In this document: positions 1 to 64,000 of the stretch, in pieces
How the letters are laid out: each line of letters starts with the position of its first letter
How positions within the stretch are numbered: position 1 is the first letter of the stretch
From: an uncultured Myxococcales bacterium
Lineage (GTDB): Bacteria; Myxococcota_A; UBA9042
Length of the DNA stretch: 64,000 bases
Direction of reading: 5' to 3'
NCBI GenBank assembly: GCA_903850505.1
Contig: CAINLT010000094.1
Location: forward strand, 2,016 to 66,015
The notes under the pieces: generated by a model
What the model was told of the DNA's origin: nothing
Seen by the model: the letters and a program-made list of their open reading frames with translations, nothing else
The model's database searches: none
Position numbers and translations under genes: made by a program

Positions 1-2650
1 CCGCCAACTGCACCTGCAACTGCTGCCGGGTCGCCGCAACGCGCGCTTCCGCGTCGTTCAACTTCTTGCGCGCCGCGCCGTCGCCTGCCGCACGCAGCGT
101 CTCCAGCTCCGTCTCGCGCTGGGCCAGCTCCTGCCGCAGCGTCTCCGCCTGATGCTCTGCCTGCCGCCGCGCGGTCGCGTTCTTGTCCGCCTCCTGCCGC
201 GCACTCGCCAGATCGCGTTCGCGGGACGCCAGGTCCTTGCGCAGCGCCGACTGTTCTTTTTCCAACGCGGTCCGCGCCTTGGCCGCCGCTTCCACTTCCG
301 CCTTCTTGCCGGCTTTCTGCGCCACCGCTTCGCGGGCCTTGGCCTGCGTCAGCTCCGCCGTCAGCGTCGCCTCGCGGGTCTGCAAGTCGGTGCGCATCGC
401 GCCAATTTGCCGCTCGCGCTCGTCCAACAGCCGGGCAACCTGCGCCGCGCGATTGTCCGCCGTCTCTTTGGCCGCCTGCAGCGCTTTCTCGCGTTCCTGC
501 GCGCTCGCCTTGGTCGCCTGCAGCTCCTGTTCGCGCTGCTGAGCGCTGACCTTGGCGGCCTGCAGTTCCTGCTCGCGTGCCTGGGCGTTCTTCTTCGTCG
601 CCTGGAGTTCGTGCTCGCGCTGCTGGGCGCTGACCTTGGCGGCCTGCAGTTCCTGCTCGCGCGCCTGCGCCGTTTCCTTGGCCGCCTGGAGCTGGTGTTC
701 GCGCTGCTGCGCGGTCTCACGCGCGTCCCGCGTCTCCTGCTTCGCCGCGGCCAGATCGCCGCGCAGGCTTTCCATCTGCTTGTGCATCTGCGCCAGTTCG
801 CCGGTCACCTGCTTTTGCAGCGCCGCCATTTTCTGGTCGCGTTCCGCCAGCTGCGACTGCAGTTGCGTGCGCGCCGCCTGCACTTGCGCTTCCGCCTCCG
901 CCAGCTTCTTCTGGTCAGCCGTCGACTTGCCCTGTTGCAGGCTCCGCAGCGCCTGCTCGCGATTGGCCAGCTCCGCGCGCAGCCGTTCCGCTTCCTGTTC
1001 CGCCTGGGCGCGGCCCTGCTGGTTGTCCGCGGCATCGTGGCGCGCCTGCACCAGCTCTTTCTCGCGCACCGCCAACTCGCCGGTCAGCGCACTCTGGCGC
1101 TTTTCCAGTTCCGTCCGCTCGCGCGCCGCCTGCTCGGCTTCCGTCTGCCGACCGGCCTTCGCCGCCGCCGCTTCACGTTCCTTGGCCGCAGCCAGCTCCG
1201 TCGTCAGCAGCGACTCGCGTTCCTTCAGCGCCAGCTTGACGCCCTCGATCTCGCGCTCGCGCTCGGTCAGCAGCCGCGCCACTTCCGTCGCCCGTGCGTC
1301 CGCTTCCTTCTTCTGGCGCGCCAGATCCGCCGTCTCCGCCCGGCTCTTGGACAGCTCGACCGTCCGCGCCGCCAGCTCCTGCTCCGCGCGCACCGCCCGC
1401 TGCTCCGCCTCACGCCATTTGCGCTCTGCCAGCTCGCGTTCCGCATCGGCCTTCGCCGCGCGTTCCAGCGCCGTCTGCGTCTGCTTCAACTGATCGCGCG
1501 CCTGACCAAGCTCCTGCTTGAGTTGCGCCGCCTGCGCCTTGGAAGCCACATCGGACCGCGCCAACGCGCCCTGCAGCTCAGCGTCCTTGCCGGCCAGCAC
1601 TTTCTTCAAGTGCGCGACTTCTTCCGCCTGCGCCGTGCGCCGCGATCCCGCGATGTCCCGCGCGTCCGTCCGCAGCTGTTCCGCCTGCTTGCGCGCACGC
1701 TCAAGCTCTGCCTGCAAACCGGCGATCCGCGCGTCATCCTTGCGCTGCGTGTCCCGCTGCAACTCCGTGATTTTCTGGCGCAGCAGTTCAATCCGCGCTT
1801 CTTCCGACTGCCGCTGCGCAATAACCGCCGCCAAGCTCTGGCGTTCCTGATTCAGCTGTTCGCGCAGCTTCTTGGCCGCGTCCTGCTCTTCTTTCAGCCG
1901 CTGGTTCGCCGCGTTCAACGCCGCCGCCGACTGGCTGATCTCCGCCTGCTTGGCTTCCAGCGCGGCCTTGTCGCCGGCCTGCTGCTTGAGGGCATCGAGC
2001 TCGTCCTGCAGTTTGCGCTGCGCCACCTGGGCGTCGTGCTGCGCCGTCTGCGCGTCTTCCTCGCGCTGCCGCGACTTCCGCAGTTCCGCTGCCAAATCCC
2101 GCTCGCGCTGCGCCGCTGTGCGCGCCGCTTCTTCCGCTGCGGCCACCTGCGCGGTCTGCGCCTGGTTCAGCTTGCGATCGCTGCCGTCCACCACGATGAC
2201 GACGCTATTGCCTTCCGCCCGCACGTGGTACAGCGCGTCCTGCTCAAACGTCACGATCACGCGGCCAAAATTGGCTGCGCCGCGCTTGAACGGCACCGCT
2301 TCCACGGAGCGCACCACGCCGTTTTGCACAAAACGCGGCTCGTTGGCCGTCACGTTGGCGCCGACGACGTCGACAATCAGCCGCTGCGGCTTGTCCAGCC
2401 GGTAGGTCGTGAACGTCGGAACGGTGCTGCCGTGCACCGTGATGACGGTCGTCTGCGGCGCTTCCTGCACGTCGATGCCCAGCAGGGACACCACCGCTTG
2501 CGTCGGGTGCCCAGGCTCGTTTGCCCACGCAGTCGCCATCGGCGCCGGCAGCGCCATCGCGACGACGAGCAATTGGCTAATGGCCCGCGAGAGCGCGGAC
2601 TTGCGGTCCAGCAACGGCGGGGTCGTCTTTTGCAGCATTGTGATCTTCAT
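1..2650 (-). CDS. AMIN-domain protein followed by more than 700 aa of coiled coil, at the pilQ position downstream of pilP. Only the N-terminal 883 codons are in the window; the C-terminus lies left of it.
   Basis: Absent from the ORF track because it is open at the window edge. Manual minus-strand translation from ATG at 2650 (AGAGG about 10 nt upstream) gives MKITMLQKTTPPLLDRKSALSRAISQLLVVAMALPAPMATAWA. An AMIN-like block follows: TVITVHGSTVPTFTTYRLDKPQRLIVDVVGANV...GRVIVTFEQDALYHVRAEGNSVVIVV. After that the sequence is uninterrupted A/E/Q/R/K heptad-like down to nt 1. None of the listed minus-strand ORFs in 1-2650 share this frame. The + ORF 152..2824 is its Arg/Leu-rich antisense. Confidence 0.75.
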   Translation of the reverse strand, partial: MKITMLQKTTPPLLDRKSALSRAISQLLVVAMALPAPMATAWANEPGHPTQAVVSLLGIDVQEAPQTTVITVHGSTVPTFTTYRLDKPQRLIVDVVGANVTANEPRFVQNGVVRSVEAVPFKRGAANFGRVIVTFEQDALYHVRAEGNSVVIVVDGSDRKLNQAQTAQVAAAEEAARTAAQRERDLAAELRKSRQREEDAQTAQHDAQVAQRKLQDELDALKQQAGDKAALEAKQAEISQSAAALNAANQRLKEEQDAAKKLREQLNQERQSLAAVIAQRQSEEARIELLRQKITELQRDTQRKDDARIAGLQAELERARKQAEQLRTDARDIAGSRRTAQAEEVAHLKKVLAGKDAELQGALARSDVASKAQAAQLKQELGQARDQLKQTQTALERAAKADAERELAERKWREAEQRAVRAEQELAARTVELSKSRAETADLARQKKEADARATEVARLLTEREREIEGVKLALKERESLLTTELAAAKEREAAAAKAGRQTEAEQAARERTELEKRQSALTGELAVREKELVQARHDAADNQQGRAQAEQEAERLRAELANREQALRSLQQGKSTADQKKLAEAEAQVQAARTQLQSQLAERDQKMAALQKQVTGELAQMHKQMESLRGDLAAAKQETRDARETAQQREHQLQAAKETAQAREQELQAAKVSAQQREHELQATKKNAQAREQELQAAKVSAQQREQELQATKASAQEREKALQAAKETADNRAAQVARLLDERERQIGAMRTDLQTREATLTAELTQAKAREAVAQKAGKKAEVEAAAKARTALEKEQSALRKDLASRERDLASARQEADKNATARRQAEHQAETLRQELAQRETELETLRAAGDGAARKKLNDAEARVAATRQQLQVQLA
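501..710 (-). repeat. Five tandem 42-nt units (14 codons, two heptads) with an 84-nt higher-order unit, inside the coiled-coil gene.
   Basis: The string gcgctgaccttggcggcctgcagttcctgctcgcg occurs at 543-577 and again at 627-661. Flanking 42-nt units at 501, 585 and 669 share the pattern cttgg.cgcctg.ag.t..tg.tcgcg. The protein level reads QQRE(H/Q)ELQA(A/T)K..A. Confidence 0.8.
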
Positions 2651-2668
2651 CGGCAGTTTACCTCTGGC

Positions 2669-3337
2669 TCACAGTTCGGGCTTCTTGCCAGCACCTTGAG
2701 TCTCGGCGTCGAGTTCTTCCACTGGATTCAGCGGCGGCTTGAGCGACTTGACGACGTCAGGTCCGCCCGGGACAGAAACTTGCAGTTCGTATTGGGTAAT
2801 CGCCTTGACGACGCCGCCTTCTGAACCGAGGTGATCGCCGCGCATGACGACGAGTTGGTTGCCCTCACCGTCCAGCAGCACCGCTTTGGGCTGAGCAATG
2901 CCGGTGACGAGCACGATCAGCGTCAGGGTCGTGAGCTTGACGCGCGTGAACGGCGTGTCCTCCAATTTTTCCTTCGGCTTCTCGACGACTTCGTCCTCCG
3001 CCCGCGTCGCGGTTGGCACAGGCTTCTCGACGAACGCGGTGAGATTGGAGCGCATCGGGTTGTGCAAGCCCGTCACTTCGCGCTTGGCGTAGGTTTCAAA
3101 CAGCGGCTTGATCGGCTTCCATTTGGGATTTTCGCCCAGCACGATCCAGCCATCGATCGACGCGCCGCCTTCCGCCGGCTCAGGCGCGGGCGCCTTGGGC
3201 TTGGGCCTCTCATCCGCCGCTGGCTTCTTTTCCGGCGCACTGCCGCCGCACGCTGCCAAAAACGCCAACAACACCAACGCCGCCGTGGAGCGGCGGGCGG
3301 CGGGCTGGGGCAAATTGGGCTTCTGCGTCAGGACCAT
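2669..3337 (-). CDS. pilP: Type IV pilus assembly lipoprotein PilP
   Basis: The lipobox-like N-terminus is ALVLLAFLAACGGS. The C-terminal beta domain reads AVLLDGEGNQLVVMRGDHLGSEGGVVKAITQYELQV. The gene sits directly after pilO in a pilMNOP order. Confidence 0.8.
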   Translation of the reverse strand: MVLTQKPNLPQPAARRSTAALVLLAFLAACGGSAPEKKPAADERPKPKAPAPEPAEGGASIDGWIVLGENPKWKPIKPLFETYAKREVTGLHNPMRSNLTAFVEKPVPTATRAEDEVVEKPKEKLEDTPFTRVKLTTLTLIVLVTGIAQPKAVLLDGEGNQLVVMRGDHLGSEGGVVKAITQYELQVSVPGGPDVVKSLKPPLNPVEELDAETQGAGKKPEL

Positions 3338-3355
3338 GGGTCTCGTTTGCTCCGG

Positions 3356-4090
3356 CTACGTGCGCTTGCGGTTGTTGCGGACGGGAATGGCGGTGCCCTG
3401 CGGCGCCGGCTTGCCCGTCCACGTGTAGGCGTACGCCGTAAACGTCGCGCGCACCGTCACGAGATCATACACCAACTCCGCTTCCTCAATCGCCTGCAGC
3501 AGGCGATCTTCGGGCGTAATCACGGCGCGCTGGGAGGCTTTGCCGTCCGGCTGCGACGCGGCGATCTTCTTCTTGATGACTTCCGCATCCGGCGCCGTCT
3601 GCTCGATCGTCAATTCCTTGATGTGCACGACGCGCCGGTCGTTGCCGGCGTAGATCCGCATGAAGCGGATCAGGTCGTTCATCTTGCCGTCCACGACCAT
3701 GCGGATCGGGATCGCCAGGTACATGTCCTGATTCTGCTCTTTCAGCCGGTCAAAGCGGCGGACCTGCAAGCCCACGTGAACCGCGTCGTTTTGCACCGAG
3801 TCGATGAGGTCAGGCACCTCTTCCGAGGCCGGCAGCATCTTCTTGGCTTCCTTGTTCTTCTCGTTCAGCTCGTCGTTCTGTTTGCGCAGCTTGGCCAGCT
3901 CTTCCTGACTCGCTTCGGCCTTGAGGTCGGAGAGTTCCTTCTCCGTCTTTTGCAGCGTCGCGCGCGCGGCCGCGGCCCGGCCCAACTGCGGGTCGACCAA
4001 CAAGAAGTACATGCCCAGACCAATCACGGCCAACACCGCCGCGAGGACGGCGGCTTTTTGGCCAGGCGGCAGTTTCATGAACTGGTCCAT
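3356..4090 (-). CDS. pilO: Type IV pilus assembly protein PilO
   Basis: I place the start at the internal ATG at 4090 (MDQFMKLPPGQKAAVLAAVLAVIGLGMYFLLV), giving a TM helix then a coiled coil. The C-terminal core is DLIDSVQNDAVHVGLQVRRFDRL...IPIRMVVDGKMNDLIRFM. The track ORF start at 4165 would overlap pilN. Confidence 0.85.
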   Translation of the reverse strand: MDQFMKLPPGQKAAVLAAVLAVIGLGMYFLLVDPQLGRAAAARATLQKTEKELSDLKAEASQEELAKLRKQNDELNEKNKEAKKMLPASEEVPDLIDSVQNDAVHVGLQVRRFDRLKEQNQDMYLAIPIRMVVDGKMNDLIRFMRIYAGNDRRVVHIKELTIEQTAPDAEVIKKKIAASQPDGKASQRAVITPEDRLLQAIEEAELVYDLVTVRATFTAYAYTWTGKPAPQGTAIPVRNNRKRT

Positions 4091-4100
4091 GTGCTGCTCC

Positions 4101-5189
4101 TTATGGGTTTTCGCCGCCAGCGGGGGCGGACGGGGCTGAGGGTGCGGGTGCTGCGCCCGGATCACCCGGGTCGGCGGCGCGATCGGCGGGCGGCGGTTCT
4201 ACGGCTTCCTGCAAAAGCGGGGCGGTGGCGGGCTTGCGATCCGGCTCGGCTGCGGCGGCTGGCGCTGCGGGCTTCGGCACGATCGGCGGCGGTCCGGCGT
4301 CCCGCTCTTCTTTGGTCTCCGGCGCCTGGACATCGACGTCGGTCGGGCCGGCATCGACTTCGCCATTGGCGGCATCCGCGGGCGGGAGCAGCGCGGACTT
4401 CAGGACCGTCACGCCATCTTCGGCATCGCCAGCGGCGCTGCCATCGCCTGAAGTCGCGTCGGCATCCCCACCTGCGGCTTGCGGCGGCGGTTCGCCTTCC
4501 GCGCCAGCGGGTTTGTACGGCTCGACCAGATAAATCATCGAGCCGCGAATCGTGAATTCGATGTAGGTGACGCCCAGCTGGTTGTCGACCTTGCGCTCTT
4601 GCGACACGAGCTTCATCTCGCGGAAATGCGCGCTCGCCTCCAGTCGCCGCGCGACCTCAGCCACGTCGCCGTGATCCACCGCACCGCCAACCAGCGTCAC
4701 TTCGCCGTCGCGTTCCTTGATCGACGTCAGCCACGCCCGCGCCTTCTCACCTGGCCAATTGACGCGCCAGCCGGCCAATTCCATCTGCTTCAATTCGTCG
4801 CCCGGGACTTCAGCTTCCTTGCGCGGCGCGAGGATGAAGGACAAGTACGTCAACGCATTGGCCGGGCCGATCTTCTCAGCGATCAGCTCGTCAAAGATTA
4901 GCTTCTCTTTGCCGCTTTCTTCCAGCTTGTGCTTGAGCTCGTCCGCTTCCGTCTTGACCTTCGCGAAGTCGTCGACCTCTTCTCGCAGCTTGCGACCCTT
5001 GCTCTCCAGCTTGTTCGCCGTGTCCGCCGCCTGCTGCGACCACTGGAACGCGACCGCGCCTTCAATCACCAGGATCAATAGCGCGAGCAGCAAACCCACG
5101 TTGGGAATGCGCGGCAGGGTAAAGCTGCGCTTACCGCCCTTTTGGCCCTTGGCTCTGCCCAGCAGGTTGATCCGGATCATCAGCAGCAC
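4101..5189 (-). CDS. pilN: Type IV pilus assembly protein PilN with a long acidic Pro/Ala-rich C-terminal extension
   Basis: The N-terminus (M)LLMIRINLLGR is followed by a TM segment LLLALLILVIEGAVAF. GGAGAA lies 8 nt upstream of GTG 5189; ATG 5180 is an alternative start. The gene lies between pilM and pilO. Confidence 0.85.
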   Translation of the reverse strand: MLLMIRINLLGRAKGQKGGKRSFTLPRIPNVGLLLALLILVIEGAVAFQWSQQAADTANKLESKGRKLREEVDDFAKVKTEADELKHKLEESGKEKLIFDELIAEKIGPANALTYLSFILAPRKEAEVPGDELKQMELAGWRVNWPGEKARAWLTSIKERDGEVTLVGGAVDHGDVAEVARRLEASAHFREMKLVSQERKVDNQLGVTYIEFTIRGSMIYLVEPYKPAGAEGEPPPQAAGGDADATSGDGSAAGDAEDGVTVLKSALLPPADAANGEVDAGPTDVDVQAPETKEERDAGPPPIVPKPAAPAAAAEPDRKPATAPLLQEAVEPPPADRAADPGDPGAAPAPSAPSAPAGGENP

Positions 5190-5204
5190 GCTTGCGCTTC
5201 TCCG

Positions 5205-6260
5205 TTACCGATCATCGGGTTTACGCAAGGCCAGCCCCATCGCCACAGAGGCGAGCGGAGCCATGCGCTGCAAAAGTGCGGTATCGAACTTCTTGGGATC
5301 GATCACCACGTTGTTGAACGGGTTGAGCGCCCGCACGTGCGTGCCGAGGCGCCGCTCCATGCCTTCGATCAGGCCGGATTGCAGCGCCGCGCCACCACAC
5401 AGGTACACGGCGCTGATGTCGGCGTTGATCGCCGTCGCGGCAAAGAAGTCGAGGGACCGCTGGATCTCGGCAATCAGCACTTCTGACACGCGGCCCGAGA
5501 TCCGCTGCACTTCGCGCAGCACGCCGGACATGGACAGCGTCGTTTCCGACGTCGTCTTCATGTGCTCCGCTTCTTCCCAGGGCACCGCGAATTGCTTGGA
5601 GATCTCTTCCGTCAGCAGGTTGCCGCCCACCGTGATGTCACGGGTGAACGACGTCATGCCGCCCGACACCACGTTGATGTTGATCGTCGACGCGCCGACG
5701 TTGATGAGCGCGACGGTCTGATCCATCGGAATCGGAAAGTTCAGCTCAAATGCGTTGTAGAGCGCAAAAGCATCCACATCCACAAGCACGGGCTCCAGCT
5801 TGGCGGCGCGGACGACTTCGCACATCTCTTCGATCACGGCTTTCTTCGCCGCGACCAGCAGCACGTCCATCTGCGCCTGACCGGCGTGCGGATCGATGAT
5901 CTGGAAATCGACGTTCACGTCTTTGATATCAAACGGAATATACTGCTCGGCTTCCCACTGGATCGAGTCTTCCAGCTCCGCCAGCGTCATCTCCGGCAGC
6001 GAAATCTTCTTGATGATCACGGAGTGGCCGGAGAGCGAAACGGCGACCTGTTTGTGCTTGATCTTGTTCAGCGCAAACAGTTCCTGAATGCGCTGGACCA
6101 GTTGCGGGGCGTTGAGGATCTGGCCGTCGCGGATCGTGTCCGGCGGCAACATGATCGTGTCAAACGCCAGCAACTGGACGCCCTTCTTGGTCTCCTGGAC
6201 ATGGGCAACCTTGATCGACGAGGTGCCGATATCAAGGCCGACTGCGTTCTTGACCGCCAT
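5205..6260 (-). CDS. pilM: Type IV pilus assembly ATPase-fold protein PilM (actin-like)
   Basis: From ATG 6260 the protein starts MAVKNAVGLDIGTSSIKVAHV. It has actin/FtsA-like phosphate motifs and ALINVGASTININV. It is the first gene of the pilMNOP order. Confidence 0.9.
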   Translation of the reverse strand: MAVKNAVGLDIGTSSIKVAHVQETKKGVQLLAFDTIMLPPDTIRDGQILNAPQLVQRIQELFALNKIKHKQVAVSLSGHSVIIKKISLPEMTLAELEDSIQWEAEQYIPFDIKDVNVDFQIIDPHAGQAQMDVLLVAAKKAVIEEMCEVVRAAKLEPVLVDVDAFALYNAFELNFPIPMDQTVALINVGASTININVVSGGMTSFTRDITVGGNLLTEEISKQFAVPWEEAEHMKTTSETTLSMSGVLREVQRISGRVSEVLIAEIQRSLDFFAATAINADISAVYLCGGAALQSGLIEGMERRLGTHVRALNPFNNVVIDPKKFDTALLQRMAPLASVAMGLALRKPDDR

Positions 6261-6463
6261 GCGGGAGGGTCTCCAAGGCCGTTTCCAACTGCAATGCCGC
6301 AAAATGCGACACTGCGCCAGTTATCGCCAAGGCTAGGCGGCCTCATCCAACAGGTCAAGAAAGTGTTGAGCGGGCGCGCCGATGCGTAACTCGCGTTTCC
6401 GCGCCGCTTTGGCTATCGTGATCGGTCGTGGCGCGGGCGCAGATCGACCCGCTGAGGCAGGCA

Positions 6464-7753
6464 ATGGACACTCGGACGAACGGGCAGAAGCAGGGGCAGG
6501 CAGGCGTCAAACCGGAGGCCATCGTGCTGGCGGCGCATTCCACGGCGGAGATCGCCGCGCTTGCGGAGCGCTATCTGACACCGAACTACCGGAATGCACC
6601 GATCGTTTTCGTCAACGGCGAGGGTCCGTGGGGGATCACGCAAGACGGCGAACGTCTCCTGGACTTCTCCGCCGGCGTGGCGGTGAACGGCTTGGGACAC
6701 AACCATCCCGACCTCGTCGCCGCGCTGCAGGATCAGGTGCAGAAGCTGATTCACCAGTCGAACTACTGGCACAACGCGCATGCCGCGCCGCTGGCGGAGG
6801 ATCTCTGCCGGGAGTTCCAGCGCGCCACGGGCCAGCCGGCGCGGGCGTTCTTCTGCAATTCTGGCGCGGAAGGCACGGAGGCGACCGTGAAGATGGCGCG
6901 CCGCTACCACGCCAAGGTGCTGGGCAAGCCGCGGCCGGGCGTCATCACGGTGCACGGCAGTTTCCACGGGCGGACGTACGCGGCGATGACGGCGACTGCG
7001 CAGCCGAAGTACCAGGAAGGCTTTGAGCCGCTCGTGCCGGGTTTCCGCTACGGCGAGTTTGGCGACCTGGCGAGCATCGCGGCGCTCATTGACGACACCG
7101 TCGGCGCGGTGCTGATCGAGGTGGTGCAGGGTGAAGGCGGCGTGGCAGTGCCGCCTCCGGGCTTCTTCAAGGGGCTGCGGCAGTTGTGCGACGATCACGG
7201 CATCCTGCTGTGTCTGGATGAAGTGCAGACGGGCCTCGGCCGCACGGGCACGTTCTTTGCGTTTGAGCAGGAAGGCATCGTCCCGGACATCATTTGGCTG
7301 GCCAAGGCGCTGGGCGGCGGCATTCCGGTCGGCGCGGTTGTTGCGCGTGAACCCGTGGCGATGGCGCTTGTCGCGGGTAGCCACGCGACGACGTTTGGCG
7401 CCAACGCGCTGGCGATGCGCGCGGGTCGCACGGTGCTGGCGATTTTTGCCCGCGATGGTCTTGTCGCGCACACCGCGGAAGTGGGCGCGTACCTGCTGCA
7501 GGCGCTGCACGCGGCGTTTGACGGCCAGCCGTACACGCTGGACGTGCGCGGTCGCGGGCTGATGTGCGGGGTGGCGATCAACGGCGATCCGAAGAAAGTC
7601 GTGGATGCCGCGCGCGATCGCGGACTGCTCCTGTCGGTGGCGGGCACCAACGTGCTGCGCCTGACGCCGCCGCTCATCGTCACGCGCGAGCATTGCGACC
7701 TGGCGGTGGCGAAACTGCGCGCGGCGGCCGATTCGGTCCTGTTGCCGAACTAG
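6464..7753 (+). CDS. argD: Acetylornithine / class III pyridoxal-phosphate aminotransferase
   Basis: Supporting motifs are LTPNYRNAPIVFVNGEG, FSAGVAVNGLGHNHP, FFCNSGAEGTEA and DEVQTGLGRTGTFFAFEQEGIVPDIIWLAKALGGG, the last containing the PLP lysine context. The start could also be GTG 6428. Confidence 0.85.
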   Translation: MDTRTNGQKQGQAGVKPEAIVLAAHSTAEIAALAERYLTPNYRNAPIVFVNGEGPWGITQDGERLLDFSAGVAVNGLGHNHPDLVAALQDQVQKLIHQSNYWHNAHAAPLAEDLCREFQRATGQPARAFFCNSGAEGTEATVKMARRYHAKVLGKPRPGVITVHGSFHGRTYAAMTATAQPKYQEGFEPLVPGFRYGEFGDLASIAALIDDTVGAVLIEVVQGEGGVAVPPPGFFKGLRQLCDDHGILLCLDEVQTGLGRTGTFFAFEQEGIVPDIIWLAKALGGGIPVGAVVAREPVAMALVAGSHATTFGANALAMRAGRTVLAIFARDGLVAHTAEVGAYLLQALHAAFDGQPYTLDVRGRGLMCGVAINGDPKKVVDAARDRGLLLSVAGTNVLRLTPPLIVTREHCDLAVAKLRAAADSVLLPN

Positions 7754-7804
7754 ACCACCGAGGCGAAAAACCTTGACCGGGGAATGCAATCGTCAAGTCT
7801 GACG

Positions 7805-7834
7805 TTGACGTTGGTCGTGGGCTACCCGTAGCAT
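7805..7834 (+). promoter_or_regulatory. Possible sigma-70-like promoter for the 7886 lipoprotein gene
   Basis: TTGACG at 7805-7810, an 18-nt spacer, then TAGCAT at 7829-7834, about 50 nt upstream of the ATG. This is a pattern match only. Confidence 0.25.
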
Positions 7835-7885
7835 GCCACCTTTCGTGGTCCATGTTCGGACCACTGTCGATCGCGGAGTAAGACA

Positions 7886-8776
7886 ATGCGCAATGTGATG
7901 AAGTGGCAGGGAATGGCGATGGCGGGTCTGTGCGTGATGGCTTCTGCCTGCGCGAACACCAGTGGCAGCGGCACGACCGGCGCGGTGACGGACACGACCA
8001 CCAGCCAGGACACGGGCGCGACGGCGGGTACGGACGCGACGAGCGGCGGCCAGGACACCACGACGGGCGGCGGCACGGACGCGACCACGGCCGGCACCAC
8101 GACCACCATTTCGCAGATCCAGCAGGATCCCAGCTCCACGGGCTGCACCAATGAAGCCGGCTTCGTTGACGGCGCCAAGGGCATCACGTTGTCGCAGGTC
8201 GTCGTTGTCGCGCCGGTCCAGACGTCCACGTCCAAGACCAGCGGCAAGACGTCAGACGCCGTGTGGGTGCAGACCAAGGGCGGCGGCCAATGGTCGGGCA
8301 TCGAACTCTACGCGTCTTCGCCGGGCCCGCTCACGACCCTCAAGGTCGGCGATGTGATCACGGTCACGGGCGACGTTTCAGAAGCGTTCTGCGTGACTGA
8401 GGTCAAGCCGATCGCCGTTACGCCGCAGGGCACGACCGAATTGCCCGTCGCCGTGACGATTGACGTCGATAGCATCGGCGCTTCGCAGCCCGCCGCGACC
8501 AACGAGTCGTACGAGAGCGTCCTGATTTCGCTGGAAGGCGTCATCGTGGCTGACCCGGGCGTGCTCGGAACCGATGGCAAGATCCACTACATCGCCGTGG
8601 GCAAGACGGACGCGGACAAGTCCATCAACGTCTCGTCCGGCTTTGGCAACTACGTCACGGACAAGAACGGCGCCGCGAACTACACGAAGGGCCAGAAGCT
8701 GAACGTGCAGGGCCTCGTCAGCTACTACAAAGGTGCCTACACGGTCACGCCGCTGTCCATCACCGTCGCCAAATAG
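7886..8776 (+). CDS. Thr/Gly-rich secreted lipoprotein of unknown function
   Basis: The signal plus lipobox reads MAMAGLCVMASACANTSG. A T/G/D low-complexity linker follows, then a beta-rich domain. Composition and codon usage look like coding sequence. Confidence 0.7.
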   Translation: MRNVMKWQGMAMAGLCVMASACANTSGSGTTGAVTDTTTSQDTGATAGTDATSGGQDTTTGGGTDATTAGTTTTISQIQQDPSSTGCTNEAGFVDGAKGITLSQVVVVAPVQTSTSKTSGKTSDAVWVQTKGGGQWSGIELYASSPGPLTTLKVGDVITVTGDVSEAFCVTEVKPIAVTPQGTTELPVAVTIDVDSIGASQPAATNESYESVLISLEGVIVADPGVLGTDGKIHYIAVGKTDADKSINVSSGFGNYVTDKNGAANYTKGQKLNVQGLVSYYKGAYTVTPLSITVAK

Positions 8777-8802
8777 TTCCAGTCTATTCAGGAGTGAGTC
8801 AA

Positions 8803-9756
8803 ATGGAGAAATCCAACGTTCTGGCCCTTGCCGTTGTCGTGGCGATGGGCGGTTTTGTCGTCGGTAGCTGGGATGCCAAGACGCAAGCACACGGGCCCGT
8901 GATGCCCGCCGCGGCTGCGCCTGAAGCCGCGCCTGCTGCTGCGCCAACGCCCGCACCTGAGCCCGCGTCCGCGGCACCGACCCCAGCGCCTGCTGCGGTT
9001 GCGCCGTCACCCAGTCCGTCGCCTGCGCCCGCTGCGGCCAAGGCCTCGGGCAGTCTGGACAGCCAGACCGATGAAGGCGCCGGCAAGGGCGTAGACGTCG
9101 CCAAGATGGGCGTGTCGCCCAAGGACATGAGCAGCCCGTATCTCGGCGCCAAAGACGCCGCGGTCGTGGTCAACGTGTACAGCGACTTCCAGTGCCCGGT
9201 GTGCAAGCGGTCGGCCGATCCGATCAAGCAGCTCGCCGCGGATTTTCCGGGCAAGGTCAAGGTCTTCTTCCGCAACAACGCGCTGGAGATGCACGGGCGT
9301 TCCAAGCCCGCCGCTCTCGCAGCCTGGGCGGCCAAGAAGCAGGGCAAGTTCTGGCAGTACCACGATAAACTGTTTGAGACCGGCGCGTTGGACGACGCCA
9401 GCTTGGAGAACACGGCCAAGGAGCTGGGTCTGAACATGGAACAGTGGAAGAAGGACGTCGCCGACCCGAAGAACGCCGAGCGTCTGGCTGAAGAGTCCAA
9501 GTGGGCCGAGACGATGGGCGCGACGGGCACGCCGGGCTTCTTCGTCAACGGCACGCGGCAGGTGGGCTGGGGCAGCTACATGGCGCTCAAGTCCATGGTC
9601 CAGCGCGAAGTGGAGAAGGCCGACGAGCAGAAGGGCCAGCCGCTCAAGACCGTGCTCGCCGAGCGCATCAAGGCGACCGCGGCCAAGAACACCAAGGACG
9701 ACAAGGAAGGCGCGATCGATCCCGAAAAGTGGGCGCAGCTTCTCGCCCACGACTAA
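8803..9756 (+). CDS. DsbA-family thiol:disulfide oxidoreductase with an N-terminal membrane anchor and a Pro/Ala linker
   Basis: The thioredoxin active site is YSDFQCPVCKR. A DsbA-like helical insert reads FWQYHDKLF, and GATGTPGFFVNG carries the cis-Pro loop context. CAGGAG lies 9 nt upstream of ATG 8803; GTG 8794 is an alternative start. Confidence 0.8.
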   Translation: MEKSNVLALAVVVAMGGFVVGSWDAKTQAHGPVMPAAAAPEAAPAAAPTPAPEPASAAPTPAPAAVAPSPSPSPAPAAAKASGSLDSQTDEGAGKGVDVAKMGVSPKDMSSPYLGAKDAAVVVNVYSDFQCPVCKRSADPIKQLAADFPGKVKVFFRNNALEMHGRSKPAALAAWAAKKQGKFWQYHDKLFETGALDDASLENTAKELGLNMEQWKKDVADPKNAERLAEESKWAETMGATGTPGFFVNGTRQVGWGSYMALKSMVQREVEKADEQKGQPLKTVLAERIKATAAKNTKDDKEGAIDPEKWAQLLAHD

Positions 9757-9774
9757 GGCGCCACGCCGATTCGC

Positions 9775-12700
9775 TTAGACCCGCAGCGCGAGCGCAGTCG
9801 GCGTCTTGAGCTTGGACTTTACGAGCTCCCGCACGCCGCCCTGCCACGTCAGCTGACCGCCGCTCTCGCCCGCACCCGGGCCCAGATCGACGAGCCAATC
9901 GGCCTCTTTCACGATATCCAGCTGATGCTCGATGACGACCAGCGTGTCGCCGCGGTCCACCAGCGCGTGCAACACGCCCAGCAGCTTGCGCACGTCTTCC
10001 AGATGCAGCCCCGTCGACGGCTCGTCGAGCACATACAGCGTCTCCGTCCGGCGCTTCTTGGCCAGCTCCAGGATGAGCTTCAGGCGCTGCGCCTCGCCGC
10101 CTGACAGCGTGTGGCTGCCTTGGCCCAGCGTGAGGTAGCCGAGGCCCAGCTGCACCGCCAACTCCAGCGGCGCCGCGATCGCCCGCACCGCGGCGAAGTG
10201 GTTGGCCGCTTCCGCCATCGACATCGCCAGCACGTCGGCCATGGACGCGCCCTTGTGGCGCACGGCCAGCACGGGCTCCTGATAGCGTCGGCCTTGGCAC
10301 GCCTCGCACGGCACGAAGACCGTCGGCAGGAAGCTCATTTCCACGCGCACCTGACCCGCGCCGAGGCACGTCTCGCACCGCCCGCCGGCCGTGTTGAAGC
10401 TGAACTTGTTGGCGGTCAGCCCGCGCACCTTGGCGTCGGGCAGGTTGGCGAAAAGCGCGCGGAGGTCGTCGAAGATCGCCATGTAGGTCGCTGGACAACT
10501 GCGTGGCGTGCGGCCGATCGGGCTCTGGTCCACTTCCACGATGCGGCCAAAGCCGGTCAGGCCATCGATCCCGTCCAGATCCGCGACGAACGCCTGCTCC
10601 TGCAGCATCGCGTTGCCCACCGGCACCAGCAGATCCCGCACCAGCGTCGATTTGCCTGACCCTGACACGCCCGTCACCGCGTTGAAGCGGCCGCGGGCGA
10701 ACTTTGCCGTTACGTTCTGCAGGTTGTTGTGGCGCGCGCCCCGCACCGTGATGAACTGCTCCGCCGCCGCGCGCGGCTCCTTGCGCACGCGCCGCGTGTG
10801 CGGATCGCGCAGCGCCTGACCGGTGGGCGAGTCCTTGGCCACCAGCAGTTCCGCCAGCGTGCCCTGGAACACCACCTGTCCGCCGGTATTGCCGCCGCCC
10901 GGCCCGAGCTCAATGATGTGGTCCGCGCGGCGAATCGTCTCCTCATCGTGCTCAACGACGAGCAAGCCGTTGCCGCGCGTCACCAGGCCATCCAGCGCAT
11001 CGAGCACCTTGGCGTTGTCGGCCGGATGCAGGCCGATCGTCGGCTCATCGAGCACGTACAGCACGCCGCGCAGGTTGGAACTCAACTGCGCTGCGAGCCG
11101 AATCCGCTGGCTCTCACCGCCGGACAGCGTCGTCGCTGCGCGCCCGAGCGCGAGGTAATCGAGGCCGACGCGCGCAAGAAACGCACAGCGCGCGGCAACT
11201 TCTGCGACGATCGGATCGGCGACTTGGGCATCGCGGCGATTCCAGCGCACCGCCTCCAGCCACGTCTGCAGCTTGGCCGGACCCTGGCGCACCGCCACGT
11301 CGATCGTCTGGCCCGCGACGAGCACCGAGCGCGCTTCCGGCCGCAACCGGCTGCCCTGGCACGTGTGACACGCTTCCACCAACCGCACCGCGTCTTCGTC
11401 CAGCTTCTCGCCGCCATCGGGCAGGCCGGACTTGGCCAGATCGGCCGTCGACTTGCCGTCTTCCTTGTGTTTCTTGCGCTTCTTGGGCTTGTCCGCGACA
11501 ACCGCAGGTTCAATTCCCGTACCCTGACACGCTTTGCACCAGCCCGCGGCCGACGTGAACGTGAAGAGCCGCGGATCCGGCGCCTCCACGGAGATATCGC
11601 AGCGGCCGCAGTGCCGCCGGAGCGACCACGGCACGGCGACTGTCTCCGACGTGCGCGCCATCACGGTGCCGTCGCCCAGACCGAGCGCGATGTCCACGGC
11701 TTCCGCGATCCGCGCCGCGCGGTTCGGCATGTCGCCGGGAATGCGGGCGACGACGAAATCGATGTCATGCACCACAAAACGCCGCAGCGGCGGCACGGCC
11801 TGGATCGGCACCAGCGCGCCATCGACGTGCAGCCAAGCGTGACTGAACCCGATCGCGCGATCGACGATGCCCTGATGGTGGCCTTTGCGGCCGCGCACGG
11901 CCGGCGCCATCACGTAGACCGGCGCCTGACCGAAACGCTCGGTGATCGCGTCCGCCACGTCCGTCGCCGTCTGGCCCGAGACCGCCCCGCCACACTTGGG
12001 GCAGAGCTGCGTGCCGCAGCGGGCATACAGCAGGCGCAGGTACGGGTAGATATCGGTCAGCGTCGCAACCGTCGAGCGCGTGCCGCCGCGCGTCGTGCGC
12101 TGGGCGATCGCGACGGTCGGCGGCAGGCCCGCGAGGCTCTCAACGTCGGGGCGGCTCGCTGGCGGCAAGTACTGGCGCGCGTACGGCGAGAGGCAATCGA
12201 GAAAACGCCGCTGACCTTCCGCGAACACGACGTCGAACGCGAGGCTGGATTTGCCCGAACCCGAGAGACCCGTGACGACCGTAAAGCGGTCGCGCGGCAA
12301 ATCGAGCGAGATGTTGCGCAGGTTGTGGACGCGCGCGCCGCGCACCGCGACGTGGCCCGGGTCGCGCTGCACATCGAGCAGCAGCGACTCCGCGGTGTCG
12401 AGGCCCAAACCCGCCGCGCGTTGGTAGTGGGCGCCCAGCTTGTGCCGCCGCAGATGCGCGGCCGTCGGCGTGTCGCGCTCAGCCAGCCCCGCAGCGTCAC
12501 CCTGATACAGCACGTGACCGCCCGCCGGCCCGCCATCGGGCCCCAATTCCACGACGTGGTCCGCGGCGGCGATCAGATCCAGATGATGCTCGACAAGCAC
12601 GACCGTGTTGCCCGCCGCCGTCAGCGCCCGCAGGTTCTTCAGCAGGATCGCCACGTCGTGCAAGTGCAGGCCGGTCGACGGCTCATCCAGCAGGAACAGC

Positions 12701-15288
12701 GCATTTTTGGTCCGCGCTTGCAGCAGGTGCCACGCGATCTTGACGCGCTGCGATTCGCCGCCGGACAGCGTGGACAGCGGCTGGCCCAGGCGCAGGTAGC
12801 CCAGACCGAGCTCCGTCAGCGCCCGCATCGGATTGGCCAGCGTCGCGTCAAAGGCGAATTCCTGGGCGACCTCGGCTGCCGTCATGTTCAGGAAGTCCGC
12901 GGCGCTCTTGCCGCGGTGGCGAACTTGCAGGACGTCCGTGCGAAAGCGCTGGCCCTCGCAGGCCTCGCAGGTCATGTGCACGTCGCTCAGGAACTGCATG
13001 TCGACGGTCTCGAAGCCGAGGCCTTCGCACACCGCGCACCGGCCGCCTTCGCGGTTGAAGCTGAACGTCGCGGGCGTGTACCCGCGAGCGACCGCCAGCG
13101 GTTCCTCGGCCAGCCGGCTGCGGATGGCGTCCCAGACCTTCAGGTAGGTCGCGCAGTTGGCGCGGCTCGCAGCGGCCGGCATCTCCTGATCGACCAGCAC
13201 GACTTCGCCGATCGGCAGGTCGCAGTCGATGCCCGCGCACGCGCCCGGTTCATCGACCGACTCGCCGCGCTGCCGCAACAACTGCCGGTACAGCACTTCC
13301 TCAATCAGCGTCGACTTGCCCGATCCGGACACGCCGCACACCGCGTTGAGCGCGCCTTGCAGCAGGCGGACATCCTCGCCGCGCAGGTTGCGCGCCGTCG
13401 GCTCGCGGATCGTCAGCCATTTCTGCTGGCGGATCGCCGCTTTGCGCTTGGACTGCTGGAGGGACGGCGCCTCGTCCAGCACGTCCACTTGGCGCCGGCC
13501 GGTCAGGTAATCCGCCGTCAGGCAATCTTTCGCCGTCGCCAGCCCAGCCGCCGGGCCAAAATACTGCAGCGCACCGCCTTCTGAACCCGCGCCCGGACCG
13601 AGATCGATGATCGTATCCGCCGCCAGCATCAGCGCCGGATCGTGCTCCACGACCACGACCGTATTGCCCGCCGTGCGCATCCGCTCGAGGATCCGCAGCA
13701 GCCGGTCATTGTCGCGCGGATGCAGGCCGACGGACGGCTCGTCGAGCACGTACAGCACCTGACTCATGCCGGTTGCCAGCGCGGCGACAAGTTGCACGCG
13801 CTGCAGCTCGCCGCCGGACAGCGTGCGTGCGGCCCGGTCGAGCGAGAGGTAGTGCAGGCCGACCTCGTCCAGAAACTCGATCCGCTGGCGCACTTCCCGC
13901 AGCGGTTGCTCCAGCGCGACCTGGGCCATCTCCGCCAAGTGCAGCGTCCGCAGTCGGTCCTGCACGTCGCGCAGCGGCGCGGCGAGCCACTCCGGCAGGC
14001 TCCAGCCCTGCAATTTCCATGCGCGCGCCTCCGCCCGGAGCCGCGTGCCCTCACACATGGGACACGGCACGTAGGCGCGGTAGCGGGCGAGCAATACGCG
14101 GACGTGCATCTTGTACGTGCGGCTCTCCTGCCACTTGAACCAGCCGCGGATGCCATAGAACTTGCCGGCGCGGACGCTGCCTTTCTCGCCAGCGATAATG
14201 GCCGCGCGCTGTTCCTCGGTGAGCGCGATCCACGGCACGTCCATCGGAATTACCATGCGCTCGCAGAAACGCGCGAGATCGCGGCGTTCATCCGTCGTCG
14301 ATTCGGTGGACCACGGCTTGATGGCGCCTTGCTTCAGCGTCTTGCGGCCATCAGGCACGACGCGGTCGAGGTCGAGATCCGCCAAGCGGCCAAAACCGTT
14401 GCACGCCGGGCACGCGCCCACCGCCGAGTTGAAGCTGAAGAGATGGGGCGACGGCGGTTCGATCTCCGTGGCGCACGTGGCGCACCGCAGGCTGCCGGTC
14501 GCGCGGAATTGCCAGAACCCCGCGGATGCGCCGATCCGGGCAAACGCGTTCATCTCAAACGCTTCGCCGTCCAGCCAGATCGACACGGCGCCGGACCCGC
14601 GGCGCATCGCCTGCTCCAGCGAGTCAAACAGCCGCGAGCGCTCCGCGGCATCCACGACGAGGCGATCCTGCAGCACGTGGACGGGCACGCCGACGCGATC
14701 ATCGGTCAGGAGGTCAGCCAGCGGTTGCGCGCGACCCGCCTCGAACGCGCGCGTATAGCCCGCGGCGGCCAGGCCAAGCAGGGCGGTCTGGGCGGAAAGT
14801 GTCGAGAGAACGGGCAGTTCAAACGTGATGGCGGCCTTGCGCCCCGCAGCATGGGTCAGCAGCGCGTCTGCCAACACGCCGAGCGAAGTCCGCTGCACCG
14901 CCGCGCCGCACTTGGGACACTGCGGCGTCGAACCATGGGCGAACAGCATGCGAAAGTGCTCGCCGAGCTCCGTCAGCGTGGCGACCGTGGCCCGCGCGGC
15001 GCGGATCGTCCGGCCCTGACGGAGCGCAACAGAAGGAAGGATTCCCTTGATTTCAGCAACATGCGGGCGATCCATGCGCTCGATGAACTGGCGGGCGTAG
15101 GACGAAAGGCATTCGACGTAGCGGCGCTGGCCTTCGGCATACAGCGTGTCAAACGCCAGCGAGGACTTGCCCGACCCGGAAACGCCCGTGATGACGATCA
15201 GCTGCCCAAGCGGCAGCTCGAGATCGAAGCCGCGCAGGTTGTTCTGGCGAATGCCGCGGAGGGAGATGACAGGAGTGGAGGGCTGCAC
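9775..15288 (-). CDS. Tandem-duplicated UvrA-like ABC ATPase: a UvrA-UvrA fusion of 1837 aa with four nucleotide-binding modules
   Basis: There are four Walker A sites: [36 protein letters not shown]. There are four ABC signatures: [32 protein letters not shown]. Zinc-module CxxC pairs are CPKCG, CPACNG, CAVCEG, CEACEG. The track ORF 9775..17094 reads through the tRNA antisense. I place the start at GTG 15288, with AGGA 8 nt upstream, just before [20 protein letters not shown]. Confidence 0.85.
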
Positions 15289-15435
15289 GGGAAGTCCTGA
15301 CGGCTGGAGCGGCCGGAATCGGGCCCATAGGATGCCACGGTGGCGGATTCGGTGCGAGTAGAGTTGACGCGGACGGCGCGCCGCGATACGAATCCGCCGC
15401 AACGGGGCCGCGCGCTCCGGTGGTGTGGAAAGAAT

Positions 15436-15510
<75 letters not shown>

Positions 15511-15561
15511 AATAATCAATAGGGTACGCGACAAACCGACCCAATGCCCCTGCCTGGGTGA

Positions 15562-16137
15562 CAACATTGTGCCGCAGGACTCCCATCCGCGCGCTGCAGC
15601 GACGGCGATCGGTGCACCATCGGCGACAAGTGCGCCGCGGGCGTGCGCGTGGCCGGCCAGGGGAACATCTGCGACTGCAAAATCGATGCCGACTGCGCGG
15701 TGCAGGGCAGCGCCGACCTGTGCGTGGCCAACCGCGTCTGTAGCGGCGACCAATGCGTCCTCGGAACGCCGCCAGCGCCTTGCCCGCAATCGCCGACGCG
15801 GTGCCAGGTCAACGCCTGCGATCCGGCCAGCGGTCAATGCGCGCTCGTTGCCGTCGACGACGGCTCGCCGTGCGTCGACGGCGACCCATGCACGAACGAC
15901 TTCTGCCTGCCCGCGTTCGGCTGCTACCACCCGTTCAACAGCGCGCCTGTGACCTCGTCGCTGCCCAAGTGTAAAAATCGTTCCGCGCAGTTCGCCGTCC
16001 TGTCGCATCGGCGCAATGCAGCGCCATCGCCGCGCATATTCCCCTTGCCGATGCACGCCATCCGCATTGACCAGTTGCCGCGCTATTGGCCGGCGACTAA
16101 GCTCGCGCTCGACGCGCCTTTTCGCGGATTTTTTTGA
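15562..16137 (+). pseudogene. 5'-truncated fragment of a Cys-rich CTxDxC-repeat gene abutting the tRNA
   Basis: The in-frame sequence begins right after a stop at 15559-15561. It reads CSDGDRCTIGDKCAAG...CDPASGQCALVAVDDGSPCVDGDPCTNDFCLPAFGCYHP, the same module as in the 21960, 28853 and 43067 genes. It has no signal peptide and no upstream coding continuation. The only in-frame start (GTG 15643) falls inside the repeat region. Confidence 0.5.
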
Positions 16138-16155
16138 CACGGCAAGGGAGACGGC

Positions 16156-17115
16156 ATGGCTCGAGTTCTGATTACCGGGGGATTTGGCACGATTGGCCGC
16201 TGGGTCGTCCGCGAAATGCAGGCGCAAAATCACGACGTGACGGTGCTGGAATTGGCCACGCCGCGCAATCGCAAAATAGCCCGCGAGTTCACGTCGATCC
16301 GCTTGATTTGGGGCGATTTGCGCGACGTCGCGGCTGTCGCTGACGCGGTGGCAGGGCAGGAGTACGTCGTGCATTTGGCGTGTATTCTCCCACCGCTGGC
16401 GGACACGGATCCGGATTTTGCCCAGACCGTGAATGTCGGCGGGACGCAGCACGTCATCGACGCCTGCCGCGCGCAGCCGATGCCGCCGCGACTGATTCAT
16501 GGGTCGTCGGGGGAGGTCTACGGCGCGACCCGGCACCTGGCGCCGCCACGGACGATTGACGAGGCGCGCATCGCGGTCAATCACTATTCCGCGCACAAAA
16601 TCGCCGCGGAAGAGCGGGTGCAAGCTTCCGGACTGGACCATGTCATCGTGCGTTTCAGCGCGGTGATCGACATTGCGCTGACCAATTCCCACCCGCTGAT
16701 GTTCGATTTTCCCGTCGACGTGCGCATGGAGCTCCTGCATGCCGCCGACGCTGCACTCGCCGTGACCAACTGCCTGCGCACCGAGGCGATTTGGGGCCGC
16801 GGCGCCATTCTGCCTCTGGCCGGCGGTGAGCGTTGTCGCACGACTTATGGCGATTTTCTGACGCGGATGCTGGAGACGCTGGGCGTGGGCGCGCTGCCCG
16901 CGGAGGCCTTCACGCGCGAAGATTACCCGTCCGACTGGCACGACACGCTGGAGTCGCAGACGCTGCTGCAGTACCAGCGCCATTCGCTCGATGATATTTG
17001 CGGCCAGGTCGGCGACCTGCTGGGCTGGCGGCGCTGGTTCCTGCCGCTCGCGCGGCCGTTTGTCCGGCGCTCGATCCTCAGCAAATCTGCGCATCTGCGG
17101 CAGCGCACCGCTTGA
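16156..17115 (+). CDS. NAD-dependent epimerase/dehydratase (extended SDR family)
   Basis: The Rossmann motif is VLITGGFGTIGRWV and the catalytic YxxxK is YSAHKIAAE. Confidence 0.85.
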   Translation: MARVLITGGFGTIGRWVVREMQAQNHDVTVLELATPRNRKIAREFTSIRLIWGDLRDVAAVADAVAGQEYVVHLACILPPLADTDPDFAQTVNVGGTQHVIDACRAQPMPPRLIHGSSGEVYGATRHLAPPRTIDEARIAVNHYSAHKIAAEERVQASGLDHVIVRFSAVIDIALTNSHPLMFDFPVDVRMELLHAADAALAVTNCLRTEAIWGRGAILPLAGGERCRTTYGDFLTRMLETLGVGALPAEAFTREDYPSDWHDTLESQTLLQYQRHSLDDICGQVGDLLGWRRWFLPLARPFVRRSILSKSAHLRQRTA

Positions 17116-17118
17116 CGA

Positions 17119-17670
17119 CTACGGTGTCTTCTTCTGGAACGCCTGGTAAAACGCCCGCGTCAGCTCGCGCATTTTCGGCCCCAGCCACGCGACAAAACCG
17201 CGCAGCGCGCGGCCGACCGGCCCGAGCTTGGCCTCGAAGACCGTCTCCAGCGTCTCGATCCCGTCGTAGATATCGACCTGGCGGATGATTTGCGCGTCGT
17301 CGTTGAAGGTAATCGCGGACATGCCCGGAAATTCGTAGTAGCTGCCGTCGGGCCGCTTGCCCGGCAGGCGGTTCAGCCAGTGCACGACGACGCGCCCCTC
17401 ATCGATGACGACCCATTGCACGGGATAGCTCCACTCTTCCAGGCCAATCATCGAGTCGTGCAGCCACTCCGTGATCGCCTTCCGGCCGTGCAGCCAGCCG
17501 TAAAACGCGTCGTGATACGTGGCATTCTCCGCGTAAATATGGCCCATTTTCTCCCAATCGCCGCCGGCATACGCGCCTTTGGACAGCAGGTGACGATTGT
17601 ACGCGGCTTGGGTCTGTTCGCGGGTCAACTTGCCGGCGGGCGGCGCGGGTTCAAAGGTAAAACGCTTCAT
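17119..17670 (-). CDS. SnoaL-like / NTF2-fold protein
   Basis: The 183-aa product carries ENATYHDAFYGWLHGRKAITEWL and WVVIDEGRVVVHWLN. Its size and pattern are typical of NTF2-like cyclase or isomerase folds. The assignment is from memory of the fold signature. Confidence 0.7.
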   Translation of the reverse strand: MKRFTFEPAPPAGKLTREQTQAAYNRHLLSKGAYAGGDWEKMGHIYAENATYHDAFYGWLHGRKAITEWLHDSMIGLEEWSYPVQWVVIDEGRVVVHWLNRLPGKRPDGSYYEFPGMSAITFNDDAQIIRQVDIYDGIETLETVFEAKLGPVGRALRGFVAWLGPKMRELTRAFYQAFQKKTP

Positions 17671-17705
17671 GGGCCTCTCAGGTTCGAGTCAAAAAGGTGG
17701 ACGGT

Positions 17706-18194
17706 TCAGGCGGTGGCGAAGTCGCGGAGATAGCCTCTCGTAATCCAAGCAAACAGCGGCGCCGCGAGCAGGCACGCGCCCAGCGCGAGCGGCAGCGGCA
17801 GCACGGCGGCGGTCAGCACGACGACGAACGCGTGCGTTGCCGTGTCCATCAACAGCCCAAATTCCTTGGCGAACCACATCAGCGGCTGCTTCTGGCGGCT
17901 GGACAGCGCGGAGCGCAGCAGGAAGTCGTGGGCATACTTGTCGATCGTCGTGTACGAAGCGTGCGTCGCGACGTGCAGGCCGACGGCGATTTGTCCGGCG
18001 AGTGAATGCGCCACCTGGGGAAAGGCCACGAACCAGGCGATGAACAGCGCCACTTCCGACCCAAAAAACTGCCAGCGCGTGCCGCCGCGGATGGACGGTT
18101 CATACCACAGGCGCAGCAACGGTCCCGCGTGCAGCGCCAGGTAAAGCACGCCGACGACGAAGACTACAAACTGCAGGGGCATGGATTCCAACAT
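17706..18194 (-). CDS. Small polytopic membrane protein of unknown function
   Basis: The 162-aa product has four hydrophobic segments: FVVFVVGVLYLALHAG, ALFIAWFVAFPQV, THAFVVVLTAAVLPLPLALGA and others. It is packed between the SnoaL-like and FAD oxidoreductase genes on the same strand. Confidence 0.7.
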   Translation of the reverse strand: MLESMPLQFVVFVVGVLYLALHAGPLLRLWYEPSIRGGTRWQFFGSEVALFIAWFVAFPQVAHSLAGQIAVGLHVATHASYTTIDKYAHDFLLRSALSSRQKQPLMWFAKEFGLLMDTATHAFVVVLTAAVLPLPLALGACLLAAPLFAWITRGYLRDFATA

Positions 18195-18221
18195 GATTTC
18201 CTCAACGTCCGTGGTCTGCGG

Positions 18222-19535
18222 CTAGGCGGGCTGCGGTTCCAGCCGCGGCGTTTGCCCCGGCAGTGCCTGCATGTTCGGGTGTTCGCGCTCGGTGGAGAGC
18301 AGCGCGAGACGCGGCAGCGTCGCATCCAGCCCGCGACAGGCGAGAATGGCTGACACCACGGCGTCCTCGTGGCAGCCGATGTCGTGGGTCCAGTCACCGG
18401 CAAAGGACACGTGGTGCTGCCCTTGAATCCGCGCCAACTCCTCCTGTGCGTCGTAGTGCCCGGGCGTGATCAGCGGCAAGTGAAAGGTGCTCACGTTGTA
18501 ACAGTTTTTCGGCTCGCGATCGCTCAGATAGCTCGTGAACACCTCACTGCCGCGGTGCGCGTCGGTCCAGACCGTCAAATTGGCACGATCGCCGTCCGCC
18601 ATGATGTTGGCGGCTTGCCAGTCGCCGCGGCGGGGCGGCATGAACGACGGGTCGCTGTGGGTCGCCAAGCGCACCGAGTAATACTCGAAGCCCGACAGGA
18701 CCTTGCGCGCCACGTCCAGGCCCGGCGCCTCGCGGATCAGCGCCTGCGCATCGCGCGCGCCCGTGGCGACGAGGATGTGGTCAAACTCACGCGCGACGCC
18801 GTGCTGGTCGTGCACGCGCCAGCCCGTCAGCGTCGGCTCAAACTGTTCAACGGCTGTCCCGGCCAGCACGGTCGTCGTGCGCAGCGTCGCGGCCACGGAC
18901 TGGATGTACGACGCGGCGCCGTCGCGCACGACGTGCCATTTATAGCGCGCCAGCGAGCTCGGGCGGTGAAACACCAAGTATTTCATCAGCGTGTAAGCGG
19001 AAAAATCCGCCATGCGCTCGTAGGGACCGCCCCACGTACCTGCGACGATGGGCGTGAGCAGGTCGCGCACGAAATCCGCATTGAACTTATGCTTCGCGAC
19101 GAATTCGCCCCAGCTCACGCGGTTGTCGTGGTTGTGAACCATGGGCGTCGCCAAGGCGATTGCGCGATTGAGTTCCAGCAGGTCCCGCACCGTCGCGGGC
19201 CGGCTCAGCGTGCGCCACCAGGTGGCGAGCGTCGTCGGCGGCAGGACGAGCGTGCGTCCTTGGCGCCGCTGCGTAAACGACGCCGACATCGGCACAATCC
19301 GCGTCGGAACGCCGATCAGCTCCAAAAGCCGCATGTAATTTGGGTACAACACGTCGCTGAACCAAGCGAAGCCGTCGTCCGCGTGGTGCTGCTTGCCGTC
19401 CAGTTCAATCGTCGTCGTGTGCGCGTGGCCGCCCAGCTCGGCGTTGCGCTCAAACAGCGTGATGTCGTGCTGGCCGTCCAAAAGCCACGCCGAGGTCATG
19501 CCGGCGCCGCCCGATCCGATGATGGCAATCTTCAA
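18222..19535 (-). CDS. FAD/NAD(P)-binding oxidoreductase (amine-oxidase-like)
   Basis: The N-terminal dinucleotide fold is MKIAIIGSGGAGMTSAWLL...DITLFERNAELGGHAHT. Confidence 0.85.
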   Translation of the reverse strand: MKIAIIGSGGAGMTSAWLLDGQHDITLFERNAELGGHAHTTTIELDGKQHHADDGFAWFSDVLYPNYMRLLELIGVPTRIVPMSASFTQRRQGRTLVLPPTTLATWWRTLSRPATVRDLLELNRAIALATPMVHNHDNRVSWGEFVAKHKFNADFVRDLLTPIVAGTWGGPYERMADFSAYTLMKYLVFHRPSSLARYKWHVVRDGAASYIQSVAATLRTTTVLAGTAVEQFEPTLTGWRVHDQHGVAREFDHILVATGARDAQALIREAPGLDVARKVLSGFEYYSVRLATHSDPSFMPPRRGDWQAANIMADGDRANLTVWTDAHRGSEVFTSYLSDREPKNCYNVSTFHLPLITPGHYDAQEELARIQGQHHVSFAGDWTHDIGCHEDAVVSAILACRGLDATLPRLALLSTEREHPNMQALPGQTPRLEPQPA

Positions 19536-19640
19536 ATGGAACTCTCCGCTCGGGCCGCCCGCACGACGGCGCTTCAGTCTTTCTCTGCGCCGGCCTCAGT
19601 CAAGGTCATGCTCAGGGTTTACACGTGATATCCGAAACTT

Positions 19641-20714
19641 TCAGGCCGTTTCCAACTCCAACCCCGCCAGATGCAGGCCACCGATTTGCGTGCTCGATTC
19701 GGCAGCCGCCCACGTCGCCGCGTCAGATGCCGAATAAAATTGCCGGGCCCACCGCCGGTACGCGCCAATCGGCCCATCGCCTTCCGCCAAGGCCGGTGGT
19801 GCAACATACTGTTTCACTTGCCAAATGGGCACATCCTGCGCGACGTCCGAGGCGTATTCGCGGATTGCTGCCTTCAAAATCCAGTCCGTCAGCATGCGCT
19901 TGGGAAACATCGCCAGCAGCGGGTGAATGCGCGATGGCTTTTCCAGGTACTGAATGGACATGGCGATATTGAGTTCAACCCGACCACTCTCCGTCGGACG
20001 CCCCAGGACGAATTGTCGCGTGCGCATGCCGTATTCGGGCAGCAGGCACTCGACGCGCGCGTAGCCGAGGCCAAACTGGTGAATCACCATTTCCACCCGC
20101 GGCGACTCCATGCCCATCGTCGTGCGCGGCCGCTTCATGGCGTAATTCGCGCACAAATACGGGCCATCCACACGCAGCGGCGCGAGGGTTTCGACCGATT
20201 CGTAGCCGTGCACGACGGCAAAATGGCCAATATCGACGCTGTTCTCCGCAATGTCCTGAACGTGCGATTTGAGCGCAAACGTGTGCCAGCGCAGCGGCGT
20301 CCAGAGTTCGGTCGGCACTTCCGGAATTTCCCAAGTCGGCGCCTGCGCTTCCGGATGCCACCACGCCAGCAACATGCCGTGGCGTTCGATGAAAGTCCAC
20401 GGCCGGACCTTCGCGCGCGGGGGCGGACGCGTGCCGTAGCCGGTGCGCGTACAATCGCCGTGGCTGTCAAAGCAGAAGCCGTGGAATGGACAGCGGATGC
20501 AGTCGTCCTCGACGCGGCCGTGACCGAGATGGCCGCCCAGGTGCGGACACAGCGCGTCCACCATGCCGATCTGCCCGGATTGGCCGCGAAAAATCACGAC
20601 TTCATGACCGGCGAGGCTGCGCGTCAACACGCTGCCGACGGCGACTTCCGACACGAATGCGATGCAGTACCATCCGGCGGGCGCGCTGGGGAGGCTCGAA
20701 GGGCGAACGAACAT
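19641..20714 (-). CDS. Rieske [2Fe-2S] non-heme iron oxygenase, alpha-subunit type (KshA-like architecture)
   Basis: The Rieske motif is CPHLGGHLGHG...CIRCPFHGFCF. The mononuclear iron motif is ENSVDIGHFAVVHG (D-x2-H-x4-H). Confidence 0.88.
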   Translation of the reverse strand: MFVRPSSLPSAPAGWYCIAFVSEVAVGSVLTRSLAGHEVVIFRGQSGQIGMVDALCPHLGGHLGHGRVEDDCIRCPFHGFCFDSHGDCTRTGYGTRPPPRAKVRPWTFIERHGMLLAWWHPEAQAPTWEIPEVPTELWTPLRWHTFALKSHVQDIAENSVDIGHFAVVHGYESVETLAPLRVDGPYLCANYAMKRPRTTMGMESPRVEMVIHQFGLGYARVECLLPEYGMRTRQFVLGRPTESGRVELNIAMSIQYLEKPSRIHPLLAMFPKRMLTDWILKAAIREYASDVAQDVPIWQVKQYVAPPALAEGDGPIGAYRRWARQFYSASDAATWAAAESSTQIGGLHLAGLELETA

Positions 20715-20903
20715 GAAATCCTTGCGGATGCAGCATCTGGACGCAGGGGCGGCGACGATGATGCGCTCGGTAGATGGGGCGAATGCCCGCAGTCGGACTG
20801 CGAAGCGAGAACGTCACGCTTCTACCCGATTGCGGATGGAACGCAATTGGAAACCGCGAAGTTTAAATATTTTCGCAGACCTTCATTTGTATTTCGTTCG
20901 GCG

Positions 20904-21344
20904 CTACAACGACTCCGCCCGCTGCCGGAGCGCCTGGGCGGTGGCCTCGAATCCGCGCTGCACCTTGGCGTGCGCGACCAGCCAGACCAGCGGACTGAGC
21001 GGGCCGCCCATCTGCTCCACCGACGTGTACCGCGTCCGCCCATTTGCCAGCGCTGTCACGCGTTGGGTGCGCTGCGTTCGCAGCAACCAGGACGGCAGCA
21101 GCAGGGAGGTCCACACCAGCTCTTGATTGGCCACGACGGCGTCGACCCGCTCCGGATCGCGCCGCGGCGGCCGGCCTGGATCAAGGGCGACGTGCAGGTG
21201 GATGTGGGCGCCAGGCTCCAGCACGCCGTCAATGCGCGGCATGAAGGGATTCCACTCCGGATACAGCGCAATATCGACGAGCACCGCCCACACGACCTCA
21301 AGTGGCGCGGCAATTTCCAGTTCGGTTCTCGCCAGATCGAACAC
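20904..21344 (-). CDS. SRPBCC (START/Bet v1-like, polyketide cyclase/dehydrase-type) protein
   Basis: The 146-aa product starts MFDLARTELEIAAPLEVVWAVLVDIALYPEWNPFM, a typical SRPBCC N-terminal signature. Confidence 0.72.
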   Translation of the reverse strand: MFDLARTELEIAAPLEVVWAVLVDIALYPEWNPFMPRIDGVLEPGAHIHLHVALDPGRPPRRDPERVDAVVANQELVWTSLLLPSWLLRTQRTQRVTALANGRTRYTSVEQMGGPLSPLVWLVAHAKVQRGFEATAQALRQRAESL

Positions 21345-21588
21345 TGTTCAGTCCCTCCAGGCCATCGAGGGCCACAGCCGCGGCAGTGTTTGCGCATTTT
21401 GCGGGGGCGGTCAAGCGATGAATGGGCAGATAATCGACTGTGCGCCGCAGCGAGCGCGTCACGGCTCGGGCGTTGACCGAATAAGCTGGAGTACGAAATT
21501 CGTCCTGTGGATGAAGGCCGGAGGTCCGGCTTCAGCCCGTTTTTGTGGCACGCGTTCACGGGTGCTACCGTCGGGCACGCGCGTCGCC

Positions 21589-21909
21589 ATGCATCGTCAC
21601 TTTCCGTGCACGGCGGCTCTGAGCGGCACGTCGGGCTGCCAACACACGTCATCACCTTCTGGTTGCGACGATGGCAATGTGGGCATGGCCGACGCCTGCG
21701 TCGCCGACTCGACCTGCTCACATACCAGCGCCGAGGGCGCCTGCGATGATGGAGACGCTTGTACGATCGGCGAAACCTGCGCGTTGGGCTTGTGTGGCGG
21801 CGGCACGATCGGGTTTTGCCATCCCGCGGGAGATCGCCTGGCCAAGATCCCGTCGAGTTGGGCGCGACGGTGCGTCCAAACCTTGGCGATGCATCGGCCA
21901 CTGGTTTGA
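21589..21909 (+). pseudogene. Possible second remnant, or short ORF, of the Cys-rich CTxDxC family
   Basis: It contains GCDDGNVGMADACVADSTCSHTSAEGACDDGDACTIGETCALGLCGGG. There is no signal peptide, and the consensus Cys after DGN is replaced. It sits in an otherwise non-coding 615-nt gap immediately upstream of the intact family member at 21960. Confidence 0.3.
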
Positions 21910-21959
21910 CCTTTTCCAGCCACCGCAGCAACACAGTCCGGCATCCGAGGGCATTGGCG

Positions 21960-23411
21960 ATGGCGAAAGCGCGATATTTTTGGCTCTGGCTCGCGTGCGC
22001 GTTGGCGGGCGCGTGTGCGGGTGGCGTTGCCGCTGCCACGGACGCCGGCAACGCGCTCGACGTCGGTGGCTGTCCCGAACCCGCGCCTGCGAGCACGCCC
22101 GGGCTATGCCCGCAGTGGAAATGCGATGCGGCGGACGGCCTCTGGGTGCACGCTGAAGTCGAGTGCGAGGACGGAGACCTCTGCGCCTATTCTTCCTGCA
22201 GTGAAGGGACCTGCATTTGGCGATGGCAGACGGACTGCTCTGACGGCCACCCATGCACGCCGGATACCTGCGACCCAAAGAAGGGTTGCGTCCCCGACAC
22301 CCCCAAGTCGGCCGGGTGCGACGACCACGACGTCTGCACAACCGACACTTGCGACCCCACGCTGGGCTGCCGCCATGTCGATATCGGCTACGAACTCTGC
22401 AAATCCGATGACCCGTGCACGCTCGGCTTGTGCAAGCCTTCTACCGGCTGCTACTTGGCCCAGAGCGGCAAATGTCCCGCAACGTCCTCATGCAGTCCAA
22501 GCGCATGCTACGACGCCAATCCATGCACGAACGATTTCTGTGATGGCAGTCAGAATTGCGCGCACACCGACGCGACGGGCAGTTGCTACCCCATGTCGAA
22601 TCCGTGCAAGCTCGCTGCGACCTGCGGCTTGGGGACCTGCAACGTGTCGATCCCCACCTGCGACGACGGCGACGCCTGCACGAATGACAGATATATCATG
22701 GGCGCGTGCGGCTGCAGCCATGTGCCGCTGCCTGGCTGCACGCCGTCGTGCAAGGTGGACCTCGACTGTCAGGACAGCAACGCGGCGACGATGGACCTGT
22801 GCGTCCAAGGCGAGTGCATGCACTCGATTTTACCGGGCGAATGCGCCACGGACGCCTCGTGCGACGACGGCAAAGTCTGCACCGCCGACATCTGTACGCA
22901 AATCACCGGCTGGCCCACGGGTCTGTGCCAGCACGAGGCGATCCCGAAGTGCTGCGTGAGCGCTGCGTACGAGTGCCTGCCCGAAGGCGTCTATTCGCTG
23001 CAATGCGCGCTGCCGACGTGCATCGATCACGTCTGCGGCCAAGTGCCGCTGGACGATCCCACGTGCTGCCACTCGGACGCCGACTGCGGCCACGACTCGT
23101 GCAGCCCGGTTCTCTGTGAGAAGGCCATGGGCATCGGGTCTACGCCCGGAATGTACGTCTGCGTGTACAACGACGACTCCAGCTGCGAGTGCGGCATGGC
23201 CGGCGAAACGTGCGATGACAACAACTGCGCGAGCCAGGACTACTGCGTCTACGACCTCAACGCGTGCCACCACTTCTTCCCGCCGCCGGCCTGCAAGTCT
23301 GACTCGGGCTGCGATGACAAGAATCCCTGCACGACGGACGTTTGCGGCCAGAACCCAGCCTGCGGGCAGCTGGCGGAGTGCTTGCACGAGGCGGTTGCTG
23401 GCTGCAAGTGA
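21960..23411 (+). CDS. Secreted Cys-rich lipoprotein made of CTxDxC-type repeats
   Basis: I place the start at ATG 21960, giving MAKARYFWLWLACALAGACAGG (signal plus lipobox). Repeats follow: CSDGHPCTPDTCDPKKGC, CDDHDVCTTDTCDPTLGCRH, CYDANPCTNDFCDGSQNCAH, CDDGDACTNDRY and CDDKNPCTTDVCGQNPAC. The upstream part of track ORF 21759 has non-coding-like composition. Confidence 0.8.
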   Translation: MAKARYFWLWLACALAGACAGGVAAATDAGNALDVGGCPEPAPASTPGLCPQWKCDAADGLWVHAEVECEDGDLCAYSSCSEGTCIWRWQTDCSDGHPCTPDTCDPKKGCVPDTPKSAGCDDHDVCTTDTCDPTLGCRHVDIGYELCKSDDPCTLGLCKPSTGCYLAQSGKCPATSSCSPSACYDANPCTNDFCDGSQNCAHTDATGSCYPMSNPCKLAATCGLGTCNVSIPTCDDGDACTNDRYIMGACGCSHVPLPGCTPSCKVDLDCQDSNAATMDLCVQGECMHSILPGECATDASCDDGKVCTADICTQITGWPTGLCQHEAIPKCCVSAAYECLPEGVYSLQCALPTCIDHVCGQVPLDDPTCCHSDADCGHDSCSPVLCEKAMGIGSTPGMYVCVYNDDSSCECGMAGETCDDNNCASQDYCVYDLNACHHFFPPPACKSDSGCDDKNPCTTDVCGQNPACGQLAECLHEAVAGCK

Positions 23412-23742
23412 GTCCACGCTGGACGCCATGACGTCGTCGGGGGCGCCATGCCGCGGCCGCTGCGCCAGTGGCCGACTCCGAGACCGTGGATGACGCTGCA
23501 TAGCTGGCGCGCGACACGATGCGCGACGCGCGAACCGGTAGATTTGGGCAGCCACTTCGCACTGCGGGCACCGGTTGGTGGAGCTGGTGTAGGTGCCGAC
23601 CGGCTGGCAGCGGCTACAGGGGCGCGCGGCCGTTAGGATCGACAGATGGCGCGGAAAGCGGTGTGGCTGGATGCTGCGGTCTGACCCGCGGCGGTCCTTG
23701 CGCTGTACGGCATTGAGCCGTACACAAACCGTGGAGGTCACG

Positions 23743-24060
23743 ATGCAGCCAGCCCGCAAATCGCCACGAGTTCCTGCAGCCGCCACGCCGCGTACCGAGC
23801 GCTTGGAGGCCAGAATCTCTCCAGATCTGAAAGACTTGTACACGATGGCAGCCACAATGCGCGGCCAGACACTGACGGACTTCGTGGTCTCGACAGTGAC
23901 GGACGCCGCGCGCCGGATCGTCCGCGAGAGCGAGGTGCTGGAATGGAGCCGCCGCGACCAGCAGGCGTTTGCTGCTGCGCTGACGAACCCACCTGCACCG
24001 GCGTCCAAGCTGATGACAGCCGCAGCGTGGCCGCGTGACCAGGCCGGGACCAATGGCTGA
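23743..24060 (+). CDS. DUF1778-family (TacA-like, RHH) antitoxin
   Basis: GGAGG lies 6 nt upstream of ATG 23743. The motif ERLEARISPDLKDLYTMAATMRGQTLTDFVVSTVTDAARRIVRE matches the remembered DUF1778 pattern. The gene overlaps the GNAT gene by 8 nt. Confidence 0.8.
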   Translation: MQPARKSPRVPAAATPRTERLEARISPDLKDLYTMAATMRGQTLTDFVVSTVTDAARRIVRESEVLEWSRRDQQAFAAALTNPPAPASKLMTAAAWPRDQAGTNG

Positions 24061-24592
24061 GCCTCGCGGGTGTCTTTTTCGCATCGAAGCGTTGGATGTG
24101 CGGCATCGCCGCGAGCGCTTCGCCTCGGGCGTCGACGCGCTGGACCGCTACCTGGCGTCGCGGGCGGGGCAGGATACCAAGCGCGGCTTCGCCAGCGTTT
24201 TCGTGGCCGTGGAGATCGCGTCCGAGCGTGTCTGCGCCTTCTACACCCTGTCGATGGCGGGCGTAGCGGTGGACCTGCTGCCGGAGCGCCTGCAGCGCAA
24301 GATGCCTCGCTACCCGTCGGTTCCGGCGGTGCGACTGGGACGGTTGGCCGTCGCGGTCACCGACAAGGGCCGCGGGCTGGGCAAGTGGTTGCTGATGGAT
24401 GCGATGACGCGTTCGTTGGCCAGCGAAGTTGCCTGGGCCGCGTTCGTGGTCGACGTGAGGGACGAGACGGCGCGCTCGTTCTATCTGCAGTACAGCTTCC
24501 TGGCGCTGGCCGATGACCCGCTGCACCTCTTTCTGCCGCGTGCGACGGTCGACGCTGCCTTTGGGACAGACAGCGGGTCCAAGCGCCCCTGA
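24053..24592 (+). CDS. GNAT-family acetyltransferase toxin (TacT/AtaT/KacT-like)
   Basis: ATG 24053 overlaps the antitoxin stop (ATGGCTGA). The acetyl-CoA pocket context is LGRLAVAVTDKGRGLGKWLL. At 179 aa, the gene shows the classic pairing with DUF1778. Confidence 0.8.
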   Translation: MAEPRGCLFRIEALDVRHRRERFASGVDALDRYLASRAGQDTKRGFASVFVAVEIASERVCAFYTLSMAGVAVDLLPERLQRKMPRYPSVPAVRLGRLAVAVTDKGRGLGKWLLMDAMTRSLASEVAWAAFVVDVRDETARSFYLQYSFLALADDPLHLFLPRATVDAAFGTDSGSKRP

Positions 24593-24708
24593 AGGGTGGA
24601 CCGAGATTGCATTCCGCTCCAAGCTGACGCCCTGGCCTGAGGTGCTACATCAGGGACTACATTGCCCGTCGGACGGCGTCAGAGGGCGACGACCCGCAAC
24701 GCTAAGTC

Positions 24709-24780
24709 AGCTAAATGGTGGGCGGTTTGTGATCGGGAAAGTCTCAAGTCGCTGATTCCCAAATTGAATGTTGCGGATTC
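24709..24780 (+). repeat. Decayed partial second copy of tRNA-Gly(CCC): D-arm block and anticodon-to-T-stem block, a possible att-type remnant
   Basis: 24756-24780 (ttcccaaattgaatgttgcggattc) matches tRNA positions 15466-15490 at 22 of 25 nt. 24709-24724 (agctaaatggtgggcg) matches the D-arm 15444-15460 at 14 of 17 with one gap. Order and orientation are the same, but 26 extra nt separate the blocks and no foldable 3' end remains. Confidence 0.55.
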
Positions 24781-25303
24781 TGGGGACTGAGCATCAGTGG
24801 AGGCTTCGAATGCTGAACAAACTTCTGGTCGTTCTCGCCCCCGGCGTCTCCGTCGCCCCCTTCGCCTCCGCAAGTGACGGACGCACACGGTCCAGGGCAT
24901 CGGCCTTCGCCTCGTGCCGGATCCCCGCGTGCCGCTGCGTCATCGGCTCCGCAACCGCCCGCTGACCGCCGCACTCCCGCACCCAGCTGCGTGAGGCCGC
25001 CTTCGTGGCTTGACTACGCACGGGCGCGAGCCGGTTGATTCTCGCCGTCCAGATCTCCGTATCCCAATCGAAGCGCTGCGGGCGATCCGCGCCGTTGGAC
25101 CTGAGAGTTAGCCGCGGCAATCTCTTGGTTGGCTGAGAATTAGCCGGACATGGCGGGATCGCCCGAGCCGTTCATTGCCGCCGTCACGCGTGCTGCGGGC
25201 ACTGGGGTCGAAGTCGTGACAGACCGGCACGGCTGGGCCGGGGGATTGAGCCGCCGCGGCAAAAGTTGCATCCTTCGCAGCGGTCTTTCTGGAGCACGTA
25301 GCC

Positions 25304-27181
25304 ATGACCGACGAACTGCTTGAGGACTACTGGTCCTCGTCCGATTTCCTCTTCATCGATGGCCCGTTCCTCGGCAGAAGCGCCGAATCCGCCATCGTTC
25401 GCGCCGCCATGCGCACGCCGGGCACGCTTACCGTGCTGTCCGGACCGCGCGGCATTGGCAAGGCGGCGCTCATCGGCGACGTGCAACTCGGCGACAGCTG
25501 GGGGCGCGGCGGCGGTGAGCGCCGGCAGCACAAAGTCGTGCACCTGGAAGGCGGCATCGGCGGTGTCGGCGACAGCGTGCGGCGTTACTTCCAGAAGGAG
25601 GAGTTGCCGGCGCCGGCGATCCCGACCTCGGAGAGCTTTGCCCGTGCGTTTGAGGAGCACCTCCAGGACCAGAATGTCGTCGTCGTCGTGACGGACGTCA
25701 CCCTGGCAGAGTTGCTCGCTGGGCGGGTGCCGATCGTCCGCGGCAAGGCCCGCACTTTTCTGACGACCCGGGATGGTGGGCTGGCGGCCCGGTTGATCGC
25801 GCAGGGGCATCGCGATGTGCAGCATCTCGAGATCGGCCCGCTCGCCGACGCGGATCTGGCCAACCTGGATGAACGCAGCGAAGCCGAGCGCGACGGCCCG
25901 GTGCCTGAGGCCACGGCGAACCTGATCCACTGCGCGTTGCTGACCGGCGGCTATCCGTGGAGCATTCGCGTGTTGGCGCGGATCACGGAGCCCGACGAGG
26001 AAGGCGGCGTTGTGGATATTGCCGGTTTGAGCAGGCGCCTGGTTGCAGCGACCGACAAGTTTGACGCCGACGGTCTGCCGCTGTCCGCGCGCGTGGTTGC
26101 CGAGTTCGCAGCCGCGCAGCTGACGCCGTTGGCCCGCCTCGCGCTGGCCTGGTGGGTGGCTTCCGGCTCGCCGCTGACGTCCTGGCGCTGGACGGACGAC
26201 GACGAGGAGGCCGCGTACGATCTCATCCACGTCTGGGGATTGGCCGAAGACTCAGACGCGGGCCTCCATCCGGCGGTGATCGCTGTCGTGCGCGGCTGGC
26301 CTGAGTACCGCGCGGCGATGGCGTCGGCTCCTGCCGTTGATTTGTTGCGGCACCTGCACGAGGCGGATCTCCCCAGATACCGGTTTGCGAACCGCGACTG
26401 GCCGTACTTCCATCAGGCGCTGACGGTGCTGCTGGAGCGTGGCCAGTTCGACATCGTGGCGCGCGTGTTGCGGGTCTTCTGGCTCCATTACGCCCGCATC
26501 GGCTTGCAGGAATGGCTGGTCGATTGGAGCACGCGCCTGCTGCCGCGGCTGTCGCCCGGTCGCGATACGGCTGGCTTGCGGGCGTGGCTCGGCAAGTCGC
26601 ACCTAGCGCTGCAGCGGCCGGATCTCGCGCTGGGCCACCTGCGTCGCGCGATTGTCGAGCTGCAGGCGCTGCCGGCGGAGGACCTGGGCTCATCACAGTT
26701 TTTCGACGCCAAGCTGGTCGCGCAGGACGGTCGTAGGCGCTTGGTCGTGCTGCCGGTCGAGTTGGACGACCTCGAACCCCTGGATTGCATCGGCTGGGGC
26801 AAGTTTGCCGATCTGGAGTGGTCCGCCCAGCAGGCCGATGCGGCGCTGGATTTTGGCTACGACAGCGCCGACCGCTTCCTGCCCAACGAGGACATGCTGA
26901 CGATCGCCCGCGCCGACTACGCCTTGGCGCAGGCCGAACTGGGCGAGGCCGAGCGCGCCTGGCGGGAGATCTCCCTAATTCTGCAGGATATTCGCCTCAT
27001 CACCCTGCATGAATGGCGGGCAAGGGCGCTGGAGAACGCGGCGCAGATCGCGGTGGCCGTGAACGAAGACGTGCTCGCGGAGCAGTTGTCGGCCGAAGCT
27101 GGCGCCGTGCGATTGCTGCAACGACCGGTGGAGGCTGCGCCGGATGCGGAGGCCGTCGTCGAAACGGCTTCGGGCGTCTGA
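25304..27181 (+). CDS. STAND / NB-ARC-like P-loop NTPase with a helical (TPR-like) C-terminal region and no recognisable effector domain
   Basis: The Walker A-like site is LTVLSGPRGIGKAAL, with Ala where Ser/Thr is canonical. The Walker B-like site is NVVVVVTDV, and GGYPWSIRVLA resembles the NB-ARC GxP motif. The C-terminal 350 aa is helical and rich in W/L/A/R. An in-frame stop at 25247 excludes an N-terminal extension. Confidence 0.72.
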   Translation: MTDELLEDYWSSSDFLFIDGPFLGRSAESAIVRAAMRTPGTLTVLSGPRGIGKAALIGDVQLGDSWGRGGGERRQHKVVHLEGGIGGVGDSVRRYFQKEELPAPAIPTSESFARAFEEHLQDQNVVVVVTDVTLAELLAGRVPIVRGKARTFLTTRDGGLAARLIAQGHRDVQHLEIGPLADADLANLDERSEAERDGPVPEATANLIHCALLTGGYPWSIRVLARITEPDEEGGVVDIAGLSRRLVAATDKFDADGLPLSARVVAEFAAAQLTPLARLALAWWVASGSPLTSWRWTDDDEEAAYDLIHVWGLAEDSDAGLHPAVIAVVRGWPEYRAAMASAPAVDLLRHLHEADLPRYRFANRDWPYFHQALTVLLERGQFDIVARVLRVFWLHYARIGLQEWLVDWSTRLLPRLSPGRDTAGLRAWLGKSHLALQRPDLALGHLRRAIVELQALPAEDLGSSQFFDAKLVAQDGRRRLVVLPVELDDLEPLDCIGWGKFADLEWSAQQADAALDFGYDSADRFLPNEDMLTIARADYALAQAELGEAERAWREISLILQDIRLITLHEWRARALENAAQIAVAVNEDVLAEQLSAEAGAVRLLQRPVEAAPDAEAVVETASGV

Positions 27182-27242
27182 CGCGTCAGGCCGGACTCAC
27201 TCGCGTCCCGTGCTTCGTTCCTTGACGTGCAGCGCAAAGCGC

Positions 27243-27274
27243 TTACCCTCTACGTCTGTGCTGATAGAGGGTAA
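27243..27274. promoter_or_regulatory. Perfect 10-bp inverted repeat (12-nt loop) overlapping the ribosome-binding region of the 27280 gene
   Basis: ttaccctcta (27243-27252) and tagagggtaa (27265-27274) are exact reverse complements. The right arm contains GAGGG 8 nt upstream of ATG 27280. The local sequence is unusually AT-rich. Confidence 0.55.
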
Positions 27275-27279
27275 AAATT

Positions 27280-28323
27280 ATGCCACCCCTGTTTCTCCGC
27301 CACGAGCCCGCCTTGGTCACGCTGCTGGCCGACGTTGAGCAGACCGCCGAATCGCTGCGGCCTCTGCCGGTCGGCTCGCCAGGTGCAGTGACTGAACGGT
27401 CCAAGAGCGGCAACGCCTACTGGTACCGCCAGTTCTACGACGCCGCTGGCCACAAGCGCGACGAATACCTCGGCCCTGTTGGCGATCCTGCCGGCGACGC
27501 GCGCCAGGCTGAGACCCTCGACTGGATCGCCGCCGCCCGCGCCTTGGGTGGCAGCGTTCGCGTTCTGCGCCGCGCAGGATTCCCCGCCGTCGATGGCCGT
27601 ACTGCCGCCACACTGGCCGGTCTCGCCAATGCAGGCATCTTTGCAGCGGGAGCGGTGCTGGTCGGCTCGCACGCGTTCGGGGTGCTCTGCGGCGCGCTGG
27701 GACTTCGGGTCGCCCAGTACAAGACCGAGGACGTGGACGTGGCGCGGCCATACCGCCTGCAGGTGTCGGCGGACGTCTCGACGCTGGGTCTGGCTGCACT
27801 CCTGGCGCGCACCGGCATCGCGTTCGTGGAAGTGCCGTCCATGGATCCACGCCAGCCCGCGGTGTCGCTCAAGCCGCCGGGGGCGGACCGTCTGCGCGTG
27901 GACCTGCTGATGCCCGGCAAGACCTACGGCATCGCGCCCGTCGCCGAGCTGGGCTTCAGCGCGCAGACGTTGCCACAGCTGGATTTCCTGATCGCCCAAC
28001 CGCAGCGCGGCGTGGTGCTGGGTCCCGACTTGGCGATCCCGGTGCTCGTTCCGTCACCGGAGCGGTTTGTCTGGCACAAAGTCTGGACGTCGATTCAGTC
28101 CGACCGCACGCCGGCCGAGGTGGACAAGGACATGGCGCAGGCGCGCGTGTTGCTGGCGGCGCTGGCGGAGCGCGATTCGTCGGCGCTGGAGGCTGCCTTG
28201 CGCGAGATGCCGCGCCGCGAGCAGAAGCGGATTCTGGACCGGCTCCGGCTGGATCTGCCGAGTTTTGCAGTGCATCGCGAAGCGCGTGCGTGGCTGGCCG
28301 ACCTGTGTGGCGAGACACCTTGA
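27280..28323 (+). CDS. Pol-beta-superfamily nucleotidyltransferase-fold protein (AbiEii / GSU2403-like), putative toxin or abortive-infection component
   Basis: The NTase signature is VLVGSHAFGVLCGALGLRVAQYKTEDVDVAR (G-S ... D-x-D). A second acidic site lies in DRLRVDLLMP. The N-terminal segment is SKSGNAYWYRQFYD. The family name is recalled, not searched. Confidence 0.65.
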   Translation: MPPLFLRHEPALVTLLADVEQTAESLRPLPVGSPGAVTERSKSGNAYWYRQFYDAAGHKRDEYLGPVGDPAGDARQAETLDWIAAARALGGSVRVLRRAGFPAVDGRTAATLAGLANAGIFAAGAVLVGSHAFGVLCGALGLRVAQYKTEDVDVARPYRLQVSADVSTLGLAALLARTGIAFVEVPSMDPRQPAVSLKPPGADRLRVDLLMPGKTYGIAPVAELGFSAQTLPQLDFLIAQPQRGVVLGPDLAIPVLVPSPERFVWHKVWTSIQSDRTPAEVDKDMAQARVLLAALAERDSSALEAALREMPRREQKRILDRLRLDLPSFAVHREARAWLADLCGETP

Positions 28324-28383
28324 CCAAGCAACAACAGCCACTGGAATAGCTGTATCGCCGACAAATTAGCATCAGCAGCTAAG

Positions 28384-28668
28384 ATGTTGCCTCTTGCGCT
28401 CAACTCCCTCGACGACATCGCCCGCTCTCTGGCGGAACGCATCCGCGCGCGCCGGCTCGCCGTCAACCTGACCCAAGCCGGCCTCGCAACACGCTCCGGC
28501 GTGACGTTGGCCAGTCTGAAGCGCTTCGAGCGCACCGTCGCCGTCTCGCTGGAATCGCTCATCCGCTTGGCGCTCGCGTTGGACGTCGCCGCGGACTTCC
28601 TGCCGCTGTTCACGGCGCGGCCGGTGCAGTCGCTCGACGCGCTGCAGCGGGTTGCCAGCGTGATGTGA
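28384..28668 (+). CDS. XRE-family helix-turn-helix protein, putative antitoxin or regulator
   Basis: The 94-aa product carries IRARRLAVNLTQAGLATRSGVTLASLKRFERT, a classic Cro/C1-type HTH. Confidence 0.8.
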   Translation: MLPLALNSLDDIARSLAERIRARRLAVNLTQAGLATRSGVTLASLKRFERTVAVSLESLIRLALALDVAADFLPLFTARPVQSLDALQRVASVM

Positions 28669-28784
28669 CGTGCGTTTTGCACGCCAATCCTCGGCCAACA
28701 TCCAACAGGCACCGCTTGCTGCCCGCAAGAATCAACCGCTCGTGACACGATTGAAACGATCGTGGCGACGATGCGTTTTTTGGT

Positions 28785-28813
28785 TTGACGCGCAGCCCGG
28801 TCATTTGTACGTT
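28785..28813 (+). promoter_or_regulatory. Possible sigma-70-like promoter of the giant-protein operon
   Basis: TTGACG at 28785-28790, a 17-nt spacer, then TACGTT at 28808-28813, about 40 nt upstream of GTG 28853. This is a pattern match only. Confidence 0.3.
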
Positions 28814-28852
28814 CGCAACGATCGGCGTGCGGACGCGAGCGAAGGGAGCACC

Positions 28853-31800
28853 GTGAAACAGAACAGCCTTTGGGGCGCCCTGCCAAGCTGGGGCGCCGCT
28901 GCCGTGATCACGCTTGTCGCCTGCTTGCCCAGACCAGCCGCAGCCGCGTGCGACGCCAGCCATCCCGCGGAAGGCTGTTGCGCCGGCGAGAAGATCCGCG
29001 GCTGCGACATCTACAACAACAACATCGACGACGACTGCGACATCTACGCCGGCTACCGGTGCGGGCACGACATTACGACGTCGAACACGGTAACTTGCAG
29101 CAGTCCGTCGATTGTCAATTACACGCCGCGCCAGAACGGCGACAACATTTGGTGCCCCGGCTTTTGCCAGTACGGCTGCTCCGGCAACAGCTGCCCGGGC
29201 ACGTGCACCAGCGATCAGACGTGCAACAACGGCACGTGCGTGGCCAGGGCGTGCGGGCATCCGGGCTACCTGCTGGCGTACTGGAATGATGGCACCAGCT
29301 ACAATCCGTCGCCTGGCCCGGCGGACACGGTGGGGCTCGTTTCGCTGGCGTCGACAACCAACCAAAGATATGGCTACGCGGTGCGCGACAACGGCAAGTT
29401 GGCGTATTGGGGCAGCGACTACGACACGCCCGGGATTTTCGGCGACGCGCACAACACCTCGATTACAAACGCGGTTCAAGTCGCGCCGGCCGCGCTCCAC
29501 GTGACGGTTTTGTTGGCGGACGGCACGCTGGTTGCCTGGAATGGTGCCTACGGCTATGCGCCGCCGGGCTATCAGGTCCAGCCGCCATCGAATTTGACGA
29601 CAGCCGGTGCCAACGTGGTCGCCATTGCAGCCGCCGGCGACGCCACCGGGGCGCTGCGCAGCGACGGCAGTATCGTGCTTTGGGGCGCCGACCTGGCGGG
29701 CAAATTCGCGGCGCTGAACGGCAAGACCGGCTTCAAGGGCATCGCGGCCGGCGGCGACCAGAACTTCATCGGCATCAAGACGGACGGCACCATCGTACAG
29801 GCGGCGGCGGACGGCACCCAGGGCAACAACACGTTCCTGCCCGCGCCTGCGGGGTTGAGCGGCGTCGTCCAGGCCGCGATTTCGACGTCGCGCGCCATTG
29901 CCCTCAAGCAGGACGGCACGGTCGTCACCTGGGGTTCGCAAGCCGTCGGCCCGCCCGGCGATTTGAAGCCGTGCCGCGCCGTCGCCGTGGGAGAATTCGC
30001 CTACGCCGACGCGTTCCTGTGCCTCCAGGTCGACGGCACGCTCCGCGTTTGGGGCAGCTACTACAACGTCAACACCGGCAACTGGACCGGCGGCTTTTCA
30101 GCCGGGACGATGGCCGGCATCAACTCGTTCAAAGGCGTCAATTTCCTCGACCCGCACGGCGTCGCCGTCATCTCGTGCACCGGCTCCTGCGGCGCGATCC
30201 CGCCCGACGGCTGCTGCGACGGCGACAAGGTCCACACGTGCAGCCCGCTCGGCGTCGACCAGGTCAGCACCTGCGCGGCCGGCACCTGCGGTTGGCAGAC
30301 GAGCGCGACCGACTACGAATGCAGCACCGCCGGCACCCCCGCGCCTGGCTTGACGCCCCTCCAGAGCTGCATTTGCGTGCCCAGCTGCAAGAACACGGAC
30401 GGCAGCGTCAAGCAGTGCGGCTCGGACGGCTGCGGCGGATCGTGCGACAAGGGCAGCTGCGACGACGGCGATCCCTGCACGATTTCCGACAAATGCAGTG
30501 GCGAAGTGTGCCTCGGCGGCGGCGCCTACAACTGCAGCGACGGCGACCTGTGCACCGACGACGCGTGCAGCAACCAAAGCGGCGCGGCCAAGTGCAGCCA
30601 CACGCCCAACACCGCGCCGTGTGACGACAGCAACGCGTGCACCAGCAACGACGTGTGCAGTTCCGGCAGCTGCGTGGGCGGCTTGGCCATCGACTGCAAC
30701 GACGGCAACGTGTGCAGCGACGACGCGTGCGACCCGGCCCAAGGATGCGTACACCTGGCTAACAGCGCGACGTGCAGCGACGGCAGCGTGTGCACGATCG
30801 GCGACGTGTGCAGCGGTTTGGCATGCCAAGCGGGCGGCGCGGCGCTCGATTGCGCCGATGGCAACGCGTGCACGGTGGACAGCTGCGATGCGACCGCCGG
30901 CTGCCGGCACGTCGACGCCGACCCGAGCACCGTCTGCGACGACAACAGCAACTGCACCGCCAGCGACCACTGCAGCGGCGGCAAGTGCGCGGGCACGTCC
31001 AACGTCAACTGCGACGACAACAACCCGTGCACCAGCGACAACTGCCTGGACCCGAACACCTGCGCGCCGCATGCCGACATCAACGAAAGCGGCGCATGCA
31101 GCGACGGTAACGCGTGCCACGTGGGCGGCAAGTGCATGGCGGGCGCGTGCAGCGGGCTCACGGCGCAGAACTGCGACGACGGCAATCCGTGCACCGACGA
31201 CGGCTGCGATCCCAAGAGCGGCTGCACGCACGGCAACAACGCGGCGGCCTGCAGCGACAACGATACCTGCACCGCGGGCGACGTGTGCGCGGGCGGATCG
31301 TGCATGTCGGGCGCGGTGGTCAATTGCGACGACAAGAACCCGTGCACCGACGACAGCTGCGACAAGGCGCTGGGCTGCCAGCACGTGGCCAACAGCCAGC
31401 CGTGCGACGACAAGAGCGTGTGCACCCAGACCGACACCTGCGCGGCTGGCCTGTGCGTGGGCGGCAACCTGAAGAGCTGCGACGACGGCCAGCTGTGCAC
31501 CAACGACACGTGCAACGCGCTTCTCGGCTGCCAGCATGCGAGCAACACCGCGCCGTGCGACGACGGCAACGCCTGCACCAAGGGCGACAAATGCTGGCAG
31601 GGCGCGTGCGTCGGCGGGGCCACCCCCAGTTGCAACGACGGCAACAGCTGCACCGACGACAGCTGCGACGCGCAAAACGGCTGCGCGTACAAGGCCAACG
31701 CGGTCGTGTGCAGCGACGGCAATCCGTGCACCTTGGGCGACTCATGCTCGCTGGGCAGCTGCAAACCAGGGGCCACTGGGCTCAACTGCGACGACGGCAA

Positions 31801-34800
31801 TCCGTGCACGACCGACGCGTGCATCGCCGGCAAGGGCTGCACCAACACCAACAACAGCCTGGCGTGCGACGACGGCCAGCTGTGCACCGTGAGCGACACC
31901 TGCGCCGGCGGCAAGTGCGTTGGCGCGGCCAAGCCCTGCAGCGACGGCAACAAGTGCACCGACGACCTGTGCGACAACGCCAAGGGCTGCTGGTTCCCGA
32001 ACAACACCGCGCCGTGCGACGACGGCAACGTCTGCACCAGCGGCGACACGTGCGCGGGCGGCAAGTGCCAGACCGGCGCGCCCAACACGGCGGCGTGCGA
32101 CGACGGCAACCTGTGCACGCTGAGTGATACTTGCAGCGGCGGCACGTGCATCGGCGGCGCGACCAAGCCGTGCGACGACGGCAATCCGTGCACGGCCGAC
32201 TACTGCTCGCCCACCGGCGCCGGACCGAGCGGCTGCTACCACGGCAGCTGGGAAAAAACCGGCGCGAGCTGCGATGACAACAACGCGTGCACGGTCAACG
32301 ACGGCTGCAAAGGCGGCGCCTGCGCTGGTGTAAGTGCGTGCTTGAGCGGCAATTGCCAGTTGGTTGGCGGCGCGCCGACGTGCCCGTGTCCGGCCGGCTA
32401 CAAGTCCATCCCGTACGACAACAGCGCGGTCAATTACTGCTGCCACCCCGACTGCAGCAACAAGAGCTGTGGCCCGGACGGCTGCGGCGGTGTGTGCCCC
32501 AACACGTGCACGGACCAGGAAAACTGCAGCTTCGACACGGATTACCACTGCATGCCCAAGACCGCCTGCTACGGCAAGGCGCCCGTCGGCGCGGGCTGCT
32601 GCGTGGGCGATACGCTGTCGCGCTGCTTTGCCCCGAAGGCGCTCTACAGCTGGGACTGCGCGGCGCAAGGCAAGCACTGCGGCTGGAACTCGGGCGACTA
32701 CCAGTACGAATGCACCACTGAAGGCGCGACCGACCCCAGCGGCGCCCACCCGTTCCTCTGCCCCGGCGCCACCTGCACGCCCAACTGCAGCGGCAAGAAC
32801 TGCGGCCCGGACGGCTGCGGCGGCACTTGCGGCACCTGCCAGAGTGAGTGGGTCTGCGACTACAGCGCGGGCAAATGCACCCACCCGTGCGACGGCGTAG
32901 TGCCTCTGCAGGGCTGCGTCGCGGGCCAATTGAACGGCGCGGACGTGGTCGAGTCCTGCCCTGACATGTACGCCAAGGCCAGCGCGGTCGGCCAGAGCGT
33001 GTGCGACCCGCAATTCCCCGCCGCGTGGGATCCCAAGTCCAAGCACATCCTGTGCAGCGCCGGCTACCCCATTCCGGCCGGCGTCACCAAGGCGTGCCCG
33101 GTCCAGGCGTGCAGCTGCGGCATCGGCGTGTTCCACCACAACTGCGGCGACAACGGCTGCGGCGGCTCTTGCGGCACGTGCAGCGGCGCGGACGTCTGCC
33201 ACGACGGCAACTGCTGCACGCCCAACTGCACCGGCAAGGTCTGCGGCGACGACGGTTGCGGCGGCTCCTGCGGCTCCTGTCCCACCGGCAAGCAGTGCAT
33301 GGCCAGCGGCAACTGCGCGGTCCCCGAGTGCGCCGACATGTACGCGCCCACGGGCCAGTGCTACGGCACGCCGGCCAACACCGCGTTCAAGAATTCCGTT
33401 TCGTACTGCACGCAAAATGCGAAGGTTTCGACCGTCTGCCCCGCCGGTTCGTCCATGTGCTTGAACGGAAGCCTCAGCACGTGCATGTTCTCCGAGAGCA
33501 GCTTCAAGTGGCTCAACGGCGGCCTGAGCTGGACGTCGTTTGCCAGCAACTCCTGCGCCGCCCGCATCAGCGAGTTCCAGTGCGCCAAGACCGCGACCGG
33601 CTCCGTCTGCGAATGCGACCCGGGATGCGTGCAGGAAGGCAACTGCTGCCCCGACTACGCGGCGGTGTGCGGGGCCAAGCACAATCCGCAGCAGTGCGGC
33701 GACGGCACGTGCGCCAGCGACCGGGGCGAAACGTGCGAGACGTGCAAGGCGGACTGCGGCGCTTGCACGGCGACGACCAAGCCGGAAGGCCCGTGGGCGA
33801 TGCCGTATCCGGCGTACATCGAGTCGCAAGGCAACCCAGATGCGCGGGCGGTGCGTGCGATTCGGCCGCTGGACGACGTTCGGCCGCAAGTGCCGCCGCT
33901 GCCGCTCGAGGGCCTGGTGGCGTACGTGCCGGGGCTGGATGCCGCGCAGACGGCGCCTGGGGCGCAGGTCAAGGTGCAAGCGGCCAAGGCGGGCGGCGCG
34001 GCGACAGCGCTCAAGACGGGCGGCGTGCAAGGCGACGCGATTTCGTTCAGCAACGCGGCGGACCAGAGCAATGGCGGCGTCGTGAGCATGATTCCGGACG
34101 TGCTGCTGCCCCATGCGGCGAGCTACGCCACGCACCAGCCGGGCGGCGTGACGATCGCGGGCTGGGTACGGACGGCGACGGGTTCGCAGGCGCACCCGAA
34201 CGTGCTCGGGGCCGCGCGCTACCCGGGCACGACCGGCGCGACCAAGTGCACCTGGAGCCGGCCGCAGGAAGCCGCCGCGCCCATCTCGTGCGGCAGCGGC
34301 AAGATCGTGGCCATCCAGGCGTATTACGGCGAGGTGAGCAAGTCCCGCTTTCCGCCCTACACGAACGGCGACCAGAGCCTGTCATCGGCGTCCTGTGACC
34401 TGCTGCCGCAGCTGGAGCCGACCCACAAGTGCGAGGACGCGGCGGTGCAGGCGCTGGCGGAGAAGGCGTGCCTCGGCAAGGCGTCGTGCTGGGTCGATCC
34501 GTGGCCGGAAGCGCTGGATCCGTGCTCGAGCGCGCCGCATAAGCCGATGAAGTCGACGCTGCTGCTGCGCGCGGTGTGCGATGCCGCGACGCCGAATGCG
34601 GGCGCGACGCTGGCGGTGGAAGCGGCAAGCGATGGCGGCCGGCTGCGCTTTGACGCCCCGGGGCTGCCGGCGCTGGTCAGCCAGGGCGAGTTCCCGCAGC
34701 ACGCCTGGACGCACGTGGCGCTCGTGTTTTCGCCGCACAAGGGCTCGCAGGACGGCACGGTGACGCTGTTTGTCAACGGCAGTCCGCAAGCGCAGCTGGA

Positions 34801-37800
34801 AGGCTACGGCTTTCCGCGCTTTTACCAGTGGGATTGGGGTGTTGGCCACGTCGCGGGCGCGGAGGCCGGCTGGGACGGTTTCCTGGATCCGGGCGTCAGC
34901 ACGCAGACGCCGAACCTGACGGGCCATTTCGACCTGGACAACGCGGTGCTGTACGACCGGCCGCTGCAAACGGCGCAGCTGGTGAGCCTCGTCAGCCAGC
35001 CAAACGTGGGGACGGTGCGGGTGTGGCCGGCGTTGGATGCGCCGCGCGTGGCCAAGCTGGGCCTGTGGGCAAATGGGGGCACGCCGGCGACGACGGCCGT
35101 CAAGCTGGATCAGCTGGTGGATCCGACGACGGGCGCCGGGCTTGCCGCGGACTTCCAGGCGCTCACCGTGCCAGGCGGCCAGTTCCAGGCGCCCGCGGAA
35201 GGCAGCGACTTGACCGGCTTGCAGAATTTCGCCGTGGGTTCGTGGATCCGCGCCAGCAGCCTCAGCGCCGGCAGCACCTTGTGGCAGTTCACCCAGGGCT
35301 CGACCACGCGGTTGAAGCTCAGCGTCGACACCACCTGCAGCGGCAGCGGCATCAAGGCGGAAACGGCCAGCGGCACGGTGACTTCCACTACGTGCGCGCA
35401 CGCGCTGCAGGCCAACGCGTGGGCGTTCGTCGCGTACGTCCAGTCCGGCAGCACTGGCAGCGTGTTCATCGACGGCGCGAAGCTCGGCTCCGCCACGGTC
35501 GGCGCACCGCTCTTTGACTCCAGCGGCACGGGCGCGCGCAAGTTCAGCACCGGCGCCGGGGTGGACCTCGGCTGGAGCGCCTTGTACAGCCGGGCCTTGA
35601 CGGCGGACGAACTGACCGCGCAGGCAAGCCAGGGACCCGCCGTGTGGCTCGACGGCTCGTACTTCCAGCCCACGGGCGCAGCAACCGCCAAGCTCCGCGA
35701 TTTCGCCCTCTTCCGCAACGTCGGCACCAGCGCGGTCACCGGCGTCGCGCGGGCCTACGCGAACGGGTCCCAGGTCACCGGCAGCAGCCAGCTCAGCGCG
35801 GCGACCGTCATCGTGCCACGCACCGGCCGCTTCCACGCCGGCGTCGTCAACGGCACTGTCAGTTCGGGCACGACCTCCTACACGTGGGTCGGCACGGTCT
35901 CGGTGGACCCCAAGATCGACAAGACCTACCCGCTCTTCCGGCGCGGCGACGGGACGTACACCGACGACCGGGTGACGCTCGTCTGCACCAAGCTCACGTT
36001 GCAGGACGGCACGGGCGTCGGCTGCCACGTCGACGGCGCGATCCAGTTCACGTACAGCGGGACCGCGCTGCATACGCACGTGTCGTCGGAGACGTTCTCG
36101 CTGGTTTCGGGCGTCCCGCAACCGGTGCGGCTGGCGGTGGCGCTCACTGGCGACACGTTCGCGGCGGCGCTGTCCGTCGCGCCGTCGTCAAATGCCGCGG
36201 CGTTCCAGCTCGGTTTGGGCACGGACACGTTGACGGACCACGCGTCGCACCTGCTGCACATGACCAACCTGGGGCCGCAGACGGAGGCGATGGCGCCGCT
36301 GCTCTTGACCACGCCGTGGGATGGCATCCTGCTCGACGGCGCCACGAGCGACGCTTGGCTGGACATGCGGCTGTACGCGCGGGCGCTGGGCGACGCGGAA
36401 CTGCGGGAAGTGGCGGCGGTCGGCTGTGCGGCGGACGCATGCGACGATCGGCTGCGGACGTGCACGCTGGCCGGACTCGGCGCCGGCGTAAGCTTCATGG
36501 CCCCGGCCGGCCTCGCCACCTGCACCGGCTGCCAGAGCACGGCGTTTGAAGTCAACGCCACGTGCCTGCCCAAGGGCGGCTTCCGGGAAGCCTGCTCGTA
36601 CGCCGACGACTGCGTAAGCGGCCTGTGCGTGCACGGTCACTGCCGCTCCACCAGCGCCGATGCGGACTGCGCCGCCGGCTGCCTGAAGTTGGGCCACGCC
36701 TGCCAGGCCATGACGAGCGGCGGCTACGAATGCGGCCCCGCCTGCCTGACCGACTTCACCGCCGGCGTGTACGCGGCCGACCCGATCTCCGGCGAACAGG
36801 TCCTCGCGTGCGCGTGGCATCCGGCCAAGGACACCCTGGATCGCTGCAGCGCGCACGAGGACTGCGGCTCCGGCGTGTGCTCCGACCAGACGTCCGCCGC
36901 GTACAACGTCACCAACACGGACACCAAGCTCACGGCGCCCGTTTATTCGAACAGCGGCGGCTACGGCGTGAGCACCGGCACCACCGGCCCGCTCGAAACC
37001 TGCACCAGCGCGGACCAGTGCGCCAAGGTCAGCCACACGTCCATCACGGAAAAAGTGTGCGCCGCCGAGACCAACGCCGCATGCGCCGCGCAGCTGATGC
37101 AATCGCGCGTCGTGCACACGACATCGTGGGACGGCACGAGCAAGGACGGCTACGTGTGCGAGGGCTGCCTGAGCGACACCTACCAGGGCGACGCTGGCGA
37201 TCCCAACAACGGCAAACCGCTCTACGTCCAGGGCTGGTCGCTGCTGGCGCCGGACGCGTGCCGCAAGGTGTACGAAAACTACTTCGCGCTTTTGAACAAC
37301 GGCGTGGTCACGGTCGGGTCGAGCAGCTACCACAGCAATTCCGACGGCTGGGAGGATTCGACCCGGCTGGCGAACATGGGCGACATTTTGGCCCATCCGC
37401 CGGAGCTTTCGCGGCTGCGCAAGCTGGTGCTGAACGATGGCAATCCGACCAGCGCGGTGACGCCGGCGATTCTGTCGCAGCTGGAGCAGGCGGGCGTTGG
37501 GCGGCTGCTCCTGGACCCGAACCTCAAGCCGTGGGCGTACGACTACGGGTTTTATCCCACGGCCTTCAACGGCTATTTGGAAACCTCCCTGCGGCCGGCG
37601 CAGAACCGGCTCGGCGACTGCGCGCGCAAATCCTACGATTTCACCAACTACGAAGGCTGGCCCGGCGGCCACGTGACCAAGACGCCGTACTACGACCGCG
37701 ACGTGAACCGGCCGGTGTGCCTGGAAAACAAGTTCCCCAACGGCGCGACCTGCCCGCCCGCCAGCACGGTCAAGACGTACACGCGAGCCAACTCCGGGCT

Positions 37801-39007
37801 TTTCTGCGCCAGCGGCTTCTGCGCGGTGGACGGCAAGGACTGCGAGGAAGGCTACGCGGTCTATGAGGAAACCCACGGCGGTCAGCGCAACGACGGCAAG
37901 TCCGGCGGCGGCGGCAATGATCTCGGCCAGATCGCGCTCGTGCAGGACAACGGCTCGACGTTCCGCTTCGACAAGGTCGACGAAACGACCGTCACGCTGG
38001 AGTCGGGCACGACCGACCACCGGCACATTTACCTGGAAGGCCACAGCAAGAACAGCGTCAACATCTTTGGCTGGGTGGCGGACGTGCTGGACCTGCAAGT
38101 GTCGGCGATTGAAGTGCCGGGCGCGGCGGACGACGGCGACAAGGCCCAGGTGGCGCAGGAATTCCTGATTTGCGGCGTGCAGCCCCCGAGCCTGCCCGCG
38201 CTGCCCAAGTCTTCGTGCGGCGCGGCGCAGTTCGAGAACGGCGAGTACAAGGCGCCGACGTGCCACATGACCAAGGAGCCAATTGGCGTGTCGGTTTCGC
38301 ACACGGCCAAGAAGCACAAGAACGGCACGACGAAGGAGTCCGAGTCGGGCATCGAAGTCACCGGCGGCGACCTGGTGCCGACGATCACTTTCCACGTGCC
38401 GCTGCCGCTGCAGGAATGTCCGGAGGAGGAAGGCTTCCACGCCGTGTTCGGCCGCGTGTGCTTCTCCAAGCAGACGACGGTCGGGCCGGTGCCGTTCAAG
38501 GTGGAGGCGGAAATCAAGCCGGAGGCCACGGTCGAGCTGGGCGTAGAGCTGGATTCGGAGACGTTCGAGCCGGCCGCGAAGATCAAGCCCGCGGTCGCCC
38601 TGACGCTGGAAGTCAAAGGCGGCGTCGGCGGTGAAATCGGGCCGGTGGAGATCTTCGCGGGCTTGAAGGGCGTCATCACCATCATCGAAGCCGCGCTGCC
38701 GGTGACGTTCGGTTTTGAATTTGAGCAGGTGACCGATGCAAGCAACAATGAAATCACGGATCTGTGGATCGTCTCCAAGGTCGTCAAGGTCAACTTCGAG
38801 CTGACATTCCTCAAGCTGGCGCTCAGCGTGTTCTTCGAAGTCGGCGTCGGGCCGTTCAAGGTGGAGCTGGAATACAGCTTCTTCGAGTTCGAGGGTATCG
38901 AGCTGTCGTGGGACCTCGGCGACCTGGCGGCGGAGCAGTACAAAGTGGACTTCCAGTGGGATCCCTATTCGACGTCGACCACCTCGGGTCACGGAGGTAC
39001 GCCATGA
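28853..39007 (+). CDS. Giant (3384 aa) secreted Cys-rich mosaic protein. Modules: RCC1-like propeller, CTxDxC repeat array, CGxDGCGGxCGxC modules, somatomedin-B-like module, SUEL-lectin-like module, LamG-like regions, Cys-free C-terminal domain.
   Basis: I place the start at GTG 28853, with GGGAG 5 nt upstream, giving a signal peptide (M)KQNSLWGALPSWGAAAVITLVACLPRPAAAA. Propeller blades read GKLAYWGSDY, GTLVAWNGAYG, GSIVLWGADLAG, GTVVTWGSQAVG, GTLRVWGSYY. The remaining modules are detailed under findings. It is a single uninterrupted frame of 10155 nt. Confidence 0.9.
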   Translation: MKQNSLWGALPSWGAAAVITLVACLPRPAAAACDASHPAEGCCAGEKIRGCDIYNNNIDDDCDIYAGYRCGHDITTSNTVTCSSPSIVNYTPRQNGDNIWCPGFCQYGCSGNSCPGTCTSDQTCNNGTCVARACGHPGYLLAYWNDGTSYNPSPGPADTVGLVSLASTTNQRYGYAVRDNGKLAYWGSDYDTPGIFGDAHNTSITNAVQVAPAALHVTVLLADGTLVAWNGAYGYAPPGYQVQPPSNLTTAGANVVAIAAAGDATGALRSDGSIVLWGADLAGKFAALNGKTGFKGIAAGGDQNFIGIKTDGTIVQAAADGTQGNNTFLPAPAGLSGVVQAAISTSRAIALKQDGTVVTWGSQAVGPPGDLKPCRAVAVGEFAYADAFLCLQVDGTLRVWGSYYNVNTGNWTGGFSAGTMAGINSFKGVNFLDPHGVAVISCTGSCGAIPPDGCCDGDKVHTCSPLGVDQVSTCAAGTCGWQTSATDYECSTAGTPAPGLTPLQSCICVPSCKNTDGSVKQCGSDGCGGSCDKGSCDDGDPCTISDKCSGEVCLGGGAYNCSDGDLCTDDACSNQSGAAKCSHTPNTAPCDDSNACTSNDVCSSGSCVGGLAIDCNDGNVCSDDACDPAQGCVHLANSATCSDGSVCTIGDVCSGLACQAGGAALDCADGNACTVDSCDATAGCRHVDADPSTVCDDNSNCTASDHCSGGKCAGTSNVNCDDNNPCTSDNCLDPNTCAPHADINESGACSDGNACHVGGKCMAGACSGLTAQNCDDGNPCTDDGCDPKSGCTHGNNAAACSDNDTCTAGDVCAGGSCMSGAVVNCDDKNPCTDDSCDKALGCQHVANSQPCDDKSVCTQTDTCAAGLCVGGNLKSCDDGQLCTNDTCNALLGCQHASNTAPCDDGNACTKGDKCWQGACVGGATPSCNDGNSCTDDSCDAQNGCAYKANAVVCSDGNPCTLGDSCSLGSCKPGATGLNCDDGNPCTTDACIAGKGCTNTNNSLACDDGQLCTVSDTCAGGKCVGAAKPCSDGNKCTDDLCDNAKGCWFPNNTAPCDDGNVCTSGDTCAGGKCQTGAPNTAACDDGNLCTLSDTCSGGTCIGGATKPCDDGNPCTADYCSPTGAGPSGCYHGSWEKTGASCDDNNACTVNDGCKGGACAGVSACLSGNCQLVGGAPTCPCPAGYKSIPYDNSAVNYCCHPDCSNKSCGPDGCGGVCPNTCTDQENCSFDTDYHCMPKTACYGKAPVGAGCCVGDTLSRCFAPKALYSWDCAAQGKHCGWNSGDYQYECTTEGATDPSGAHPFLCPGATCTPNCSGKNCGPDGCGGTCGTCQSEWVCDYSAGKCTHPCDGVVPLQGCVAGQLNGADVVESCPDMYAKASAVGQSVCDPQFPAAWDPKSKHILCSAGYPIPAGVTKACPVQACSCGIGVFHHNCGDNGCGGSCGTCSGADVCHDGNCCTPNCTGKVCGDDGCGGSCGSCPTGKQCMASGNCAVPECADMYAPTGQCYGTPANTAFKNSVSYCTQNAKVSTVCPAGSSMCLNGSLSTCMFSESSFKWLNGGLSWTSFASNSCAARISEFQCAKTATGSVCECDPGCVQEGNCCPDYAAVCGAKHNPQQCGDGTCASDRGETCETCKADCGACTATTKPEGPWAMPYPAYIESQGNPDARAVRAIRPLDDVRPQVPPLPLEGLVAYVPGLDAAQTAPGAQVKVQAAKAGGAATALKTGGVQGDAISFSNAADQSNGGVVSMIPDVLLPHAASYATHQPGGVTIAGWVRTATGSQAHPNVLGAARYPGTTGATKCTWSRPQEAAAPISCGSGKIVAIQAYYGEVSKSRFPPYTNGDQSLSSASCDLLPQLEPTHKCEDAAVQALAEKACLGKASCWVDPWPEALDPCSSAPHKPMKSTLLLRAVCDAATPNAGATLAVEAASDGGRLRFDAPGLPALVSQGEFPQHAWTHVALVFSPHKGSQDGTVTLFVNGSPQAQLEGYGFPRFYQWDWGVGHVAGAEAGWDGFLDPGVSTQTPNLTGHFDLDNAVLYDRPLQTAQLVSLVSQPNVGTVRVWPALDAPRVAKLGLWANGGTPATTAVKLDQLVDPTTGAGLAADFQALTVPGGQFQAPAEGSDLTGLQNFAVGSWIRASSLSAGSTLWQFTQGSTTRLKLSVDTTCSGSGIKAETASGTVTSTTCAHALQANAWAFVAYVQSGSTGSVFIDGAKLGSATVGAPLFDSSGTGARKFSTGAGVDLGWSALYSRALTADELTAQASQGPAVWLDGSYFQPTGAATAKLRDFALFRNVGTSAVTGVARAYANGSQVTGSSQLSAATVIVPRTGRFHAGVVNGTVSSGTTSYTWVGTVSVDPKIDKTYPLFRRGDGTYTDDRVTLVCTKLTLQDGTGVGCHVDGAIQFTYSGTALHTHVSSETFSLVSGVPQPVRLAVALTGDTFAAALSVAPSSNAAAFQLGLGTDTLTDHASHLLHMTNLGPQTEAMAPLLLTTPWDGILLDGATSDAWLDMRLYARALGDAELREVAAVGCAADACDDRLRTCTLAGLGAGVSFMAPAGLATCTGCQSTAFEVNATCLPKGGFREACSYADDCVSGLCVHGHCRSTSADADCAAGCLKLGHACQAMTSGGYECGPACLTDFTAGVYAADPISGEQVLACAWHPAKDTLDRCSAHEDCGSGVCSDQTSAAYNVTNTDTKLTAPVYSNSGGYGVSTGTTGPLETCTSADQCAKVSHTSITEKVCAAETNAACAAQLMQSRVVHTTSWDGTSKDGYVCEGCLSDTYQGDAGDPNNGKPLYVQGWSLLAPDACRKVYENYFALLNNGVVTVGSSSYHSNSDGWEDSTRLANMGDILAHPPELSRLRKLVLNDGNPTSAVTPAILSQLEQAGVGRLLLDPNLKPWAYDYGFYPTAFNGYLETSLRPAQNRLGDCARKSYDFTNYEGWPGGHVTKTPYYDRDVNRPVCLENKFPNGATCPPASTVKTYTRANSGLFCASGFCAVDGKDCEEGYAVYEETHGGQRNDGKSGGGGNDLGQIALVQDNGSTFRFDKVDETTVTLESGTTDHRHIYLEGHSKNSVNIFGWVADVLDLQVSAIEVPGAADDGDKAQVAQEFLICGVQPPSLPALPKSSCGAAQFENGEYKAPTCHMTKEPIGVSVSHTAKKHKNGTTKESESGIEVTGGDLVPTITFHVPLPLQECPEEEGFHAVFGRVCFSKQTTVGPVPFKVEAEIKPEATVELGVELDSETFEPAAKIKPAVALTLEVKGGVGGEIGPVEIFAGLKGVITIIEAALPVTFGFEFEQVTDASNNEITDLWIVSKVVKVNFELTFLKLALSVFFEVGVGPFKVELEYSFFEFEGIELSWDLGDLAAEQYKVDFQWDPYSTSTTSGHGGTP
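30458..32340 (+). repeat. Array of about 16 double Cys-repeat units (about 38-39 aa, 115 nt period) inside the giant gene
   Basis: Two half-units alternate. One is C.DGN.CT.D.C....GC.H, for example CDDGNPCTDDGCDPKSGCTH. The other is C.D...CT.GD.C..G.C.GG, for example CSDNDTCTAGDVCAGGSCMSG. They repeat from CDDGDPCTISDKC to CDDNNACTVNDGCKGGAC. Confidence 0.85.
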
Positions 39008-40935
39008 AGCGGTGGCAAATAGCGACGGCGGCGCTCGTTGTAACCGGCGTCCTGGGTGCGGTGTGGTACTGGCAGAACGCCGCCGCGCGCACGGAAGTGA
39101 CGGTCGACGCCGCGGCGAAAGTGCCCCACCCAGCGGCGGCGACGGCTGCGGGCAAGGCTCAGCCTGACGCTCAGGGCACGGGCGGTGATGCGTACGCCCT
39201 CGACTACAGCTTTGAGATGACGGCGCCGTTTGCCAACGCTGCGGATCAGACGCTGCACCTGCACGTGACGGGCACGCTGGAGCTGGGCGCCGCGCAGCCC
39301 GACGCGGACGGGGCGTGGCAGCCGGCGCGTCTGGTGGCCGGGCATGTCGAACAGGACGCCGTGGCCGCACGCGTGCTGGACTGGTCGCTGCCGGGCGTGG
39401 AGGCGGAGCTGGCGCGGCCGTTTGCGTTCCACCTGCAAAAAGACGGCCGGGTCGATGCGGTGCGCTGCGATCCGACTCTGGCTTTTGCCACCCGCTCGAC
39501 ACTGGCGGGCGCCGCTTGGGCCATCCAACACGTGCATCCAGCCACCGCGGCGGCGACGTGGCAGCTGGAGGAGCGCGACGCCAATGGCACCTATCAGGCG
39601 AAGTACCGTCAGGCGGCGGCGGGCGTGGTCGAAAAAACCTGGCAAATTGGCCAGAACGGCGACGATCCGGCGCGGCTGGCGCAGGTCTCGAACGGCAGCG
39701 CGCGGTATGCCGTGAACGCGCATGGCCTGGAAACCATGACGTGGGCGCTCTCGGGCACGGCCGCGACCGGTTCGCTGGATCCGGCCAAGTACAAGCCGTT
39801 TGCCCTCAAGATTGGCCTCACGCGCACGGGCGCGGTGGACGCAGCGTGGGCCGCGACGATCCGCCCGGAGGCGCTGCAGCCGTTCACGTCCGCGAGCGCG
39901 AAAGTCCGGCAGCGTCTGGAAGCGCCGACGCGGCCGCTGGATACGGTCCTGGCCGACGTGGCGCAGAAGGCCGAGCACCTGGATCCGTCCGGTCACGTGA
40001 CGCTGCGGGACGAATTGACGCGCGCGGTGCGCCAGGATGCGGATGGTCCGGCGAAGTTGGCGGCGCAGTTGCGGCAGGATGCTGCACCGGGCGAGGCGCG
40101 CAGGCTCGCGGTCGAGGCGCTGATTGGCGCGCGGACGGAACCGGCGCAGGAGATGGCGGCGCAGCTGATGGCGGACGAGACGCTCGCGCAGCCCGTGCGG
40201 CAGGAACTGCTGGCGGCGGCGGCGTTCATGTCGAGCCCGACGGTCGCGTTTGTCACGTCGCTGGAGAAGCTCGCGTACAACCCGCGCGCGTCGACGGTCA
40301 GCGCGGATGCGGCCACGACGCTGGGGGCTGCCGTCGCCTTTCTGGCCGAAAAGAACCCGCAGGCGGCCCGACCGGTCCTGGAGCGCCTGATCGCCAACGC
40401 TGGACCGGTGCTCGGGCGTCCGACCGCCAAACACGCGCAGCCCTTGGCCGTGCGCATGGCCTGGCTGGCAGGCCTCGGCAATACCGGCGACGCGGCGACG
40501 CTGTCGCTGATTCTGCAGGCGCTGGGCGACAAGGACGAGTTCGTGCGCGGCGCGGCGGCGCTGGCTTTGCGGCGACAGGACCCCGCAGCGGTGGCGACGC
40601 CGCTCATCGATCGAATGGCGATTGAAACGTCGGCCCACACGCGGGCGCGGCTGGTCGACGCGGCGCGCTTCCTGGGCCCGGACAAGCTGGGCGAGCTGGT
40701 GGAAAAGGCGCTGCGCTACGACCGCAGCGAGCACGTGCGGCTGGCGGCGGCCTACGCGATGACAGTGTGGTCGACTGCGGCGCCGGGGCTGCGCAAGACG
40801 TTGGTGGACGCGCTCAAGCACGAGAAGTCGCCCAAGGTCGCGGCGGCGCTGCAGCATGACATCAACCAGGGCCAGGTCGATCCGGGGGTCGCGGTCAAAT
40901 CCGTGCACATGGGCGGAGCGGGGGCGACACCATGA
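39004..40935 (+). CDS. N-terminally membrane-anchored protein with C-terminal HEAT-like repeats
   Basis: ATG 39004 overlaps the stop of the giant gene (ATGA). The TM anchor is MKRWQIATAALVVTGVLGAVWYW. HEAT-like repeats read LGNTGDAATLSLILQALGDKDEFVRGAAALALRR and ALRYDRSEHVRLAAAYAM. The part of track ORF 38764 upstream of 39004 lies out of frame inside the giant gene. Confidence 0.8.
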   Translation: MKRWQIATAALVVTGVLGAVWYWQNAAARTEVTVDAAAKVPHPAAATAAGKAQPDAQGTGGDAYALDYSFEMTAPFANAADQTLHLHVTGTLELGAAQPDADGAWQPARLVAGHVEQDAVAARVLDWSLPGVEAELARPFAFHLQKDGRVDAVRCDPTLAFATRSTLAGAAWAIQHVHPATAAATWQLEERDANGTYQAKYRQAAAGVVEKTWQIGQNGDDPARLAQVSNGSARYAVNAHGLETMTWALSGTAATGSLDPAKYKPFALKIGLTRTGAVDAAWAATIRPEALQPFTSASAKVRQRLEAPTRPLDTVLADVAQKAEHLDPSGHVTLRDELTRAVRQDADGPAKLAAQLRQDAAPGEARRLAVEALIGARTEPAQEMAAQLMADETLAQPVRQELLAAAAFMSSPTVAFVTSLEKLAYNPRASTVSADAATTLGAAVAFLAEKNPQAARPVLERLIANAGPVLGRPTAKHAQPLAVRMAWLAGLGNTGDAATLSLILQALGDKDEFVRGAAALALRRQDPAAVATPLIDRMAIETSAHTRARLVDAARFLGPDKLGELVEKALRYDRSEHVRLAAAYAMTVWSTAAPGLRKTLVDALKHEKSPKVAAALQHDINQGQVDPGVAVKSVHMGGAGATP

Positions 40936-43082
40936 TGCGCTTTGTATGGGCGTTGGCGATTCTGTGCGCGGCATGCGGCCACACGGCGAGCACTTCGTGC
41001 GGCGCGGGCGCCATCGAGGTGGACGGCCAGTGCGTGCCCGACCCGAACGCGCTGGCGTGTGGCGCGGGCACGGTCGCGGATGGCGGCGTGTGCTATCCGG
41101 CAAACGGCGGTCCAGACGCAACTGCGGACGAAGTGGGCGGGCTCGACGCGTCGGACTCCGGTGAAGTGGCAGACGCCTTGGTGGGCGACATTCCGTGCCA
41201 GCCCAACTGCGCCGGAAAGCAATGCGGCGACGACGGCTGTGGCGGGACTTGCGGGGCATGCGCATCGGCCGCGGCACCCATCTGCAACTCGATCGGCGTG
41301 TGCGTCGCTTCCTGCACTGCGGAATGCACCGGCAAGACCTGCGGCGACGACGGCTGCGGCGGCGTGTGCGGCATGTGCGGCACGGACAGCGGCTGCAGCA
41401 GCATTGGCCAGTGCGTACCTAAAGCCTGGACCTGCAACGCGCTCTATTTTGGCGCCGGCGACGCGTGCGACTGTGCGTGCGGCGGCTATGACCCCGACTG
41501 CAAGGACCCCGAGGCGCCGCTGGCCGGCTGCGGCTCGCTGCAAAAATGCGACGCGGCAGGCAAATGCGTCGACAAGAACCCGGCCGGCTGGACCTGCGCG
41601 CCCACGAGCTACGACGCGCTGGACGGCTGCGACTGCGGCTGCGGCGTGCCCGATCCGGACTGCGCGGTGGCAACTTTGCCCGTCATTGGCTGCAAGACCG
41701 GCGAAGCCTGCAGCACCGCAGGCGCATGCGTGGCGTGCGTTCCCGCGTGCAATGGCAAGAATTGTGGCCCCGACGGCTGCGGCGGCTCGTGCGGTTCCTG
41801 CGGCGAGGGCGCCGTCTGCGACGCGGGCACGTGCGCCGACCCCTGCAAGCCCACGCCCATCGCCTGCAAATACGCGACCTGCGGCGACGACGGCTGCGGC
41901 GGATCCTGTGGCACATGCGCGGCCGGCAAGACGTGCGACGGCGGCACGTGTGTTGTCGTCGGCCTGCCGGAAGCGCCGACCTCGTGCGTGGGCCACTGCG
42001 GCAGCACCGCGCTTTCCGGCTGCTCCTGCGCGCCAAAATGCGTCGCCAACGGCACCTGCTGCGACGACTACAGCGCTGTGTGCACCTGCAAGCCGGACTG
42101 CACCGGCAAGGCGTGCGGCCCCAACGGCTGCGGCGGCACGTGCGGCACCTGCGGCGGCAACGCGCCTTGGTGCGACGCGACCGGCCAGTGCAGCGCGACG
42201 TGCACCAAACAGTGCACCGGCAAAGCGTGTGGCGACGACGGCTGCGGCGGCACGTGCGGCCAGTGCGGCGCGGACAGCGTGTGCTCGACCTACAGCCAAT
42301 GCGTGCCCACCGCGTGGCAATGCCCCATCCCGTACTTCGCCGACGGCATCGCGTGCGACTGCGGCTGCGGCGCGCCCGATCCCGACTGCGCCATTGCCAA
42401 GGTCCTGACGTTTGGCTGCCCCACCTCGACCACCGCATGCGATGCCACGACCGGCTTGTGCAAATCCACGTTCTGTAAGTCCGACACGACGTGCGGCAGT
42501 CAAGCGTGCGTGGGCCTGTATGCCACCGGCGGCGGCGGGTACGGCGGAGTCTGTGGCGCGCAAACCAGCGGCGGCAAGAACATGGGCCAACTCTGCGCCT
42601 CCGCGGGCGAATGCAAAAGCAGCGTGTGCTTGGGCGGCCTGTGCCGGCAATTCTGCCAGACCGACGGCGAGTGCCCCGGCCAGTTGAAGTGCCTCGCGCT
42701 GCCCGTCACCGGCCCGGCGAACGCGGTCGTGGGCTTGACCGGAGTGTGCGAGGCTGTGAATGGCTCCGGCGGCGCGTGCACCAAGCAGGCGGACTGCACC
42801 GCGTTTGGCGAATCGTGCCAAGCCTTCGCCGACGCCAAGACCTTCCAGCCGCGCTACCTGTGTGCCATCGGCAGCAAGACGTCCGGGGCCAAGTGCGGCC
42901 TGCAAGCGTGCGGCGCGGGCCAGTTCTGCGTCGCGGATAGCGCGGGCAAGCACTGCGGCGCCGCGTGTCCAGGCGGGAGCAGCGACTGCACGAGCGGAAC
43001 CTGCGGCACGACGACGTTCAACAACGCCGGGACGAACGCGCCCGCCGACGATCCGAAGGTGCCTGTATGCGTGCAGCCGTGA
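40932..43082 (+). CDS. Cys-rich secreted lipoprotein with CGxDGCGGxCGxC, W.C...DxCDCGCG..DPDC and somatomedin-B-like modules
   Basis: ATG 40932 overlaps the preceding stop (ATGA). The lipobox is MMRFVWALAILCAACGH. There are six CxGKxCG(D/P)(D/N)GCGGxCGxC modules and three DxCDC(G/A)CG..DPDC modules. One 8-Cys module reads SCVGHCGSTALSGCSCAPKCVANGTCCDDYSAVC. Confidence 0.85.
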   Translation: MMRFVWALAILCAACGHTASTSCGAGAIEVDGQCVPDPNALACGAGTVADGGVCYPANGGPDATADEVGGLDASDSGEVADALVGDIPCQPNCAGKQCGDDGCGGTCGACASAAAPICNSIGVCVASCTAECTGKTCGDDGCGGVCGMCGTDSGCSSIGQCVPKAWTCNALYFGAGDACDCACGGYDPDCKDPEAPLAGCGSLQKCDAAGKCVDKNPAGWTCAPTSYDALDGCDCGCGVPDPDCAVATLPVIGCKTGEACSTAGACVACVPACNGKNCGPDGCGGSCGSCGEGAVCDAGTCADPCKPTPIACKYATCGDDGCGGSCGTCAAGKTCDGGTCVVVGLPEAPTSCVGHCGSTALSGCSCAPKCVANGTCCDDYSAVCTCKPDCTGKACGPNGCGGTCGTCGGNAPWCDATGQCSATCTKQCTGKACGDDGCGGTCGQCGADSVCSTYSQCVPTAWQCPIPYFADGIACDCGCGAPDPDCAIAKVLTFGCPTSTTACDATTGLCKSTFCKSDTTCGSQACVGLYATGGGGYGGVCGAQTSGGKNMGQLCASAGECKSSVCLGGLCRQFCQTDGECPGQLKCLALPVTGPANAVVGLTGVCEAVNGSGGACTKQADCTAFGESCQAFADAKTFQPRYLCAIGSKTSGAKCGLQACGAGQFCVADSAGKHCGAACPGGSSDCTSGTCGTTTFNNAGTNAPADDPKVPVCVQP

Positions 43083-46054
43083 AGCAAGTTGGATGGGTGC
43101 TGCTGGCTCTGCTTGCGGCGTGCGGCGGCGGCAAGAGCGGACCTGAATGCGGACCGGGCACGGCGCTGCACGATGGCCAGTGCGTGCCGATCGCCGCGGG
43201 AATCGACGCCTGCGGGCCGGGGACGGCGCTGGACGGCTCCACGTGCGTGCCGGAAGGGGAGCCTGATGCGGGTGCAACGGACGTCGGACCTGACGCGCAA
43301 GTCGATGCGGCCGGCGATGCAACGGCTGTGACGTGTTCGCCGGCGTGCGGCAAGGGCCAATACTGCGATGAACTGGGCGCGTGCCAAACCAACCCGCTGC
43401 CCGCCAGCTGGACTTGCGCCAAGGCGGTCTGGGCGGACGGCGCGACCTGCGACTGCGGCTGCGGTGCCTTCGACCCCGACTGCGCCAACGCCACCTGGCC
43501 CGTAAGCGGCTGCCCCGGCGCCAAGGCCTGCCAGGACGACGGCAAGTGCCCCGCCTGCACCCCCGCCTGCACCGGCAAGTCCTGCGGCGACGACGGGTGC
43601 GGCGGCTCGTGCGGCGCGTGCCTCGATCCCGCCAAGCCAGTGTGCAGCGGCGGCCAGTGCAGCGCGTGCGTCCCCAACTGCAGCGACAAGTCCTGCGGCG
43701 ACGACGGGTGCGGCGGCTCGTGCGGCGCGTGCGCCACCGGCAAAATGTGCGCGGCGGGCGCGTGCGTCTTTCCGCCGCCCAGCCTGTCGTGCGTCGGCCA
43801 TTGCGGCGGCGAGCCCGGCGGCGGCTGTTCCTGCACGGCCGCGTGCCAAGCCAAAGGCAACTGCTGCGTGGACGTCGGCGTCTGCGGCTGCCTCCCCAAC
43901 TGCGCCGGCAAGGACTGCGGCGACGACGGCTGCGGCGGCACCTGCGGCATCTGTCCCGGCGGCTCGACATGCGTGGCGTCGATCTGCGCCGTTGGCGAAT
44001 GCACGGACGCCACGTGCTCCGGCAACGGCACCTGCGCCGGCTTGGGCTGCGCGTGCCAGCCCGGTTACGCTGGCAAGTTCTGCGACCAGTGCGCCGCCGG
44101 CTACGTGAACTATCCGGACTGCGTGACGGCCTGCGCGAGCGTCCTGGAATGCAACGACGGCAATCCGTGCACCGCGGACGCATGCAGCGCCAAGTCCGGC
44201 TGCACGCACTTGCCCACGGACGCCACCTGCACCGACGGCAGCGCCTGCACCAGCGGCGACGCGTGCGTCCTGGGCGCTTGCGAACCGACATTGACCACCG
44301 GCTGCGACGACGCCGACCCGTGCACTGCCGACGCGTGCGACCCGGCCGTCGGCTGCAGCCATTTGCCCGGCGGCATCACAGCGTGCGACGACGGCAACGC
44401 ATGCACCGGCAACGACAGCTGCGCCAATGGCTCGTGCGCGGGCTCGCCCGTGGGCTGCGACGACGGGAACGTGTGCAGCGCGGACAGTTGCGATGCCGGC
44501 AGTGGCTGCGTCCATCTGGGCACCGGCGCGACCTGCACCGACGGCGACGCGTGCTCGCTCGGCGGCGTGTGCAACGGCATAACCTGCACCAGCGTCGGGG
44601 CGAAATCGTGCGACGACGGCAACGGCTGCACCTTGGACGTGTGCGACGGCGGGCAGGGCGCATGCGTCCACACGCCCGCGAGCGCCACGACGGCCTGCGA
44701 CGACGACGACCTCTGCACCAGCGGCGAGATGTGCGACGGCAACGGCCAGTGCGGCGGCGGGGCCAAGATCTGCGCCATGCCAACGGTCGGTGGGCTCGTC
44801 GGGCACTACAGCGCCGCGCAGCCGAGTTCGCTCAACCTCGACGCGGCGCAGCACGTCGTCGCGTGGCAGGATCAGGGCGGCGCGGGGCGGACGTTGACGG
44901 CCATCGATGTGCAGCAGGCGCCGCAGCTCGTGCCGGCGGGAATTCACGGCCGGCGCGCGCTGCTTCTGACCGGCGCGGGACTTGCCAGCGAGGCGTACGC
45001 GGATTCCGGCGCGGTCAGCCTGTTTGCGGTCGTGTGCACGCCAGCAAGCGGCAGCAGCAATTTCGTCGGTCATGGCGGCACCTGGGCGCTGGCAAGTGCC
45101 CCGACGGCCCTTGCGTTCCAGGGCGGCGGCGGCAGCATCCAGGGCGCAGCTTCTGGGGACTCGTGCTACGTCGTTGCGGCGCGCGTGGGCCCGGGCGGCG
45201 GCGATCTGCTGTTGGCAACCGGTACGTCCAGCCTTGCCACTGACCTGAGCCTCGTCCCGACGGCCACGACCGCAGCGCTAGCCATCGGCGACGGCGGCGG
45301 CCTGATCGGCGAACTGCTCGTGTATGACGGCAAAGTGGCCGACGCTGACCGCGACGCGCTGGTCAATTACCTGCGCACCGCGTGGGGTTTCGAGCCGCCG
45401 CAGCCGGACTTTGTCTGGTACGAAGCAGGGGACACGCCCACGGTGCAGACCGACGACGCCGGCAACGTCAGCCAGTGGAAAGACAAAAGCATGCTGAATC
45501 GGCACGCGCTCCTCGGTGCGGCGACGGCGCCCGTGTGGTACGCGAACGGAACTTCCAATGGCCGGCCGGCGCTGCGCTTTGACGGCGCCAACGTGCTCTT
45601 GCAAACGGCGGCGATTCCGGGCGTGGTGCAATTGACCGCGTTTGTCGTGTGCGAGCTTGATGCCCCGGCGGCGGCTGGCAGCGTGTTCGCGCAAGGGCAG
45701 GACAGTCATTTCGCGCTGCGCAAGGACGAGTCGGCCGCGACGCCGGCGTTGGCGTGGAGCGTGGGACAGGATCCGGCGGTGGCGTCGGCGTCCTACACGG
45801 CTGGGAAGTGGGCGGTGTACGTCGCGGTGCAGGACGGCACCAGCGCGCTGCTCGGGAATGGCAGCCTCACCGCGACGGGCCAGTCCAGCGCAGCGATTCC
45901 GGCGGCGTCCGAGGTCCTCACCCTCGGCAACGCCAAGGCCGGCGGCGCATCGATGGGTGGCTTCCTCGCGGAAATTCGCGCTTACGCCGAGACGCTCGCG
46001 CCCATCGACCGCGCGTTCGTGCAAGGTCTGCTGCGCACGAAATACGGCCTTTAG
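43067..46054 (+). CDS. Cys-rich secreted lipoprotein with EGF-like and CTxDxC repeats and two C-terminal LamG-like domains
   Basis: ATG 43067 lies 16 nt inside the preceding gene. The lipobox is VGWVLLALLAACGGG. An EGF/laminin-EGF-like block reads CSGNGTCAGLGCACQPGYAGKFCDQC. CTxDxC repeats span roughly 44150-44760. LamG-like hallmarks are GELLVYDGKVADADRDALVNYL and GFLAEIRAYAETLAPIDRAFV. Confidence 0.85.
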   Translation: MRAAVKQVGWVLLALLAACGGGKSGPECGPGTALHDGQCVPIAAGIDACGPGTALDGSTCVPEGEPDAGATDVGPDAQVDAAGDATAVTCSPACGKGQYCDELGACQTNPLPASWTCAKAVWADGATCDCGCGAFDPDCANATWPVSGCPGAKACQDDGKCPACTPACTGKSCGDDGCGGSCGACLDPAKPVCSGGQCSACVPNCSDKSCGDDGCGGSCGACATGKMCAAGACVFPPPSLSCVGHCGGEPGGGCSCTAACQAKGNCCVDVGVCGCLPNCAGKDCGDDGCGGTCGICPGGSTCVASICAVGECTDATCSGNGTCAGLGCACQPGYAGKFCDQCAAGYVNYPDCVTACASVLECNDGNPCTADACSAKSGCTHLPTDATCTDGSACTSGDACVLGACEPTLTTGCDDADPCTADACDPAVGCSHLPGGITACDDGNACTGNDSCANGSCAGSPVGCDDGNVCSADSCDAGSGCVHLGTGATCTDGDACSLGGVCNGITCTSVGAKSCDDGNGCTLDVCDGGQGACVHTPASATTACDDDDLCTSGEMCDGNGQCGGGAKICAMPTVGGLVGHYSAAQPSSLNLDAAQHVVAWQDQGGAGRTLTAIDVQQAPQLVPAGIHGRRALLLTGAGLASEAYADSGAVSLFAVVCTPASGSSNFVGHGGTWALASAPTALAFQGGGGSIQGAASGDSCYVVAARVGPGGGDLLLATGTSSLATDLSLVPTATTAALAIGDGGGLIGELLVYDGKVADADRDALVNYLRTAWGFEPPQPDFVWYEAGDTPTVQTDDAGNVSQWKDKSMLNRHALLGAATAPVWYANGTSNGRPALRFDGANVLLQTAAIPGVVQLTAFVVCELDAPAAAGSVFAQGQDSHFALRKDESAATPALAWSVGQDPAVASASYTAGKWAVYVAVQDGTSALLGNGSLTATGQSSAAIPAASEVLTLGNAKAGGASMGGFLAEIRAYAETLAPIDRAFVQGLLRTKYGL
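43577..43732 (+). repeat. Exact 45-nt direct duplication, with copies starting 111 nt apart
   Basis: aagtcctgcggcgacgacgggtgcggcggctcgtgcggcgcgtgc occurs at 43577-43621 and identically at 43688-43732. It encodes KSCGDDGCGGSCGAC. Confidence 0.9.
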
Positions 46055-46273
46055 GCGCACGCGCGACGTCGCCGGTCAGGGCGCGACGAGGGCGAGCTCT
46101 CCGCTTCAGCCAGCGAAAGTCGCCGCGTTGTCCTGCACGACGCAGCAGTTGCGGCTTTGGCCGCTGGCAAGGCCACGTTGGATACTGAAGTCGAGCTCGC
46201 TGCTTGCAGCCGTCAGCACGATGGTCTGCATGACCCCGTTGCCGCTTCGCGAATGCCACGCGAGCGGCTGCGT

Positions 46274-47968
46274 TCATGGGTGCCCGGCGACCAGCGCCAA
46301 TTTCACCGCCGTATCCGCGCTCACCAGTTGGACATGCGCGGGCAAGAGCTTGGCCATCGCCAGGAACGAGTTGTCCAGATTGAGCCCGCCATCGCTGGTC
46401 ATGTACACCCACGTGACGGTGCCTTTGGGGTAGCCGCCCAGTTCCTCCGCCATTTTGTCCGGACCCAGAAAGAACGGGTCGGCGTTGTTGTTGACGCCCC
46501 GCCACTCGCGCGGCCGGAAGACCACGACTTTGCTGCCATCCTTGCCGACAATGACCTCAAAAAACCGGGTGTCAGGCCACCAATCAAACGCTGGAAACAT
46601 GTAGGGCACGTTGACGGGAAATACGCCGTGGATGGCGCCATTGGCCGTGGCGTATTTGGGCAGGAAATGATCTTCGGCGTCGTGCCAGCTGTCCGTCCAG
46701 TCCCAATGCACGGTGCCGGTGACGCCGAGGATGCGCGCGTCCTGCTCCGTCGCCGCCACAAACCGGTCCTGATCGCCTTCCGCCAACGACGACGGGTAGG
46801 CGTACAAGTGGCCGCTGGGCGGCAGGGTGAAGTAGTCCTTGCCGGTCTGGTGGCTCTCCCGGTAATACCAGTCGAGCAGGTCGGGTGCGAGGTGCGCAAG
46901 GTGCGGTGAGATGGTCCAAGTCAGCGGCGGACACGCGTTGTTCCCCGCCTGGCATTCGGTCAGCCGCTGGCGAAACCAGTCGTGCCGCGTGGTCATCATG
47001 TACTGGACGTTGTCGCCATCGCCCACTACAAACGCGACATAGGTCTTGCCCGGGTCGTACTGGATTGCTTCCAGGTCGTTTTGCTTGACCTCGTTCGCGT
47101 CAACAATTGGCGCCCTGCGGGTCGAGAAAAAGGACAAGTTACCCGTCTCGCTGGCGATCGCGCCCATGTTGCGAGAATCCAGGCACTTCGTCTGCGCCTC
47201 GTACAGGTCGCCGCCCGCGACGTTCCACGAGCTGTTGTAGCCGTACACGCCGAGCGGCGTTGGCCAGTGACCCGCGTTGACGATGCTGCTGAGCAGCTCC
47301 TTTTCGGGGTTGCCGTCGACGCATCCGTTGACCAGAAACACGACGAACAGCTTCTGCGCGAACACGAAATCGACAAGGACTGGCCGCATGTCTCGCGTCA
47401 GCTTGGGGTGCGCCGGATCGCTCGCAGGGTCTTCATAGCCCGGGTTGAGCATCGCCAGCCCGGTGGTCTGCTGGACATAGTTCTCAAAGACGTATTTCGT
47501 CGCGAGATACGGCGTGTTCTTGTCCTTCAATCCCTCAATCGCGTCGAACGCCACGTTGCCGCACGTGGCCGTCAAGCCAGCGTCCAGCGGCACGGCATCC
47601 AGCGCCGCCGCGACCGTCAGGATACTTGGCATCAACTCGTGCTGGGTCTTGTAGTCATAGCGCACACAGGCCGGAAATGCCGCGACGCACGTATTCAGGA
47701 AATCCGGCGCGCTCACGATGGCGTCCGGCTTGAGGCTCAACTCGTCCAGCCATGCTGGGTCGTGCGGATCCATTTGGATGTAGACGGACCCGGCAGCCCT
47801 GCGGTTGTGCAGCCCCGCGCACGCCTGGACGGCCAACTGGAACGGCGCCGGCGCCTGCGGATCGATCTGGACGACCGTGAGCTGGCTGGCTTGGCCCGGC
47901 GCGTCTTGCTTGGTGCAAGCCGGGAGCGTCAGCGCGCACAGCGAAAGCGCAATCCAGACACGCAGCAT
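46274..47968 (-). CDS. Secreted lipoprotein, tentatively a GxGYxYP-type putative glycoside hydrolase
   Basis: I place the start at ATG 47968, giving MLRVWIALSLCALTLPACTK. The motifs VAFVVGDGDNVQYMM and PPSGHLYAYPSS resemble the remembered GxGYxYP family signature, although the third residue differs. The product call is tentative. Confidence 0.7.
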   Translation of the reverse strand: MLRVWIALSLCALTLPACTKQDAPGQASQLTVVQIDPQAPAPFQLAVQACAGLHNRRAAGSVYIQMDPHDPAWLDELSLKPDAIVSAPDFLNTCVAAFPACVRYDYKTQHELMPSILTVAAALDAVPLDAGLTATCGNVAFDAIEGLKDKNTPYLATKYVFENYVQQTTGLAMLNPGYEDPASDPAHPKLTRDMRPVLVDFVFAQKLFVVFLVNGCVDGNPEKELLSSIVNAGHWPTPLGVYGYNSSWNVAGGDLYEAQTKCLDSRNMGAIASETGNLSFFSTRRAPIVDANEVKQNDLEAIQYDPGKTYVAFVVGDGDNVQYMMTTRHDWFRQRLTECQAGNNACPPLTWTISPHLAHLAPDLLDWYYRESHQTGKDYFTLPPSGHLYAYPSSLAEGDQDRFVAATEQDARILGVTGTVHWDWTDSWHDAEDHFLPKYATANGAIHGVFPVNVPYMFPAFDWWPDTRFFEVIVGKDGSKVVVFRPREWRGVNNNADPFFLGPDKMAEELGGYPKGTVTWVYMTSDGGLNLDNSFLAMAKLLPAHVQLVSADTAVKLALVAGHP

Positions 47969-48309
47969 CAGAGGGTTCAGAACTCCAGCCACCAGTACCT
48001 CCGCAGTTGCCACCCGACTCGCACGCCTCTGGAGGTGCGCTGGGGCCACGTGCCGAACTTTCCGCACGCATCCAAGCTCCGCGGAATTCCAGACTTTCCC
48101 GAACCGCGAGGCCTATCCAGCATGCCGCGTCCAACGCGCCCGTCAAGGCCCGGGATGGCGTGAGATTGCCGTGTTTGCGCGCAAAGTTCGCAGTTGCGTT
48201 GGCGTTTGCCTAGCCCCGACGAGGATTTGCCGGGTGCGCTTGCACAAGCGGAACATGAACTTTACGCTGTCCAAGGGGCTGCTTGCTCCCGTCAGCGAGC
48301 GACGCCTCC

Positions 48310-49737
48310 ATGAACTTTTTCTCCCGCTTTCGACCGCTCCCCGTCATCGCTGCACTGCTGGCAACCGCGCTGCCCGCCGTTGCTGCGCTCGCCGCCGACG
48401 CCGACAAGACAGGCCTGGAGCTCAGCGTCGGTGCCGCTTGGCACCAGTGGACCCCACGCGACGAACTGGGCCAGTCGTGGGATGGTCACTCGCTGGTCAG
48501 CGGCATGGGGCCGGTGTTGCGCGTCGGGTACCGCGTCCTGCCTTGGCTCGGATTCGAGGCGGAAGGCGTTCTCCTGCCAACCAAGGGCCGAGACGATGGG
48601 ATCTCCGTTCTCGCCGCCGGTGTGCGTGGCCACGCCGTGGCGTTCTGGAATCTCGGCGACTGGCAGCCGTTCGCGCTCATCGGCGCCGGCTCCAGCATTG
48701 CCGCACCCGCCGCTGGCAGCCGAATCTACACCGATCAGGACACGATTAGCGACGTCGGCATTGGCCTGCAATACGCCCTCACACGCGCCTGGAGCGTCCG
48801 CGCCGACTTGCGCGGGTTGTTCCTGCCCGCGATAACTGACGGGGGTTCACGCTTCACCGCTGAAATGGAAGGACAATTGAGCATCGGCTGGCGGCCCCTG
48901 GCGGGTGGCCCGCGGACCGAGGAGCCAAACAGCGCGCCTGTGTCGTTGGACACCGACAACGACGGCATTCTGGACGACGACGATGTCTGTCCATACGAAG
49001 CCGAGACCGTCAACGGCGTACGCGATACTGACGGGTGCCCGGAACTGGAGAGCGAGGTTCCTGCGGCGTCGGGCTCCTCGCCGCGCGCGCCTTCCCAGGA
49101 CTCGGCCAGTCTTGGCGCGCTACCGGAGCCGGAGCGGCTGACCGATCCAGATGGCGACGGCCTGTTTGGCGACGAAGACCAGTGCCCGAACGCCGCCGAA
49201 GACAAGGACGGCTTTGCCGATGGCGACGGTTGCCCTGACCCCGACAACGACGGGGATGGCGTTCCGGACGCGGCAGACAAATGTCCGCTCGCCGCGGAAA
49301 CCGCCAATGGTTATGAGGACGGTGACGGGTGCCCGGACGAAGTTCCGGCGCAGCTCGCCAAGTTCACCGGCCGTATTGCGGGCATCAACTTCCAGCCGAA
49401 CAAGGACGTCATCGCCAAGTCGTCGGACAAAGTGCTGCTCGGCGCCGCCAAGGTGCTGCAGGAGGCGCCGTCGGTCCGGCTGCGCATTGAGGGCCACACG
49501 GACGCCAGCGGTGACCCCGTAAAGAACACGGAGTTGTCGCAGCGGCGCGCCGAGGCTGTGCGCAAATGGCTGATCGCCAAGGGTATTGACGCCACACGTC
49601 TGGAAGCCAAAGGGTACGGTCCGAGTGCGCCGGTTGCCGACAACGCCAGCGCCGCGGGCCGCGCGCAGAATCGCCGCGTTGAGTTTCACCTGATTCAGGA
49701 CAATGCAACGCCAGACGCAGAGGGGAAAAGCAAATGA
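48310..49737 (+). CDS. OmpA-family outer-membrane protein with thrombospondin type 3-like Ca-binding repeats
   Basis: The signal peptide is MNFFSRFRPLPVIAALLATALPAVAALA. TSP3-like repeats read DTDNDGILDDDDVCP, DPDGDGLFGDEDQCP and DKDGFADGDGCPDPDNDGDGVPDAADKCP. The OmpA C-terminal domain reads RIEGHTDASGDPVKNTELSQRRAEAVRKWL...NRRVEFHL. Confidence 0.88.
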   Translation: MNFFSRFRPLPVIAALLATALPAVAALAADADKTGLELSVGAAWHQWTPRDELGQSWDGHSLVSGMGPVLRVGYRVLPWLGFEAEGVLLPTKGRDDGISVLAAGVRGHAVAFWNLGDWQPFALIGAGSSIAAPAAGSRIYTDQDTISDVGIGLQYALTRAWSVRADLRGLFLPAITDGGSRFTAEMEGQLSIGWRPLAGGPRTEEPNSAPVSLDTDNDGILDDDDVCPYEAETVNGVRDTDGCPELESEVPAASGSSPRAPSQDSASLGALPEPERLTDPDGDGLFGDEDQCPNAAEDKDGFADGDGCPDPDNDGDGVPDAADKCPLAAETANGYEDGDGCPDEVPAQLAKFTGRIAGINFQPNKDVIAKSSDKVLLGAAKVLQEAPSVRLRIEGHTDASGDPVKNTELSQRRAEAVRKWLIAKGIDATRLEAKGYGPSAPVADNASAAGRAQNRRVEFHLIQDNATPDAEGKSK

Positions 49738-50924
49738 TTGCAACAAGCATGGTTCGAGTGGCAATTCTCGTGGGCGTCATGGCGGGCGGCGTCGCGCCAG
49801 CCGTCGCCGATCCGGCTTGTCGCGTGAGCATCGATGAGGGCGCGATCCGCGTCGATCCGCCGTTGCCGATGGACGCGGCAGCACTCAACGCCATGGGGCC
49901 GTGCCTGGACGAACTCGCGCGGGCGATTGCCGCTGACCGGGACCTGCGCTCGCTCATCGTGAACGTCCGGCAGTCCGATGCAGCGCGCCTGGCTGGGGAT
50001 TCGACCAAGCTGGCGGAGGCCGTGCGTACAGCCCTGGTCACGCGCGGCGTGGCGATGGAGCGGACCTCTGTCGTCGCAACCGCGCTCCGTGCCGGCGATA
50101 CGCCCGGGGTGACGCTCCTGCGCACAGCGCGCCGCGCGCCCCGTCCCGTGGCCAGTATTCTCGCGCTCACGGGTATCGTGCAAGTCGGCGACGCGGATGC
50201 GGAAAGCCCGCTCGCGCAAGTCGGCCAAGCGCTCGTCGCCGGCAAGGTCGTCCGCACGCCGGTTGGCGGGGCTGCGCGCCTGCTGCTCGCCGATGGCAGC
50301 TTCATCTGGGTCGGCCAGTCGACAGCCGTCCGCCTGGGGGCCCTCTACTTGAATGCCGATTCCAAGCGCGTCGTGAAGCTCGAGTTGATGCATGGCGAAG
50401 TGCAGACTGAAGCCATGCACCAGGGTGTCGGCTCGGTCTTTGACATCGTGACGCGGACCGCGGTCGCCGGTGTGCGCGGTACGCGCTTTCGCGTGGCGAC
50501 AACCGATGGCCGGGTGACCCGCGTCGAGACGGTCAAAGGCAAGGTTGAACTGGGCGCACCGAAGGGCAAGGTGGACGTCCCAGCCGGGCAAGGATCGCAG
50601 GTCGATGAGTCCGGTCTGCCAGAGGCGCCGCGCGCCCTCCTCGCGGCACCCAAGATTGCCGGGCCGACCCACGGCACGGTTGCCGCTGACACCGCGTTGG
50701 TCTGGGCCGACGTCCCGGGCGCCGCAAGCTACCGGCTCGAGTTGGCCAAGGACGCTGAGTTCTCCAGCGCCGTCCAGCAAACAAACGTCACGTCGACCAG
50801 CGCGTCGATCGCGGCGTTGGACCGCTCGCACCGGTGGTTCTGGCGCGTCACTGCCGTTGATGCCGGCGGCTTCGTCGGCATGCCATCCAAGGTCTACGCG
50901 TTTGCGTTGGGCGCCACGCCGTGA
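49734..50924 (+). CDS. FecR-domain secreted protein
   Basis: ATG 49734 overlaps the ompA-like stop (ATGA). It has a signal peptide. The FecR-like core is RLLLADGSFIWVGQSTAVRLG...FDIVTRTAVAGVRGTRFRV. Confidence 0.78.
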   Translation: MIATSMVRVAILVGVMAGGVAPAVADPACRVSIDEGAIRVDPPLPMDAAALNAMGPCLDELARAIAADRDLRSLIVNVRQSDAARLAGDSTKLAEAVRTALVTRGVAMERTSVVATALRAGDTPGVTLLRTARRAPRPVASILALTGIVQVGDADAESPLAQVGQALVAGKVVRTPVGGAARLLLADGSFIWVGQSTAVRLGALYLNADSKRVVKLELMHGEVQTEAMHQGVGSVFDIVTRTAVAGVRGTRFRVATTDGRVTRVETVKGKVELGAPKGKVDVPAGQGSQVDESGLPEAPRALLAAPKIAGPTHGTVAADTALVWADVPGAASYRLELAKDAEFSSAVQQTNVTSTSASIAALDRSHRWFWRVTAVDAGGFVGMPSKVYAFALGATP

Positions 50925-52939
50925 CCTTCCGGAGTTGGCGCGGGCTGCCTGCGCGCGTACGGCGCATGACTGCGCTCGCCGTTGGCGCGGCCGTCGTACT
51001 TGGCGCGTGGTCACAGCCATGGGCGCTCGATGAGTGGACCCATGACGTCCTGACCCGCGCGGCGTTGGCCAACTATCCGGCGAGCGGCAAGACAGCGGTC
51101 CTTGTCGTCGACGACGCCAGCCTGACTTCGCTGGACCTGCACATGCCGTTGCCGCGCTCCGTGTGGGCGCAAGCCCTGCGCATCGTCGGCCAACACAAGC
51201 CGGCTGCCGTGGCGTTCGACGTCCTGTTTGACCAGCCGGAAGCCCAGCCGGCAGCAGACTTGGCGCGAGTGCTGCTGGACGCCGCTGATGACGCGACCGT
51301 CACGGGCGCCGGGGCCGAAGTCGTCCTTGGCAAGCTGCGTGCGGCGAGCGGGGAAGATGGCGACCGCGCCTTGGTCGAAGCCGCGTCTGCCATCCCCGTG
51401 GTGCTGGGTGCCGCGGCGATCCAGTCCCGTCGCCTCCTCCCGGGGCGGTCGCTTCCGGACTGCATCAAACCGCTCGACGCTGCCGTCCCGGCTTCTGCGC
51501 TCGTGCACAGCGGCGACGACGCGGCTGCGGCCATACCCGCGCTGCAATCGGTCGCGGCTCAGTGCGGGACGCTCAATGTTTGGCCGGACGCGGACGGCGT
51601 CAACCGGCGCTATCCGCTCGCTGTCGGGATGCTCGGCCACGCGGTGCCGAGCCTCGCCGTTGCTGCCCTGCTGGCCGCTGGACTGGTGCGACCGCCAGCG
51701 TTGGCGTCCGCATTGGCGCGCGACCGCGGTCAGCCGCGCTTGACCTATGCCGATCTTGGCCAAGTGCCGCGCATTCGCCTGAGCGACCTGCTCAACCCGG
51801 CGACGTCGCCCCAGGCGCTTGACGACGCCATTGCCGGTCGGGTGCTGCTTGTCGGCTTCGCCGCGATTGCGTCCGGCGATCTGGTGACCACGCCAATCGA
51901 CACGTTGGTTCCCGGCTACGAACTGCATTTGCAGGCCATGGAGGCGCTGCTTGCTGGACGGGTGACGCAGAGCGCCGACTTGCCGCGCTGGCTTGGCGTC
52001 CTTGCGGCGCTGCTCCTCGCCTGCCTCCTTGCGTTGGGCGGGGCGCGGTCGCTGCACACATTGCCCCGTCTGTTTGTTGCGGCGGTCGCCTCGGTATCCG
52101 GCTGGCTGGGCATCGTGTGTGTCGCCGCGATTGCCCTGCACTGGTTCCTGCCGGTGACGCCGGTCTTGGCGGCAGTCGGCGCGACGACGCTCGGTTGGCT
52201 TTGGCAGTGGCGGATGGAGACCGAGGAGGCCCTGCGGCAGGCCGCCGAGCAGCAACGCATCACCGAGATGAAGAGCGAGTTTCTCTCCATGGTCAGCCAC
52301 GAGCTGCGCACGCCGATGACGTCGATTCGCGGCTCTCTCGGGCTGCTCAAGGGCGGCGTACTCGGGCAATTGCCGGACGCCGTGACCAAACTCATCGGCG
52401 TGGCGCAAAGCAACACGGAGCGGCTTGGGCGGCTGGTCGACGACGTGCTCGACCTGCAGAAGATGGACGCAGGGCAGATGGCGCTGCGCCGCGCACCACA
52501 CGAGCTGCGTCACGTCGTGCAGGAGGCTGTTGACGGCGTCAAAGGCTTCGCGGACCAGTACAAAGTCGCGCTGGAAGTCCGCGGCGAGCCAGTGACGCTG
52601 TCGATGGACGCCGACCGCATCATCCAGGTCGTCACCAACTTCGTCTCCAACGCCGTGAAGTTCTCGCCGGAGGGTTCGACGGTGATCCTGACGGTGGACC
52701 GGCGCGGCGATGTCGTGCGCGTCGGCGTGCGCGATCGCGGTCCCGGCGTTCCGGAAGAACTGCGCGGCCGCCTGTTTGGCCGTTTTGCCCAAGCGAAAGG
52801 CGCGGGCAAGCATCCCAAGGGCACTGGACTGGGACTTGCCATCTCGAAGCAGCTCGTTGAGCTGCACGGCGGCACGGTTGGCTTCGACACCGAACTGGGC
52901 GCGGGTACCGAGTTCTGGTTTGAGTTGCCTCTGACTTGA
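50921..52939 (+). CDS. CHASE2-domain sensor histidine kinase
   Basis: GTG 50921 overlaps the FecR-gene stop (GTGA). The CHASE2-like periplasmic region is VLVVDDASLTSLDLHMPLPRSVWAQALRIVGQHKPAAVAFDVLF. Three TM segments follow. The H-box is FLSMVSHELRTPMTSI, with the HATPase N and G boxes (GTGLGLAISKQLVELHGG). Confidence 0.88.
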   Translation: MTFRSWRGLPARVRRMTALAVGAAVVLGAWSQPWALDEWTHDVLTRAALANYPASGKTAVLVVDDASLTSLDLHMPLPRSVWAQALRIVGQHKPAAVAFDVLFDQPEAQPAADLARVLLDAADDATVTGAGAEVVLGKLRAASGEDGDRALVEAASAIPVVLGAAAIQSRRLLPGRSLPDCIKPLDAAVPASALVHSGDDAAAAIPALQSVAAQCGTLNVWPDADGVNRRYPLAVGMLGHAVPSLAVAALLAAGLVRPPALASALARDRGQPRLTYADLGQVPRIRLSDLLNPATSPQALDDAIAGRVLLVGFAAIASGDLVTTPIDTLVPGYELHLQAMEALLAGRVTQSADLPRWLGVLAALLLACLLALGGARSLHTLPRLFVAAVASVSGWLGIVCVAAIALHWFLPVTPVLAAVGATTLGWLWQWRMETEEALRQAAEQQRITEMKSEFLSMVSHELRTPMTSIRGSLGLLKGGVLGQLPDAVTKLIGVAQSNTERLGRLVDDVLDLQKMDAGQMALRRAPHELRHVVQEAVDGVKGFADQYKVALEVRGEPVTLSMDADRIIQVVTNFVSNAVKFSPEGSTVILTVDRRGDVVRVGVRDRGPGVPEELRGRLFGRFAQAKGAGKHPKGTGLGLAISKQLVELHGGTVGFDTELGAGTEFWFELPLT

Positions 52940-52992
52940 ACCGACGGAACGCCACCGACATACTGTCGTGCTGACAGCGCCGAGGGGGAATC

Positions 52993-54483
52993 ATGCCACC
53001 AGAACCTGAGAAGACGATCCTTCACGTGCCCGGTCCGGATGGAGAGTCCGTGAGTCCTCGCGGCCCGACCGTCACTGATCGCGAGTCAGCCCCGCGCGAA
53101 CCATTTGGCCCTGAGCCGAAACTTGGTCAGCTGGTGGCCAACCGCTACTTGCTCGAAAAGCGCTTGGGCGCCGGCGGTTTCGGCGCGGTCTTTGCCGCGG
53201 CGGACACCAATGTCGGCAAGTCCGTGGCCATCAAGATCCTGCACGCGGCTTTCGTCGACAACACGGAAGCTGTGAGTCGGTTTCGCCGCGAGGTCGACTG
53301 CATCGCGCAGATCCGCCACCCCAACGTCATCGCCGTGACGGATTACGGCGTTGATTCGGTCGCTGGCCACTACCTGGTCATGCCGCTGGTCAAGGGCGGA
53401 TCCCTCCACGACCTGATGAGCGAGCGGCGACTCGACATGACGGAGCTTCACCTCATCGTCCGGCAAATCCTCGAAGCGCTGGAGGCCGCCCATGACCTCG
53501 GCGTGGTCCATCAGGACCTGAAGCCGGAGAACATCATGCTCGTGGAGAGCAGGAAGCGCGCGGGCAGTTCCGACGTGTTGCTGCTCGATTTCGGCATCGC
53601 GAAGGTCGCCGATCAGCTGTTGGACAAGTCCAAGCGCGGTGTCCTCGGCACACCTGGCTGGATGAGTCCCGAGCAAATCACCCAGCAGCCCACGGATGCG
53701 CGCAGCGACCTCTACAGCTTGGGCGTGCTGCTGTACTGGCTGTTGACAGGCAATGCCCCCATCGCCGCGGACACGCCCGTTGAAATGATGAAGCGCCACG
53801 TCATGATGCTGCCCCGGCCGCCTTCAGCGACCGACGGAGGCGCGTGGCTGCCGCCGGCGCTGGATTCGTTGGTCCTCGACTTGCTCGCGAAGGATCCACG
53901 CTACCGGCCGCAAACAGCCCAGGACGTGCTGGACCGTTGGCTGGCAGCGCAACCGGAAGCCGTTGAGGCGTGGGCGCTGCGCTTGGTCTGTGGGCACGCT
54001 GCGGCGCCCTTGTCGCCGCGGACCGCGGAGAACACGGTGCTGACGCCAGCCGGCCAAGCGGTTGTCGCGCAAGGGTGGTCTGAGATAGGGCCCTCCGGCA
54101 TGGTCGAGGAAGCGCGCTCCGAGGATGGCGTGCTGATCGTCGACGACGAGGAAGGCATGCGGTTCCTGTTGCGCTCGCTCGTGCAAGCCGTTGGCTGGCC
54201 ATGCTGGACGGTGGCATCGGTCGATGAGGCCATTGCCTGGATCCAGGAGCGCGGCCATCCCCGGGTGCTCGTGACCGACCTGATGATGCCGCGCGCGACG
54301 GCGTTCGACATGCTCAGCGCGCTCGATGTGCTCGGCTACCAAGGCGGCCGCGTCGTGTGCACGTCGGTCTCGTCGGGCCCGGTACGCGAGACGGCCGAGC
54401 GCCAAGGTGCGTTCTTCGTCAACAAGGCGACCGAGTTGTACAAGCTGCCAGATATCCTGCAGCAGTTTCGCCCGGCAAACTGA
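52993..54483 (+). CDS. Hanks-type Ser/Thr protein kinase fused to a C-terminal receiver (REC) domain
   Basis: Kinase motifs are GAGGFGAVFAA, VAIKIL, HQDLKPENIM, DFGIAK and GTPGWMSPEQ. The C-terminal REC reads LIVDDEEGMRFLL...VLVTDLMMP...FFVNKA. Confidence 0.88.
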   Translation: MPPEPEKTILHVPGPDGESVSPRGPTVTDRESAPREPFGPEPKLGQLVANRYLLEKRLGAGGFGAVFAAADTNVGKSVAIKILHAAFVDNTEAVSRFRREVDCIAQIRHPNVIAVTDYGVDSVAGHYLVMPLVKGGSLHDLMSERRLDMTELHLIVRQILEALEAAHDLGVVHQDLKPENIMLVESRKRAGSSDVLLLDFGIAKVADQLLDKSKRGVLGTPGWMSPEQITQQPTDARSDLYSLGVLLYWLLTGNAPIAADTPVEMMKRHVMMLPRPPSATDGGAWLPPALDSLVLDLLAKDPRYRPQTAQDVLDRWLAAQPEAVEAWALRLVCGHAAAPLSPRTAENTVLTPAGQAVVAQGWSEIGPSGMVEEARSEDGVLIVDDEEGMRFLLRSLVQAVGWPCWTVASVDEAIAWIQERGHPRVLVTDLMMPRATAFDMLSALDVLGYQGGRVVCTSVSSGPVRETAERQGAFFVNKATELYKLPDILQQFRPAN

Positions 54484-54496
54484 GTAGGTCCCAACG

Positions 54497-54886
54497 ATGC
54501 GTGACCCCATCGACCTGCTGCCCGCCGAACGCTTTGATCCGCTGCCACTGGCGCGCCTCGCGCAGATTGGCGGCCCCAATCTGGCGGCGACGTTGGCTGG
54601 GATGTTCCTTGGCACCGCTGTGGCGCGCGGGGACGCGATCGCGGCGGCGGCGGCAGCGCAAGATTGGCAGACGTGCAGCCGGCTGGCGCATGCGCTGCGG
54701 GCCACGGCGGGCAACGTCGGGGCGCGGCGGGTGCATGATCTGTGCGAGCGCGTGGAGAATGCCGTGACCGACGGCGAGGATGCCGTCGTCGCGGATTTGG
54801 CGGCGTTGGCGCCCATTGAGATCGCCGAGGCGTTGAAGACGGTCAACGGCTGGTTGGCGGCGCAAACAGTTGCGCAACCGCGGTGA
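54497..54886 (+). CDS. Histidine phosphotransfer (Hpt) domain protein
   Basis: The 129-aa product is predicted helical. The phosphorylatable His context is RLAHALRATAGNVGARRV, compared with the consensus HxLKGSxxxxGA. Confidence 0.72.
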   Translation: MRDPIDLLPAERFDPLPLARLAQIGGPNLAATLAGMFLGTAVARGDAIAAAAAAQDWQTCSRLAHALRATAGNVGARRVHDLCERVENAVTDGEDAVVADLAALAPIEIAEALKTVNGWLAAQTVAQPR

Positions 54887-54898
54887 CGAGGAGGGAAG

Positions 54899-55270
54899 AT
54901 GACCTGCGTGTTGTTGGTGGATGATGAACCGGACATCCAGTTGATCGGCCAGACCACCCTGGAGTTGCTCGGCGGGTACGATGTGCTCGTCGCCGGGACC
55001 GGTGCGGAGGCGCTGGCGCTGGCGGCGGAGAATGGCGTCGACGCCGTGCTGCTGGACTACATGCTGCCGGACATGGATGGGCCGGCGGTGTTCAGGGCCT
55101 TGCGGCAGTTGCCCGGCCATGGCGCAACGCCGGTGATCTTTGTGACGGGCAAGTCGCGGCCGGAGGAAGTCGCGCAACTGACGGCGCTGGGCGCGGTCGG
55201 CGTGATTGGCAAGCCGTTTGACCCGATGACCCTGTGCGCGGATGTGGTGCGGCTTGCCGGGATTGCCTAG
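54899..55270 (+). CDS. Single-domain CheY-like response regulator
   Basis: GGAGGG lies upstream of the start. Receiver motifs are VLLVDDEPDI, AVLLDYMLPDMDG, VIFVTGK and GKPFDP. Confidence 0.88.
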   Translation: MTCVLLVDDEPDIQLIGQTTLELLGGYDVLVAGTGAEALALAAENGVDAVLLDYMLPDMDGPAVFRALRQLPGHGATPVIFVTGKSRPEEVAQLTALGAVGVIGKPFDPMTLCADVVRLAGIA

Positions 55271-55311
55271 GGTGCCCAGCTCGCCGCGCGGCGCGCCAGC
55301 GGCCAAAACCG

Positions 55312-56811
55312 TCAGATTCGCTCGCGCTTCTGTGAACCTGGACGCGGCGCGCCCAAGCGCAACAACTCCTCGGTGAGCGACTGGATGTCTTCCGACTTGT
55401 TGACGAAGCCTGCACCGCTGGCGAGGATCTCGGCGCGAATCGCCTTGGATGTCAGGCTGCTGCAAAAGACCACCGGACCGGTGTAGCCGATCTTGCGGAT
55501 GTTGGTCAGCAGGTCGAGGCCGCGTACGCCGGGCATCAGGACGTCGGCGACGATTCCGTCCGGCCACGCGTTCTGCATCAGGTACTCGATCGCCGCGGGG
55601 GCTGAATCAACCGTGACGCAATCCCACCCGCCGACCTGCAGCACTGCGCGCACGAGGTAGCGCATCGCCTCATCGTCGTCGATGACGAGAATTCGCGGCA
55701 GGGGACCGGCGAATGCCTGCGCGGCGTTGCCGACCGACATCCCTTCGACCGTTGCCGACTCCGTTTGCCCGGGCGCCGCGGGCGTTGCCTTGGCATCGGC
55801 AGGCGGATGGATTGGCTCACGCTCGCCGCCGACGAAGCGCGCCGCCCACGCCTCGCTGGCTGCCGGTTGTACCGCCAACCAGCGCTGCAGGACCTCGCCA
55901 ACCGACGCCGGGCGCTGTCCCGGATCCTTGGCCAGCATCGCCAGGACGAGGCTGTCGACCGCTGCCGGGACCCATTCGCCATAGCCGACCGTTGACGGCG
56001 GGGGCGGCAATTCGTGCAGCTGCTGGCGCAACAACTCGTTGGGATCGTCGGACAGGAAGGGGCCTTTGCCGGACAGGATCTCAAACAGCAGCACGCCGAG
56101 GCTATAGACGTCCGTGCGCGCATCGATCTTGCCGCCGGACACCACTTCCGGGGCCATCGACGCCGCCGTGCCGAACACGCATCCACGCGTGGCAAGTTGC
56201 GCAGGATCGCCGACATCGAGCCGCATGCTCGCCAGGCCAAAATCCAGCAACTTGACGCTCCATCCCGTCGCCGTCGTCGAATCGCGGGCCAGAAAGACGT
56301 TCTCCGACTTGACGTCGCGGTGGATCACCCCAGCTTGGTGGGCGGCATCGAGCGCGCTCACGGTCTGCTTCAGGACCTCGTGGACCTCCGTGATGGTCAG
56401 CGCCCCGCGCGCCAGGCGCTGCCAGAGCGACTGGCCCTTGAGCAGCTGCATCACGATGAAGTAGCCGGCGCGCTCGTCGTAGCCAAAATCAAAGACTTCA
56501 ATGACGTGCGGATTGCGGATTCGCGCGACGGCGCGCACTTCCTGCTTGAAGCGCGCGACGCTGGCCTCGTCGGAACGGCCCGCTTGATGCATCATCTTGA
56601 CGGCGACTTCCATTGGGATTCTGGTGTGTTGTGCGCGATAGACGGCGCCAAAACCGCCCTTGCCGATGACCTCGTCCAAGCGGTAGCGGTCCTCAATGAC
56701 GTAGCCAAGCAGGGCGCCATCGCCGCCGTCCAACGCCAGCAACTTCTTGTCGCCTCGCGCGGCAAGCCGGACCACGAGGCGCGCTGCGCCGCAGACAGGG
56801 CAATGCTTCAT
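55312..56811 (-). CDS. Hanks-type Ser/Thr protein kinase with an N-terminal zinc-ribbon-like CPVCG and a C-terminal receiver domain; paralogue of 52993..54483
   Basis: I place the start at ATG 56811 (MKHCPVCGAARL). Kinase motifs are GKGGFGAVYRA, VAVKMM, HRDVKSENVF and DFGLAS. The REC reads ILVIDDDEAMRYLV...IVADVLMPGVRGLDLL...GFVNKS. The track start at 57108 adds a non-coding-like extension. Confidence 0.88.
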   Translation of the reverse strand: MKHCPVCGAARLVVRLAARGDKKLLALDGGDGALLGYVIEDRYRLDEVIGKGGFGAVYRAQHTRIPMEVAVKMMHQAGRSDEASVARFKQEVRAVARIRNPHVIEVFDFGYDERAGYFIVMQLLKGQSLWQRLARGALTITEVHEVLKQTVSALDAAHQAGVIHRDVKSENVFLARDSTTATGWSVKLLDFGLASMRLDVGDPAQLATRGCVFGTAASMAPEVVSGGKIDARTDVYSLGVLLFEILSGKGPFLSDDPNELLRQQLHELPPPPSTVGYGEWVPAAVDSLVLAMLAKDPGQRPASVGEVLQRWLAVQPAASEAWAARFVGGEREPIHPPADAKATPAAPGQTESATVEGMSVGNAAQAFAGPLPRILVIDDDEAMRYLVRAVLQVGGWDCVTVDSAPAAIEYLMQNAWPDGIVADVLMPGVRGLDLLTNIRKIGYTGPVVFCSSLTSKAIRAEILASGAGFVNKSEDIQSLTEELLRLGAPRPGSQKRERI

Positions 56812-56906
56812 CGGGGGCCCTTCATGGCAGCACTCATGCCGACGGGGCCCTCTATAACGCAAATTCCAGCCGAGCGCGACATTGGCCCTGTCGCTGAATC
56901 GCGCCG

Positions 56907-57509
56907 TCAGTTCGCGGAGCTCCGGCAAATTCCCTGACTGGCGCTGCAGTACTTGTTGTGTTGGGTCTGGTCGCAATCCGCCTGCACCTTGCACTTCTGG
57001 CCGGCAAAGCACTTCTTGGTGCACGAGCCGCCGCAGTCCACGTCCGTCTCGTCGCCGCTGAGGATCTTGTCGTGGCAAGTGCTGAAAGCGCAGGTCCCGT
57101 TGACGCACTTCTCCGTCAGGCAGCCGGAATCAAACTTGCACGTATCGCCGACGTCGCAGTTGGACATCTCCAGCTTGGGCGTGCAGACCGCGGACAGGCA
57201 CGTGGCCATGAGTGTGCAGGCGATGCCGTCGTTGCATTGGATGTTGTCCGGCATCGGCGTCGGGGCGCGGGCGCCAGCGGTGCAGAAGTCCTGGGTGCAG
57301 GAGTGGCCGTCGTCGCAGTTGGCGTTGATCAGGCTCAGCACCAGCCAGTAGTTCTTGCCCGCAACGACGGGCACGCCAAGATCCGGGAACTTGAACGCGT
57401 ACGGCCCCGGCTTGGCGCGATCGAGCGTGGGCGCAACGCACGTGTTCGGCAGGCCGTTGGTGGAGATCAGCGCCAGCAGCGCCGCCGTTTCGCTACTTCC
57501 CCACCACAA
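56907..57509 (-). CDS. Cys-rich protein related to the CTxDxC family, with an uncertain TTG start and no clear signal peptide
   Basis: It contains NCDDGHSCTQDFCTAG, CNDGIACTLMATCLSAVC and DCGGSCTKKCFAGQKC. The only start is TTG 57509, 7 codons after an in-frame stop, and it overlaps the upstream propeller gene by 17 nt. Confidence 0.5.
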   Translation of the reverse strand: MWWGSSETAALLALISTNGLPNTCVAPTLDRAKPGPYAFKFPDLGVPVVAGKNYWLVLSLINANCDDGHSCTQDFCTAGARAPTPMPDNIQCNDGIACTLMATCLSAVCTPKLEMSNCDVGDTCKFDSGCLTEKCVNGTCAFSTCHDKILSGDETDVDCGGSCTKKCFAGQKCKVQADCDQTQHNKYCSASQGICRSSAN

Positions 57510-58545
57510 GCACGAAGAAGCTCCCCGGCGTCACGCTCGGCCGCGGCGCCTGACCCGTCGGCGGAGTTGGCAGCGTCTCAAACTGCGCGGCCGGCAGGAA
57601 TACATGCCCGGTCTTGGGATCCACCGCCAGCGTCCGCGAACCTTTGACGGTCACCACGTCCTCGACGCGCGTGAAAACGCCGTGCTCCGCCTTCAGCACC
57701 GTCAGCAGTCCCTCCCGCGCCGAGACGTAGCCAAACCCGCGCGCCGCATCGTAGGCCGCCGCATCCACGCCATCGCCGGTCTTGAAATCCTGCAGCACCT
57801 TGCCGGTCTGCGCGTCGATGGCCACCGCCGTGCGGTTGCTGCAACCGACAAGCAGCTTCTTCGCCTCGGGAACCAGCGCCAGGCCAGTCGGCTCCTCGCA
57901 CGGCGCCAGTGGGTACCGCGCGGCGATCTCCGCCGGCTTGTCCTTGGCCACGCGCAGGACCACCAGCTCGCTCGTGTCCTCGATGTTGACGTAGATGCGC
58001 CCGGCGCCATCGCTCACCGCAAATTCCGGCTTGCCGCCGAGCGCCAGCGTTTGCCCGACCGTCAGCGTCGCCGGATCGACGATCGCCGCGCTCTTGTCCT
58101 TGCCATTGAACGCGAAGAGCTTCCGCGTGAACGGATCGAGCAGCAGCGCGTCCGGATTCTCGCCGACCTTGACGCGTCCCGTGACCTTGAGCGACGTCAG
58201 ATCAAACGCGACAACTTCGCCGGTCCTGCCAGACGTTGCGAATCCGCGCTGGAGCTCAGGCGCGGGCACGACGCCATGGGCGCCTTCCAGGCCGGGCACT
58301 TCGCCGATCAGCGCGCCGGAGTCCGCGTCGATGACCATGACGCGGTTCGAGCGGGCGATGTACAGCCGACGGGCGGCGGCGTCGACGGTCAAGTAGTCCC
58401 AGCCGCCATTGCCGCCGAGCTTGTAGTGGGCGATTTCGTGCCGGCCAGCGGGCGGTGCGGCAAACGCGGAGGTGGCCCCGACGAGCCCGGCGCAGCACGC
58501 CAATGCGCGCGCGCGTTTCAGGCTCCGGTTGATGAACTGACCCAT
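57493..58545 (-). CDS. Secreted YncE/YVTN-type beta-propeller protein
   Basis: The signal peptide is KRARALACCAGLVGATSAFA. Repeated blades read RRLYIARSNRVMVIDADSGALIGEV, GEVVAFDLTSLKVTGRVKVGENPDALLLD, RKLFAFNGKDKSAAIVDPATL and GRIYVNIEDTSELVVL. Confidence 0.8.
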   Translation of the reverse strand: MGQFINRSLKRARALACCAGLVGATSAFAAPPAGRHEIAHYKLGGNGGWDYLTVDAAARRLYIARSNRVMVIDADSGALIGEVPGLEGAHGVVPAPELQRGFATSGRTGEVVAFDLTSLKVTGRVKVGENPDALLLDPFTRKLFAFNGKDKSAAIVDPATLTVGQTLALGGKPEFAVSDGAGRIYVNIEDTSELVVLRVAKDKPAEIAARYPLAPCEEPTGLALVPEAKKLLVGCSNRTAVAIDAQTGKVLQDFKTGDGVDAAAYDAARGFGYVSAREGLLTVLKAEHGVFTRVEDVVTVKGSRTLAVDPKTGHVFLPAAQFETLPTPPTGQAPRPSVTPGSFFVLVVGK

Positions 58546-58659
58546 GGCGATCGCTCCTGCGATTGTGTTGAAGTGCGCGCACGGGCCCCGTCCACCGCTA
58601 GCGCGTGGCAGTATGCGTGAACGCGCACGGTGGGCAACTCCGCACCGTCATTGCGCACC

Positions 58660-60102
58660 ATGGCGAGGCTGGATAGAGTCGGCGCGCCGCGCTGGCCATC
58701 CCGCGGCAGCGCATTGAGGGGAGCGAAACTGCACAGCCGTTCAGCCAGCATCGCCCGACTCTGCTGTGTCCTCGGCACGCTGGCGTCGGCGTGTTCGGCG
58801 TATGTCGCCAAGCCGCTCGATGACGCCGCCATTGCCGACCGCCTGCGCGGTGAGCCGATGGCGCGGCTGACGGAGCGCGCCCAGCAACTGCACCTCCCCG
58901 GTGCGCCGACCGCGGTGCAGATCGACGAACACGGCGCGATGAATGCGCTCGGCGCGGCGGCGTTGGCGGTCGTCGCGCAGCCGAATTTGCGGGCGTCCCG
59001 GACGCGCGCGGGGATTGCGCAGGCGCAGCTGACCGCCGCAGGGATCCTGCCCAATCCGACGCTTTCGGCGGGCATGGACGTGCCGATCCTCGGCGCGGCG
59101 GGGACTTCGCTGGGGTTGGGGCTTGGGCTGTCCTGGGAGATCACCGCGCTGCTGACGCGACCGGCGAATCGTCAGGCGGCGCAGGCGCAGGTGGAAGCGG
59201 TCGATCTGGAAATTGCCTGGGAGGAGTGGCAAACGGCGATGGCGGCGCAGTTGAGCGCGACGCGGCTGGCGTGGTTGGAAGTGCGCGTGGCGGCGGCCGA
59301 AACCGATGCCGGGCTGGCGCGCGACTTTGCCGAGCGGCTGACGCGCGCCGTGACGCAACACGCCGCGACGTCCTTGGATGCCGATGCGGCGGCGGCGGCG
59401 GCCGAGAACGCCGCGCAGCGGGCGGTGGCGCTGCACGGGCAAGTGGCGGCAGAACTGCTGGTGCTCAAGCGGGCGATTGGTTTGCCGAGCGCCGCAGAAA
59501 TTGCCGTGACGGAGCCGACCCCCATGACGCCGCGTCCCGTTGCCGATGCGGCGGCGCTGCGCGACCAGATGCCTGCTCGCCGACTGGATTTGCTCGGCCT
59601 CCAGCGCGCGTACGCGAGCCAGGACGCGCGGCTGCATGCGGCGGTGCTGAGCCAGTTTCCGCGCCTGGCCCTGGGCCTGAATGCGGCGCGGGACACGGCG
59701 GGCGTTGGCACGGCGGGGCTGGGCGTGGCGATCGACGTGCCCATCTTTGACCGCGGCCAAGGGCGGATCGCCATGGAGACGGCGACGCGCGACCAGCTTT
59801 TTGAGGTCTACCTCGCGCGTCGTGCCGAGGCGCAAGCCGACCTGGCCAAAGTGTTGCAGGAACTGGCCGCGACCGAGCAGCAACTCACGCAGGTTGCCAA
59901 GGTGCTGGAGCGCTTGCAAAAGTTGGCCGCCGCGTTGACGCTGGCGCTCGAGCATCGTCAGGCCGATGCGGTGACGGTGTTTGCGGTGCGGCAACAGCTG
60001 ATGGATGCCCGGCAAAATCACATGGCGCTCGCACAGTTGCATGCAGAGCTGCGCGTGGCGCTGCAGGCCGTCGTTGGACAGTACCTGCCGGAGGATCGCT
60101 AG
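58660..60102 (+). CDS. Outer-membrane efflux protein (TolC/CzcC-like OMF)
   Basis: The lipobox is CVLGTLASAC. Repeated OEP-like helical segments include AVVAQPNLRASRTRAGIAQAQLTAAGILPNPTL. It is the first gene of an OMF-MFP-RND operon. GTG 58630 is an alternative start. Confidence 0.8.
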   Translation: MARLDRVGAPRWPSRGSALRGAKLHSRSASIARLCCVLGTLASACSAYVAKPLDDAAIADRLRGEPMARLTERAQQLHLPGAPTAVQIDEHGAMNALGAAALAVVAQPNLRASRTRAGIAQAQLTAAGILPNPTLSAGMDVPILGAAGTSLGLGLGLSWEITALLTRPANRQAAQAQVEAVDLEIAWEEWQTAMAAQLSATRLAWLEVRVAAAETDAGLARDFAERLTRAVTQHAATSLDADAAAAAAENAAQRAVALHGQVAAELLVLKRAIGLPSAAEIAVTEPTPMTPRPVADAAALRDQMPARRLDLLGLQRAYASQDARLHAAVLSQFPRLALGLNAARDTAGVGTAGLGVAIDVPIFDRGQGRIAMETATRDQLFEVYLARRAEAQADLAKVLQELAATEQQLTQVAKVLERLQKLAAALTLALEHRQADAVTVFAVRQQLMDARQNHMALAQLHAELRVALQAVVGQYLPEDR

Positions 60103-61200
60103 ATGCGGAACTGGACGCTGGCGATTGGGCTCCTCGTCGCGATCGCGGCTGGCGGTGCATGGCTGCTGATGCGGTCGCACGCCGTGGCGCCGACCTCGCC
60201 GCCTGAAACGACTGAGGTGCCGCCGGCGGCGCTTCACGTGACCTTGGCGCAGGCCGTGTCCGAGACGTTCGCGCCGCACATCGAGGCATTCGGCACCGTG
60301 GAGGCCAATCCGCGCGCGCTGGCGGCGGTCGCGTGGCCGGCGGAGCTGGTGGTGAAGCGCGTGCTGATTGTGCCGGGCCAGACCGTGGCAGCTGACGAGC
60401 CGCTGCTGGAGGTCGCGCTGTCGCCGGACGCGCAGTTGCAGGTCGGATTGGCCAAGCAGGACGTCCACGCGGCGGAGAAGGCGTCGGCGGCGGTGCAATC
60501 GCGCTTTGCCCTGAACCTCGCGACGCAGCAGGAGAAGCTGATGGCGGACGCGGCGCTGGCGACGGCGGAGGCCAAGCTGGCGCGGGCATTGCAGGCGACT
60601 GTGCCGCCCAACGGGCTGGTGCGCGCGACATCGGGCGGCGTGGTGCGGATGATTGCGGCCGTGGCCGGCGGGATCGCCCCGGCTGGTGCGCCGCTTGTGA
60701 CCCTCAGCCGCGGCGACGGACTGGCTGGCGACGTGCTGCGGGCGGACATCGGCATCGATCCGCGCGAGGCCGGAGCGCTGCGCGGTGGTGAATCGGTGCA
60801 ACTGCGCGCCGTGGACGGCGACACGAGCATGTGGAGCGGCGCGGTCGACCTCATCCAGCCGACGCTCGACCCGATTTCCCGCTTGCGCCGCGCCAGCGTC
60901 CGCTTCACCGCCAGCAGCGCGCCCGCCATCGGCACGCCGGTCCGCGCTGTCATCACATTGCCCGGGGAAGCGGCCAGCGTCGTCATACCCCGCACCGCTA
61001 TCCTGCCCACCGCCAAAGGCGACATCGCGTACGTCATCGCCGACGGCATCGCGCGGCGGCGCTCGCTCGTCACCTGTGGCCGCGAGGATGCGCGCGTGTG
61101 CGTCCGCACGGGCGTCCAGGTCGGTGAATTCGTCGCTACCTCCGGCGTCGCTGACTTGACCGACGGCGCCCGCGTCCTCGTTCTGGAAGCCAAGCCTTGA
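60103..61200 (+). CDS. RND efflux periplasmic adaptor (MFP/HlyD-like)
   Basis: The ATG immediately follows the OMF stop. It has a TM anchor LAIGLLVAIAAGGAWLL. It has a lipoyl/beta-barrel pattern, including VLIVPGQTVAADEPLLEV and VIPRTAILPTAKGDIAYV. Confidence 0.85.
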   Translation: MRNWTLAIGLLVAIAAGGAWLLMRSHAVAPTSPPETTEVPPAALHVTLAQAVSETFAPHIEAFGTVEANPRALAAVAWPAELVVKRVLIVPGQTVAADEPLLEVALSPDAQLQVGLAKQDVHAAEKASAAVQSRFALNLATQQEKLMADAALATAEAKLARALQATVPPNGLVRATSGGVVRMIAAVAGGIAPAGAPLVTLSRGDGLAGDVLRADIGIDPREAGALRGGESVQLRAVDGDTSMWSGAVDLIQPTLDPISRLRRASVRFTASSAPAIGTPVRAVITLPGEAASVVIPRTAILPTAKGDIAYVIADGIARRRSLVTCGREDARVCVRTGVQVGEFVATSGVADLTDGARVLVLEAKP

Positions 61201-64000
61201 GTCGGCAAAGCTGGTTGGCTGGGCACCGTCGTCTGGTCGTCCTCGGCGCGCTCATGGCGGCGCTCGCGGGCCTCGTCGCGGCGTTCCATCTGCCGGTCTC
61301 GCTGTTTCCCCACGTCGATTTCCCGCGCATTGCGATCAGTGCCGATTCCGGCGACCGCGATGTCGATCTGACCGTGACGCAGGTGACCGTTCCGTTGGAA
61401 GAGGCCGTACGCGCCGTGCCCGGCGTGCGTTCCGTGCGGTCGCGCAGCAGCCGCGGCAGCAGTGAGTTGTCCATCGATTTTGCCTGGGGCCAGGACATGG
61501 TCACGGCGTTGCTGCAGGTCCAGGCCGCGCTCGCGGAGGCGACCCCGCGGCTGCCCAAGGGTACGCAGCTTCTATCGCGGCGCCTGGATCCGAACGTGTT
61601 TCCGGTGCTCGGCTATTCGCTGACGTCCGACAAGCGGACGCTTGGCGAGCTCGGCGACATCGCGACTTTTCAGGTGCGGCCGCAACTGTTGCGCGTGGGC
61701 GGCGTGACCAAGGTCGGCACGCAGGGCGCGCCGGCGGAGGAACTGCGCGTGACCGTCGATCCGGACCGGCTGGCGGCGTTGGGCCTGACGACAGGCGACG
61801 TCGGCAACGCGATCGCGCAGGCCAATGCCCTCCAGAGCCTCGGCCGGCTGGAGGACCACGGCAAGTTGTACATCGTGCTGGCGACGAACACGACGCGCAC
61901 GCTGGCGGCGATTAGCGATCTGGTGGTGCGCGCCGGGCCGAACGGCGTGACGCGGCTGCGGGACGTGGCGCACGTCGGTCGGGCCTCGGCACCGCAGAAG
62001 ATCCGCGTGACGGCGGATGGCCACGACGCCGTGCTGCTGCAGGTTTACCAGCAGCCATTGAGCAACGTGGTGCAGATTTCAGCGGATGCCGCGGAGCAAA
62101 TCGCCCAGCTGCGCAAGATCCTGCCGCGGGACGTCAAGCTGGCGACGTGGTACGACCAGAGCCAGTTGGTGGCGCATTCGGCGGCGAGCCTGCGTGACGC
62201 GGTGTTGATCGGCACGGCGTTGGCGGCGCTGGTGCTCCTGGTCTTCCTGCGCAACCTGACCGTCACCTTGCTGGCCGCGCTGGTGGTGCCCGCAGTGCTG
62301 GCGGCGACTTGCCTGCTGCTGCAGGTGCTCGGCCAGTCGTTCAACATCATGACGCTGGGCGGCATGGCCGCGGCGGTGGGGCTCATCATCGACGACGTCA
62401 TCGTGATGGTGGAGCACATCGAGCGACGCCTGCGCGACGATCCGGCCATCCACGGCACGCAGCGTTTTCCCGCGCTGCACGTGGCGCGCGAGTTTACGCG
62501 GCCGCTGCTGGGCGCGTCGCTGGCGACCGTCATCATCCACGTGCCGCCGGCGTTCATGACGGGCGTGACCGGCGAGTTCTTCAAGGCGCTGTCGCTGACG
62601 ATGGCGGTGAGCCTGATCGCGTCGTTCTTTGTGGCATGGCTGGTCGTGCCAGTGCTGGCGAACGCGATGGGACTTGGCCTCGTGCACAAGCCTGAACCGC
62701 GGCAGCCCGACGCGCTCACCCGCGCCTATGTGTGGCTGCTGGCGCGCGCGCTGCGCTGGCGGTGGTCGGCGCTGCTGACGGTCGCGCTGCTCGTGGGGAC
62801 AGGCGCGTTGCTGTATCCCAAGCTGGCGACCGGCTTCATGCCGCCGATGGACGAGGGGGGCTTTGTGCTGGACTACCGCAGTCCGCCGGGGACGGGGCTG
62901 GCGCAGACGGACGCGCAACTGCGCACGCTTGAGGGGATCCTGCGCAAGACGCCGGAGGTGGCAAGCTATTCGCGGCGGACGGGCTTGCAGTTGGGCGGCG
63001 GGCTGACGGAAGCCAACGAGGGCGACTTCTTCATCCGCCTGAAGTCCCTGCCGCGACGGGACGTCGAGACCGTGATGGCAGAACTGCGCGTCAAGATCGA
63101 GCGCGAGCTGCCGACGCTGAAGATCGAGATGCTGCAGTTGATGGAGGATCTGATTGGCGATCTGACCGGCGTGCCGCAGCCGATTGAGGTCAAGCTCGCG
63201 AGCGAGGACCCCGAGGCACTGCGCGAAGTAGCCCCGCGCGTGGCGGCGGCGCTGCGGCAGATTCCGGGGATTGTCGAGGTCAACGACGGCCTGCTGATCT
63301 CCGGCGATGCGTTGAACGTCCATGTGGATACGGATCTGGCGGCGCTGCACGGGCTGGATGCCGCGCGCGTGGACGCGGCGTTGGGACAGGCGTTTGCCGG
63401 GACCGTTGAAGCGGAAGTCAAGCGCGAGGATCTGCCCAAGATGCTGGGGATTCGCCTGTGGACGCCCGGCGAGATGCGCGACCGCGTGGAGGACCTGAGC
63501 CAGCTGCGCGTCGCGGCACCGGACGGTCATGTCGTGGCCGTGGACCGGCTCGCGCAGGTGACGGCGATCACCGGCCAACCGCAGATCGGCCGCGAGAACC
63601 TGCGGCGGATTACGGCAGTGACGGGCCGGACGGAGGGGATCGACCTCGGACTGGCGGTGCAACGCGTGAAGGCCGTGCTCGCCGACCCTGCGCTGCGGAC
63701 GCCGAAATCAGGCGGCATGCCACTGACGTTTGAGCTTGGCGGGCTGCATGCCCAGCAGCAACAGGCGTTCAAAGGGCTGTCGCAGGTGTTCGTGGCGGCC
63801 ATCGTGCTGCTGTTTCTCCTGCTGCTCTGGTGGTTTGACCGCGTGCGGATCGCGGTGCTCGTCGTGCTGGCGGCGCTGCTGGCGCTGCCGGGCGTCGTCA
63901 TCGGGCTGTGGCTGACTGGCACGGAACTGGATATCTCGTCGCTGATGGGCCTGACGATGATCGTGGGCTCGGTGACGGAGGTGAGCCTTTTCCTGGTGTC
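61197..64000 (+). CDS. RND efflux transporter permease (AcrB/CzcA superfamily), 3'-truncated by the window edge
   Basis: Absent from the track because it is open at the right edge. Manual translation gives (L)SRQSWLAGHRRLVVLGALMAALAGLVAAFHLPVSLFPHVDFPRIAISAD. A TM4-region motif reads GGMAAAVGLIIDDVIVMVEHIERR. The frame stays open to 64000. TTG 61197 overlaps the MFP stop, so the exact start is uncertain. Confidence 0.85.
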   Translation, partial: MSRQSWLAGHRRLVVLGALMAALAGLVAAFHLPVSLFPHVDFPRIAISADSGDRDVDLTVTQVTVPLEEAVRAVPGVRSVRSRSSRGSSELSIDFAWGQDMVTALLQVQAALAEATPRLPKGTQLLSRRLDPNVFPVLGYSLTSDKRTLGELGDIATFQVRPQLLRVGGVTKVGTQGAPAEELRVTVDPDRLAALGLTTGDVGNAIAQANALQSLGRLEDHGKLYIVLATNTTRTLAAISDLVVRAGPNGVTRLRDVAHVGRASAPQKIRVTADGHDAVLLQVYQQPLSNVVQISADAAEQIAQLRKILPRDVKLATWYDQSQLVAHSAASLRDAVLIGTALAALVLLVFLRNLTVTLLAALVVPAVLAATCLLLQVLGQSFNIMTLGGMAAAVGLIIDDVIVMVEHIERRLRDDPAIHGTQRFPALHVAREFTRPLLGASLATVIIHVPPAFMTGVTGEFFKALSLTMAVSLIASFFVAWLVVPVLANAMGLGLVHKPEPRQPDALTRAYVWLLARALRWRWSALLTVALLVGTGALLYPKLATGFMPPMDEGGFVLDYRSPPGTGLAQTDAQLRTLEGILRKTPEVASYSRRTGLQLGGGLTEANEGDFFIRLKSLPRRDVETVMAELRVKIERELPTLKIEMLQLMEDLIGDLTGVPQPIEVKLASEDPEALREVAPRVAAALRQIPGIVEVNDGLLISGDALNVHVDTDLAALHGLDAARVDAALGQAFAGTVEAEVKREDLPKMLGIRLWTPGEMRDRVEDLSQLRVAAPDGHVVAVDRLAQVTAITGQPQIGRENLRRITAVTGRTEGIDLGLAVQRVKAVLADPALRTPKSGGMPLTFELGGLHAQQQQAFKGLSQVFVAAIVLLFLLLLWWFDRVRIAVLVVLAALLALPGVVIGLWLTGTELDISSLMGLTMIVGSVTEVSLFLV

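Follow-up and report, generated by a model that had tools for sequence, protein, structure and literature searches.

The large lipid transfer proteins of animals (LLTPs), i.e. the large subunit of MTP, vitellogenin/lipovitellin, apoB and apolipophorin, build LDL, yolk and the lipoproteins of insects. They are said to have emerged with multicellular animals (PMC12214520), and both their anatomy and the role of MTP as a chaperone have been described (PMC6717300, PMC12214520). A disulfide of the beta-barrel is conserved among them, corresponding to C174-C194 in MTP and to C156-C182 in lipovitellin (PMC6717300).

Here, a locus encoding a homologue of the N-terminal module of these proteins beside giant Cys-rich exported proteins is described from an uncultured lineage of Myxococcota. 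It was found within a stretch of 64,000 nucleotides, called the window from here on, and all coordinates given below are positions on the + strand of this window. Among the known systems of myxobacteria, TraA/TraB of Myxococcus is an outer-membrane exchange receptor, whose surface protein combines a domain of the lectin type with Cys-rich repeats and is accompanied by a partner gene. The locus resembles TraA/TraB in these points, with a predicted surface location of its product, but its repeats are of another type and its LLTP-like component is absent from TraAB. When a receptor of the TraA type was searched for with Pfam and NCBIfam, no PA14 domain, MYXO-CTERM or OmpA-type partner was detected in any of the four products, nor a TIGR-type Myxococcus Cys-rich repeat in the three Cys-rich ones, and this candidate was rejected.

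A four-gene operon for cysteine-rich exported proteins

Four ORFs, A, B, C and D, were confirmed at 28853-46054 by ORF calls and translations. Gene A (28853..39007) starts with GTG, with AAGGGAG 5-6 nt upstream as RBS, and encodes an exported giant protein of 3384 aa with 248 Cys (7.3%). It is followed by gene B (39004..40935), for a homologue of the LLTP N-terminal module of 643 aa with 1 Cys, and by the genes of two putative lipoproteins, C (40932..43082; 716 aa, 110 Cys, 15.4%) and D (43067..46054; 995 aa, 94 Cys, 9.4%). The junctions described in the first-pass annotation were found as stated, with ATGA overlaps for A/B and B/C and a 16-nt overlap for C/D, and SD-like sites precede the starts of B, C and D (GGAGG, GGAG/GGGGG and GAAGGTG, respectively), each of them within the 3' end of the preceding gene. 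Promoter and terminator scans at both ends of the operon gave nothing above shuffled sequences. A-B-C-D is best read as a translationally coupled four-gene operon.

Conservation of the gene order in relatives, which had been named beforehand as a test, was analysed in five metagenome contigs with the closest relatives of B and in 15 loci from Myxococcota MAGs. Wherever a related contig was long enough to tell, its genes followed the order A-B-C-D, and cassettes of this order, set between flanks that are not related to one another, were present on over 20 metagenome contigs of Myxococcota; one MAG among the 15 loci carried two paralogous cassettes. Orthologues of A were 28-59% identical (15+ loci), and the best-conserved product was C, with 47-68% identity across orthologues and still 44% where that of B falls to 27-32%. 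A conserved fifth gene 3' of D, such as a Dsb/PDI-like partner, was sought in these relatives and not found, and no lipid-metabolism genes were conserved beside the cassette. The NCBIfam scan of the four products gave nothing useful, and literature searches for bacterial LLTP/Vitellogenin_N homologues or for a Cys-rich system of this kind returned nothing relevant among the papers searched. Neither an NCBIfam model nor a paper nor a bacterial system characterised so far was found to equal the cassette, and in the first-pass annotation, too, no characterised bacterial system of this composition could be named.

The extreme Cys content claimed for three of the products was borne out, and so was their modular construction: A, C and D are disulfide-rich exported mosaics with modules in common. 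By regex counting, the CGxDGCGGxC motif was found five times in A, six in C and three in D, and CDCGCGxxDPDC three times in C and once in D, with none in A. The Sec or lipoprotein signals attributed to these three products were also found. In A, residues 1-31 (28853..28945) read as a Sec-type signal sequence from the window sequence alone, the orthologue loci being cut at this end, and LVAC at residues 21-24 would alternatively be read as a lipobox. C and D are predicted from their N-termini to be lipoproteins, with lipoboxes in all orthologues: the lipobox cysteine of C is Cys15 (40974..40976), with a lipobox in 17 out of 17 orthologues and the following residue being G in 15 of them and S or A in the others, and that of D is Cys19 (43121..43123) in LLAAC|G, the lipobox being kept in 10 orthologues.

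Downstream of its signal, A carries an RCC1-like beta-propeller at residues ~170-440 (29360..30172), for which Pfam gave RCC1_2 at 26.1 bits (cut-off 22) and also WD40_RLD at 39 bits, the former being in addition a precomputed annotation of the orthologue in locus L001. Next comes an array of Dicty_CTDC, a family of tandem ~24-aa CTDC repeats, at residues ~536-1165 (30458..32347; E 4.7e-22, 77.9 bits, 10 stretches). This array contains 11 of the 12 CTxDxC motifs of A, ten of which are spaced ~52 aa apart at residues 567-1035. D has a second such array at residues ~350-560 (44114..44746; E 1e-18, 67.2 bits, 4 stretches), with CTxDxC at residues 368, 419, 470 and 521; membership of Dicty_CTDC holds at the domain level only, at 77.9 bits for A and 67.2 for D against a cut-off of 27. 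The Cys-rich region that follows in A, residues ~1166-1560 (32348..33532), matched no Pfam family at E <= 1 and includes CGxDGCGGxC at residues 1206, 1317, 1431 and 1464. LamG-like domains were detected in A at residues 2113-2254 (35189..35614), the better of two Laminin_G_3 stretches (E 6.8e-14 with the whole protein, 7.5e-16 with the segment alone), and in D at residues 868-977 (45668..45997; 27.8 bits, cut-off 27.6).

Further modules gave weak signals. A somatomedin-B-like module is suggested in A at residues 1566-1610 (33548..33682) by a PDB sequence match to 2ys0, the ENPP1 SMB domain (E 0.028), and in C at residues 344-385 (41961..42086) by 9ftw, the EndoU SMB region (E 0.0055), no Pfam or NCBIfam family being found in C. 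A SUEL-lectin-like segment of A at residues 1845-1893 (34385..34531) scored 19.1 bits, below the cut-off of 31.4, and the EGF-like match in the cassette products was also weak (E about 0.1). Among the modules, Dicty_CTDC, Laminin_G_3 and RCC1_2 stand above the Pfam threshold and SUEL, SMB and EGF are weak matches only; several of the modules belong to families that are known mainly from extracellular proteins of eukaryotes.

The Dicty_CTDC repeats of A and D are bona fide ones, as in the CTDC-repeat extracellular proteins of Dictyostelium, and this family also appears in a list of the N-terminal domains that vary between teneurin-like proteins of bacteria; these proteins are best represented in Myxococcota, and the domains are read there as adhesion modules (bioRxiv 10.1101/2025.11.11.687626). 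Unlike the teneurin-like proteins, A and D have neither a YD shell nor NHL, an FN-plug or a toxin tip, and they differ from both groups in that distant cassettes do without the repeat array. Such a domain content (lectin-like, LamG, propeller and CTDC repeats), together with two putative lipoproteins, would suit a surface adhesin or matrix operon, in line with the role in matrix, cohesion or prey/surface recognition suggested in the first-pass annotation. A, C and D would then be adhesive or matrix proteins and B a generic assembly factor made of helical repeats, its descent from LLTPs being irrelevant to its mechanism. However, the adhesive arrays are the variable part of the system. Distant counterparts of A have no Cys-rich repeat array and only 2-3% Cys; in distant cassettes, the CTDC array has been lost along with most of the cysteines, but B is retained and so is the C-terminal module of A. 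Nor would such an operon account for the strictness with which the beta module of A is linked to the B-like gene. We therefore consider an adhesin or matrix operon unlikely, and the ECM-like vocabulary did not survive as a definition of the system, given that the versions without the Cys-rich array retain the C-terminal beta module of A and the B-like gene.

Gene B and the N-terminal module of LLTPs

The product of gene B had been described as a Cys-poor, N-terminally anchored HEAT-repeat protein. Its single Cys and its N-terminal hydrophobic helix agree with this description, but HEAT_2 covers only residues ~480-590 and the protein as a whole corresponds to an LLTP N-terminal module. In the AF2 model (pLDDT 76.5), a hydrophobic helix at residues 2-26, within the N-terminal segment 1-26 (39004..39081), is followed by a disordered linker of ~30 aa, with low pLDDT at residues 18-59. 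A hydrophobic N-terminal stretch was present in 120 of 132 members of the B family, and no conserved AxA site was found at the N-terminus of B. Judging from the model, residues 1-26 are likely an inner-membrane signal-anchor.

The linker leads to a beta-barrel similar to the N-sheet of LLTPs at residues 60-280 (39181..39843), with model strands E60-E279 at pLDDT 72-94, which could be aligned to the barrels of MTP, lipovitellin and apoB, and then to an alpha-helical superhelix at residues 296-622 (39889..40869; helices H296-H622). PBS-type HEAT repeats are found at residues 480-590, with Pfam HEAT_2 at 482-553 and matches to alphaRep, whereas Vitellogenin_N spans residues 351-528. HEAT_2 and alphaRep together cover only ~472-590 of the 643 residues, the rest being barrel and LLTP-type helices, and a purely tandem HEAT_2/HEAT_PBS protein was rejected on this basis.

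When the model was compared to the PDB with Foldseek, the top 10 matches were all LLTPs, over 367-735 columns. The best were 6i7s (MTP; 5.9e-16) and 1lsh (lipovitellin; 3.9e-15, TM 0.58), and further ones included 9bd1 (2.8e-12) and 9ens (1.5e-10), with apoB and bee vitellogenin among them. Nine of the ten were full-length or beta-alpha1 LLTP entries (595-735 columns, E 6e-16 to 2e-10) and the tenth covered no more than the barrel of apoB (367 columns, 1.7e-7). HEAT and ARM proteins of a generic kind appeared only from 1e-5.

At the sequence level, B itself scored 23.4 bits against Pfam Vitellogenin_N (PF01347), just under the gathering score of 24. The family was matched by 7 of 15 B orthologues (E cut-off 0.01) and by 46 of 67 wider relatives (E cut-off 1e-3; best 7.9e-24), and the B-family profile matched lipovitellin (1.4e-17), MTP (9e-14) and apoB (5.8e-8) by sequence, with barrel and helices in register on MTP. 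Hence, the LLTP homology is supported at the family level, as orthologues, relatives and family profile match although B alone is below threshold. By its fold and by family-level sequence, B is a homologue of the beta-barrel and helical N-terminal module of MTP, vitellogenin and apoB. The family to which it belongs comprises at least 610 clusters at E <= 1e-3, nearly all of 580-720 aa with an N-terminal hydrophobic anchor.

B has in common with the LLTPs a half-open beta-barrel and, after it, a helical superhelix of two layers, a likeness seen in the fold and, at family level, in the sequence. Its predicted location in an oxidising export compartment, beside very large exported clients, is also like that of MTP in the ER lumen. 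In contrast to the LLTPs, B is a bacterial protein of about 640 aa with an N-terminal helix anchor, and its C-terminal helices are PBS-type HEAT repeats. It has neither the lipid cavity of A/C sheets, the chain stopping ~20 residues past the last helix, nor a vWD domain, nor the conserved barrel disulfide, there being one Cys in B and a median of one in the family. No LLTP sheet domains were detected by Pfam in A-D, and no member among the 132 was fused to a beta domain. Instead, an amphipathic beta module is found in the constant partner of B, a separate protein that is encoded upstream.

The C-terminal module of A and its linkage to B-like genes

The part of A common to distant cassettes is its C-terminal module, residues ~2484-3384 (36302..39004), for which 17 sequences were aligned. 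Within it, residues ~3160-3370 (38330..38962) form an amphipathic beta module of ~10 strands, with one face hydrophobic and the other rich in E/K; the family-averaged beta hydrophobic moment was >=2 along this segment and ~1 elsewhere. By BLAST, the upstream proteins of loci L019 and L025 align to A from residue 2484 or earlier to 3368, and that of L023 only to residues 2781-3369, plus a separate LamG segment.

A profile of the module matched proteins encoded upstream of distant B-like genes (6e-45, 1.5e-33, 3.7e-109, 3.9e-9 and 2e-11, with one weak match at 3e-6). As a result, the beta module was found to be encoded just upstream of the B-like gene in all six distant contexts sampled, in one of them (L021) weakly, as the 316-aa upstream protein of this locus gave 13 bits with hmmsearch and a probability of 9-21% with hhalign. 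L019, L023 and L025 are cassettes that carry the beta module and a B-like gene. L024 also has both, with no C-like gene in the remaining 0.5 kb downstream and a Ser/Thr kinase following, and in L026 an RCC1 lipoprotein gene lies between the beta-module gene and the B-like gene. No fusion of the B module to the beta module of A was found among the 132 members of the B family. The C-terminal amphipathic beta module is thus the sole part of A found wherever B-like genes were sampled.

Word-indexed homology searches with the C-terminus of A returned only two or three proteins and did not deepen the alignment, and the AF2 model of the last 605 aa (pLDDT 32.8, from a four-sequence alignment) was unusable. 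The profile of 17 A C-termini had no match in the PDB at E <= 10, and the Pfam scan of the C-terminal 605 aa gave none at E <= 1, with the families of autotransporters, OMP barrels and LLTP sheets included.

The strands of the module are 8-14 residues long, with strict alternation of hydrophobic and polar residues and many aromatics, and a final strand K-V-D-F-x-W is conserved near the C-terminus of A. These are properties that a transmembrane beta-barrel would have, so that the ~ten strands could be a new autotransporter-like or anchor domain in the outer membrane and B an inner-membrane-tethered periplasmic chaperone or bridge, loosely comparable to TamB, which partners an outer-membrane barrel. 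The arrangement does recall type Va autotransporters and TamA/TamB, as a large exported protein ends in amphipathic beta strands and has an inner-membrane-anchored periplasmic partner. However, no family match to autotransporters, OMP barrels or TamA/TamB was obtained, the fold of B is of the LLTP type and not an AsmA/TamB beta-groove, the aromatic motif does not end the protein but has a variable tail of 8-30 aa behind it, a passenger with 248 Cys is ill-suited to classical type V secretion and the polar face is unusually rich in Glu/Lys. Anchoring by a barrel therefore appears quite improbable. Type Va autotransporters have a C-terminal 12-strand barrel and a Cys-poor passenger, and A was rejected as one of them, with no Autotransporter match in Pfam at E <= 1 on its last 605 aa and with 248 Cys. 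The first-pass annotation had noted no export or anchoring signal of the T1SS, T5SS or sortase type, but the C-terminal module of A is itself a candidate anchoring or export element.

The last 130 residues of A include hydrophobic segments, and many large surface toxins are encoded by Myxococcota (bioRxiv 10.1101/2025.11.11.687626), which would fit a reading of A as a giant toxin that is secreted and enters target membranes by its hydrophobic C-terminal module, with B as chaperone or immunity protein. The C-terminus of A is conserved rather than a polymorphic tip, no Rhs/YD, toxin or immunity family was matched, and B, with its predicted export or anchoring outside the cytoplasm, has ten times the size of a typical immunity protein, all of which makes toxin delivery highly implausible. 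Rhs/teneurin-like toxins have a YD-repeat shell, a variable C-terminal toxin and an adjacent immunity gene, and a polymorphic toxin of this kind was rejected, as no YD/RHS match was obtained and the C-terminus is the conserved part of A.

A possible split assembly and its meaning

The reading that we prefer, with a probability of about 0.4, is that B clamps the C-terminal beta module of A in a split LLTP-like assembly that chaperones A or loads it with lipid, C and D being tethers and the array of A facing outwards. According to its predicted topology, B would sit on the inner membrane, on its periplasmic side, and could hold the beta module of A as the helical domain and barrel of LLTPs hold their A and C sheets. 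In this way, the hydrophobic sheet of A would be shielded or chaperoned by B, and possibly lipid-loaded, during the oxidative folding and export of the 248-Cys body of A, much as MTP attends to nascent apoB within the lumen of the ER. C and D, at a predicted location in the outer membrane or cell surface, may tether or scaffold the assembly. Ligands may be bound by the N-terminal part of A, which varies between clades and would face outwards with its RCC1 propeller, its CTDC array and its lectin-like and LamG domains.

As an analogy of mechanism, the MTP-PDI-apoB pathway also has an LLTP N-terminal module next to a giant, disulfide-needing exported client with amphipathic beta structure (PMC6717300). 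It differs in that the cassette has no linked gene for a PDI- or Dsb-like protein, the clients of the cassette are made of unrelated Cys-rich modules, and any particles formed by the cassette are hypothetical. We infer the clamp only from gene linkage and amphipathicity, because the A module has neither a usable structure nor Pfam or PDB similarity to the A/C sheets of LLTPs. Against it, the order in the cassette, beta module and then N-terminal module, is the reverse of the domain order of LLTPs, the LLTP barrel disulfide is missing in B, and the partner match in L021 is weak (13 bits).

Since the structural relatives of B are all lipid-transfer or lipid-carrying proteins and the amphipathic beta strands of its partner module recall both the sheets that face the lipid in LLTPs and the belt of apoB (PMC6717300), lipid handling could also be the main job of the system. 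B and the C-terminal sheets of A would then form the lipid-binding cavity of a true lipid carrier, which might extract phospholipids from the inner membrane, carry lipids across the periplasm or yield secreted lipid-loaded particles or vesicle-associated complexes, e.g. in the scavenging of prey lipids, the Cys-rich domains merely targeting or stabilising the particle. The presence of the pairing even without Cys-rich partners (L024, L026 and L021) is in favour of such a carrier. However, B has none of the lipid-binding A/C sheets of LLTPs, the A module matches no such sheet in Pfam or the PDB and no conserved lipid-metabolism genes adjoin the cassette, so that a true lipid carrier is on balance doubtful, though it deserves some weight.

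Returning to the split assembly, the LLTP machinery has so far been described only in animals. It is conceivable, if rather unlikely, that the ancestral form was a split bacterial LLTP, in which an inner-membrane-tethered N-terminal module of the B family and a separately encoded amphipathic beta-sheet partner form a periplasmic lipid-binding cavity. Animal LLTPs would descend from it, or share its origin, through gene fusion and horizontal transfer, and the cassette would be a lineage-specific elaboration, its sheet partner having become a 3384-aa disulfide-rich surface protein.

For the myxobacteria, the cassette is a conserved and uncharacterised envelope system with more than 450 cysteines, and its CGxDGCGGxC unit, its CDCGCGxxDPDC unit and the C-terminal module of A have no Pfam or NCBIfam entry. 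A large and diverse bacterial family of N-terminal modules encoded beside an amphipathic beta-sheet gene provides a lead on the origin and minimal form of LLTPs. Diderm bacteria may have in it, beside Lpt, Mla and AsmA/TamB, a new class of proteins that handle lipids or clients in the periplasm.

The four-gene cassette and its conservation

The cassette consists of four plus-strand genes: A (28853-39007, 3384 aa), with a GTG start and AAGGGAG 5-6 nt upstream, B (39004-40935, 643 aa), C (40932-43082, 716 aa) and D (43067-46054, 995 aa). A/B and B/C overlap by ATGA and C/D by 16 nt, exactly the coordinates and junctions reported in the first-pass annotation. Shine-Dalgarno-like sequences (GGAGG, GGAG or GAAGG) precede every internal start inside the 3' end of the preceding gene, and the site embedded there also accounts for the tails conserved in A ("...GHGGTP") and B ("...TP").

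A word-indexed search recovered only five clusters of close B relatives, and every contig carrying one had identical neighbours in identical order, with the genes overlapping or nearly abutting. Scanning a single genome for each species added 15 loci, all in high-GC metagenome-assembled genomes (MAGs), titled as Myxococcales or Myxococcota (nine), as Deltaproteobacteria (three) or uninformatively or wrongly (three); where names were informative, the habitats were lakes, groundwater and sludge. Two cassette-bearing public MAGs (L005, CAYURO010000039.1, and L016, CAZLMW010000049.1) are titled 'uncultured Enterobacteriaceae bacterium', probably wrongly, as they have a G+C of 64-68% and Myxococcota-like gene content.

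As analysed by tblastn and blastp, the A-B-C-D order was present on every contig of sufficient length, C being the most conserved product (47-68% identity), and one genome carried two paralogous cassettes. The window's own flanking genes were absent from all related loci, among which no common fifth gene downstream of D was found. Co-conservation in relatives, on which the first-pass annotation had made its proposal depend, is therefore present for the cassette and not for its flanks, and the cassette is a real unit. In the related locus L010, an extra large ORF with a CTDC array (17575-21858), 45% identical to residues 535-1095 of A, lies downstream of D, so some genomes extend the cassette with more Cys-rich genes.

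The window (G+C about 68%) looks chromosomal and also encodes type IV pilus assembly genes, an RND efflux operon and Ser/Thr kinase and CHASE2 sensor genes. The pilus block (2-6320, minus strand) includes PilM_2, PilO and an AMIN-domain secretin-like protein truncated by the window start. A 2447-aa protein (9775-17118, minus strand) has several matches to ABC ATPase, UvrA_inter and UvrA_DNA-bind and is apparently a giant, tandem version of a UvrA-like protein, about 2.5 times as long as a usual UvrA. An OmpA-family protein (48283-49737, plus strand), encoded two genes downstream of D in a neighbourhood not kept in related cassettes, combines an N-terminal OMP barrel with a thrombospondin type 3 repeat.

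Cysteine-rich products A, C and D

Cysteines number 248 in A (7.3%), 110 in C (15.4%) and 94 in D (9.4%), and one in B. The recurring motifs claimed for A, C and D are real: CGxDGCGGxC occurs in five, six and three copies, respectively, CDCGCGxxDPDC in none, three and one, and CTxDxC occurs 12 times in A, with 10 of these copies lying about 52 aa apart within one array. The extracellular-matrix domains assigned earlier were upheld in part, as Dicty_CTDC (77.9 bits in A, 67.2 in D), Laminin_G_3 (A and D) and RCC1_2 (26.1 bits vs. 22) exceeded the Pfam curated thresholds, whereas the SUEL-lectin segment (19 bits vs. 31), the SMB-like units (E 0.028 to the ENPP1 and 0.0055 to the EndoU SMB domain) and the EGF-like unit (E about 0.1) were weak. 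Pfam and NCBIfam searches gave no family for most Cys-rich modules or for any part of C. The lipoboxes of C and D are kept in all orthologues.

At a distance of 5.4 kb, A is preceded by another Cys-rich gene (21960-23411, plus strand), with 70 Cys among 553 codons. Its lipobox-like N-terminus, MAKARYFWLWLACALAGAC, is followed by about 10 Dicty_CTDC-like CxDxxxCTxDxC repeats; the gene was missed by a GC3 filter because its third-position GC is below that of its neighbours.

The defining features of TraA-type receptors, Rhs/teneurin-like toxins and type V autotransporters were sought in the cassette products and not found. Bacterial teneurin-like proteins are commonest in Myxococcota, and Dicty_CTDC is one of the N-terminal domains listed for them (bioRxiv 10.1101/2025.11.11.687626). 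These repeats, common to such proteins and this cassette, are dispensable in distant cassettes, and a toxin travelling with its chaperone is a very improbable reading.

Protein B and the large lipid transfer proteins

B had been described as a membrane HEAT protein, which fits residues 482-553 (Pfam HEAT_2), but the whole is a homologue of the N-terminal module of large lipid transfer proteins (LLTPs). Its Pfam Vitellogenin_N score of 23.4 bits falls just below the gathering score of 24. The AlphaFold model (mean pLDDT 76.5, from an alignment of five sequences) comprises a helix (2-26), a disordered linker, a beta domain (60-280) and a helical solenoid (296-622). Its ten best Foldseek matches in the PDB were exclusively LLTPs: human MTP (6i7s, E 5.9e-16; also 8eoj), lamprey lipovitellin (1lsh, E 3.9e-15, TM 0.58), the apoB-100 beta-alpha1 region (9bd1, E 2.8e-12), full apoB-100, the apoB barrel alone (9bd8) and honey-bee vitellogenin (9ens and 9enr, E about 1e-10). 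Nine of the ten alignments spanned 595-735 columns and so covered both domains, the apoB barrel spanning 367. Generic HEAT/armadillo proteins appeared only from E 1e-5 and on the helical part alone. An adhesin or matrix operon in which B is just a generic scaffold, a reading that suits the domains of A and D, is unlikely.

With residues 58-475 as query, an exhaustive HMMER search at E <= 1e-3 yielded 610 cluster representatives, of which nearly all measure 580-720 aa. Vitellogenin_N matched 46 of 67 sampled members (best E 7.9e-24), and a profile of these 67 retrieved from PDB sequences lipovitellin (1.4e-17), the MTP large subunit (about 9e-14; profile 60-569 on chain 20-555) and apoB-100 (5.8e-8). 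As fold and, at the family level, sequence agree, B belongs, as a divergent member, to a large family of bacterial homologues of the LLTP N-terminal module, the closest known entity to B.

Unlike animal LLTPs, B ends after the helical domain and so has no A/C-sheet lipid cavity in cis; it also lacks the conserved barrel disulfide and bears an N-terminal hydrophobic segment. It should be termed a bacterial LLTP-N-like protein rather than an LLTP, and a true lipid carrier, to which the homology would point, is rather unlikely. The segment is present in 120 of 132 family members and no conserved signal-peptidase site was found in the family, which predicts an inner-membrane anchor with the body of B in the periplasm.

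The partner of B and a putative split assembly

Contigs of distant B-family members were sampled and the gene or genes upstream of B searched with profiles of A's C-terminal module (A2, from a 17-sequence alignment, or cmod). At L019 (B identity 27%), a 1700-aa protein with 2.9% Cys and no CTDC array matched at E 6e-45, with a C-like lipoprotein (44% identity to C) downstream; L023 (about 26%) has a large matching protein (E 1.5e-33) and a C-like Cys-rich lipoprotein, and L025 (32%) a 2751-aa protein (E 3.7e-109), a C-like gene and a shorter D-like gene. Where B is distant, matches were to the end of the upstream gene in L024 (E 3.9e-9), whose B has a strong Vitellogenin_N match and is followed by a Ser/Thr kinase gene before the contig stops after 0.5 kb, to a 1032-aa protein in L026 (E 2e-11) and, weakly, to a 316-aa secreted protein in L021 (13 bits, P about 3e-6 on a single target). 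In the L021 segment 10001-14615, the B-like gene, with a strong Vitellogenin_N match, is immediately followed by ftsE, ftsX and an M23 peptidase gene, a hint that some family members act in the cell envelope or in division and have no Cys-rich partners. In L026, an RCC1-repeat lipoprotein gene (4329-5366) separates the beta-module and B-like genes; as the propeller is fused into A's N-terminus in the window, this shuffling suggests that it is a functional part of the system.

The last 200 or so residues of A (about 3160-3370) form about 10 strands of strict hydrophobic/charged alternation, where the family-averaged beta hydrophobic moment is at least 2, against about 1 in the remainder. Such strands, together with the pairing in distant loci, define the constant core as a pair, first an amphipathic beta-module protein and next to it an LLTP N-module protein, to which the Cys-rich lipoprotein C, then D, and A's long lectin, propeller and CTDC array are successive additions. 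This reveals a wider, previously undescribed two-gene bacterial system.

MTP chaperones nascent apoB in the ER lumen through its barrel and helical domains, bound to PDI (PMC6717300). By this analogy and gene linkage, B may hold A's C-terminal beta module at the periplasmic face of the inner membrane, the two making a split LLTP-like assembly that would shield the hydrophobic sheet, and possibly load lipid, during oxidation and export of A's Cys-rich body. C and D would tether or scaffold it at the outer membrane or surface, with A's variable N-terminal domains facing outwards and binding ligands. We give this clamp or chaperone reading as a whole a probability of about 40%. The amphipathic strands would also suit an outer-membrane barrel anchor, with B as its periplasmic chaperone, which we consider improbable; the predicted structure of A's C-terminus (pLDDT 32.8, few admissible sequences) does not separate the readings.

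The earlier observation stood, and its interpretation was supported in part, the matrix or recognition role being a candidate one. Our literature search found no account of bacterial LLTP or Vitellogenin_N homologues, or of this cassette. According to a 2025 paper, LLTPs serve lipid transport in animals, and their emergence is tied to multicellularity (PMC12214520). The finding gains in interest over its first description because the middle protein, the Cys-poor B, by sequence and modelled fold connects a Cys-rich bacterial operon with animal lipoprotein machinery through homology.

Follow-up and report, generated by a model that had tools for sequence, protein, structure and literature searches.

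Yolk formation and the assembly of lipoproteins depend on large lipid transfer proteins (LLTPs; vitellogenin, apoB and MTP). The animal LLTPs (vitellogenin/lipovitellin, the MTP large subunit, apoB and apolipophorin) have a beta-barrel around an inner helix and a two-layer domain of about 17-18 helices, and two lipid-cavity beta-sheets are present in every known member. The A-sheet of MTP comes after the C-sheet and has strands of twice the length, and the helical clamp and the barrel keep the sheets in place (PMC6717300). A search of the literature for bacterial LLTPs or vitellogenin-like proteins returned animal proteins only. Other described systems of relevance here are the Dictyostelium-type CTDC proteins and Cys-rich mosaics of high-GC bacteria, the carbohydrate-binding proteins with LamG or SUEL-lectin domains, and the type V autotransporter adhesins. 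Here we describe a locus in a 64,000-nt stretch of DNA (the window, i.e., the whole stretch that was analyzed) in which a giant gene, A, is followed by genes B, C and D (Table 1). On a tentative reading, which we hold to be plausible rather than probable, A and B may together be a bacterial LLTP that is split across two genes and carries a glycan-binding stalk.

Table 1. Features of the locus (nucleotide positions refer to the window; residue numbers, aa, refer to protein A)
Feature	Position	Strand	Basis
Gene A, 3384 aa	28853..39007	+	One intact frame, 10,155 nt
Putative signal peptide, aa 1-32	28853..28948	+	Sequence read directly
N-terminal Cys-rich region with first GCCxGE module, aa 33-135	28949..29257	+	Regex
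RCC1-like beta-propeller, aa 174-407	29372..30073	+	RCC1_2, WD40_RLD, PDB
Second GCC module and one CGSDGCGGSC module, aa 442-535	30176..30457	+	Regex
Dicty_CTDC array, aa 536-1165	30458..32347	+	Pfam and regex
Four CGxDGCGGxC modules and third GCC module, aa 1166-1500	32348..33352	+	Regex
Somatomedin-B domain, aa 1575-1608	33575..33676	+	Pfam
First LamG-like domain, start of the core, aa 1646-2060	33788..35032	+	Laminin_G_3, jackhmmer boundary
Candidate SUEL-type lectin insert in first LamG, aa 1799-1909	34247-34579	+	SUEL_Lectin HMM
Second LamG domain, aa 2113-2254	35189..35614	+	Laminin_G_3
Third beta-rich segment, aa 2270-2525	35660..36427	+	Sequence reading, family conservation
Cys-spaced (aa 2526-2800) and partly helical (aa 2801-2990) regions	36428..37822	+	Family conservation
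C-terminal beta region, aa 2991-3384	37823..39007	+	Conservation, AlphaFold model
Gene B, 643 aa	39004..40935	+	ATG overlaps A stop (ATGA) by 4 nt
Gene C, 716 aa, predicted lipoprotein	40932..43082	+	Start overlaps B stop by 4 nt
Gene D, 995 aa, predicted lipoprotein	43067..46054	+	CGxDGCGG modules, Dicty_CTDC, C-terminal LamG

Protein A is predicted to be exported and heavily disulfide-bonded (248 Cys). It is built in two parts, a Cys-rich N-terminal extension (aa 1-1645) that varies between lineages and a core (about 1740 aa, aa 1646-3384, boundary determined with jackhmmer) that is conserved and common to 69 cluster representatives; the initial annotation, which had treated the protein as one mosaic, missed this build. 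The 69 representatives were found by exhaustive search, a single-sequence search having returned only two. About 30 of them are core-only proteins of 1500-1700 aa, and 15 of the 69 measure 2500-3850 aa and have Cys modules of the kinds present in A. Together with the two further genes of the operon, C and D, which reuse the kinds of module found in the N-terminal extension of A, these numbers show that the description of such a protein as unusual for bacteria was overstated. A metagenome scan for relatives added one further locus (L012). No relative was found in the GTDB species genomes when these were scanned with the C-terminus of A and with the alignment of B, and a word-index search with the A family alignment gave no matches.

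Within the core, Laminin_G_3 (cut-off 27.6 bits) matched two stretches of A, which as separately scanned segments gave 34.3 bits (aa 1919-2012) and 36.5 bits (aa 2113-2254), the whole-protein sum over both being 52.7 bits. The SUEL_Lectin model aligned with aa 1845-1893 at 17.6 bits, i.e., below its cut-off of 31.4, whereas the aligned position in the relative P0040 yielded 52.9 bits and P0039 yielded 74.3 bits. Judged by these sequence comparisons, the position of the insert is kept in relatives, and the candidate copy in A is one that has diverged below the Pfam cut-off. Regarding the earlier description of a LamG region interrupted by a SUEL-like module, the two LamG domains are confirmed by Laminin_G_3, and the candidate interrupting module is weak in A and strong at the aligned position of P0040. 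Protein A resembles LamG/SUEL carbohydrate-binding proteins in having two Pfam-supported Laminin_G_3 domains, but differs from them in that the candidate SUEL-type lectin is nested within a LamG domain. The third beta-rich segment is unmatched by Pfam and is closed by the motif LYxRALxxxEL, as are both LamG domains; we read it as a further LamG-type sandwich, the third of the core. The following residues, aa 2526-2990, yielded no Pfam or PDB sequence match; pLDDT values of the AlphaFold model are mostly 75-92 across aa 2555-2825. In total, about 900 residues of the core are without a Pfam model.

The C-terminal beta region defines the family and occupies the extreme C-terminus in all members. 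In the AlphaFold model it comprises five shorter strands, followed by seven amphipathic strands that are long (11-33 residues, aa 3213-3366) and alternate strongly between hydrophobic and charged faces (e.g., +3.1/-2.8); the confidence of the model is moderate (pLDDT 69.6 overall, 60-83 in the C-terminal sheets). The domain is poor in Cys; it had been called Cys-free, which applies to the last 181 aa (3204-3384) only, five Cys being located at aa 3107-3203. A PDB sequence search with the C-terminal 865 aa and with the family profile found nothing, a Pfam search of the C-terminal regions of 17 members at E-values up to 10 found no LLTP-sheet, outer-membrane protein or toxin family, and Foldseek searches of the model against PDB and BFVD gave no match at E <=1e-3.

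The initial annotation had not looked downstream of A, where the translationally coupled, vitellogenin/MTP-like gene B is located. The layout of its product is an N-terminal hydrophobic helix, a disordered linker, a beta-barrel with an inner helix and then 18 helices. In the AlphaFold model, which was built on five sequences, the beta domain covers residues 60-279 and includes the helix 161-173; the chain ends in helices and a 20-residue tail, and no sheet domain is present. The best ten Foldseek matches of this model in PDB are LLTPs only (lipovitellin, MTP, apoB100 and bee vitellogenin), with an E-value of 5.9e-16 for MTP and of 3.9e-15 for lipovitellin (TM 0.58 over 638 columns); the apoB barrel alone gave an E-value of 1.7e-7. 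The sequence signals are weak but specific, and they agree with the fold match. Pfam Vitellogenin_N scored 23.4 bits on B of the window, against a cut-off of 24, and matched seven of ten B orthologues at E <=1 (best 3.6e-6), whereas the B family profile matched MTP at an E-value of 1e-3 in a collinear alignment of about 420 residues (profile positions 138-558 against MTP 98-534). On its predicted structure, B is a bacterial structural homologue of animal LLTPs over their N-terminal half, i.e., over the beta-barrel and the helical clamp; a two-layer helical domain comes after the barrel and its inner helix, as in the animal proteins. It differs from a complete LLTP in that the C- and A-sheets, which line the lipid cavity in every known member, are absent after the helical domain of the same chain. 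Further differences are the N-terminal hydrophobic anchor of B and the absence of a vWD domain; as B has a single Cys, the conserved LLTP disulfides are also absent.

Gene B lies directly 3' of the A core in the window and in all eleven related loci with readable downstream sequence, at B identities of 23-59% and including core-only versions without genes C and D. Overlap or near-abutment of the A stop and the B start is the usual arrangement among the related loci. Gene C is kept at full length with 46-68% identity in five related loci, and the N-terminal part of the gene D product is conserved across related loci. No lipid-metabolism genes were found near A and B in the neighbourhood examined.

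Regarding the function of the pair, we consider it close to an even call that the C-terminus of A and B together form a split LLTP-like lipid-binding unit on a lectin-rich stalk. In the proposed mechanism, the amphipathic sheets of the A C-terminus would dock into the barrel and clamp of B, and the two would enclose a cavity for the binding of lipid or another hydrophobic cargo. Carried on a rigid, disulfide-stapled stalk, the lectin and propeller domains of A would bind glycans on a target surface; the lipoproteins C and D, being composed of the same modules as A, would be accessory parts of the 'giant' versions, and the A core plus B would be the minimal conserved system. The predicted order of the C-terminal strands, short and then long, resembles that of the C- and A-sheets of MTP, and when the A model was compared by fold with PDB, MTP alone was assigned a high probability (0.77, as compared with <=0.28 for all other matches); the MTP match itself is not significant (E-value 1.3e-2, TM 0.11). 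The C-terminus of A showed no sequence signal of LLTP sheets in Pfam or PDB, including searches with the family profile, and it counts against a split LLTP that the best Foldseek E-values of the A model belong to outer-membrane barrels. As compared with the known LLTPs, the A-B pair is bacterial, the putative sheets are located on a separate, upstream-encoded polypeptide, and the order is permuted, the sheets being encoded before the barrel and clamp, unlike in any known LLTP. The N-terminal anchor suggests that B is placed at the inner membrane; this is hard to reconcile with an adhesin that faces outward, unless the envelope is spanned by other parts.

The barrel matches raise an alternative in which A is a surface adhesin or matrix protein with an outer-membrane beta-barrel anchor of the autotransporter/intimin kind at its C-terminus, and B is a periplasmic scaffold or chaperone, tethered to the inner membrane, whose fold binds protein and not lipid. 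We consider this alternative unlikely and rank the autotransporter reading below the split LLTP. As in type V autotransporter adhesins, a signal peptide and binding domains are combined in one giant protein, which ends in an all-beta domain at the extreme C-terminus; the Foldseek matches with the best E-values are porins, the intimin beta-domain, FapF, ushers and phage-encoded autotransporter beta-domains, and a conserved K-[VIL]-D-F-x-aromatic motif near the end of A is reminiscent of the beta-signal of outer-membrane proteins. However, these fold matches are themselves non-significant (E >=1e-3, probability <=0.28, TM <=0.15), and none of the 17 members searched at E-values up to 10 matched a Pfam autotransporter or outer-membrane protein family. 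The strands of 17-33 residues predicted for A far exceed membrane-spanning length, and the terminal motif does not end the chain but is followed by a further 2-40 residues, which in some cases include additional Cys pairs. It is established for type V secretion that a 248-Cys passenger with a folded propeller cannot cross the 12-strand barrel; the extreme Cys content of A is incompatible with this route.

Less probable still is that A is just one among the many large Cys-rich proteins that serve a myxobacterium-like organism in extracellular adhesion or as matrix, and is uncoupled from B, the adjacency reflecting shared regulation only. The recurrence of A modules in several neighbouring genes and the fact that only generic binding domains are recognizable in A would fit such a protein, but B follows A in every one of the loci counted above, down to the core-only versions and to the lowest B identities, usually with the start-stop overlap or near-abutment already described, and the part of A that defines the family is the unexplained C-terminal beta region, which adjoins B. 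Lectin domains such as LamG and SUEL are common as targeting modules, and their presence in A is also consistent with a secreted, lectin-targeted pore-forming toxin, whose long amphipathic hairpins would insert into a target membrane and be kept soluble until release by B as a chaperone or immunity protein. Hairpins of 20-33 residues have the length of the transmembrane hairpins of pore-formers, and the membrane attack complex and pleurotolysin pores occur among the low-ranking Foldseek matches. We regard a toxin as improbable, since those matches have probabilities <=0.10, MACPF, aerolysin and other toxin families are unmatched in A, the C-terminal domain is conserved across the family and not polymorphic, and B is itself equipped with a membrane anchor and greatly exceeds the usual size of immunity proteins.

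If the split-LLTP proposal is true, A and B would be the first lipid-binding machine of the LLTP type to be described outside animals, and they would bear on the origin of the animal lipoprotein system. B is a concrete prokaryotic relative of the LLTP barrel-plus-clamp fold, with which it can be tested whether the fold is ancient or was transferred horizontally, and what its smallest working unit is. Gene A is the founding example of an uncharacterised family of 69 cluster representatives with a core-plus-accessory logic. Under the ordinary reading alone, this is still a new family with good support, made up of giant, secreted, lectin-like proteins.

The start codon of gene A is a GTG at 28853 with the ribosome binding site AAGGGAG upstream, and the stop-free open frame that includes the gene spans 28670..39007 (+). 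The public record contains a product with identical sequence and the same start call, on a 66,517-bp NCBI/ENA contig. GC3 in the frame is 0.89; the GC content of the window is 67%, and from this value and the domain repertoire the source may be a myxobacterium-like organism. P0003, a 3390-aa orthologue, aligned with A in a single collinear HSP of 59% identity (aa 15-3384 against 47-3390), which bears out the single 3384-aa frame of the initial annotation and, as the whole frame is kept, supports selection on the product, as had also been claimed. Although the modules are repetitive and the source contig is a metagenome-type assembly, it is highly improbable that the long frame is an artefact of repeat collapse by mis-assembly, or a pseudogene, given the lack of stop codons across 10,155 nt, the GC3 value and the independent orthologue that is collinear throughout. 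Tandem Repeats Finder detected only two DNA arrays in the gene, both short and imperfect (74-81% matches), and with these weak repeats and the collinear orthologue assembly collapse was rejected.

The HMM searches supported the module list of the initial annotation with almost all of its coordinates; the refuting outcome named there, modules without HMM support, thus did not occur. In the N-terminal half, the RCC1-like propeller, placed at about 29370-30070, was confirmed by RCC1_2 (27.5 bits, above the cut-off of 22) and by the match to yeast RCC1 in PDB (E-value 3.6e-4); WD40_RLD, a whole-domain model of seven blades, gave 42.8 bits, below its cut-off of 150, over profile positions 101-329 of 363. 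Six to seven blades were counted by eye. The Cys-rich region before the propeller (aa 33-135), which is without a Pfam match, had been called Cys knot-like; this is unsupported, and the GCC module present there resembles the two others, the three GCCxG[DE] copies being located at aa 41, 453 and 1248 (regex). The CTDC array is real (Pfam Dicty_CTDC, E-value 4.7e-22, 77.9 bits against a cut-off of 27, span aa 536-1146), whereas the earlier number of about 16 double CTxDxC units was too high: 24 half-units were counted by regex and thus 12 double units of about 51 aa each, and Pfam delimited 10 stretches at a threshold of 0.1 and 12 at a looser one. As compared with the CTDC proteins, with which A and its neighbour genes have the Dicty_CTDC array in common, the array of A is an optional N-terminal add-on to the core, and about 30 relatives are entirely without it. 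The regex search reproduced the earlier numbers of one CGSDGCGGSC and four CGxDGCGGxC modules (aa 522, 1206, 1317, 1431 and 1464). No Pfam model matched aa 1166-1500, and NCBIfam gave no matches on protein A.

The abundant Cys modules CGxDGCGGxC, GCCxGD and CDCGCGxxDPDC are without any family model. The gene C product, which has no Pfam match, contains 110 Cys, with six CGxDGCGGxC modules, three CDCGCGxxDPDC modules and one Somatomedin-B-like module. In A itself, the Somatomedin-B-like module noted earlier is well founded (Pfam Somatomedin_B, 31.9 bits with the cut-off at 23.1, covering profile positions 5-39 of 40); its core motif CECDPGCVQEGNCCPDYAAVC starts at aa 1586 (nt 33608) and shows the CC-x-D Cys pattern. 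A possible lipobox (LVAC) is present in the signal-peptide region of A, and most full-length relatives begin with a signal-peptide-like sequence.

The frame of gene A is open on the plus strand from 28670 to 39007 of the window (G+C about 67%), starts with a GTG at 28853, 7 nt downstream of AAGGGAG, and encodes a protein of 3384 aa that is on record in identical form from a 66,517-bp NCBI/ENA contig. Third-position G+C is 0.89, tandem DNA repeats are few and imperfect, and residues 15-3384 align in one collinear segment of 59% identity with residues 47-3390 of P0003, an orthologue of 3390 aa that comes from an unrelated metagenome. The frame is therefore real and intact, as the initial annotation had read it; an artefact is exceedingly improbable, and the same data rule out repeat collapse or a pseudogene.

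Protein A was compared with domain models in segments, because a scan of the whole protein reported only two families. The modules detected and the genes that follow A are listed in the table.

Modules of protein A (residues) and downstream genes of the operon (window positions)
Feature	Coordinates	Score or size	Remarks
RCC1-like	aa 174-407	RCC1_2 27.5 bits; WD40_RLD 42.8 bits	RCC1_2 above, WD40_RLD below cut-off
Dicty_CTDC	aa 536-1146	E 4.7e-22	
Somatomedin_B	aa 1575-1608	31.9 bits	
SUEL_Lectin	aa 1845-1893	17.6 bits	below cut-off
Laminin_G_3	aa 1919-2012	34.3 bits	
Laminin_G_3	aa 2113-2254	36.5 bits	
Gene B	39004..40935	643 aa	hydrophobic helix at N-terminus
Gene C	40932..43082 (+)	716 aa	predicted lipoprotein, 110 Cys; 4-nt overlap with B
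Gene D	about 43067..46054		predicted lipoprotein with CTDC repeats and LamG domain

Yeast RCC1 in the PDB also matches the RCC1-like region (E 3.6e-4). Motif counts gave 24 CTDC half-units, i.e., 12 double units rather than the approximately 16 first proposed, three GCCxG[DE] modules, and five CGxDGCGGxC modules, in agreement with the one plus four read earlier. The proposed SUEL-lectin-like module scores below the cut-off in A itself but is strong at the aligned place in the related proteins P0040 (52.9 bits) and P0039 (74.3 bits), so that on alignment the insert appears genuine but diverged. Laminin_G_3 begins at profile position 43 after the insert in P0040, which places the lectin within the first LamG domain. 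Regarding the 248 cysteines of A, 199 lie within the first 1645 residues and the final one is at aa 3203. A is an exported, disulfide-rich giant with lectin and propeller domains and a conserved core; its building blocks are known, and the family that holds them is uncharacterised.

When aa 2520-3384 were searched exhaustively with HMMER, 69 related cluster representatives emerged, 28 with E below 1e-30, and iterated comparison within this set identified aa 1646-3384 as the conserved unit. This makes A a member of a family whose core is fixed and whose N-terminal half is modular and varies between members. About 30 members (1500-1700 aa) consist of a signal peptide and the core alone, many of them without the SUEL insert, and 15 members (2500-3850 aa) add N-terminal extensions composed of RCC1, GCC, CGxDGCGG and CTDC modules in varying numbers. 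In one further member a strong SUEL domain (E 2.2e-21) sits elsewhere in the chain. The approximately 900 residues of aa 2526-3384 had no match in Pfam, NCBIfam or PDB sequences. Two scans of GTDB species genomes, one with the C-terminus of A and one with a B alignment, did not turn up a relative. On contig L007 (1-11607) the giant gene is split into two genes 42 nt apart: the first (1777 aa) is cut off by the start of the contig, and the second (2076 aa) comprises the core only. The split fits an N-terminal extension that is a separable add-on. The deposited 1260-aa P0001 is a fragment, as a run of N (scaffold gap, L001 941-950) breaks this orthologue in GCA_038135435.1; the frame upstream of the gap still matches aa 1800-2109 of A.

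The stop codon of A and the start codon of gene B overlap in the sequence ATGA, and a B-type gene directly follows A, as in the window, in all 11 related loci with available downstream sequence. The order A-B-C-D recurs around P0003, P0030, P0017 and P0046, the P0012 locus has A-B-C and then a shorter D-like gene (425 aa), and core-only relatives show A-B. In the fragments L001, L002 and L012 the next gene begins at or just past the end of A; that of L012 was confirmed as B-like by tblastn. Gene C is conserved at full length in five loci (46-68% identity). It had no Pfam match, although clear repeated modules compose it (six of CGxDGCGGxC type, three of CDCGCGxxDPDC type and one resembling SMB); these abundant modules appear to be without any family model. 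A D-type gene (L010 14213-18028) matches Fibrinogen_C and EGF_laminin besides Dicty_CTDC, two further extracellular modules of animal-like character in this type of operon.

The product of gene B matches HEAT_2 and, at residues 351-528, positions 343-529 of Vitellogenin_N (23.4 bits, cut-off 24), a family matched by seven of ten B orthologues (best E 3.6e-6). Among PDB sequences, the B-orthologue profile (138-558) is collinear with residues 98-534 of the MTP large subunit (E 1e-3), which remains the top, albeit weak, match (E 0.12) when the HEAT-rich end is removed. The AlphaFold model (pLDDT 76.5) runs from helix 2-26 through a disordered linker into a beta domain (60-279) around helix 161-173, followed by 18 helices. 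Its ten best Foldseek matches in the PDB are all animal large lipid transfer proteins (LLTPs), including MTP (E 5.9e-16), lamprey lipovitellin (E 3.9e-15, TM 0.58, 638 columns), ApoB100, honey-bee vitellogenin and an isolated apoB barrel (E 1.7e-7), whereas generic HEAT and alphaRep proteins appear only from E 1e-5. Given these sequence and structural matches, B is homologous to the N-terminal module of LLTPs. The conserved partner gene of the A family, with which A is obligately paired, unexpectedly links a bacterial protein to the lipid carriers of animals. In the limited literature searched (e.g., PMC1783640, PMC6717300) LLTPs are treated only for animals, which is absence of evidence, not proof.

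The C- and A-sheets make the lipid cavity of MTP and lipovitellin (PMC6717300), whereas B has neither. The AlphaFold model of A aa 2526-3384 (17 sequences, pLDDT 69.6) shows a well-predicted beta-rich region (2555-2825), a partly helical stretch, five strands of 9-15 residues (3004-3106) and seven of 11-33 residues (3213-3366), the long strands alternating between hydrophobic and charged residues (e.g., mean hydropathy +3.1 vs -2.8). Fold searches with this model gave no significant match; the sole high-probability one was MTP (probability 0.77, E 1.3e-2, non-significant). We tentatively suggest that the terminal amphipathic sheets of A could provide the cavity absent from B, the two forming a split LLTP-like lipid-binding unit for which the N-terminal half would act as a rigid, variable binding stalk. 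Outer-membrane barrels had the best E-values in the fold search, at low probability, but an adhesin anchored in the outer membrane is unlikely: no barrel family model matches, the strands are too long, the last one is followed by variable tails, and the passenger is too disulfide-rich for type V secretion. An adhesin uncoupled from B is a rather doubtful reading; a lectin-targeted pore former is more doubtful still.

Directly upstream of A lie an NTP_transf_8 nucleotidyltransferase gene (27280-28323 (+), E 4.7e-36) and a 94-aa ORF (28385-28668 (+)) that by eye resembles an XRE-type helix-turn-helix protein; they may be a toxin-antitoxin-like pair. A Cys-rich ORF (21759-23411 (+); 70 Cys in 550 aa; Dicty_CTDC E 3e-11) precedes the operon by about 5 kb, and a putative GxGYxYP glycoside hydrolase (46274-48067 (-)) follows it on the opposite strand, with a CHASE2 sensor histidine kinase (50921-52939 (+)) beyond. 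The 2439-aa ORF at 9775-17094 (-) is probably over-extended, since a tRNA-Gly(CCC) lies antisense within it (15436-15510 (+); ARAGORN; Rfam 71.4 bits) and UvrA/ABC matches start only at about aa 627; the real gene probably encodes a UvrA-like protein of unusual length (about 1800 aa) that contains several ABC modules.

Follow-up and report, generated by a model that had tools for sequence, protein, structure and literature searches.

Here we report that an array of 24 four-cysteine modules in a giant bacterial gene is, judged by its sequence, an ordinary bacterial member of an established database family, Dicty_CTDC (PF00526). We propose that the array probably serves as a disulfide-stapled stalk of fixed length in a surface lipoprotein encoded by the first gene of a conserved operon of four. 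The gene lies in a 64,000-nt stretch of DNA (the window, throughout) from the metagenome-assembled genome (MAG) of an uncultured, deep-branching bacterium that is labelled Myxococcota and has no cultured relatives; its RpoB shares 89% identity with that of a single 'Myxococcota bacterium' MAG and no more than 63% with any other.

A cysteine-rich array in a giant predicted lipoprotein

The gene for the protein that we call P0001, and the regions distinguished within it, are as follows.

28853..39007, + strand: giant Cys-rich surface lipoprotein gene, P0001 (predicted; ORF and translation)
29243..30190, + strand: RCC1-like beta-propeller repeats, N-terminal of the array (RCC1_2, PF13540, 27.5 bits, cut-off 22)
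30458..32340, + strand: array of 24 four-Cys modules, 13 B alternating with 11 A (regular expression, alignment, PF00526)
33575..33676, + strand: Somatomedin B domain (PF01033, 33.9 bits, cut-off 23.1, E 4e-8)
35189..35614, + strand: Laminin_G_3 (concanavalin-A-like lectin), the better of two stretches in P0001 (PF13385, 52.9 bits)
37817..39004, + strand: C-terminal region, no fold assigned (conservation against homologues)

The P0001 ORF (28670–39007, + strand) is open over 3445 codons and would specify 3384 aa if translation began at the GTG at 28853, which is the likely start and is preceded, 5 nt upstream, by AAGGGAG. The translated N-terminus reads as a signal peptide with the lipobox L-V-A-C, and a profile search of the protein detected the Pfam families Dicty_CTDC and Laminin_G_3. 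The WD40_RLD profile matched the RCC1-like region with an E value of 6e-11, yet remained under its own cut-off; PF13540 was also recorded for the orthologues P0002 and P0006. Only 6 homologues of P0001 were found among 5.8e9 proteins. The best-conserved part of this protein family is the C-terminal region (75% identity to P0002 and 50–55% to P0003–P0006), for which AF2 gave a weak model (pLDDT 46) in which the final ~190 aa form long beta strands.

The array comprises residues 597–1224 of the ORF, an exact match to nucleotides 30458–32340, and is built from two kinds of unit. Eleven A units (consensus CxDGNxCTxDxCx4-5GCxH), identified with the regular expression C-x-[DN]-x3-C-[TS]-x-[DGN]-x-C, start at nucleotides 30533, 30695, 30851, 31010, 31172, 31325, 31478, 31631, 31787, 31937 and 32171 (+ strand), and the 13 B units (consensus CxDxxxCTxGDxCxxGxC) follow the pattern C-x5-C-T-x-G/S-D-x-C-x2-G-x-C. 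The resulting A+B double unit has a period of 51–52 aa; successive A units, separated by B units, are 50–54 aa apart, except in one place where the gap is 78 aa. Cysteine makes up 15.4% of the array, as against 7.2% of the entire protein. Alignment of 57 in-register windows yielded CDDGNPCTxDxCxxxxGCxH and then CxDGxACTxGDxCxxGxC, recovering both of the alternating patterns put forward in a preliminary description of this DNA. In the unit, D3, D10 and T8 are invariant or nearly so, and an acidic DDGN turn recurs. Matches to a strict A expression numbered 22 in the window and 932 genome-wide but only 1 in the reversed genome, which excludes a chance origin of the motif.

The A units match the Dicty_CTDC profile

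The preliminary description had likened the array to the Dictyostelium CTDC repeat, and the likeness holds at the level of the family profile. Against P0001, PF00526 scored 77.2 bits (E 7.9e-22; curated gathering cut-off 27 bits) over 11 stretches, each a near-complete span of the 24-position model (the A units cover positions 1–22 up to 2–24), and 3 further proteins in the window also pass the cut-off. The A framework (C-x5-C-T-x-D-x-C-x4-5-G-C) has the ~24 residues, four Cys and CTxDxC core of the family, and single 24-residue units scored 35–52 bits over model positions 1–24. Across the genome all 150 of the 150 scored matches were over the cut-off, with single units at up to 47 bits; 14 control genomes gave no match. 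In contrast, the B units, which have four Cys, retain the D and T, and share the first gap of A with later gaps of x5 and x4 (x4 and x5 in A), reached 11–16 bits or gave no match, under the threshold; the PF00526 match therefore reflects more than mere Cys-richness. Homology between the bacterial A units and the amoebal repeat is thus likely on these profile scores. (Note that PF23416, DUF7107, scored 16–17 bits against the B units, with E values of 0.006–0.014, below its cut-off of 24.6 bits.)

We also considered NCBIfam TIGR02232, the 'Myxococcus cysteine-rich repeat', as the identity of the array. The repeats of this family are disulfide-rich and occur in exported proteins of Myxococcota. 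P0001 had no hit in NCBIfam at E <= 1, which rules TIGR02232 out, and the family of the array therefore differs from it.

The array is modelled as a chain of hairpins and is old

An AF2 model of three double units (aa 835–987) contained hairpins only (A units, 6+6 residues; B units, 3+3), at a pLDDT of 95.8, although confidence in how the units pack against one another may be inflated, because the underlying alignment comprised paralogous repeats from a single genome; the pTM of 0.65 is consistent with an extended shape. Comparison of the model with solved or viral structures gave no significant match. The best Foldseek match, itself not significant (E 0.038, probability 0.44, TM 0.19), was to PDB 9gjb_H, the Cys-rich region of the Gal/GalNAc lectin heavy chain of Entamoeba histolytica, which is likewise a disulfide-rich extended surface stalk, and from an amoebozoan; there was no sequence match of the array to this chain.

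The orthologue P0002 (58% identical) has the same 11 A units at near-identical spacing, one gap being off by one residue, and orthologous units are 73% identical, as against 45% for paralogous ones. In addition, no 153-nt periodicity was detected in the DNA of the array. Together, these findings indicate that the array is old and that its length has been conserved.

CTDC modules elsewhere in the window

Besides P0001, which is the first gene of the operon, the following features bear on the module.

15562/15643-16137, + strand: short open frame near tRNA-Gly with one A unit at nt 15871 (PF00526, 27.3 bits, just above the cut-off of 27)
21589-21909: degenerate A unit and one B unit (translation)
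21960..23411, + strand: separate exported CTDC protein (PF00526, E 3e-11, 43.4 bits, 3 stretches)
39004..40935, + strand: operon gene 2, HEAT-repeat protein with an N-terminal membrane helix and 1 Cys (HEAT_2, PF13646)
40932..43082, + strand: operon gene 3, exported, 716 aa, 15% Cys, CGxDGCGGxCGxC modules and an SMB-like motif (translation)
43067..46054, + strand: operon gene 4, 995-aa lipoprotein with lipobox LAAC (PF00526, E 1.3e-18, 66.9 bits; PF13385)
56907..57509, - strand: Cys-rich 200-aa ORF with a single A-like unit, CDDGHSCTQDFC, at nt 57317 (regular-expression match)

The start of gene 2 overlaps the stop of P0001, and the four genes occur in identical order in two other metagenome contigs (L081 and L082). 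In gene 4, four A units (nt 44150, 44303, 44456 and 44609) alternate with B units, and a Laminin_G_3 domain stands at the end. Seven sites of the module had been listed in the window; five of them (15562, 21589, 21960, 43067 and 56907) do bear an A or A-like unit, whereas 28853 is the array gene itself and 40932 is without a CTDC unit. The word 'weakly' attached to the last of these was fair, because only CGxDGCGGxCGxC modules are present there. The protein at 21960 has five A-type motifs (nt 22236, 22317, 22506, 22860 and 23310), and the ORF at 56907 matched no Pfam family at E <= 0.01. The frame at 15562, which adjoins a tRNA-Gly (15436-15510), has an upstream B-like unit that lacks a fourth Cys and a start codon, and probably represents what is left of a CTDC gene after truncation.

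Genome-wide load and distribution of the module

The host genome contains 139 ORFs with the CTDC module, which occupy 7.4% of its DNA and hold ~1,800 modules and 12,625 Cys codons. Exactly 8 Cys are present in 449 of 454 double units, and substitutions in the Cys columns are nearly absent among units. Spacings of 50–54 aa between A units are the commonest genome-wide (421, with a mode of 51 aa), and a minority of 23–27 aa (87) includes genuine A-A tandems. By a home-made regular expression, 75 of the 120 CTDC ORFs with an intact N-terminus have a lipobox-like signal, which suggests that most of the CTDC proteins that can be judged are lipoproteins. The genome also encodes a VKOR-DsbA fusion and has 23 DSBA-domain matches; DSBA domains occur at 3.2/Mb in the host's family and at 1.5/Mb elsewhere in the phylum, and their density is correlated with the load of CTDC modules (rho 0.63).

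Among 301 sampled Myxococcota genomes, 188 (62%) have the module, including all those sampled from the host's class, an uncultured one in which the module is most abundant within the phylum. The richest genomes are of 3–8 Mb, and those of 8–11 Mb in the sample of the phylum hold few copies. Genomes of family f1 have about 900–3,500 first-look CTDC candidates each. In the phylum of Geobacter the module is sporadic (4 of 121 genomes), and in a further sampled phylum it was found in 0 of 121. A profile built from three double units matched 25,464 public protein clusters (50% identity), which are listed without organism names. In the open literature the bacterial module is nearly absent, a figure legend being the only mention found.

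A proposed stalk and its alternatives

Our favoured reading is that the canonical 24-residue A unit is here paired with a divergent sister, B, in a 51-aa double module with eight Cys. Following Sec export and lipidation, the Cys would be oxidized in the periplasm, presumably by the enlarged DsbA/VKOR set, so that each unit might fold into a small disulfide-stapled beta-hairpin, and the 24 units, once stacked, could make a rod that is both stiff and constant in length. Its role would be that of a stalk or spacer in a giant, lipid-anchored and putatively surface-exposed protein that also displays RCC1-like propeller, Somatomedin B and LamG-type lectin-like domains and the conserved C-terminal domain, and that has three operon partners. 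More generally, the host's uncultured family may use the module as an extracellular scaffold (139 genes in the host). An outer-surface rather than a periplasmic location is assumed here for the CTDC proteins, and binding of Ca2+ or a ligand might instead be the task of the conserved D, N and T, in which case the spacer would not be purely passive.

PF00526 repeats are found in dictyostelid matrix proteins such as EcmA, EcmB and PsiA (PMC4931340, PMC4406040), with 6–15 CTDC proteins per genome in Dictyostelia and Physarum (PMC4931340) and none in Acanthamoeba. The bacterial arrays resemble these in their ~24-residue four-Cys unit, CTxDxC core, export and length; however, A here alternates with a divergent B at a 51-aa period, and the arrays sit in lipid-anchored multidomain proteins encoded by many more genes than the amoebal ones. 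For EcmA and EcmB, head-to-tail tandems of the 24-residue unit have been described. A preprint (bioRxiv 10.1101/2025.11.11.687626) names Dicty_CTDC as one of the N-terminal display modules found in bacterial teneurin-like proteins (TLPs), which in Myxococcota are SPII lipoproteins. P0001 is like these TLPs in being an SPII lipoprotein and in having the same Pfam module in the part thought there to govern surface display. None of the TLP features (YD-shell, NHL or FN-plug superfold) was found in P0001 by Pfam, its cargo being LamG, Somatomedin B, the RCC1-like region and an unassigned C-terminal domain.

Convergence, in which the A unit of the bacteria and the repeat of the amoebae would be short disulfide motifs of separate origin that fit one Pfam model simply because four Cys in a 24-residue hairpin allow few solutions, seems to us unlikely. 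The unit is indeed very short, structure searches found a solved structure for neither version, and the bacterial arrays are mainly 51-aa A-B double units rather than 24-aa tandems; but single A units reach 35–52 bits where B units with four Cys, the D and the T reach at most 16, and true A-A tandems of 23–27 aa do occur in the genome. Also rather improbable is a reading in which the array is an active adhesive, Ca2+-binding or cross-linking element, perhaps forming intermolecular disulfide networks, as in the Dictyostelium slime sheath, that join the 139 proteins into a coat. The near-invariant D3, T8 and D10, the recurrent DDGN turn, the 7.4% share of the genome and the matrix role of the amoebal homologues would fit such a reading, whereas the even, invariant Cys count per double unit favours closed intramolecular pairs, distinct end domains and lipid anchors suit display better than polymerization, and profile searches matched no Ca2+-binding family to the array.

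The preliminary description further envisaged a matrix repeat common, by convergence or ancient transfer, to two independently multicellular, soil-dwelling, aggregating lineages; taken further, this reading would tie the module functionally to the aggregative multicellularity of social amoebae and fruiting myxobacteria. The domain does mark EcmA, EcmB and PsiA (PMC4931340), and of the phyla sampled, Myxococcota hold most of the bacterial occurrences (188/301 genomes vs 0/121 and 4/121). Nevertheless, we regard this explanation as highly improbable: the genomes with most copies come from an uncultured class that has no cultured relative, the large genomes of the phylum have few copies, the 25,464 clusters and the sporadic occurrence in the phylum of Geobacter speak against it, and the proteins here are lipid-anchored and multidomain rather than repeat-only secreted matrix polymers. 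Nothing about the host, a MAG, indicates aggregation or a soil habitat. In uncultured myxobacteria-like bacteria the module is very widely used in putative surface lipoproteins, so its presence is not evidence for a link between two multicellular lineages, and no connection of the module with multicellularity has been demonstrated.

On the stalk reading, giant genes of this kind are best annotated as Dicty_CTDC-rod surface lipoproteins, neither as eukaryotic contamination nor as a sign of multicellularity. Few extracellular building blocks are used as heavily in this uncultured bacterial lineage as this matrix repeat named after eukaryotes. With its load of Cys codons and twofold DsbA density, the lineage is naturally suited to the study of oxidative folding at high throughput in the Gram-negative envelope. 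That the bacterial and amoebal repertoires are so unequal also makes the origin of the dictyostelid repeat a concrete question, answerable by a tree. Because the bacterial pool is larger by orders of magnitude and more diverse, it is possible, and we suggest it tentatively, that the 'Dictyostelium' matrix repeat is of bacterial origin, bacterivorous amoebozoans having acquired it from bacteria on which they fed, such as Myxococcota, and put it to use in the slime sheath, while the host's family in parallel built a eukaryote-like extracellular repertoire on it. Such a repertoire, in which CTDC rods are combined with domains of the Somatomedin B, LamG, SUEL-like and RCC1-like kinds, amounts to 7% of the genome and is accompanied by a doubled DsbA complement.

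A new member of the Dicty_CTDC family in a giant lipoprotein

The repeat array at nt 30458–32340 corresponds exactly to residues 597–1224 of a frame that runs on the + strand for 3445 codons without a stop (28670–39007). In this frame AAGGGAG precedes a GTG at 28853, and the product that starts from this GTG, the giant Cys-rich protein P0001, begins with MKQNSLWGALPSWGAAAVITLVAC, a signal peptide with a lipobox at its end. The array contains 11 canonical four-Cys units (A units; nt 30533 through 32171) of the pattern C-x-[DN]-x3-C-[TS]-x-D-x-C-x4-8-C-x-H and, between them, 13 divergent sister units (B units) of the pattern C-x5-C-T-x-[GS]-D-x-C-x2-G-x-C, for a total of 24 four-Cys modules with a double-unit (A+B) period of 51–52 aa and a Cys content of 15.4%. 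Both repeat patterns proposed in the preliminary description were recovered as the consensus of an in-register alignment of 57 windows from the genome, across which the Cys positions are all invariant.

The array had been likened to the amoebal repeat for which Dicty_CTDC (PF00526) is named, and the proposed profile check bore this out: PF00526 matched P0001 at 77.2 bits (E 7.9e-22; cut-off 27), with a separate stretch for each of the 11 A units. The same profile matched gene 43067–46054 (66.9 bits), gene 21960–23411 (43.4 bits) and the short frame 15643–16137 (27.3 bits, barely over the cut-off). Isolated B units scored 11–16 bits or gave no match, which indicates that PF00526 discriminates beyond the Cys framework and that the A-unit match is specific. 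Gene 40932–43082 contains Cys modules of other kinds only, and ORF 56907–57509 (−) had no Pfam match, though one A-like motif is present. No NCBIfam model matched P0001. B units (P0001 aa 651–675 and 861–885, for example) matched PF23416 DUF7107, a 48-position Cys-rich model, at 16–17 bits, under its cut-off of 24.6, which hints at a possible remote relationship for the double unit.

The array and its operon are conserved

The P0001 gene is the first of a four-gene operon in which neighbouring stops and starts overlap, and which encodes the giant protein first, then a membrane protein with HEAT repeats, a Cys-rich protein of 716 aa and, last, a CTDC–LamG lipoprotein of 995 aa. The whole operon was found again on two other, independent metagenome contigs (L081 and L082); a scan of genome contigs with the operon HEAT protein detected no relative. 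In addition to the array, P0001 contains RCC1-like repeats, two Laminin_G_3 stretches and a sub-threshold SUEL-lectin-like segment, together with the following features.

Features of P0001 and its operon
28853–46054 (L081, 1224–18536; L082, 10001–28726): four-gene operon, same gene set conserved
28950–29240, 30200–30457 and 32400–33570, and gene 40932–43082: other recurrent Cys modules, no Pfam family; among them GCCxGD...CGW...YEC (three copies in P0001) and CxPxCxGKxCGxDGCGGxCGxC (at least four copies in P0001, many in operon genes 3 and 4)
33575–33676 (P0001 aa ~1636–1669): Somatomedin B domain, PF01033 at 33.9 bits (cut-off 23.1)
37817–39004 (P0001 aa 3050–3445): C-terminal ~400 aa, the best-conserved part; 75% identity to the orthologue, 50–55% to more distant relatives

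The Somatomedin B domain is better known in animal extracellular proteins. Similar motifs, of the CxCxxxCxxxGxCCxDYxxxC type, occur in genes 40932–43082 and 43067–46054.

For the C-terminal 1,046 residues of P0001, a set of 5.8 billion proteins yielded just six relatives, every one a giant (2,547–3,902 aa). PF00526 and Laminin_G_3 are both found in five of the six; the most distant, P0007, has Laminin_G_3 and RCC1_2, with PF00526 absent from its record. The closest relative, P0002 (58% identity), shares all 11 A units, spaced almost identically. Orthologous double units are 73% identical and paralogous ones 45%, so that the units are individually old, have escaped concerted evolution and form an array of conserved length.

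These observations bear on how the array could have arisen. Tandem Repeats Finder saw no 153-nt period in the array DNA, the copies being too diverged, which argues that the array is no recent slippage product; together with the one-to-one conservation of orthologous units, this rules out both recent slippage and an assembly artefact. Chance is excluded as the origin of the A pattern, the strict form of which matched 932 times in the genome (which also holds 887 B-like motifs) and once in the reversed genome. Eukaryotic contamination is ruled out by a GC content of 66–71% throughout, by bacterial lipoboxes and by the spread of the module over more than 100 contigs in a MAG whose contamination is 0.9%. 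The array is genuine, was identified correctly and adds a new member to a family that databases already contain.

The module is abundant in the host and its relatives

The host MAG (5.56 Mb in 549 contigs, 89.6% complete; the window lies on contig C94) has an RpoB fragment with 89% identity to that of one "Myxococcota bacterium" MAG (isolate Deming_bin.407), the phylum name being the database label of this sister MAG. All other RpoB sequences were at most 63% identical, with those of Polyangia, Myxococcales, Binatia and Geobacter approximately equidistant; judged from this fragment, the host is therefore a deep, uncultured lineage. In its genome the A motif occurs in 139 stop-to-stop ORFs (CTDC ORFs) that make up 7.4% of the DNA (412 kb in all) and contain 12,625 Cys codons. 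The modal A-to-A spacing genome-wide is 51 aa, and a minority of spacings of 23–27 aa indicates that plain A–A tandems exist too. A simple regular expression found a lipobox-like signal in 75 of the 120 CTDC ORFs whose N-terminus is intact.

The module was found in 188 of 301 sampled genomes of the phylum, including all those of the host's class. First-look candidates per genome numbered ~900–3,500 in the host's family, ~80–2,500 elsewhere within the class and mostly <170 in the phylum outside the class, genomes of 8–11 Mb included. In two outside phyla sampled via RpoB loci (121 genomes each), the module was present in none of the genomes from the phylum of a Bacteriovorax-labelled MAG and in four from that of Geobacter; none of 14 control genomes had a match. 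Among 1.84 billion cluster representatives, a profile of three double units matched 25,464 at E ≤ 1e-3 and 6,675 at E ≤ 1e-30.

The preliminary description had raised the idea of a matrix repeat shared by two aggregating soil lineages. This idea is not supported: the module is no speciality of aggregating soil organisms, is richest in an uncultured class of small genomes and is very common in metagenomes, and there is no sign that the host aggregates or is soil-dwelling. The interest of the array lies in its scale and context rather than in its amoebal resemblance. Homology of A units with amoebal units is likely, since the best single units reach 47–52 bits on the 24-position PF00526 model. 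Dictyostelia and Physarum have 6–15 such proteins per genome and Acanthamoeba none (PMC4931340). Were transfer to have occurred, bacteria-to-amoeba would be the simpler direction, given tens of thousands of bacterial clusters as against those 6–15 proteins per amoebal genome.

The array as a putative disulfide-stapled stalk

Dicty_CTDC was among the repeat families without known structure in a 2021 survey (PMC8078820). An AlphaFold2 model of residues 835–987 (three double units), made from a paralogue alignment, had a mean pLDDT of 95.8 and a pTM of 0.65 and consists of beta-hairpins only, of 6+6 residues in the A unit and 3+3 residues in the B unit. Foldseek searches of this confident model against the PDB and BFVD returned nothing at E ≤ 0.001; the best PDB match, the Cys-rich heavy chain of the Entamoeba Gal/GalNAc lectin, was not significant (E 0.038, TM 0.19). 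The array sequence had no match at E ≤ 1 among all PDB chains. Exactly 8 Cys are present in 449 of 454 double units, and the HMM alignments show fewer than 15 substitutions, losses too few for co-loss to identify disulfide partners; the disulfide map is therefore putative, with C1–C3 and C2–C4 the pairs to be expected within each unit.

In the most likely reading, the array is a disulfide-stapled rod of fixed length, acting as stalk for a surface protein that a lipid anchors, and the lineage employs the CTDC module as its general extracellular scaffold; here we infer export, oxidation, stiffness and surface exposure. Consistent with this reading, Dicty_CTDC has been listed for bacteria as an N-terminal display module of teneurin-like proteins; those of Myxococcota are SPII lipoproteins (bioRxiv 10.1101/2025.11.11.687626). 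In the literature searched this is a single figure-legend mention of bacterial Dicty_CTDC, the other papers being amoebal only.

At its other end, the C-terminal ~400 aa of P0001 had no Pfam match, and the AlphaFold2 model of these 396 residues (pLDDT 46) was too weak for a fold search. In this low-confidence model the last ~190 aa form very long beta strands, and this end might be an anchor or membrane-active domain.

The genome also encodes an enlarged oxidative-folding set, with 23 DSBA-domain matches, some of them in ORFs with three or four tandem DsbA domains, and one VKOR–DsbA fusion ORF (C541).

DsbA-related genes
8794–9756 of the window: DsbA-like gene, DSBA-domain match
Contigs C541, C136, C296, C488 and C222: DsbA-related ORFs of the enlarged set

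DSBA density is 3.2 per Mb in the host's family versus 1.5 per Mb for the remainder of the phylum; across 47 genomes it correlates with CTDC load (Spearman rho 0.63).

Smaller CTDC pieces and neighbouring genes

Smaller CTDC pieces and other genes in the window
9775–15300 (−): very long UvrA-like ORF with several ABC ATPase, UvrA_inter and UvrA DNA-binding segments
15436–16137: tRNA-Gly(CCC), then directly an open frame with its first start codon at 15643, a B-like unit lacking the fourth Cys and one A unit
21589–21909: 106-codon frame just upstream of CTDC gene 21960, with a degenerate A unit, CDDGNVGMADAC, that has lost its second Cys, and an intact B unit
48283–49737: OmpA-family outer-membrane protein
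50921–52939: CHASE2 histidine kinase
52993–54483 (+) and 55312–57108 (−): two Hanks-type Ser/Thr kinases

The frame 3' of tRNA-Gly(CCC) resembles the surviving 3' end of a CTDC gene that was truncated at a tRNA-linked breakpoint, and the frame at 21589–21909 may be a decayed gene fragment. The ORF at 9775–15300 appears to be a UvrA paralogue that has been duplicated or fused; some 600 codons at the upstream end of the mechanically defined ORF, which overlap the tRNA, are probably non-coding. Each of the two Hanks-type kinases, which the CHASE2 histidine kinase adjoins, has a C-terminal response-regulator receiver domain, and the OmpA-family protein carries thrombospondin type 3 (TSP_3) repeats between its barrel and its OmpA domain.
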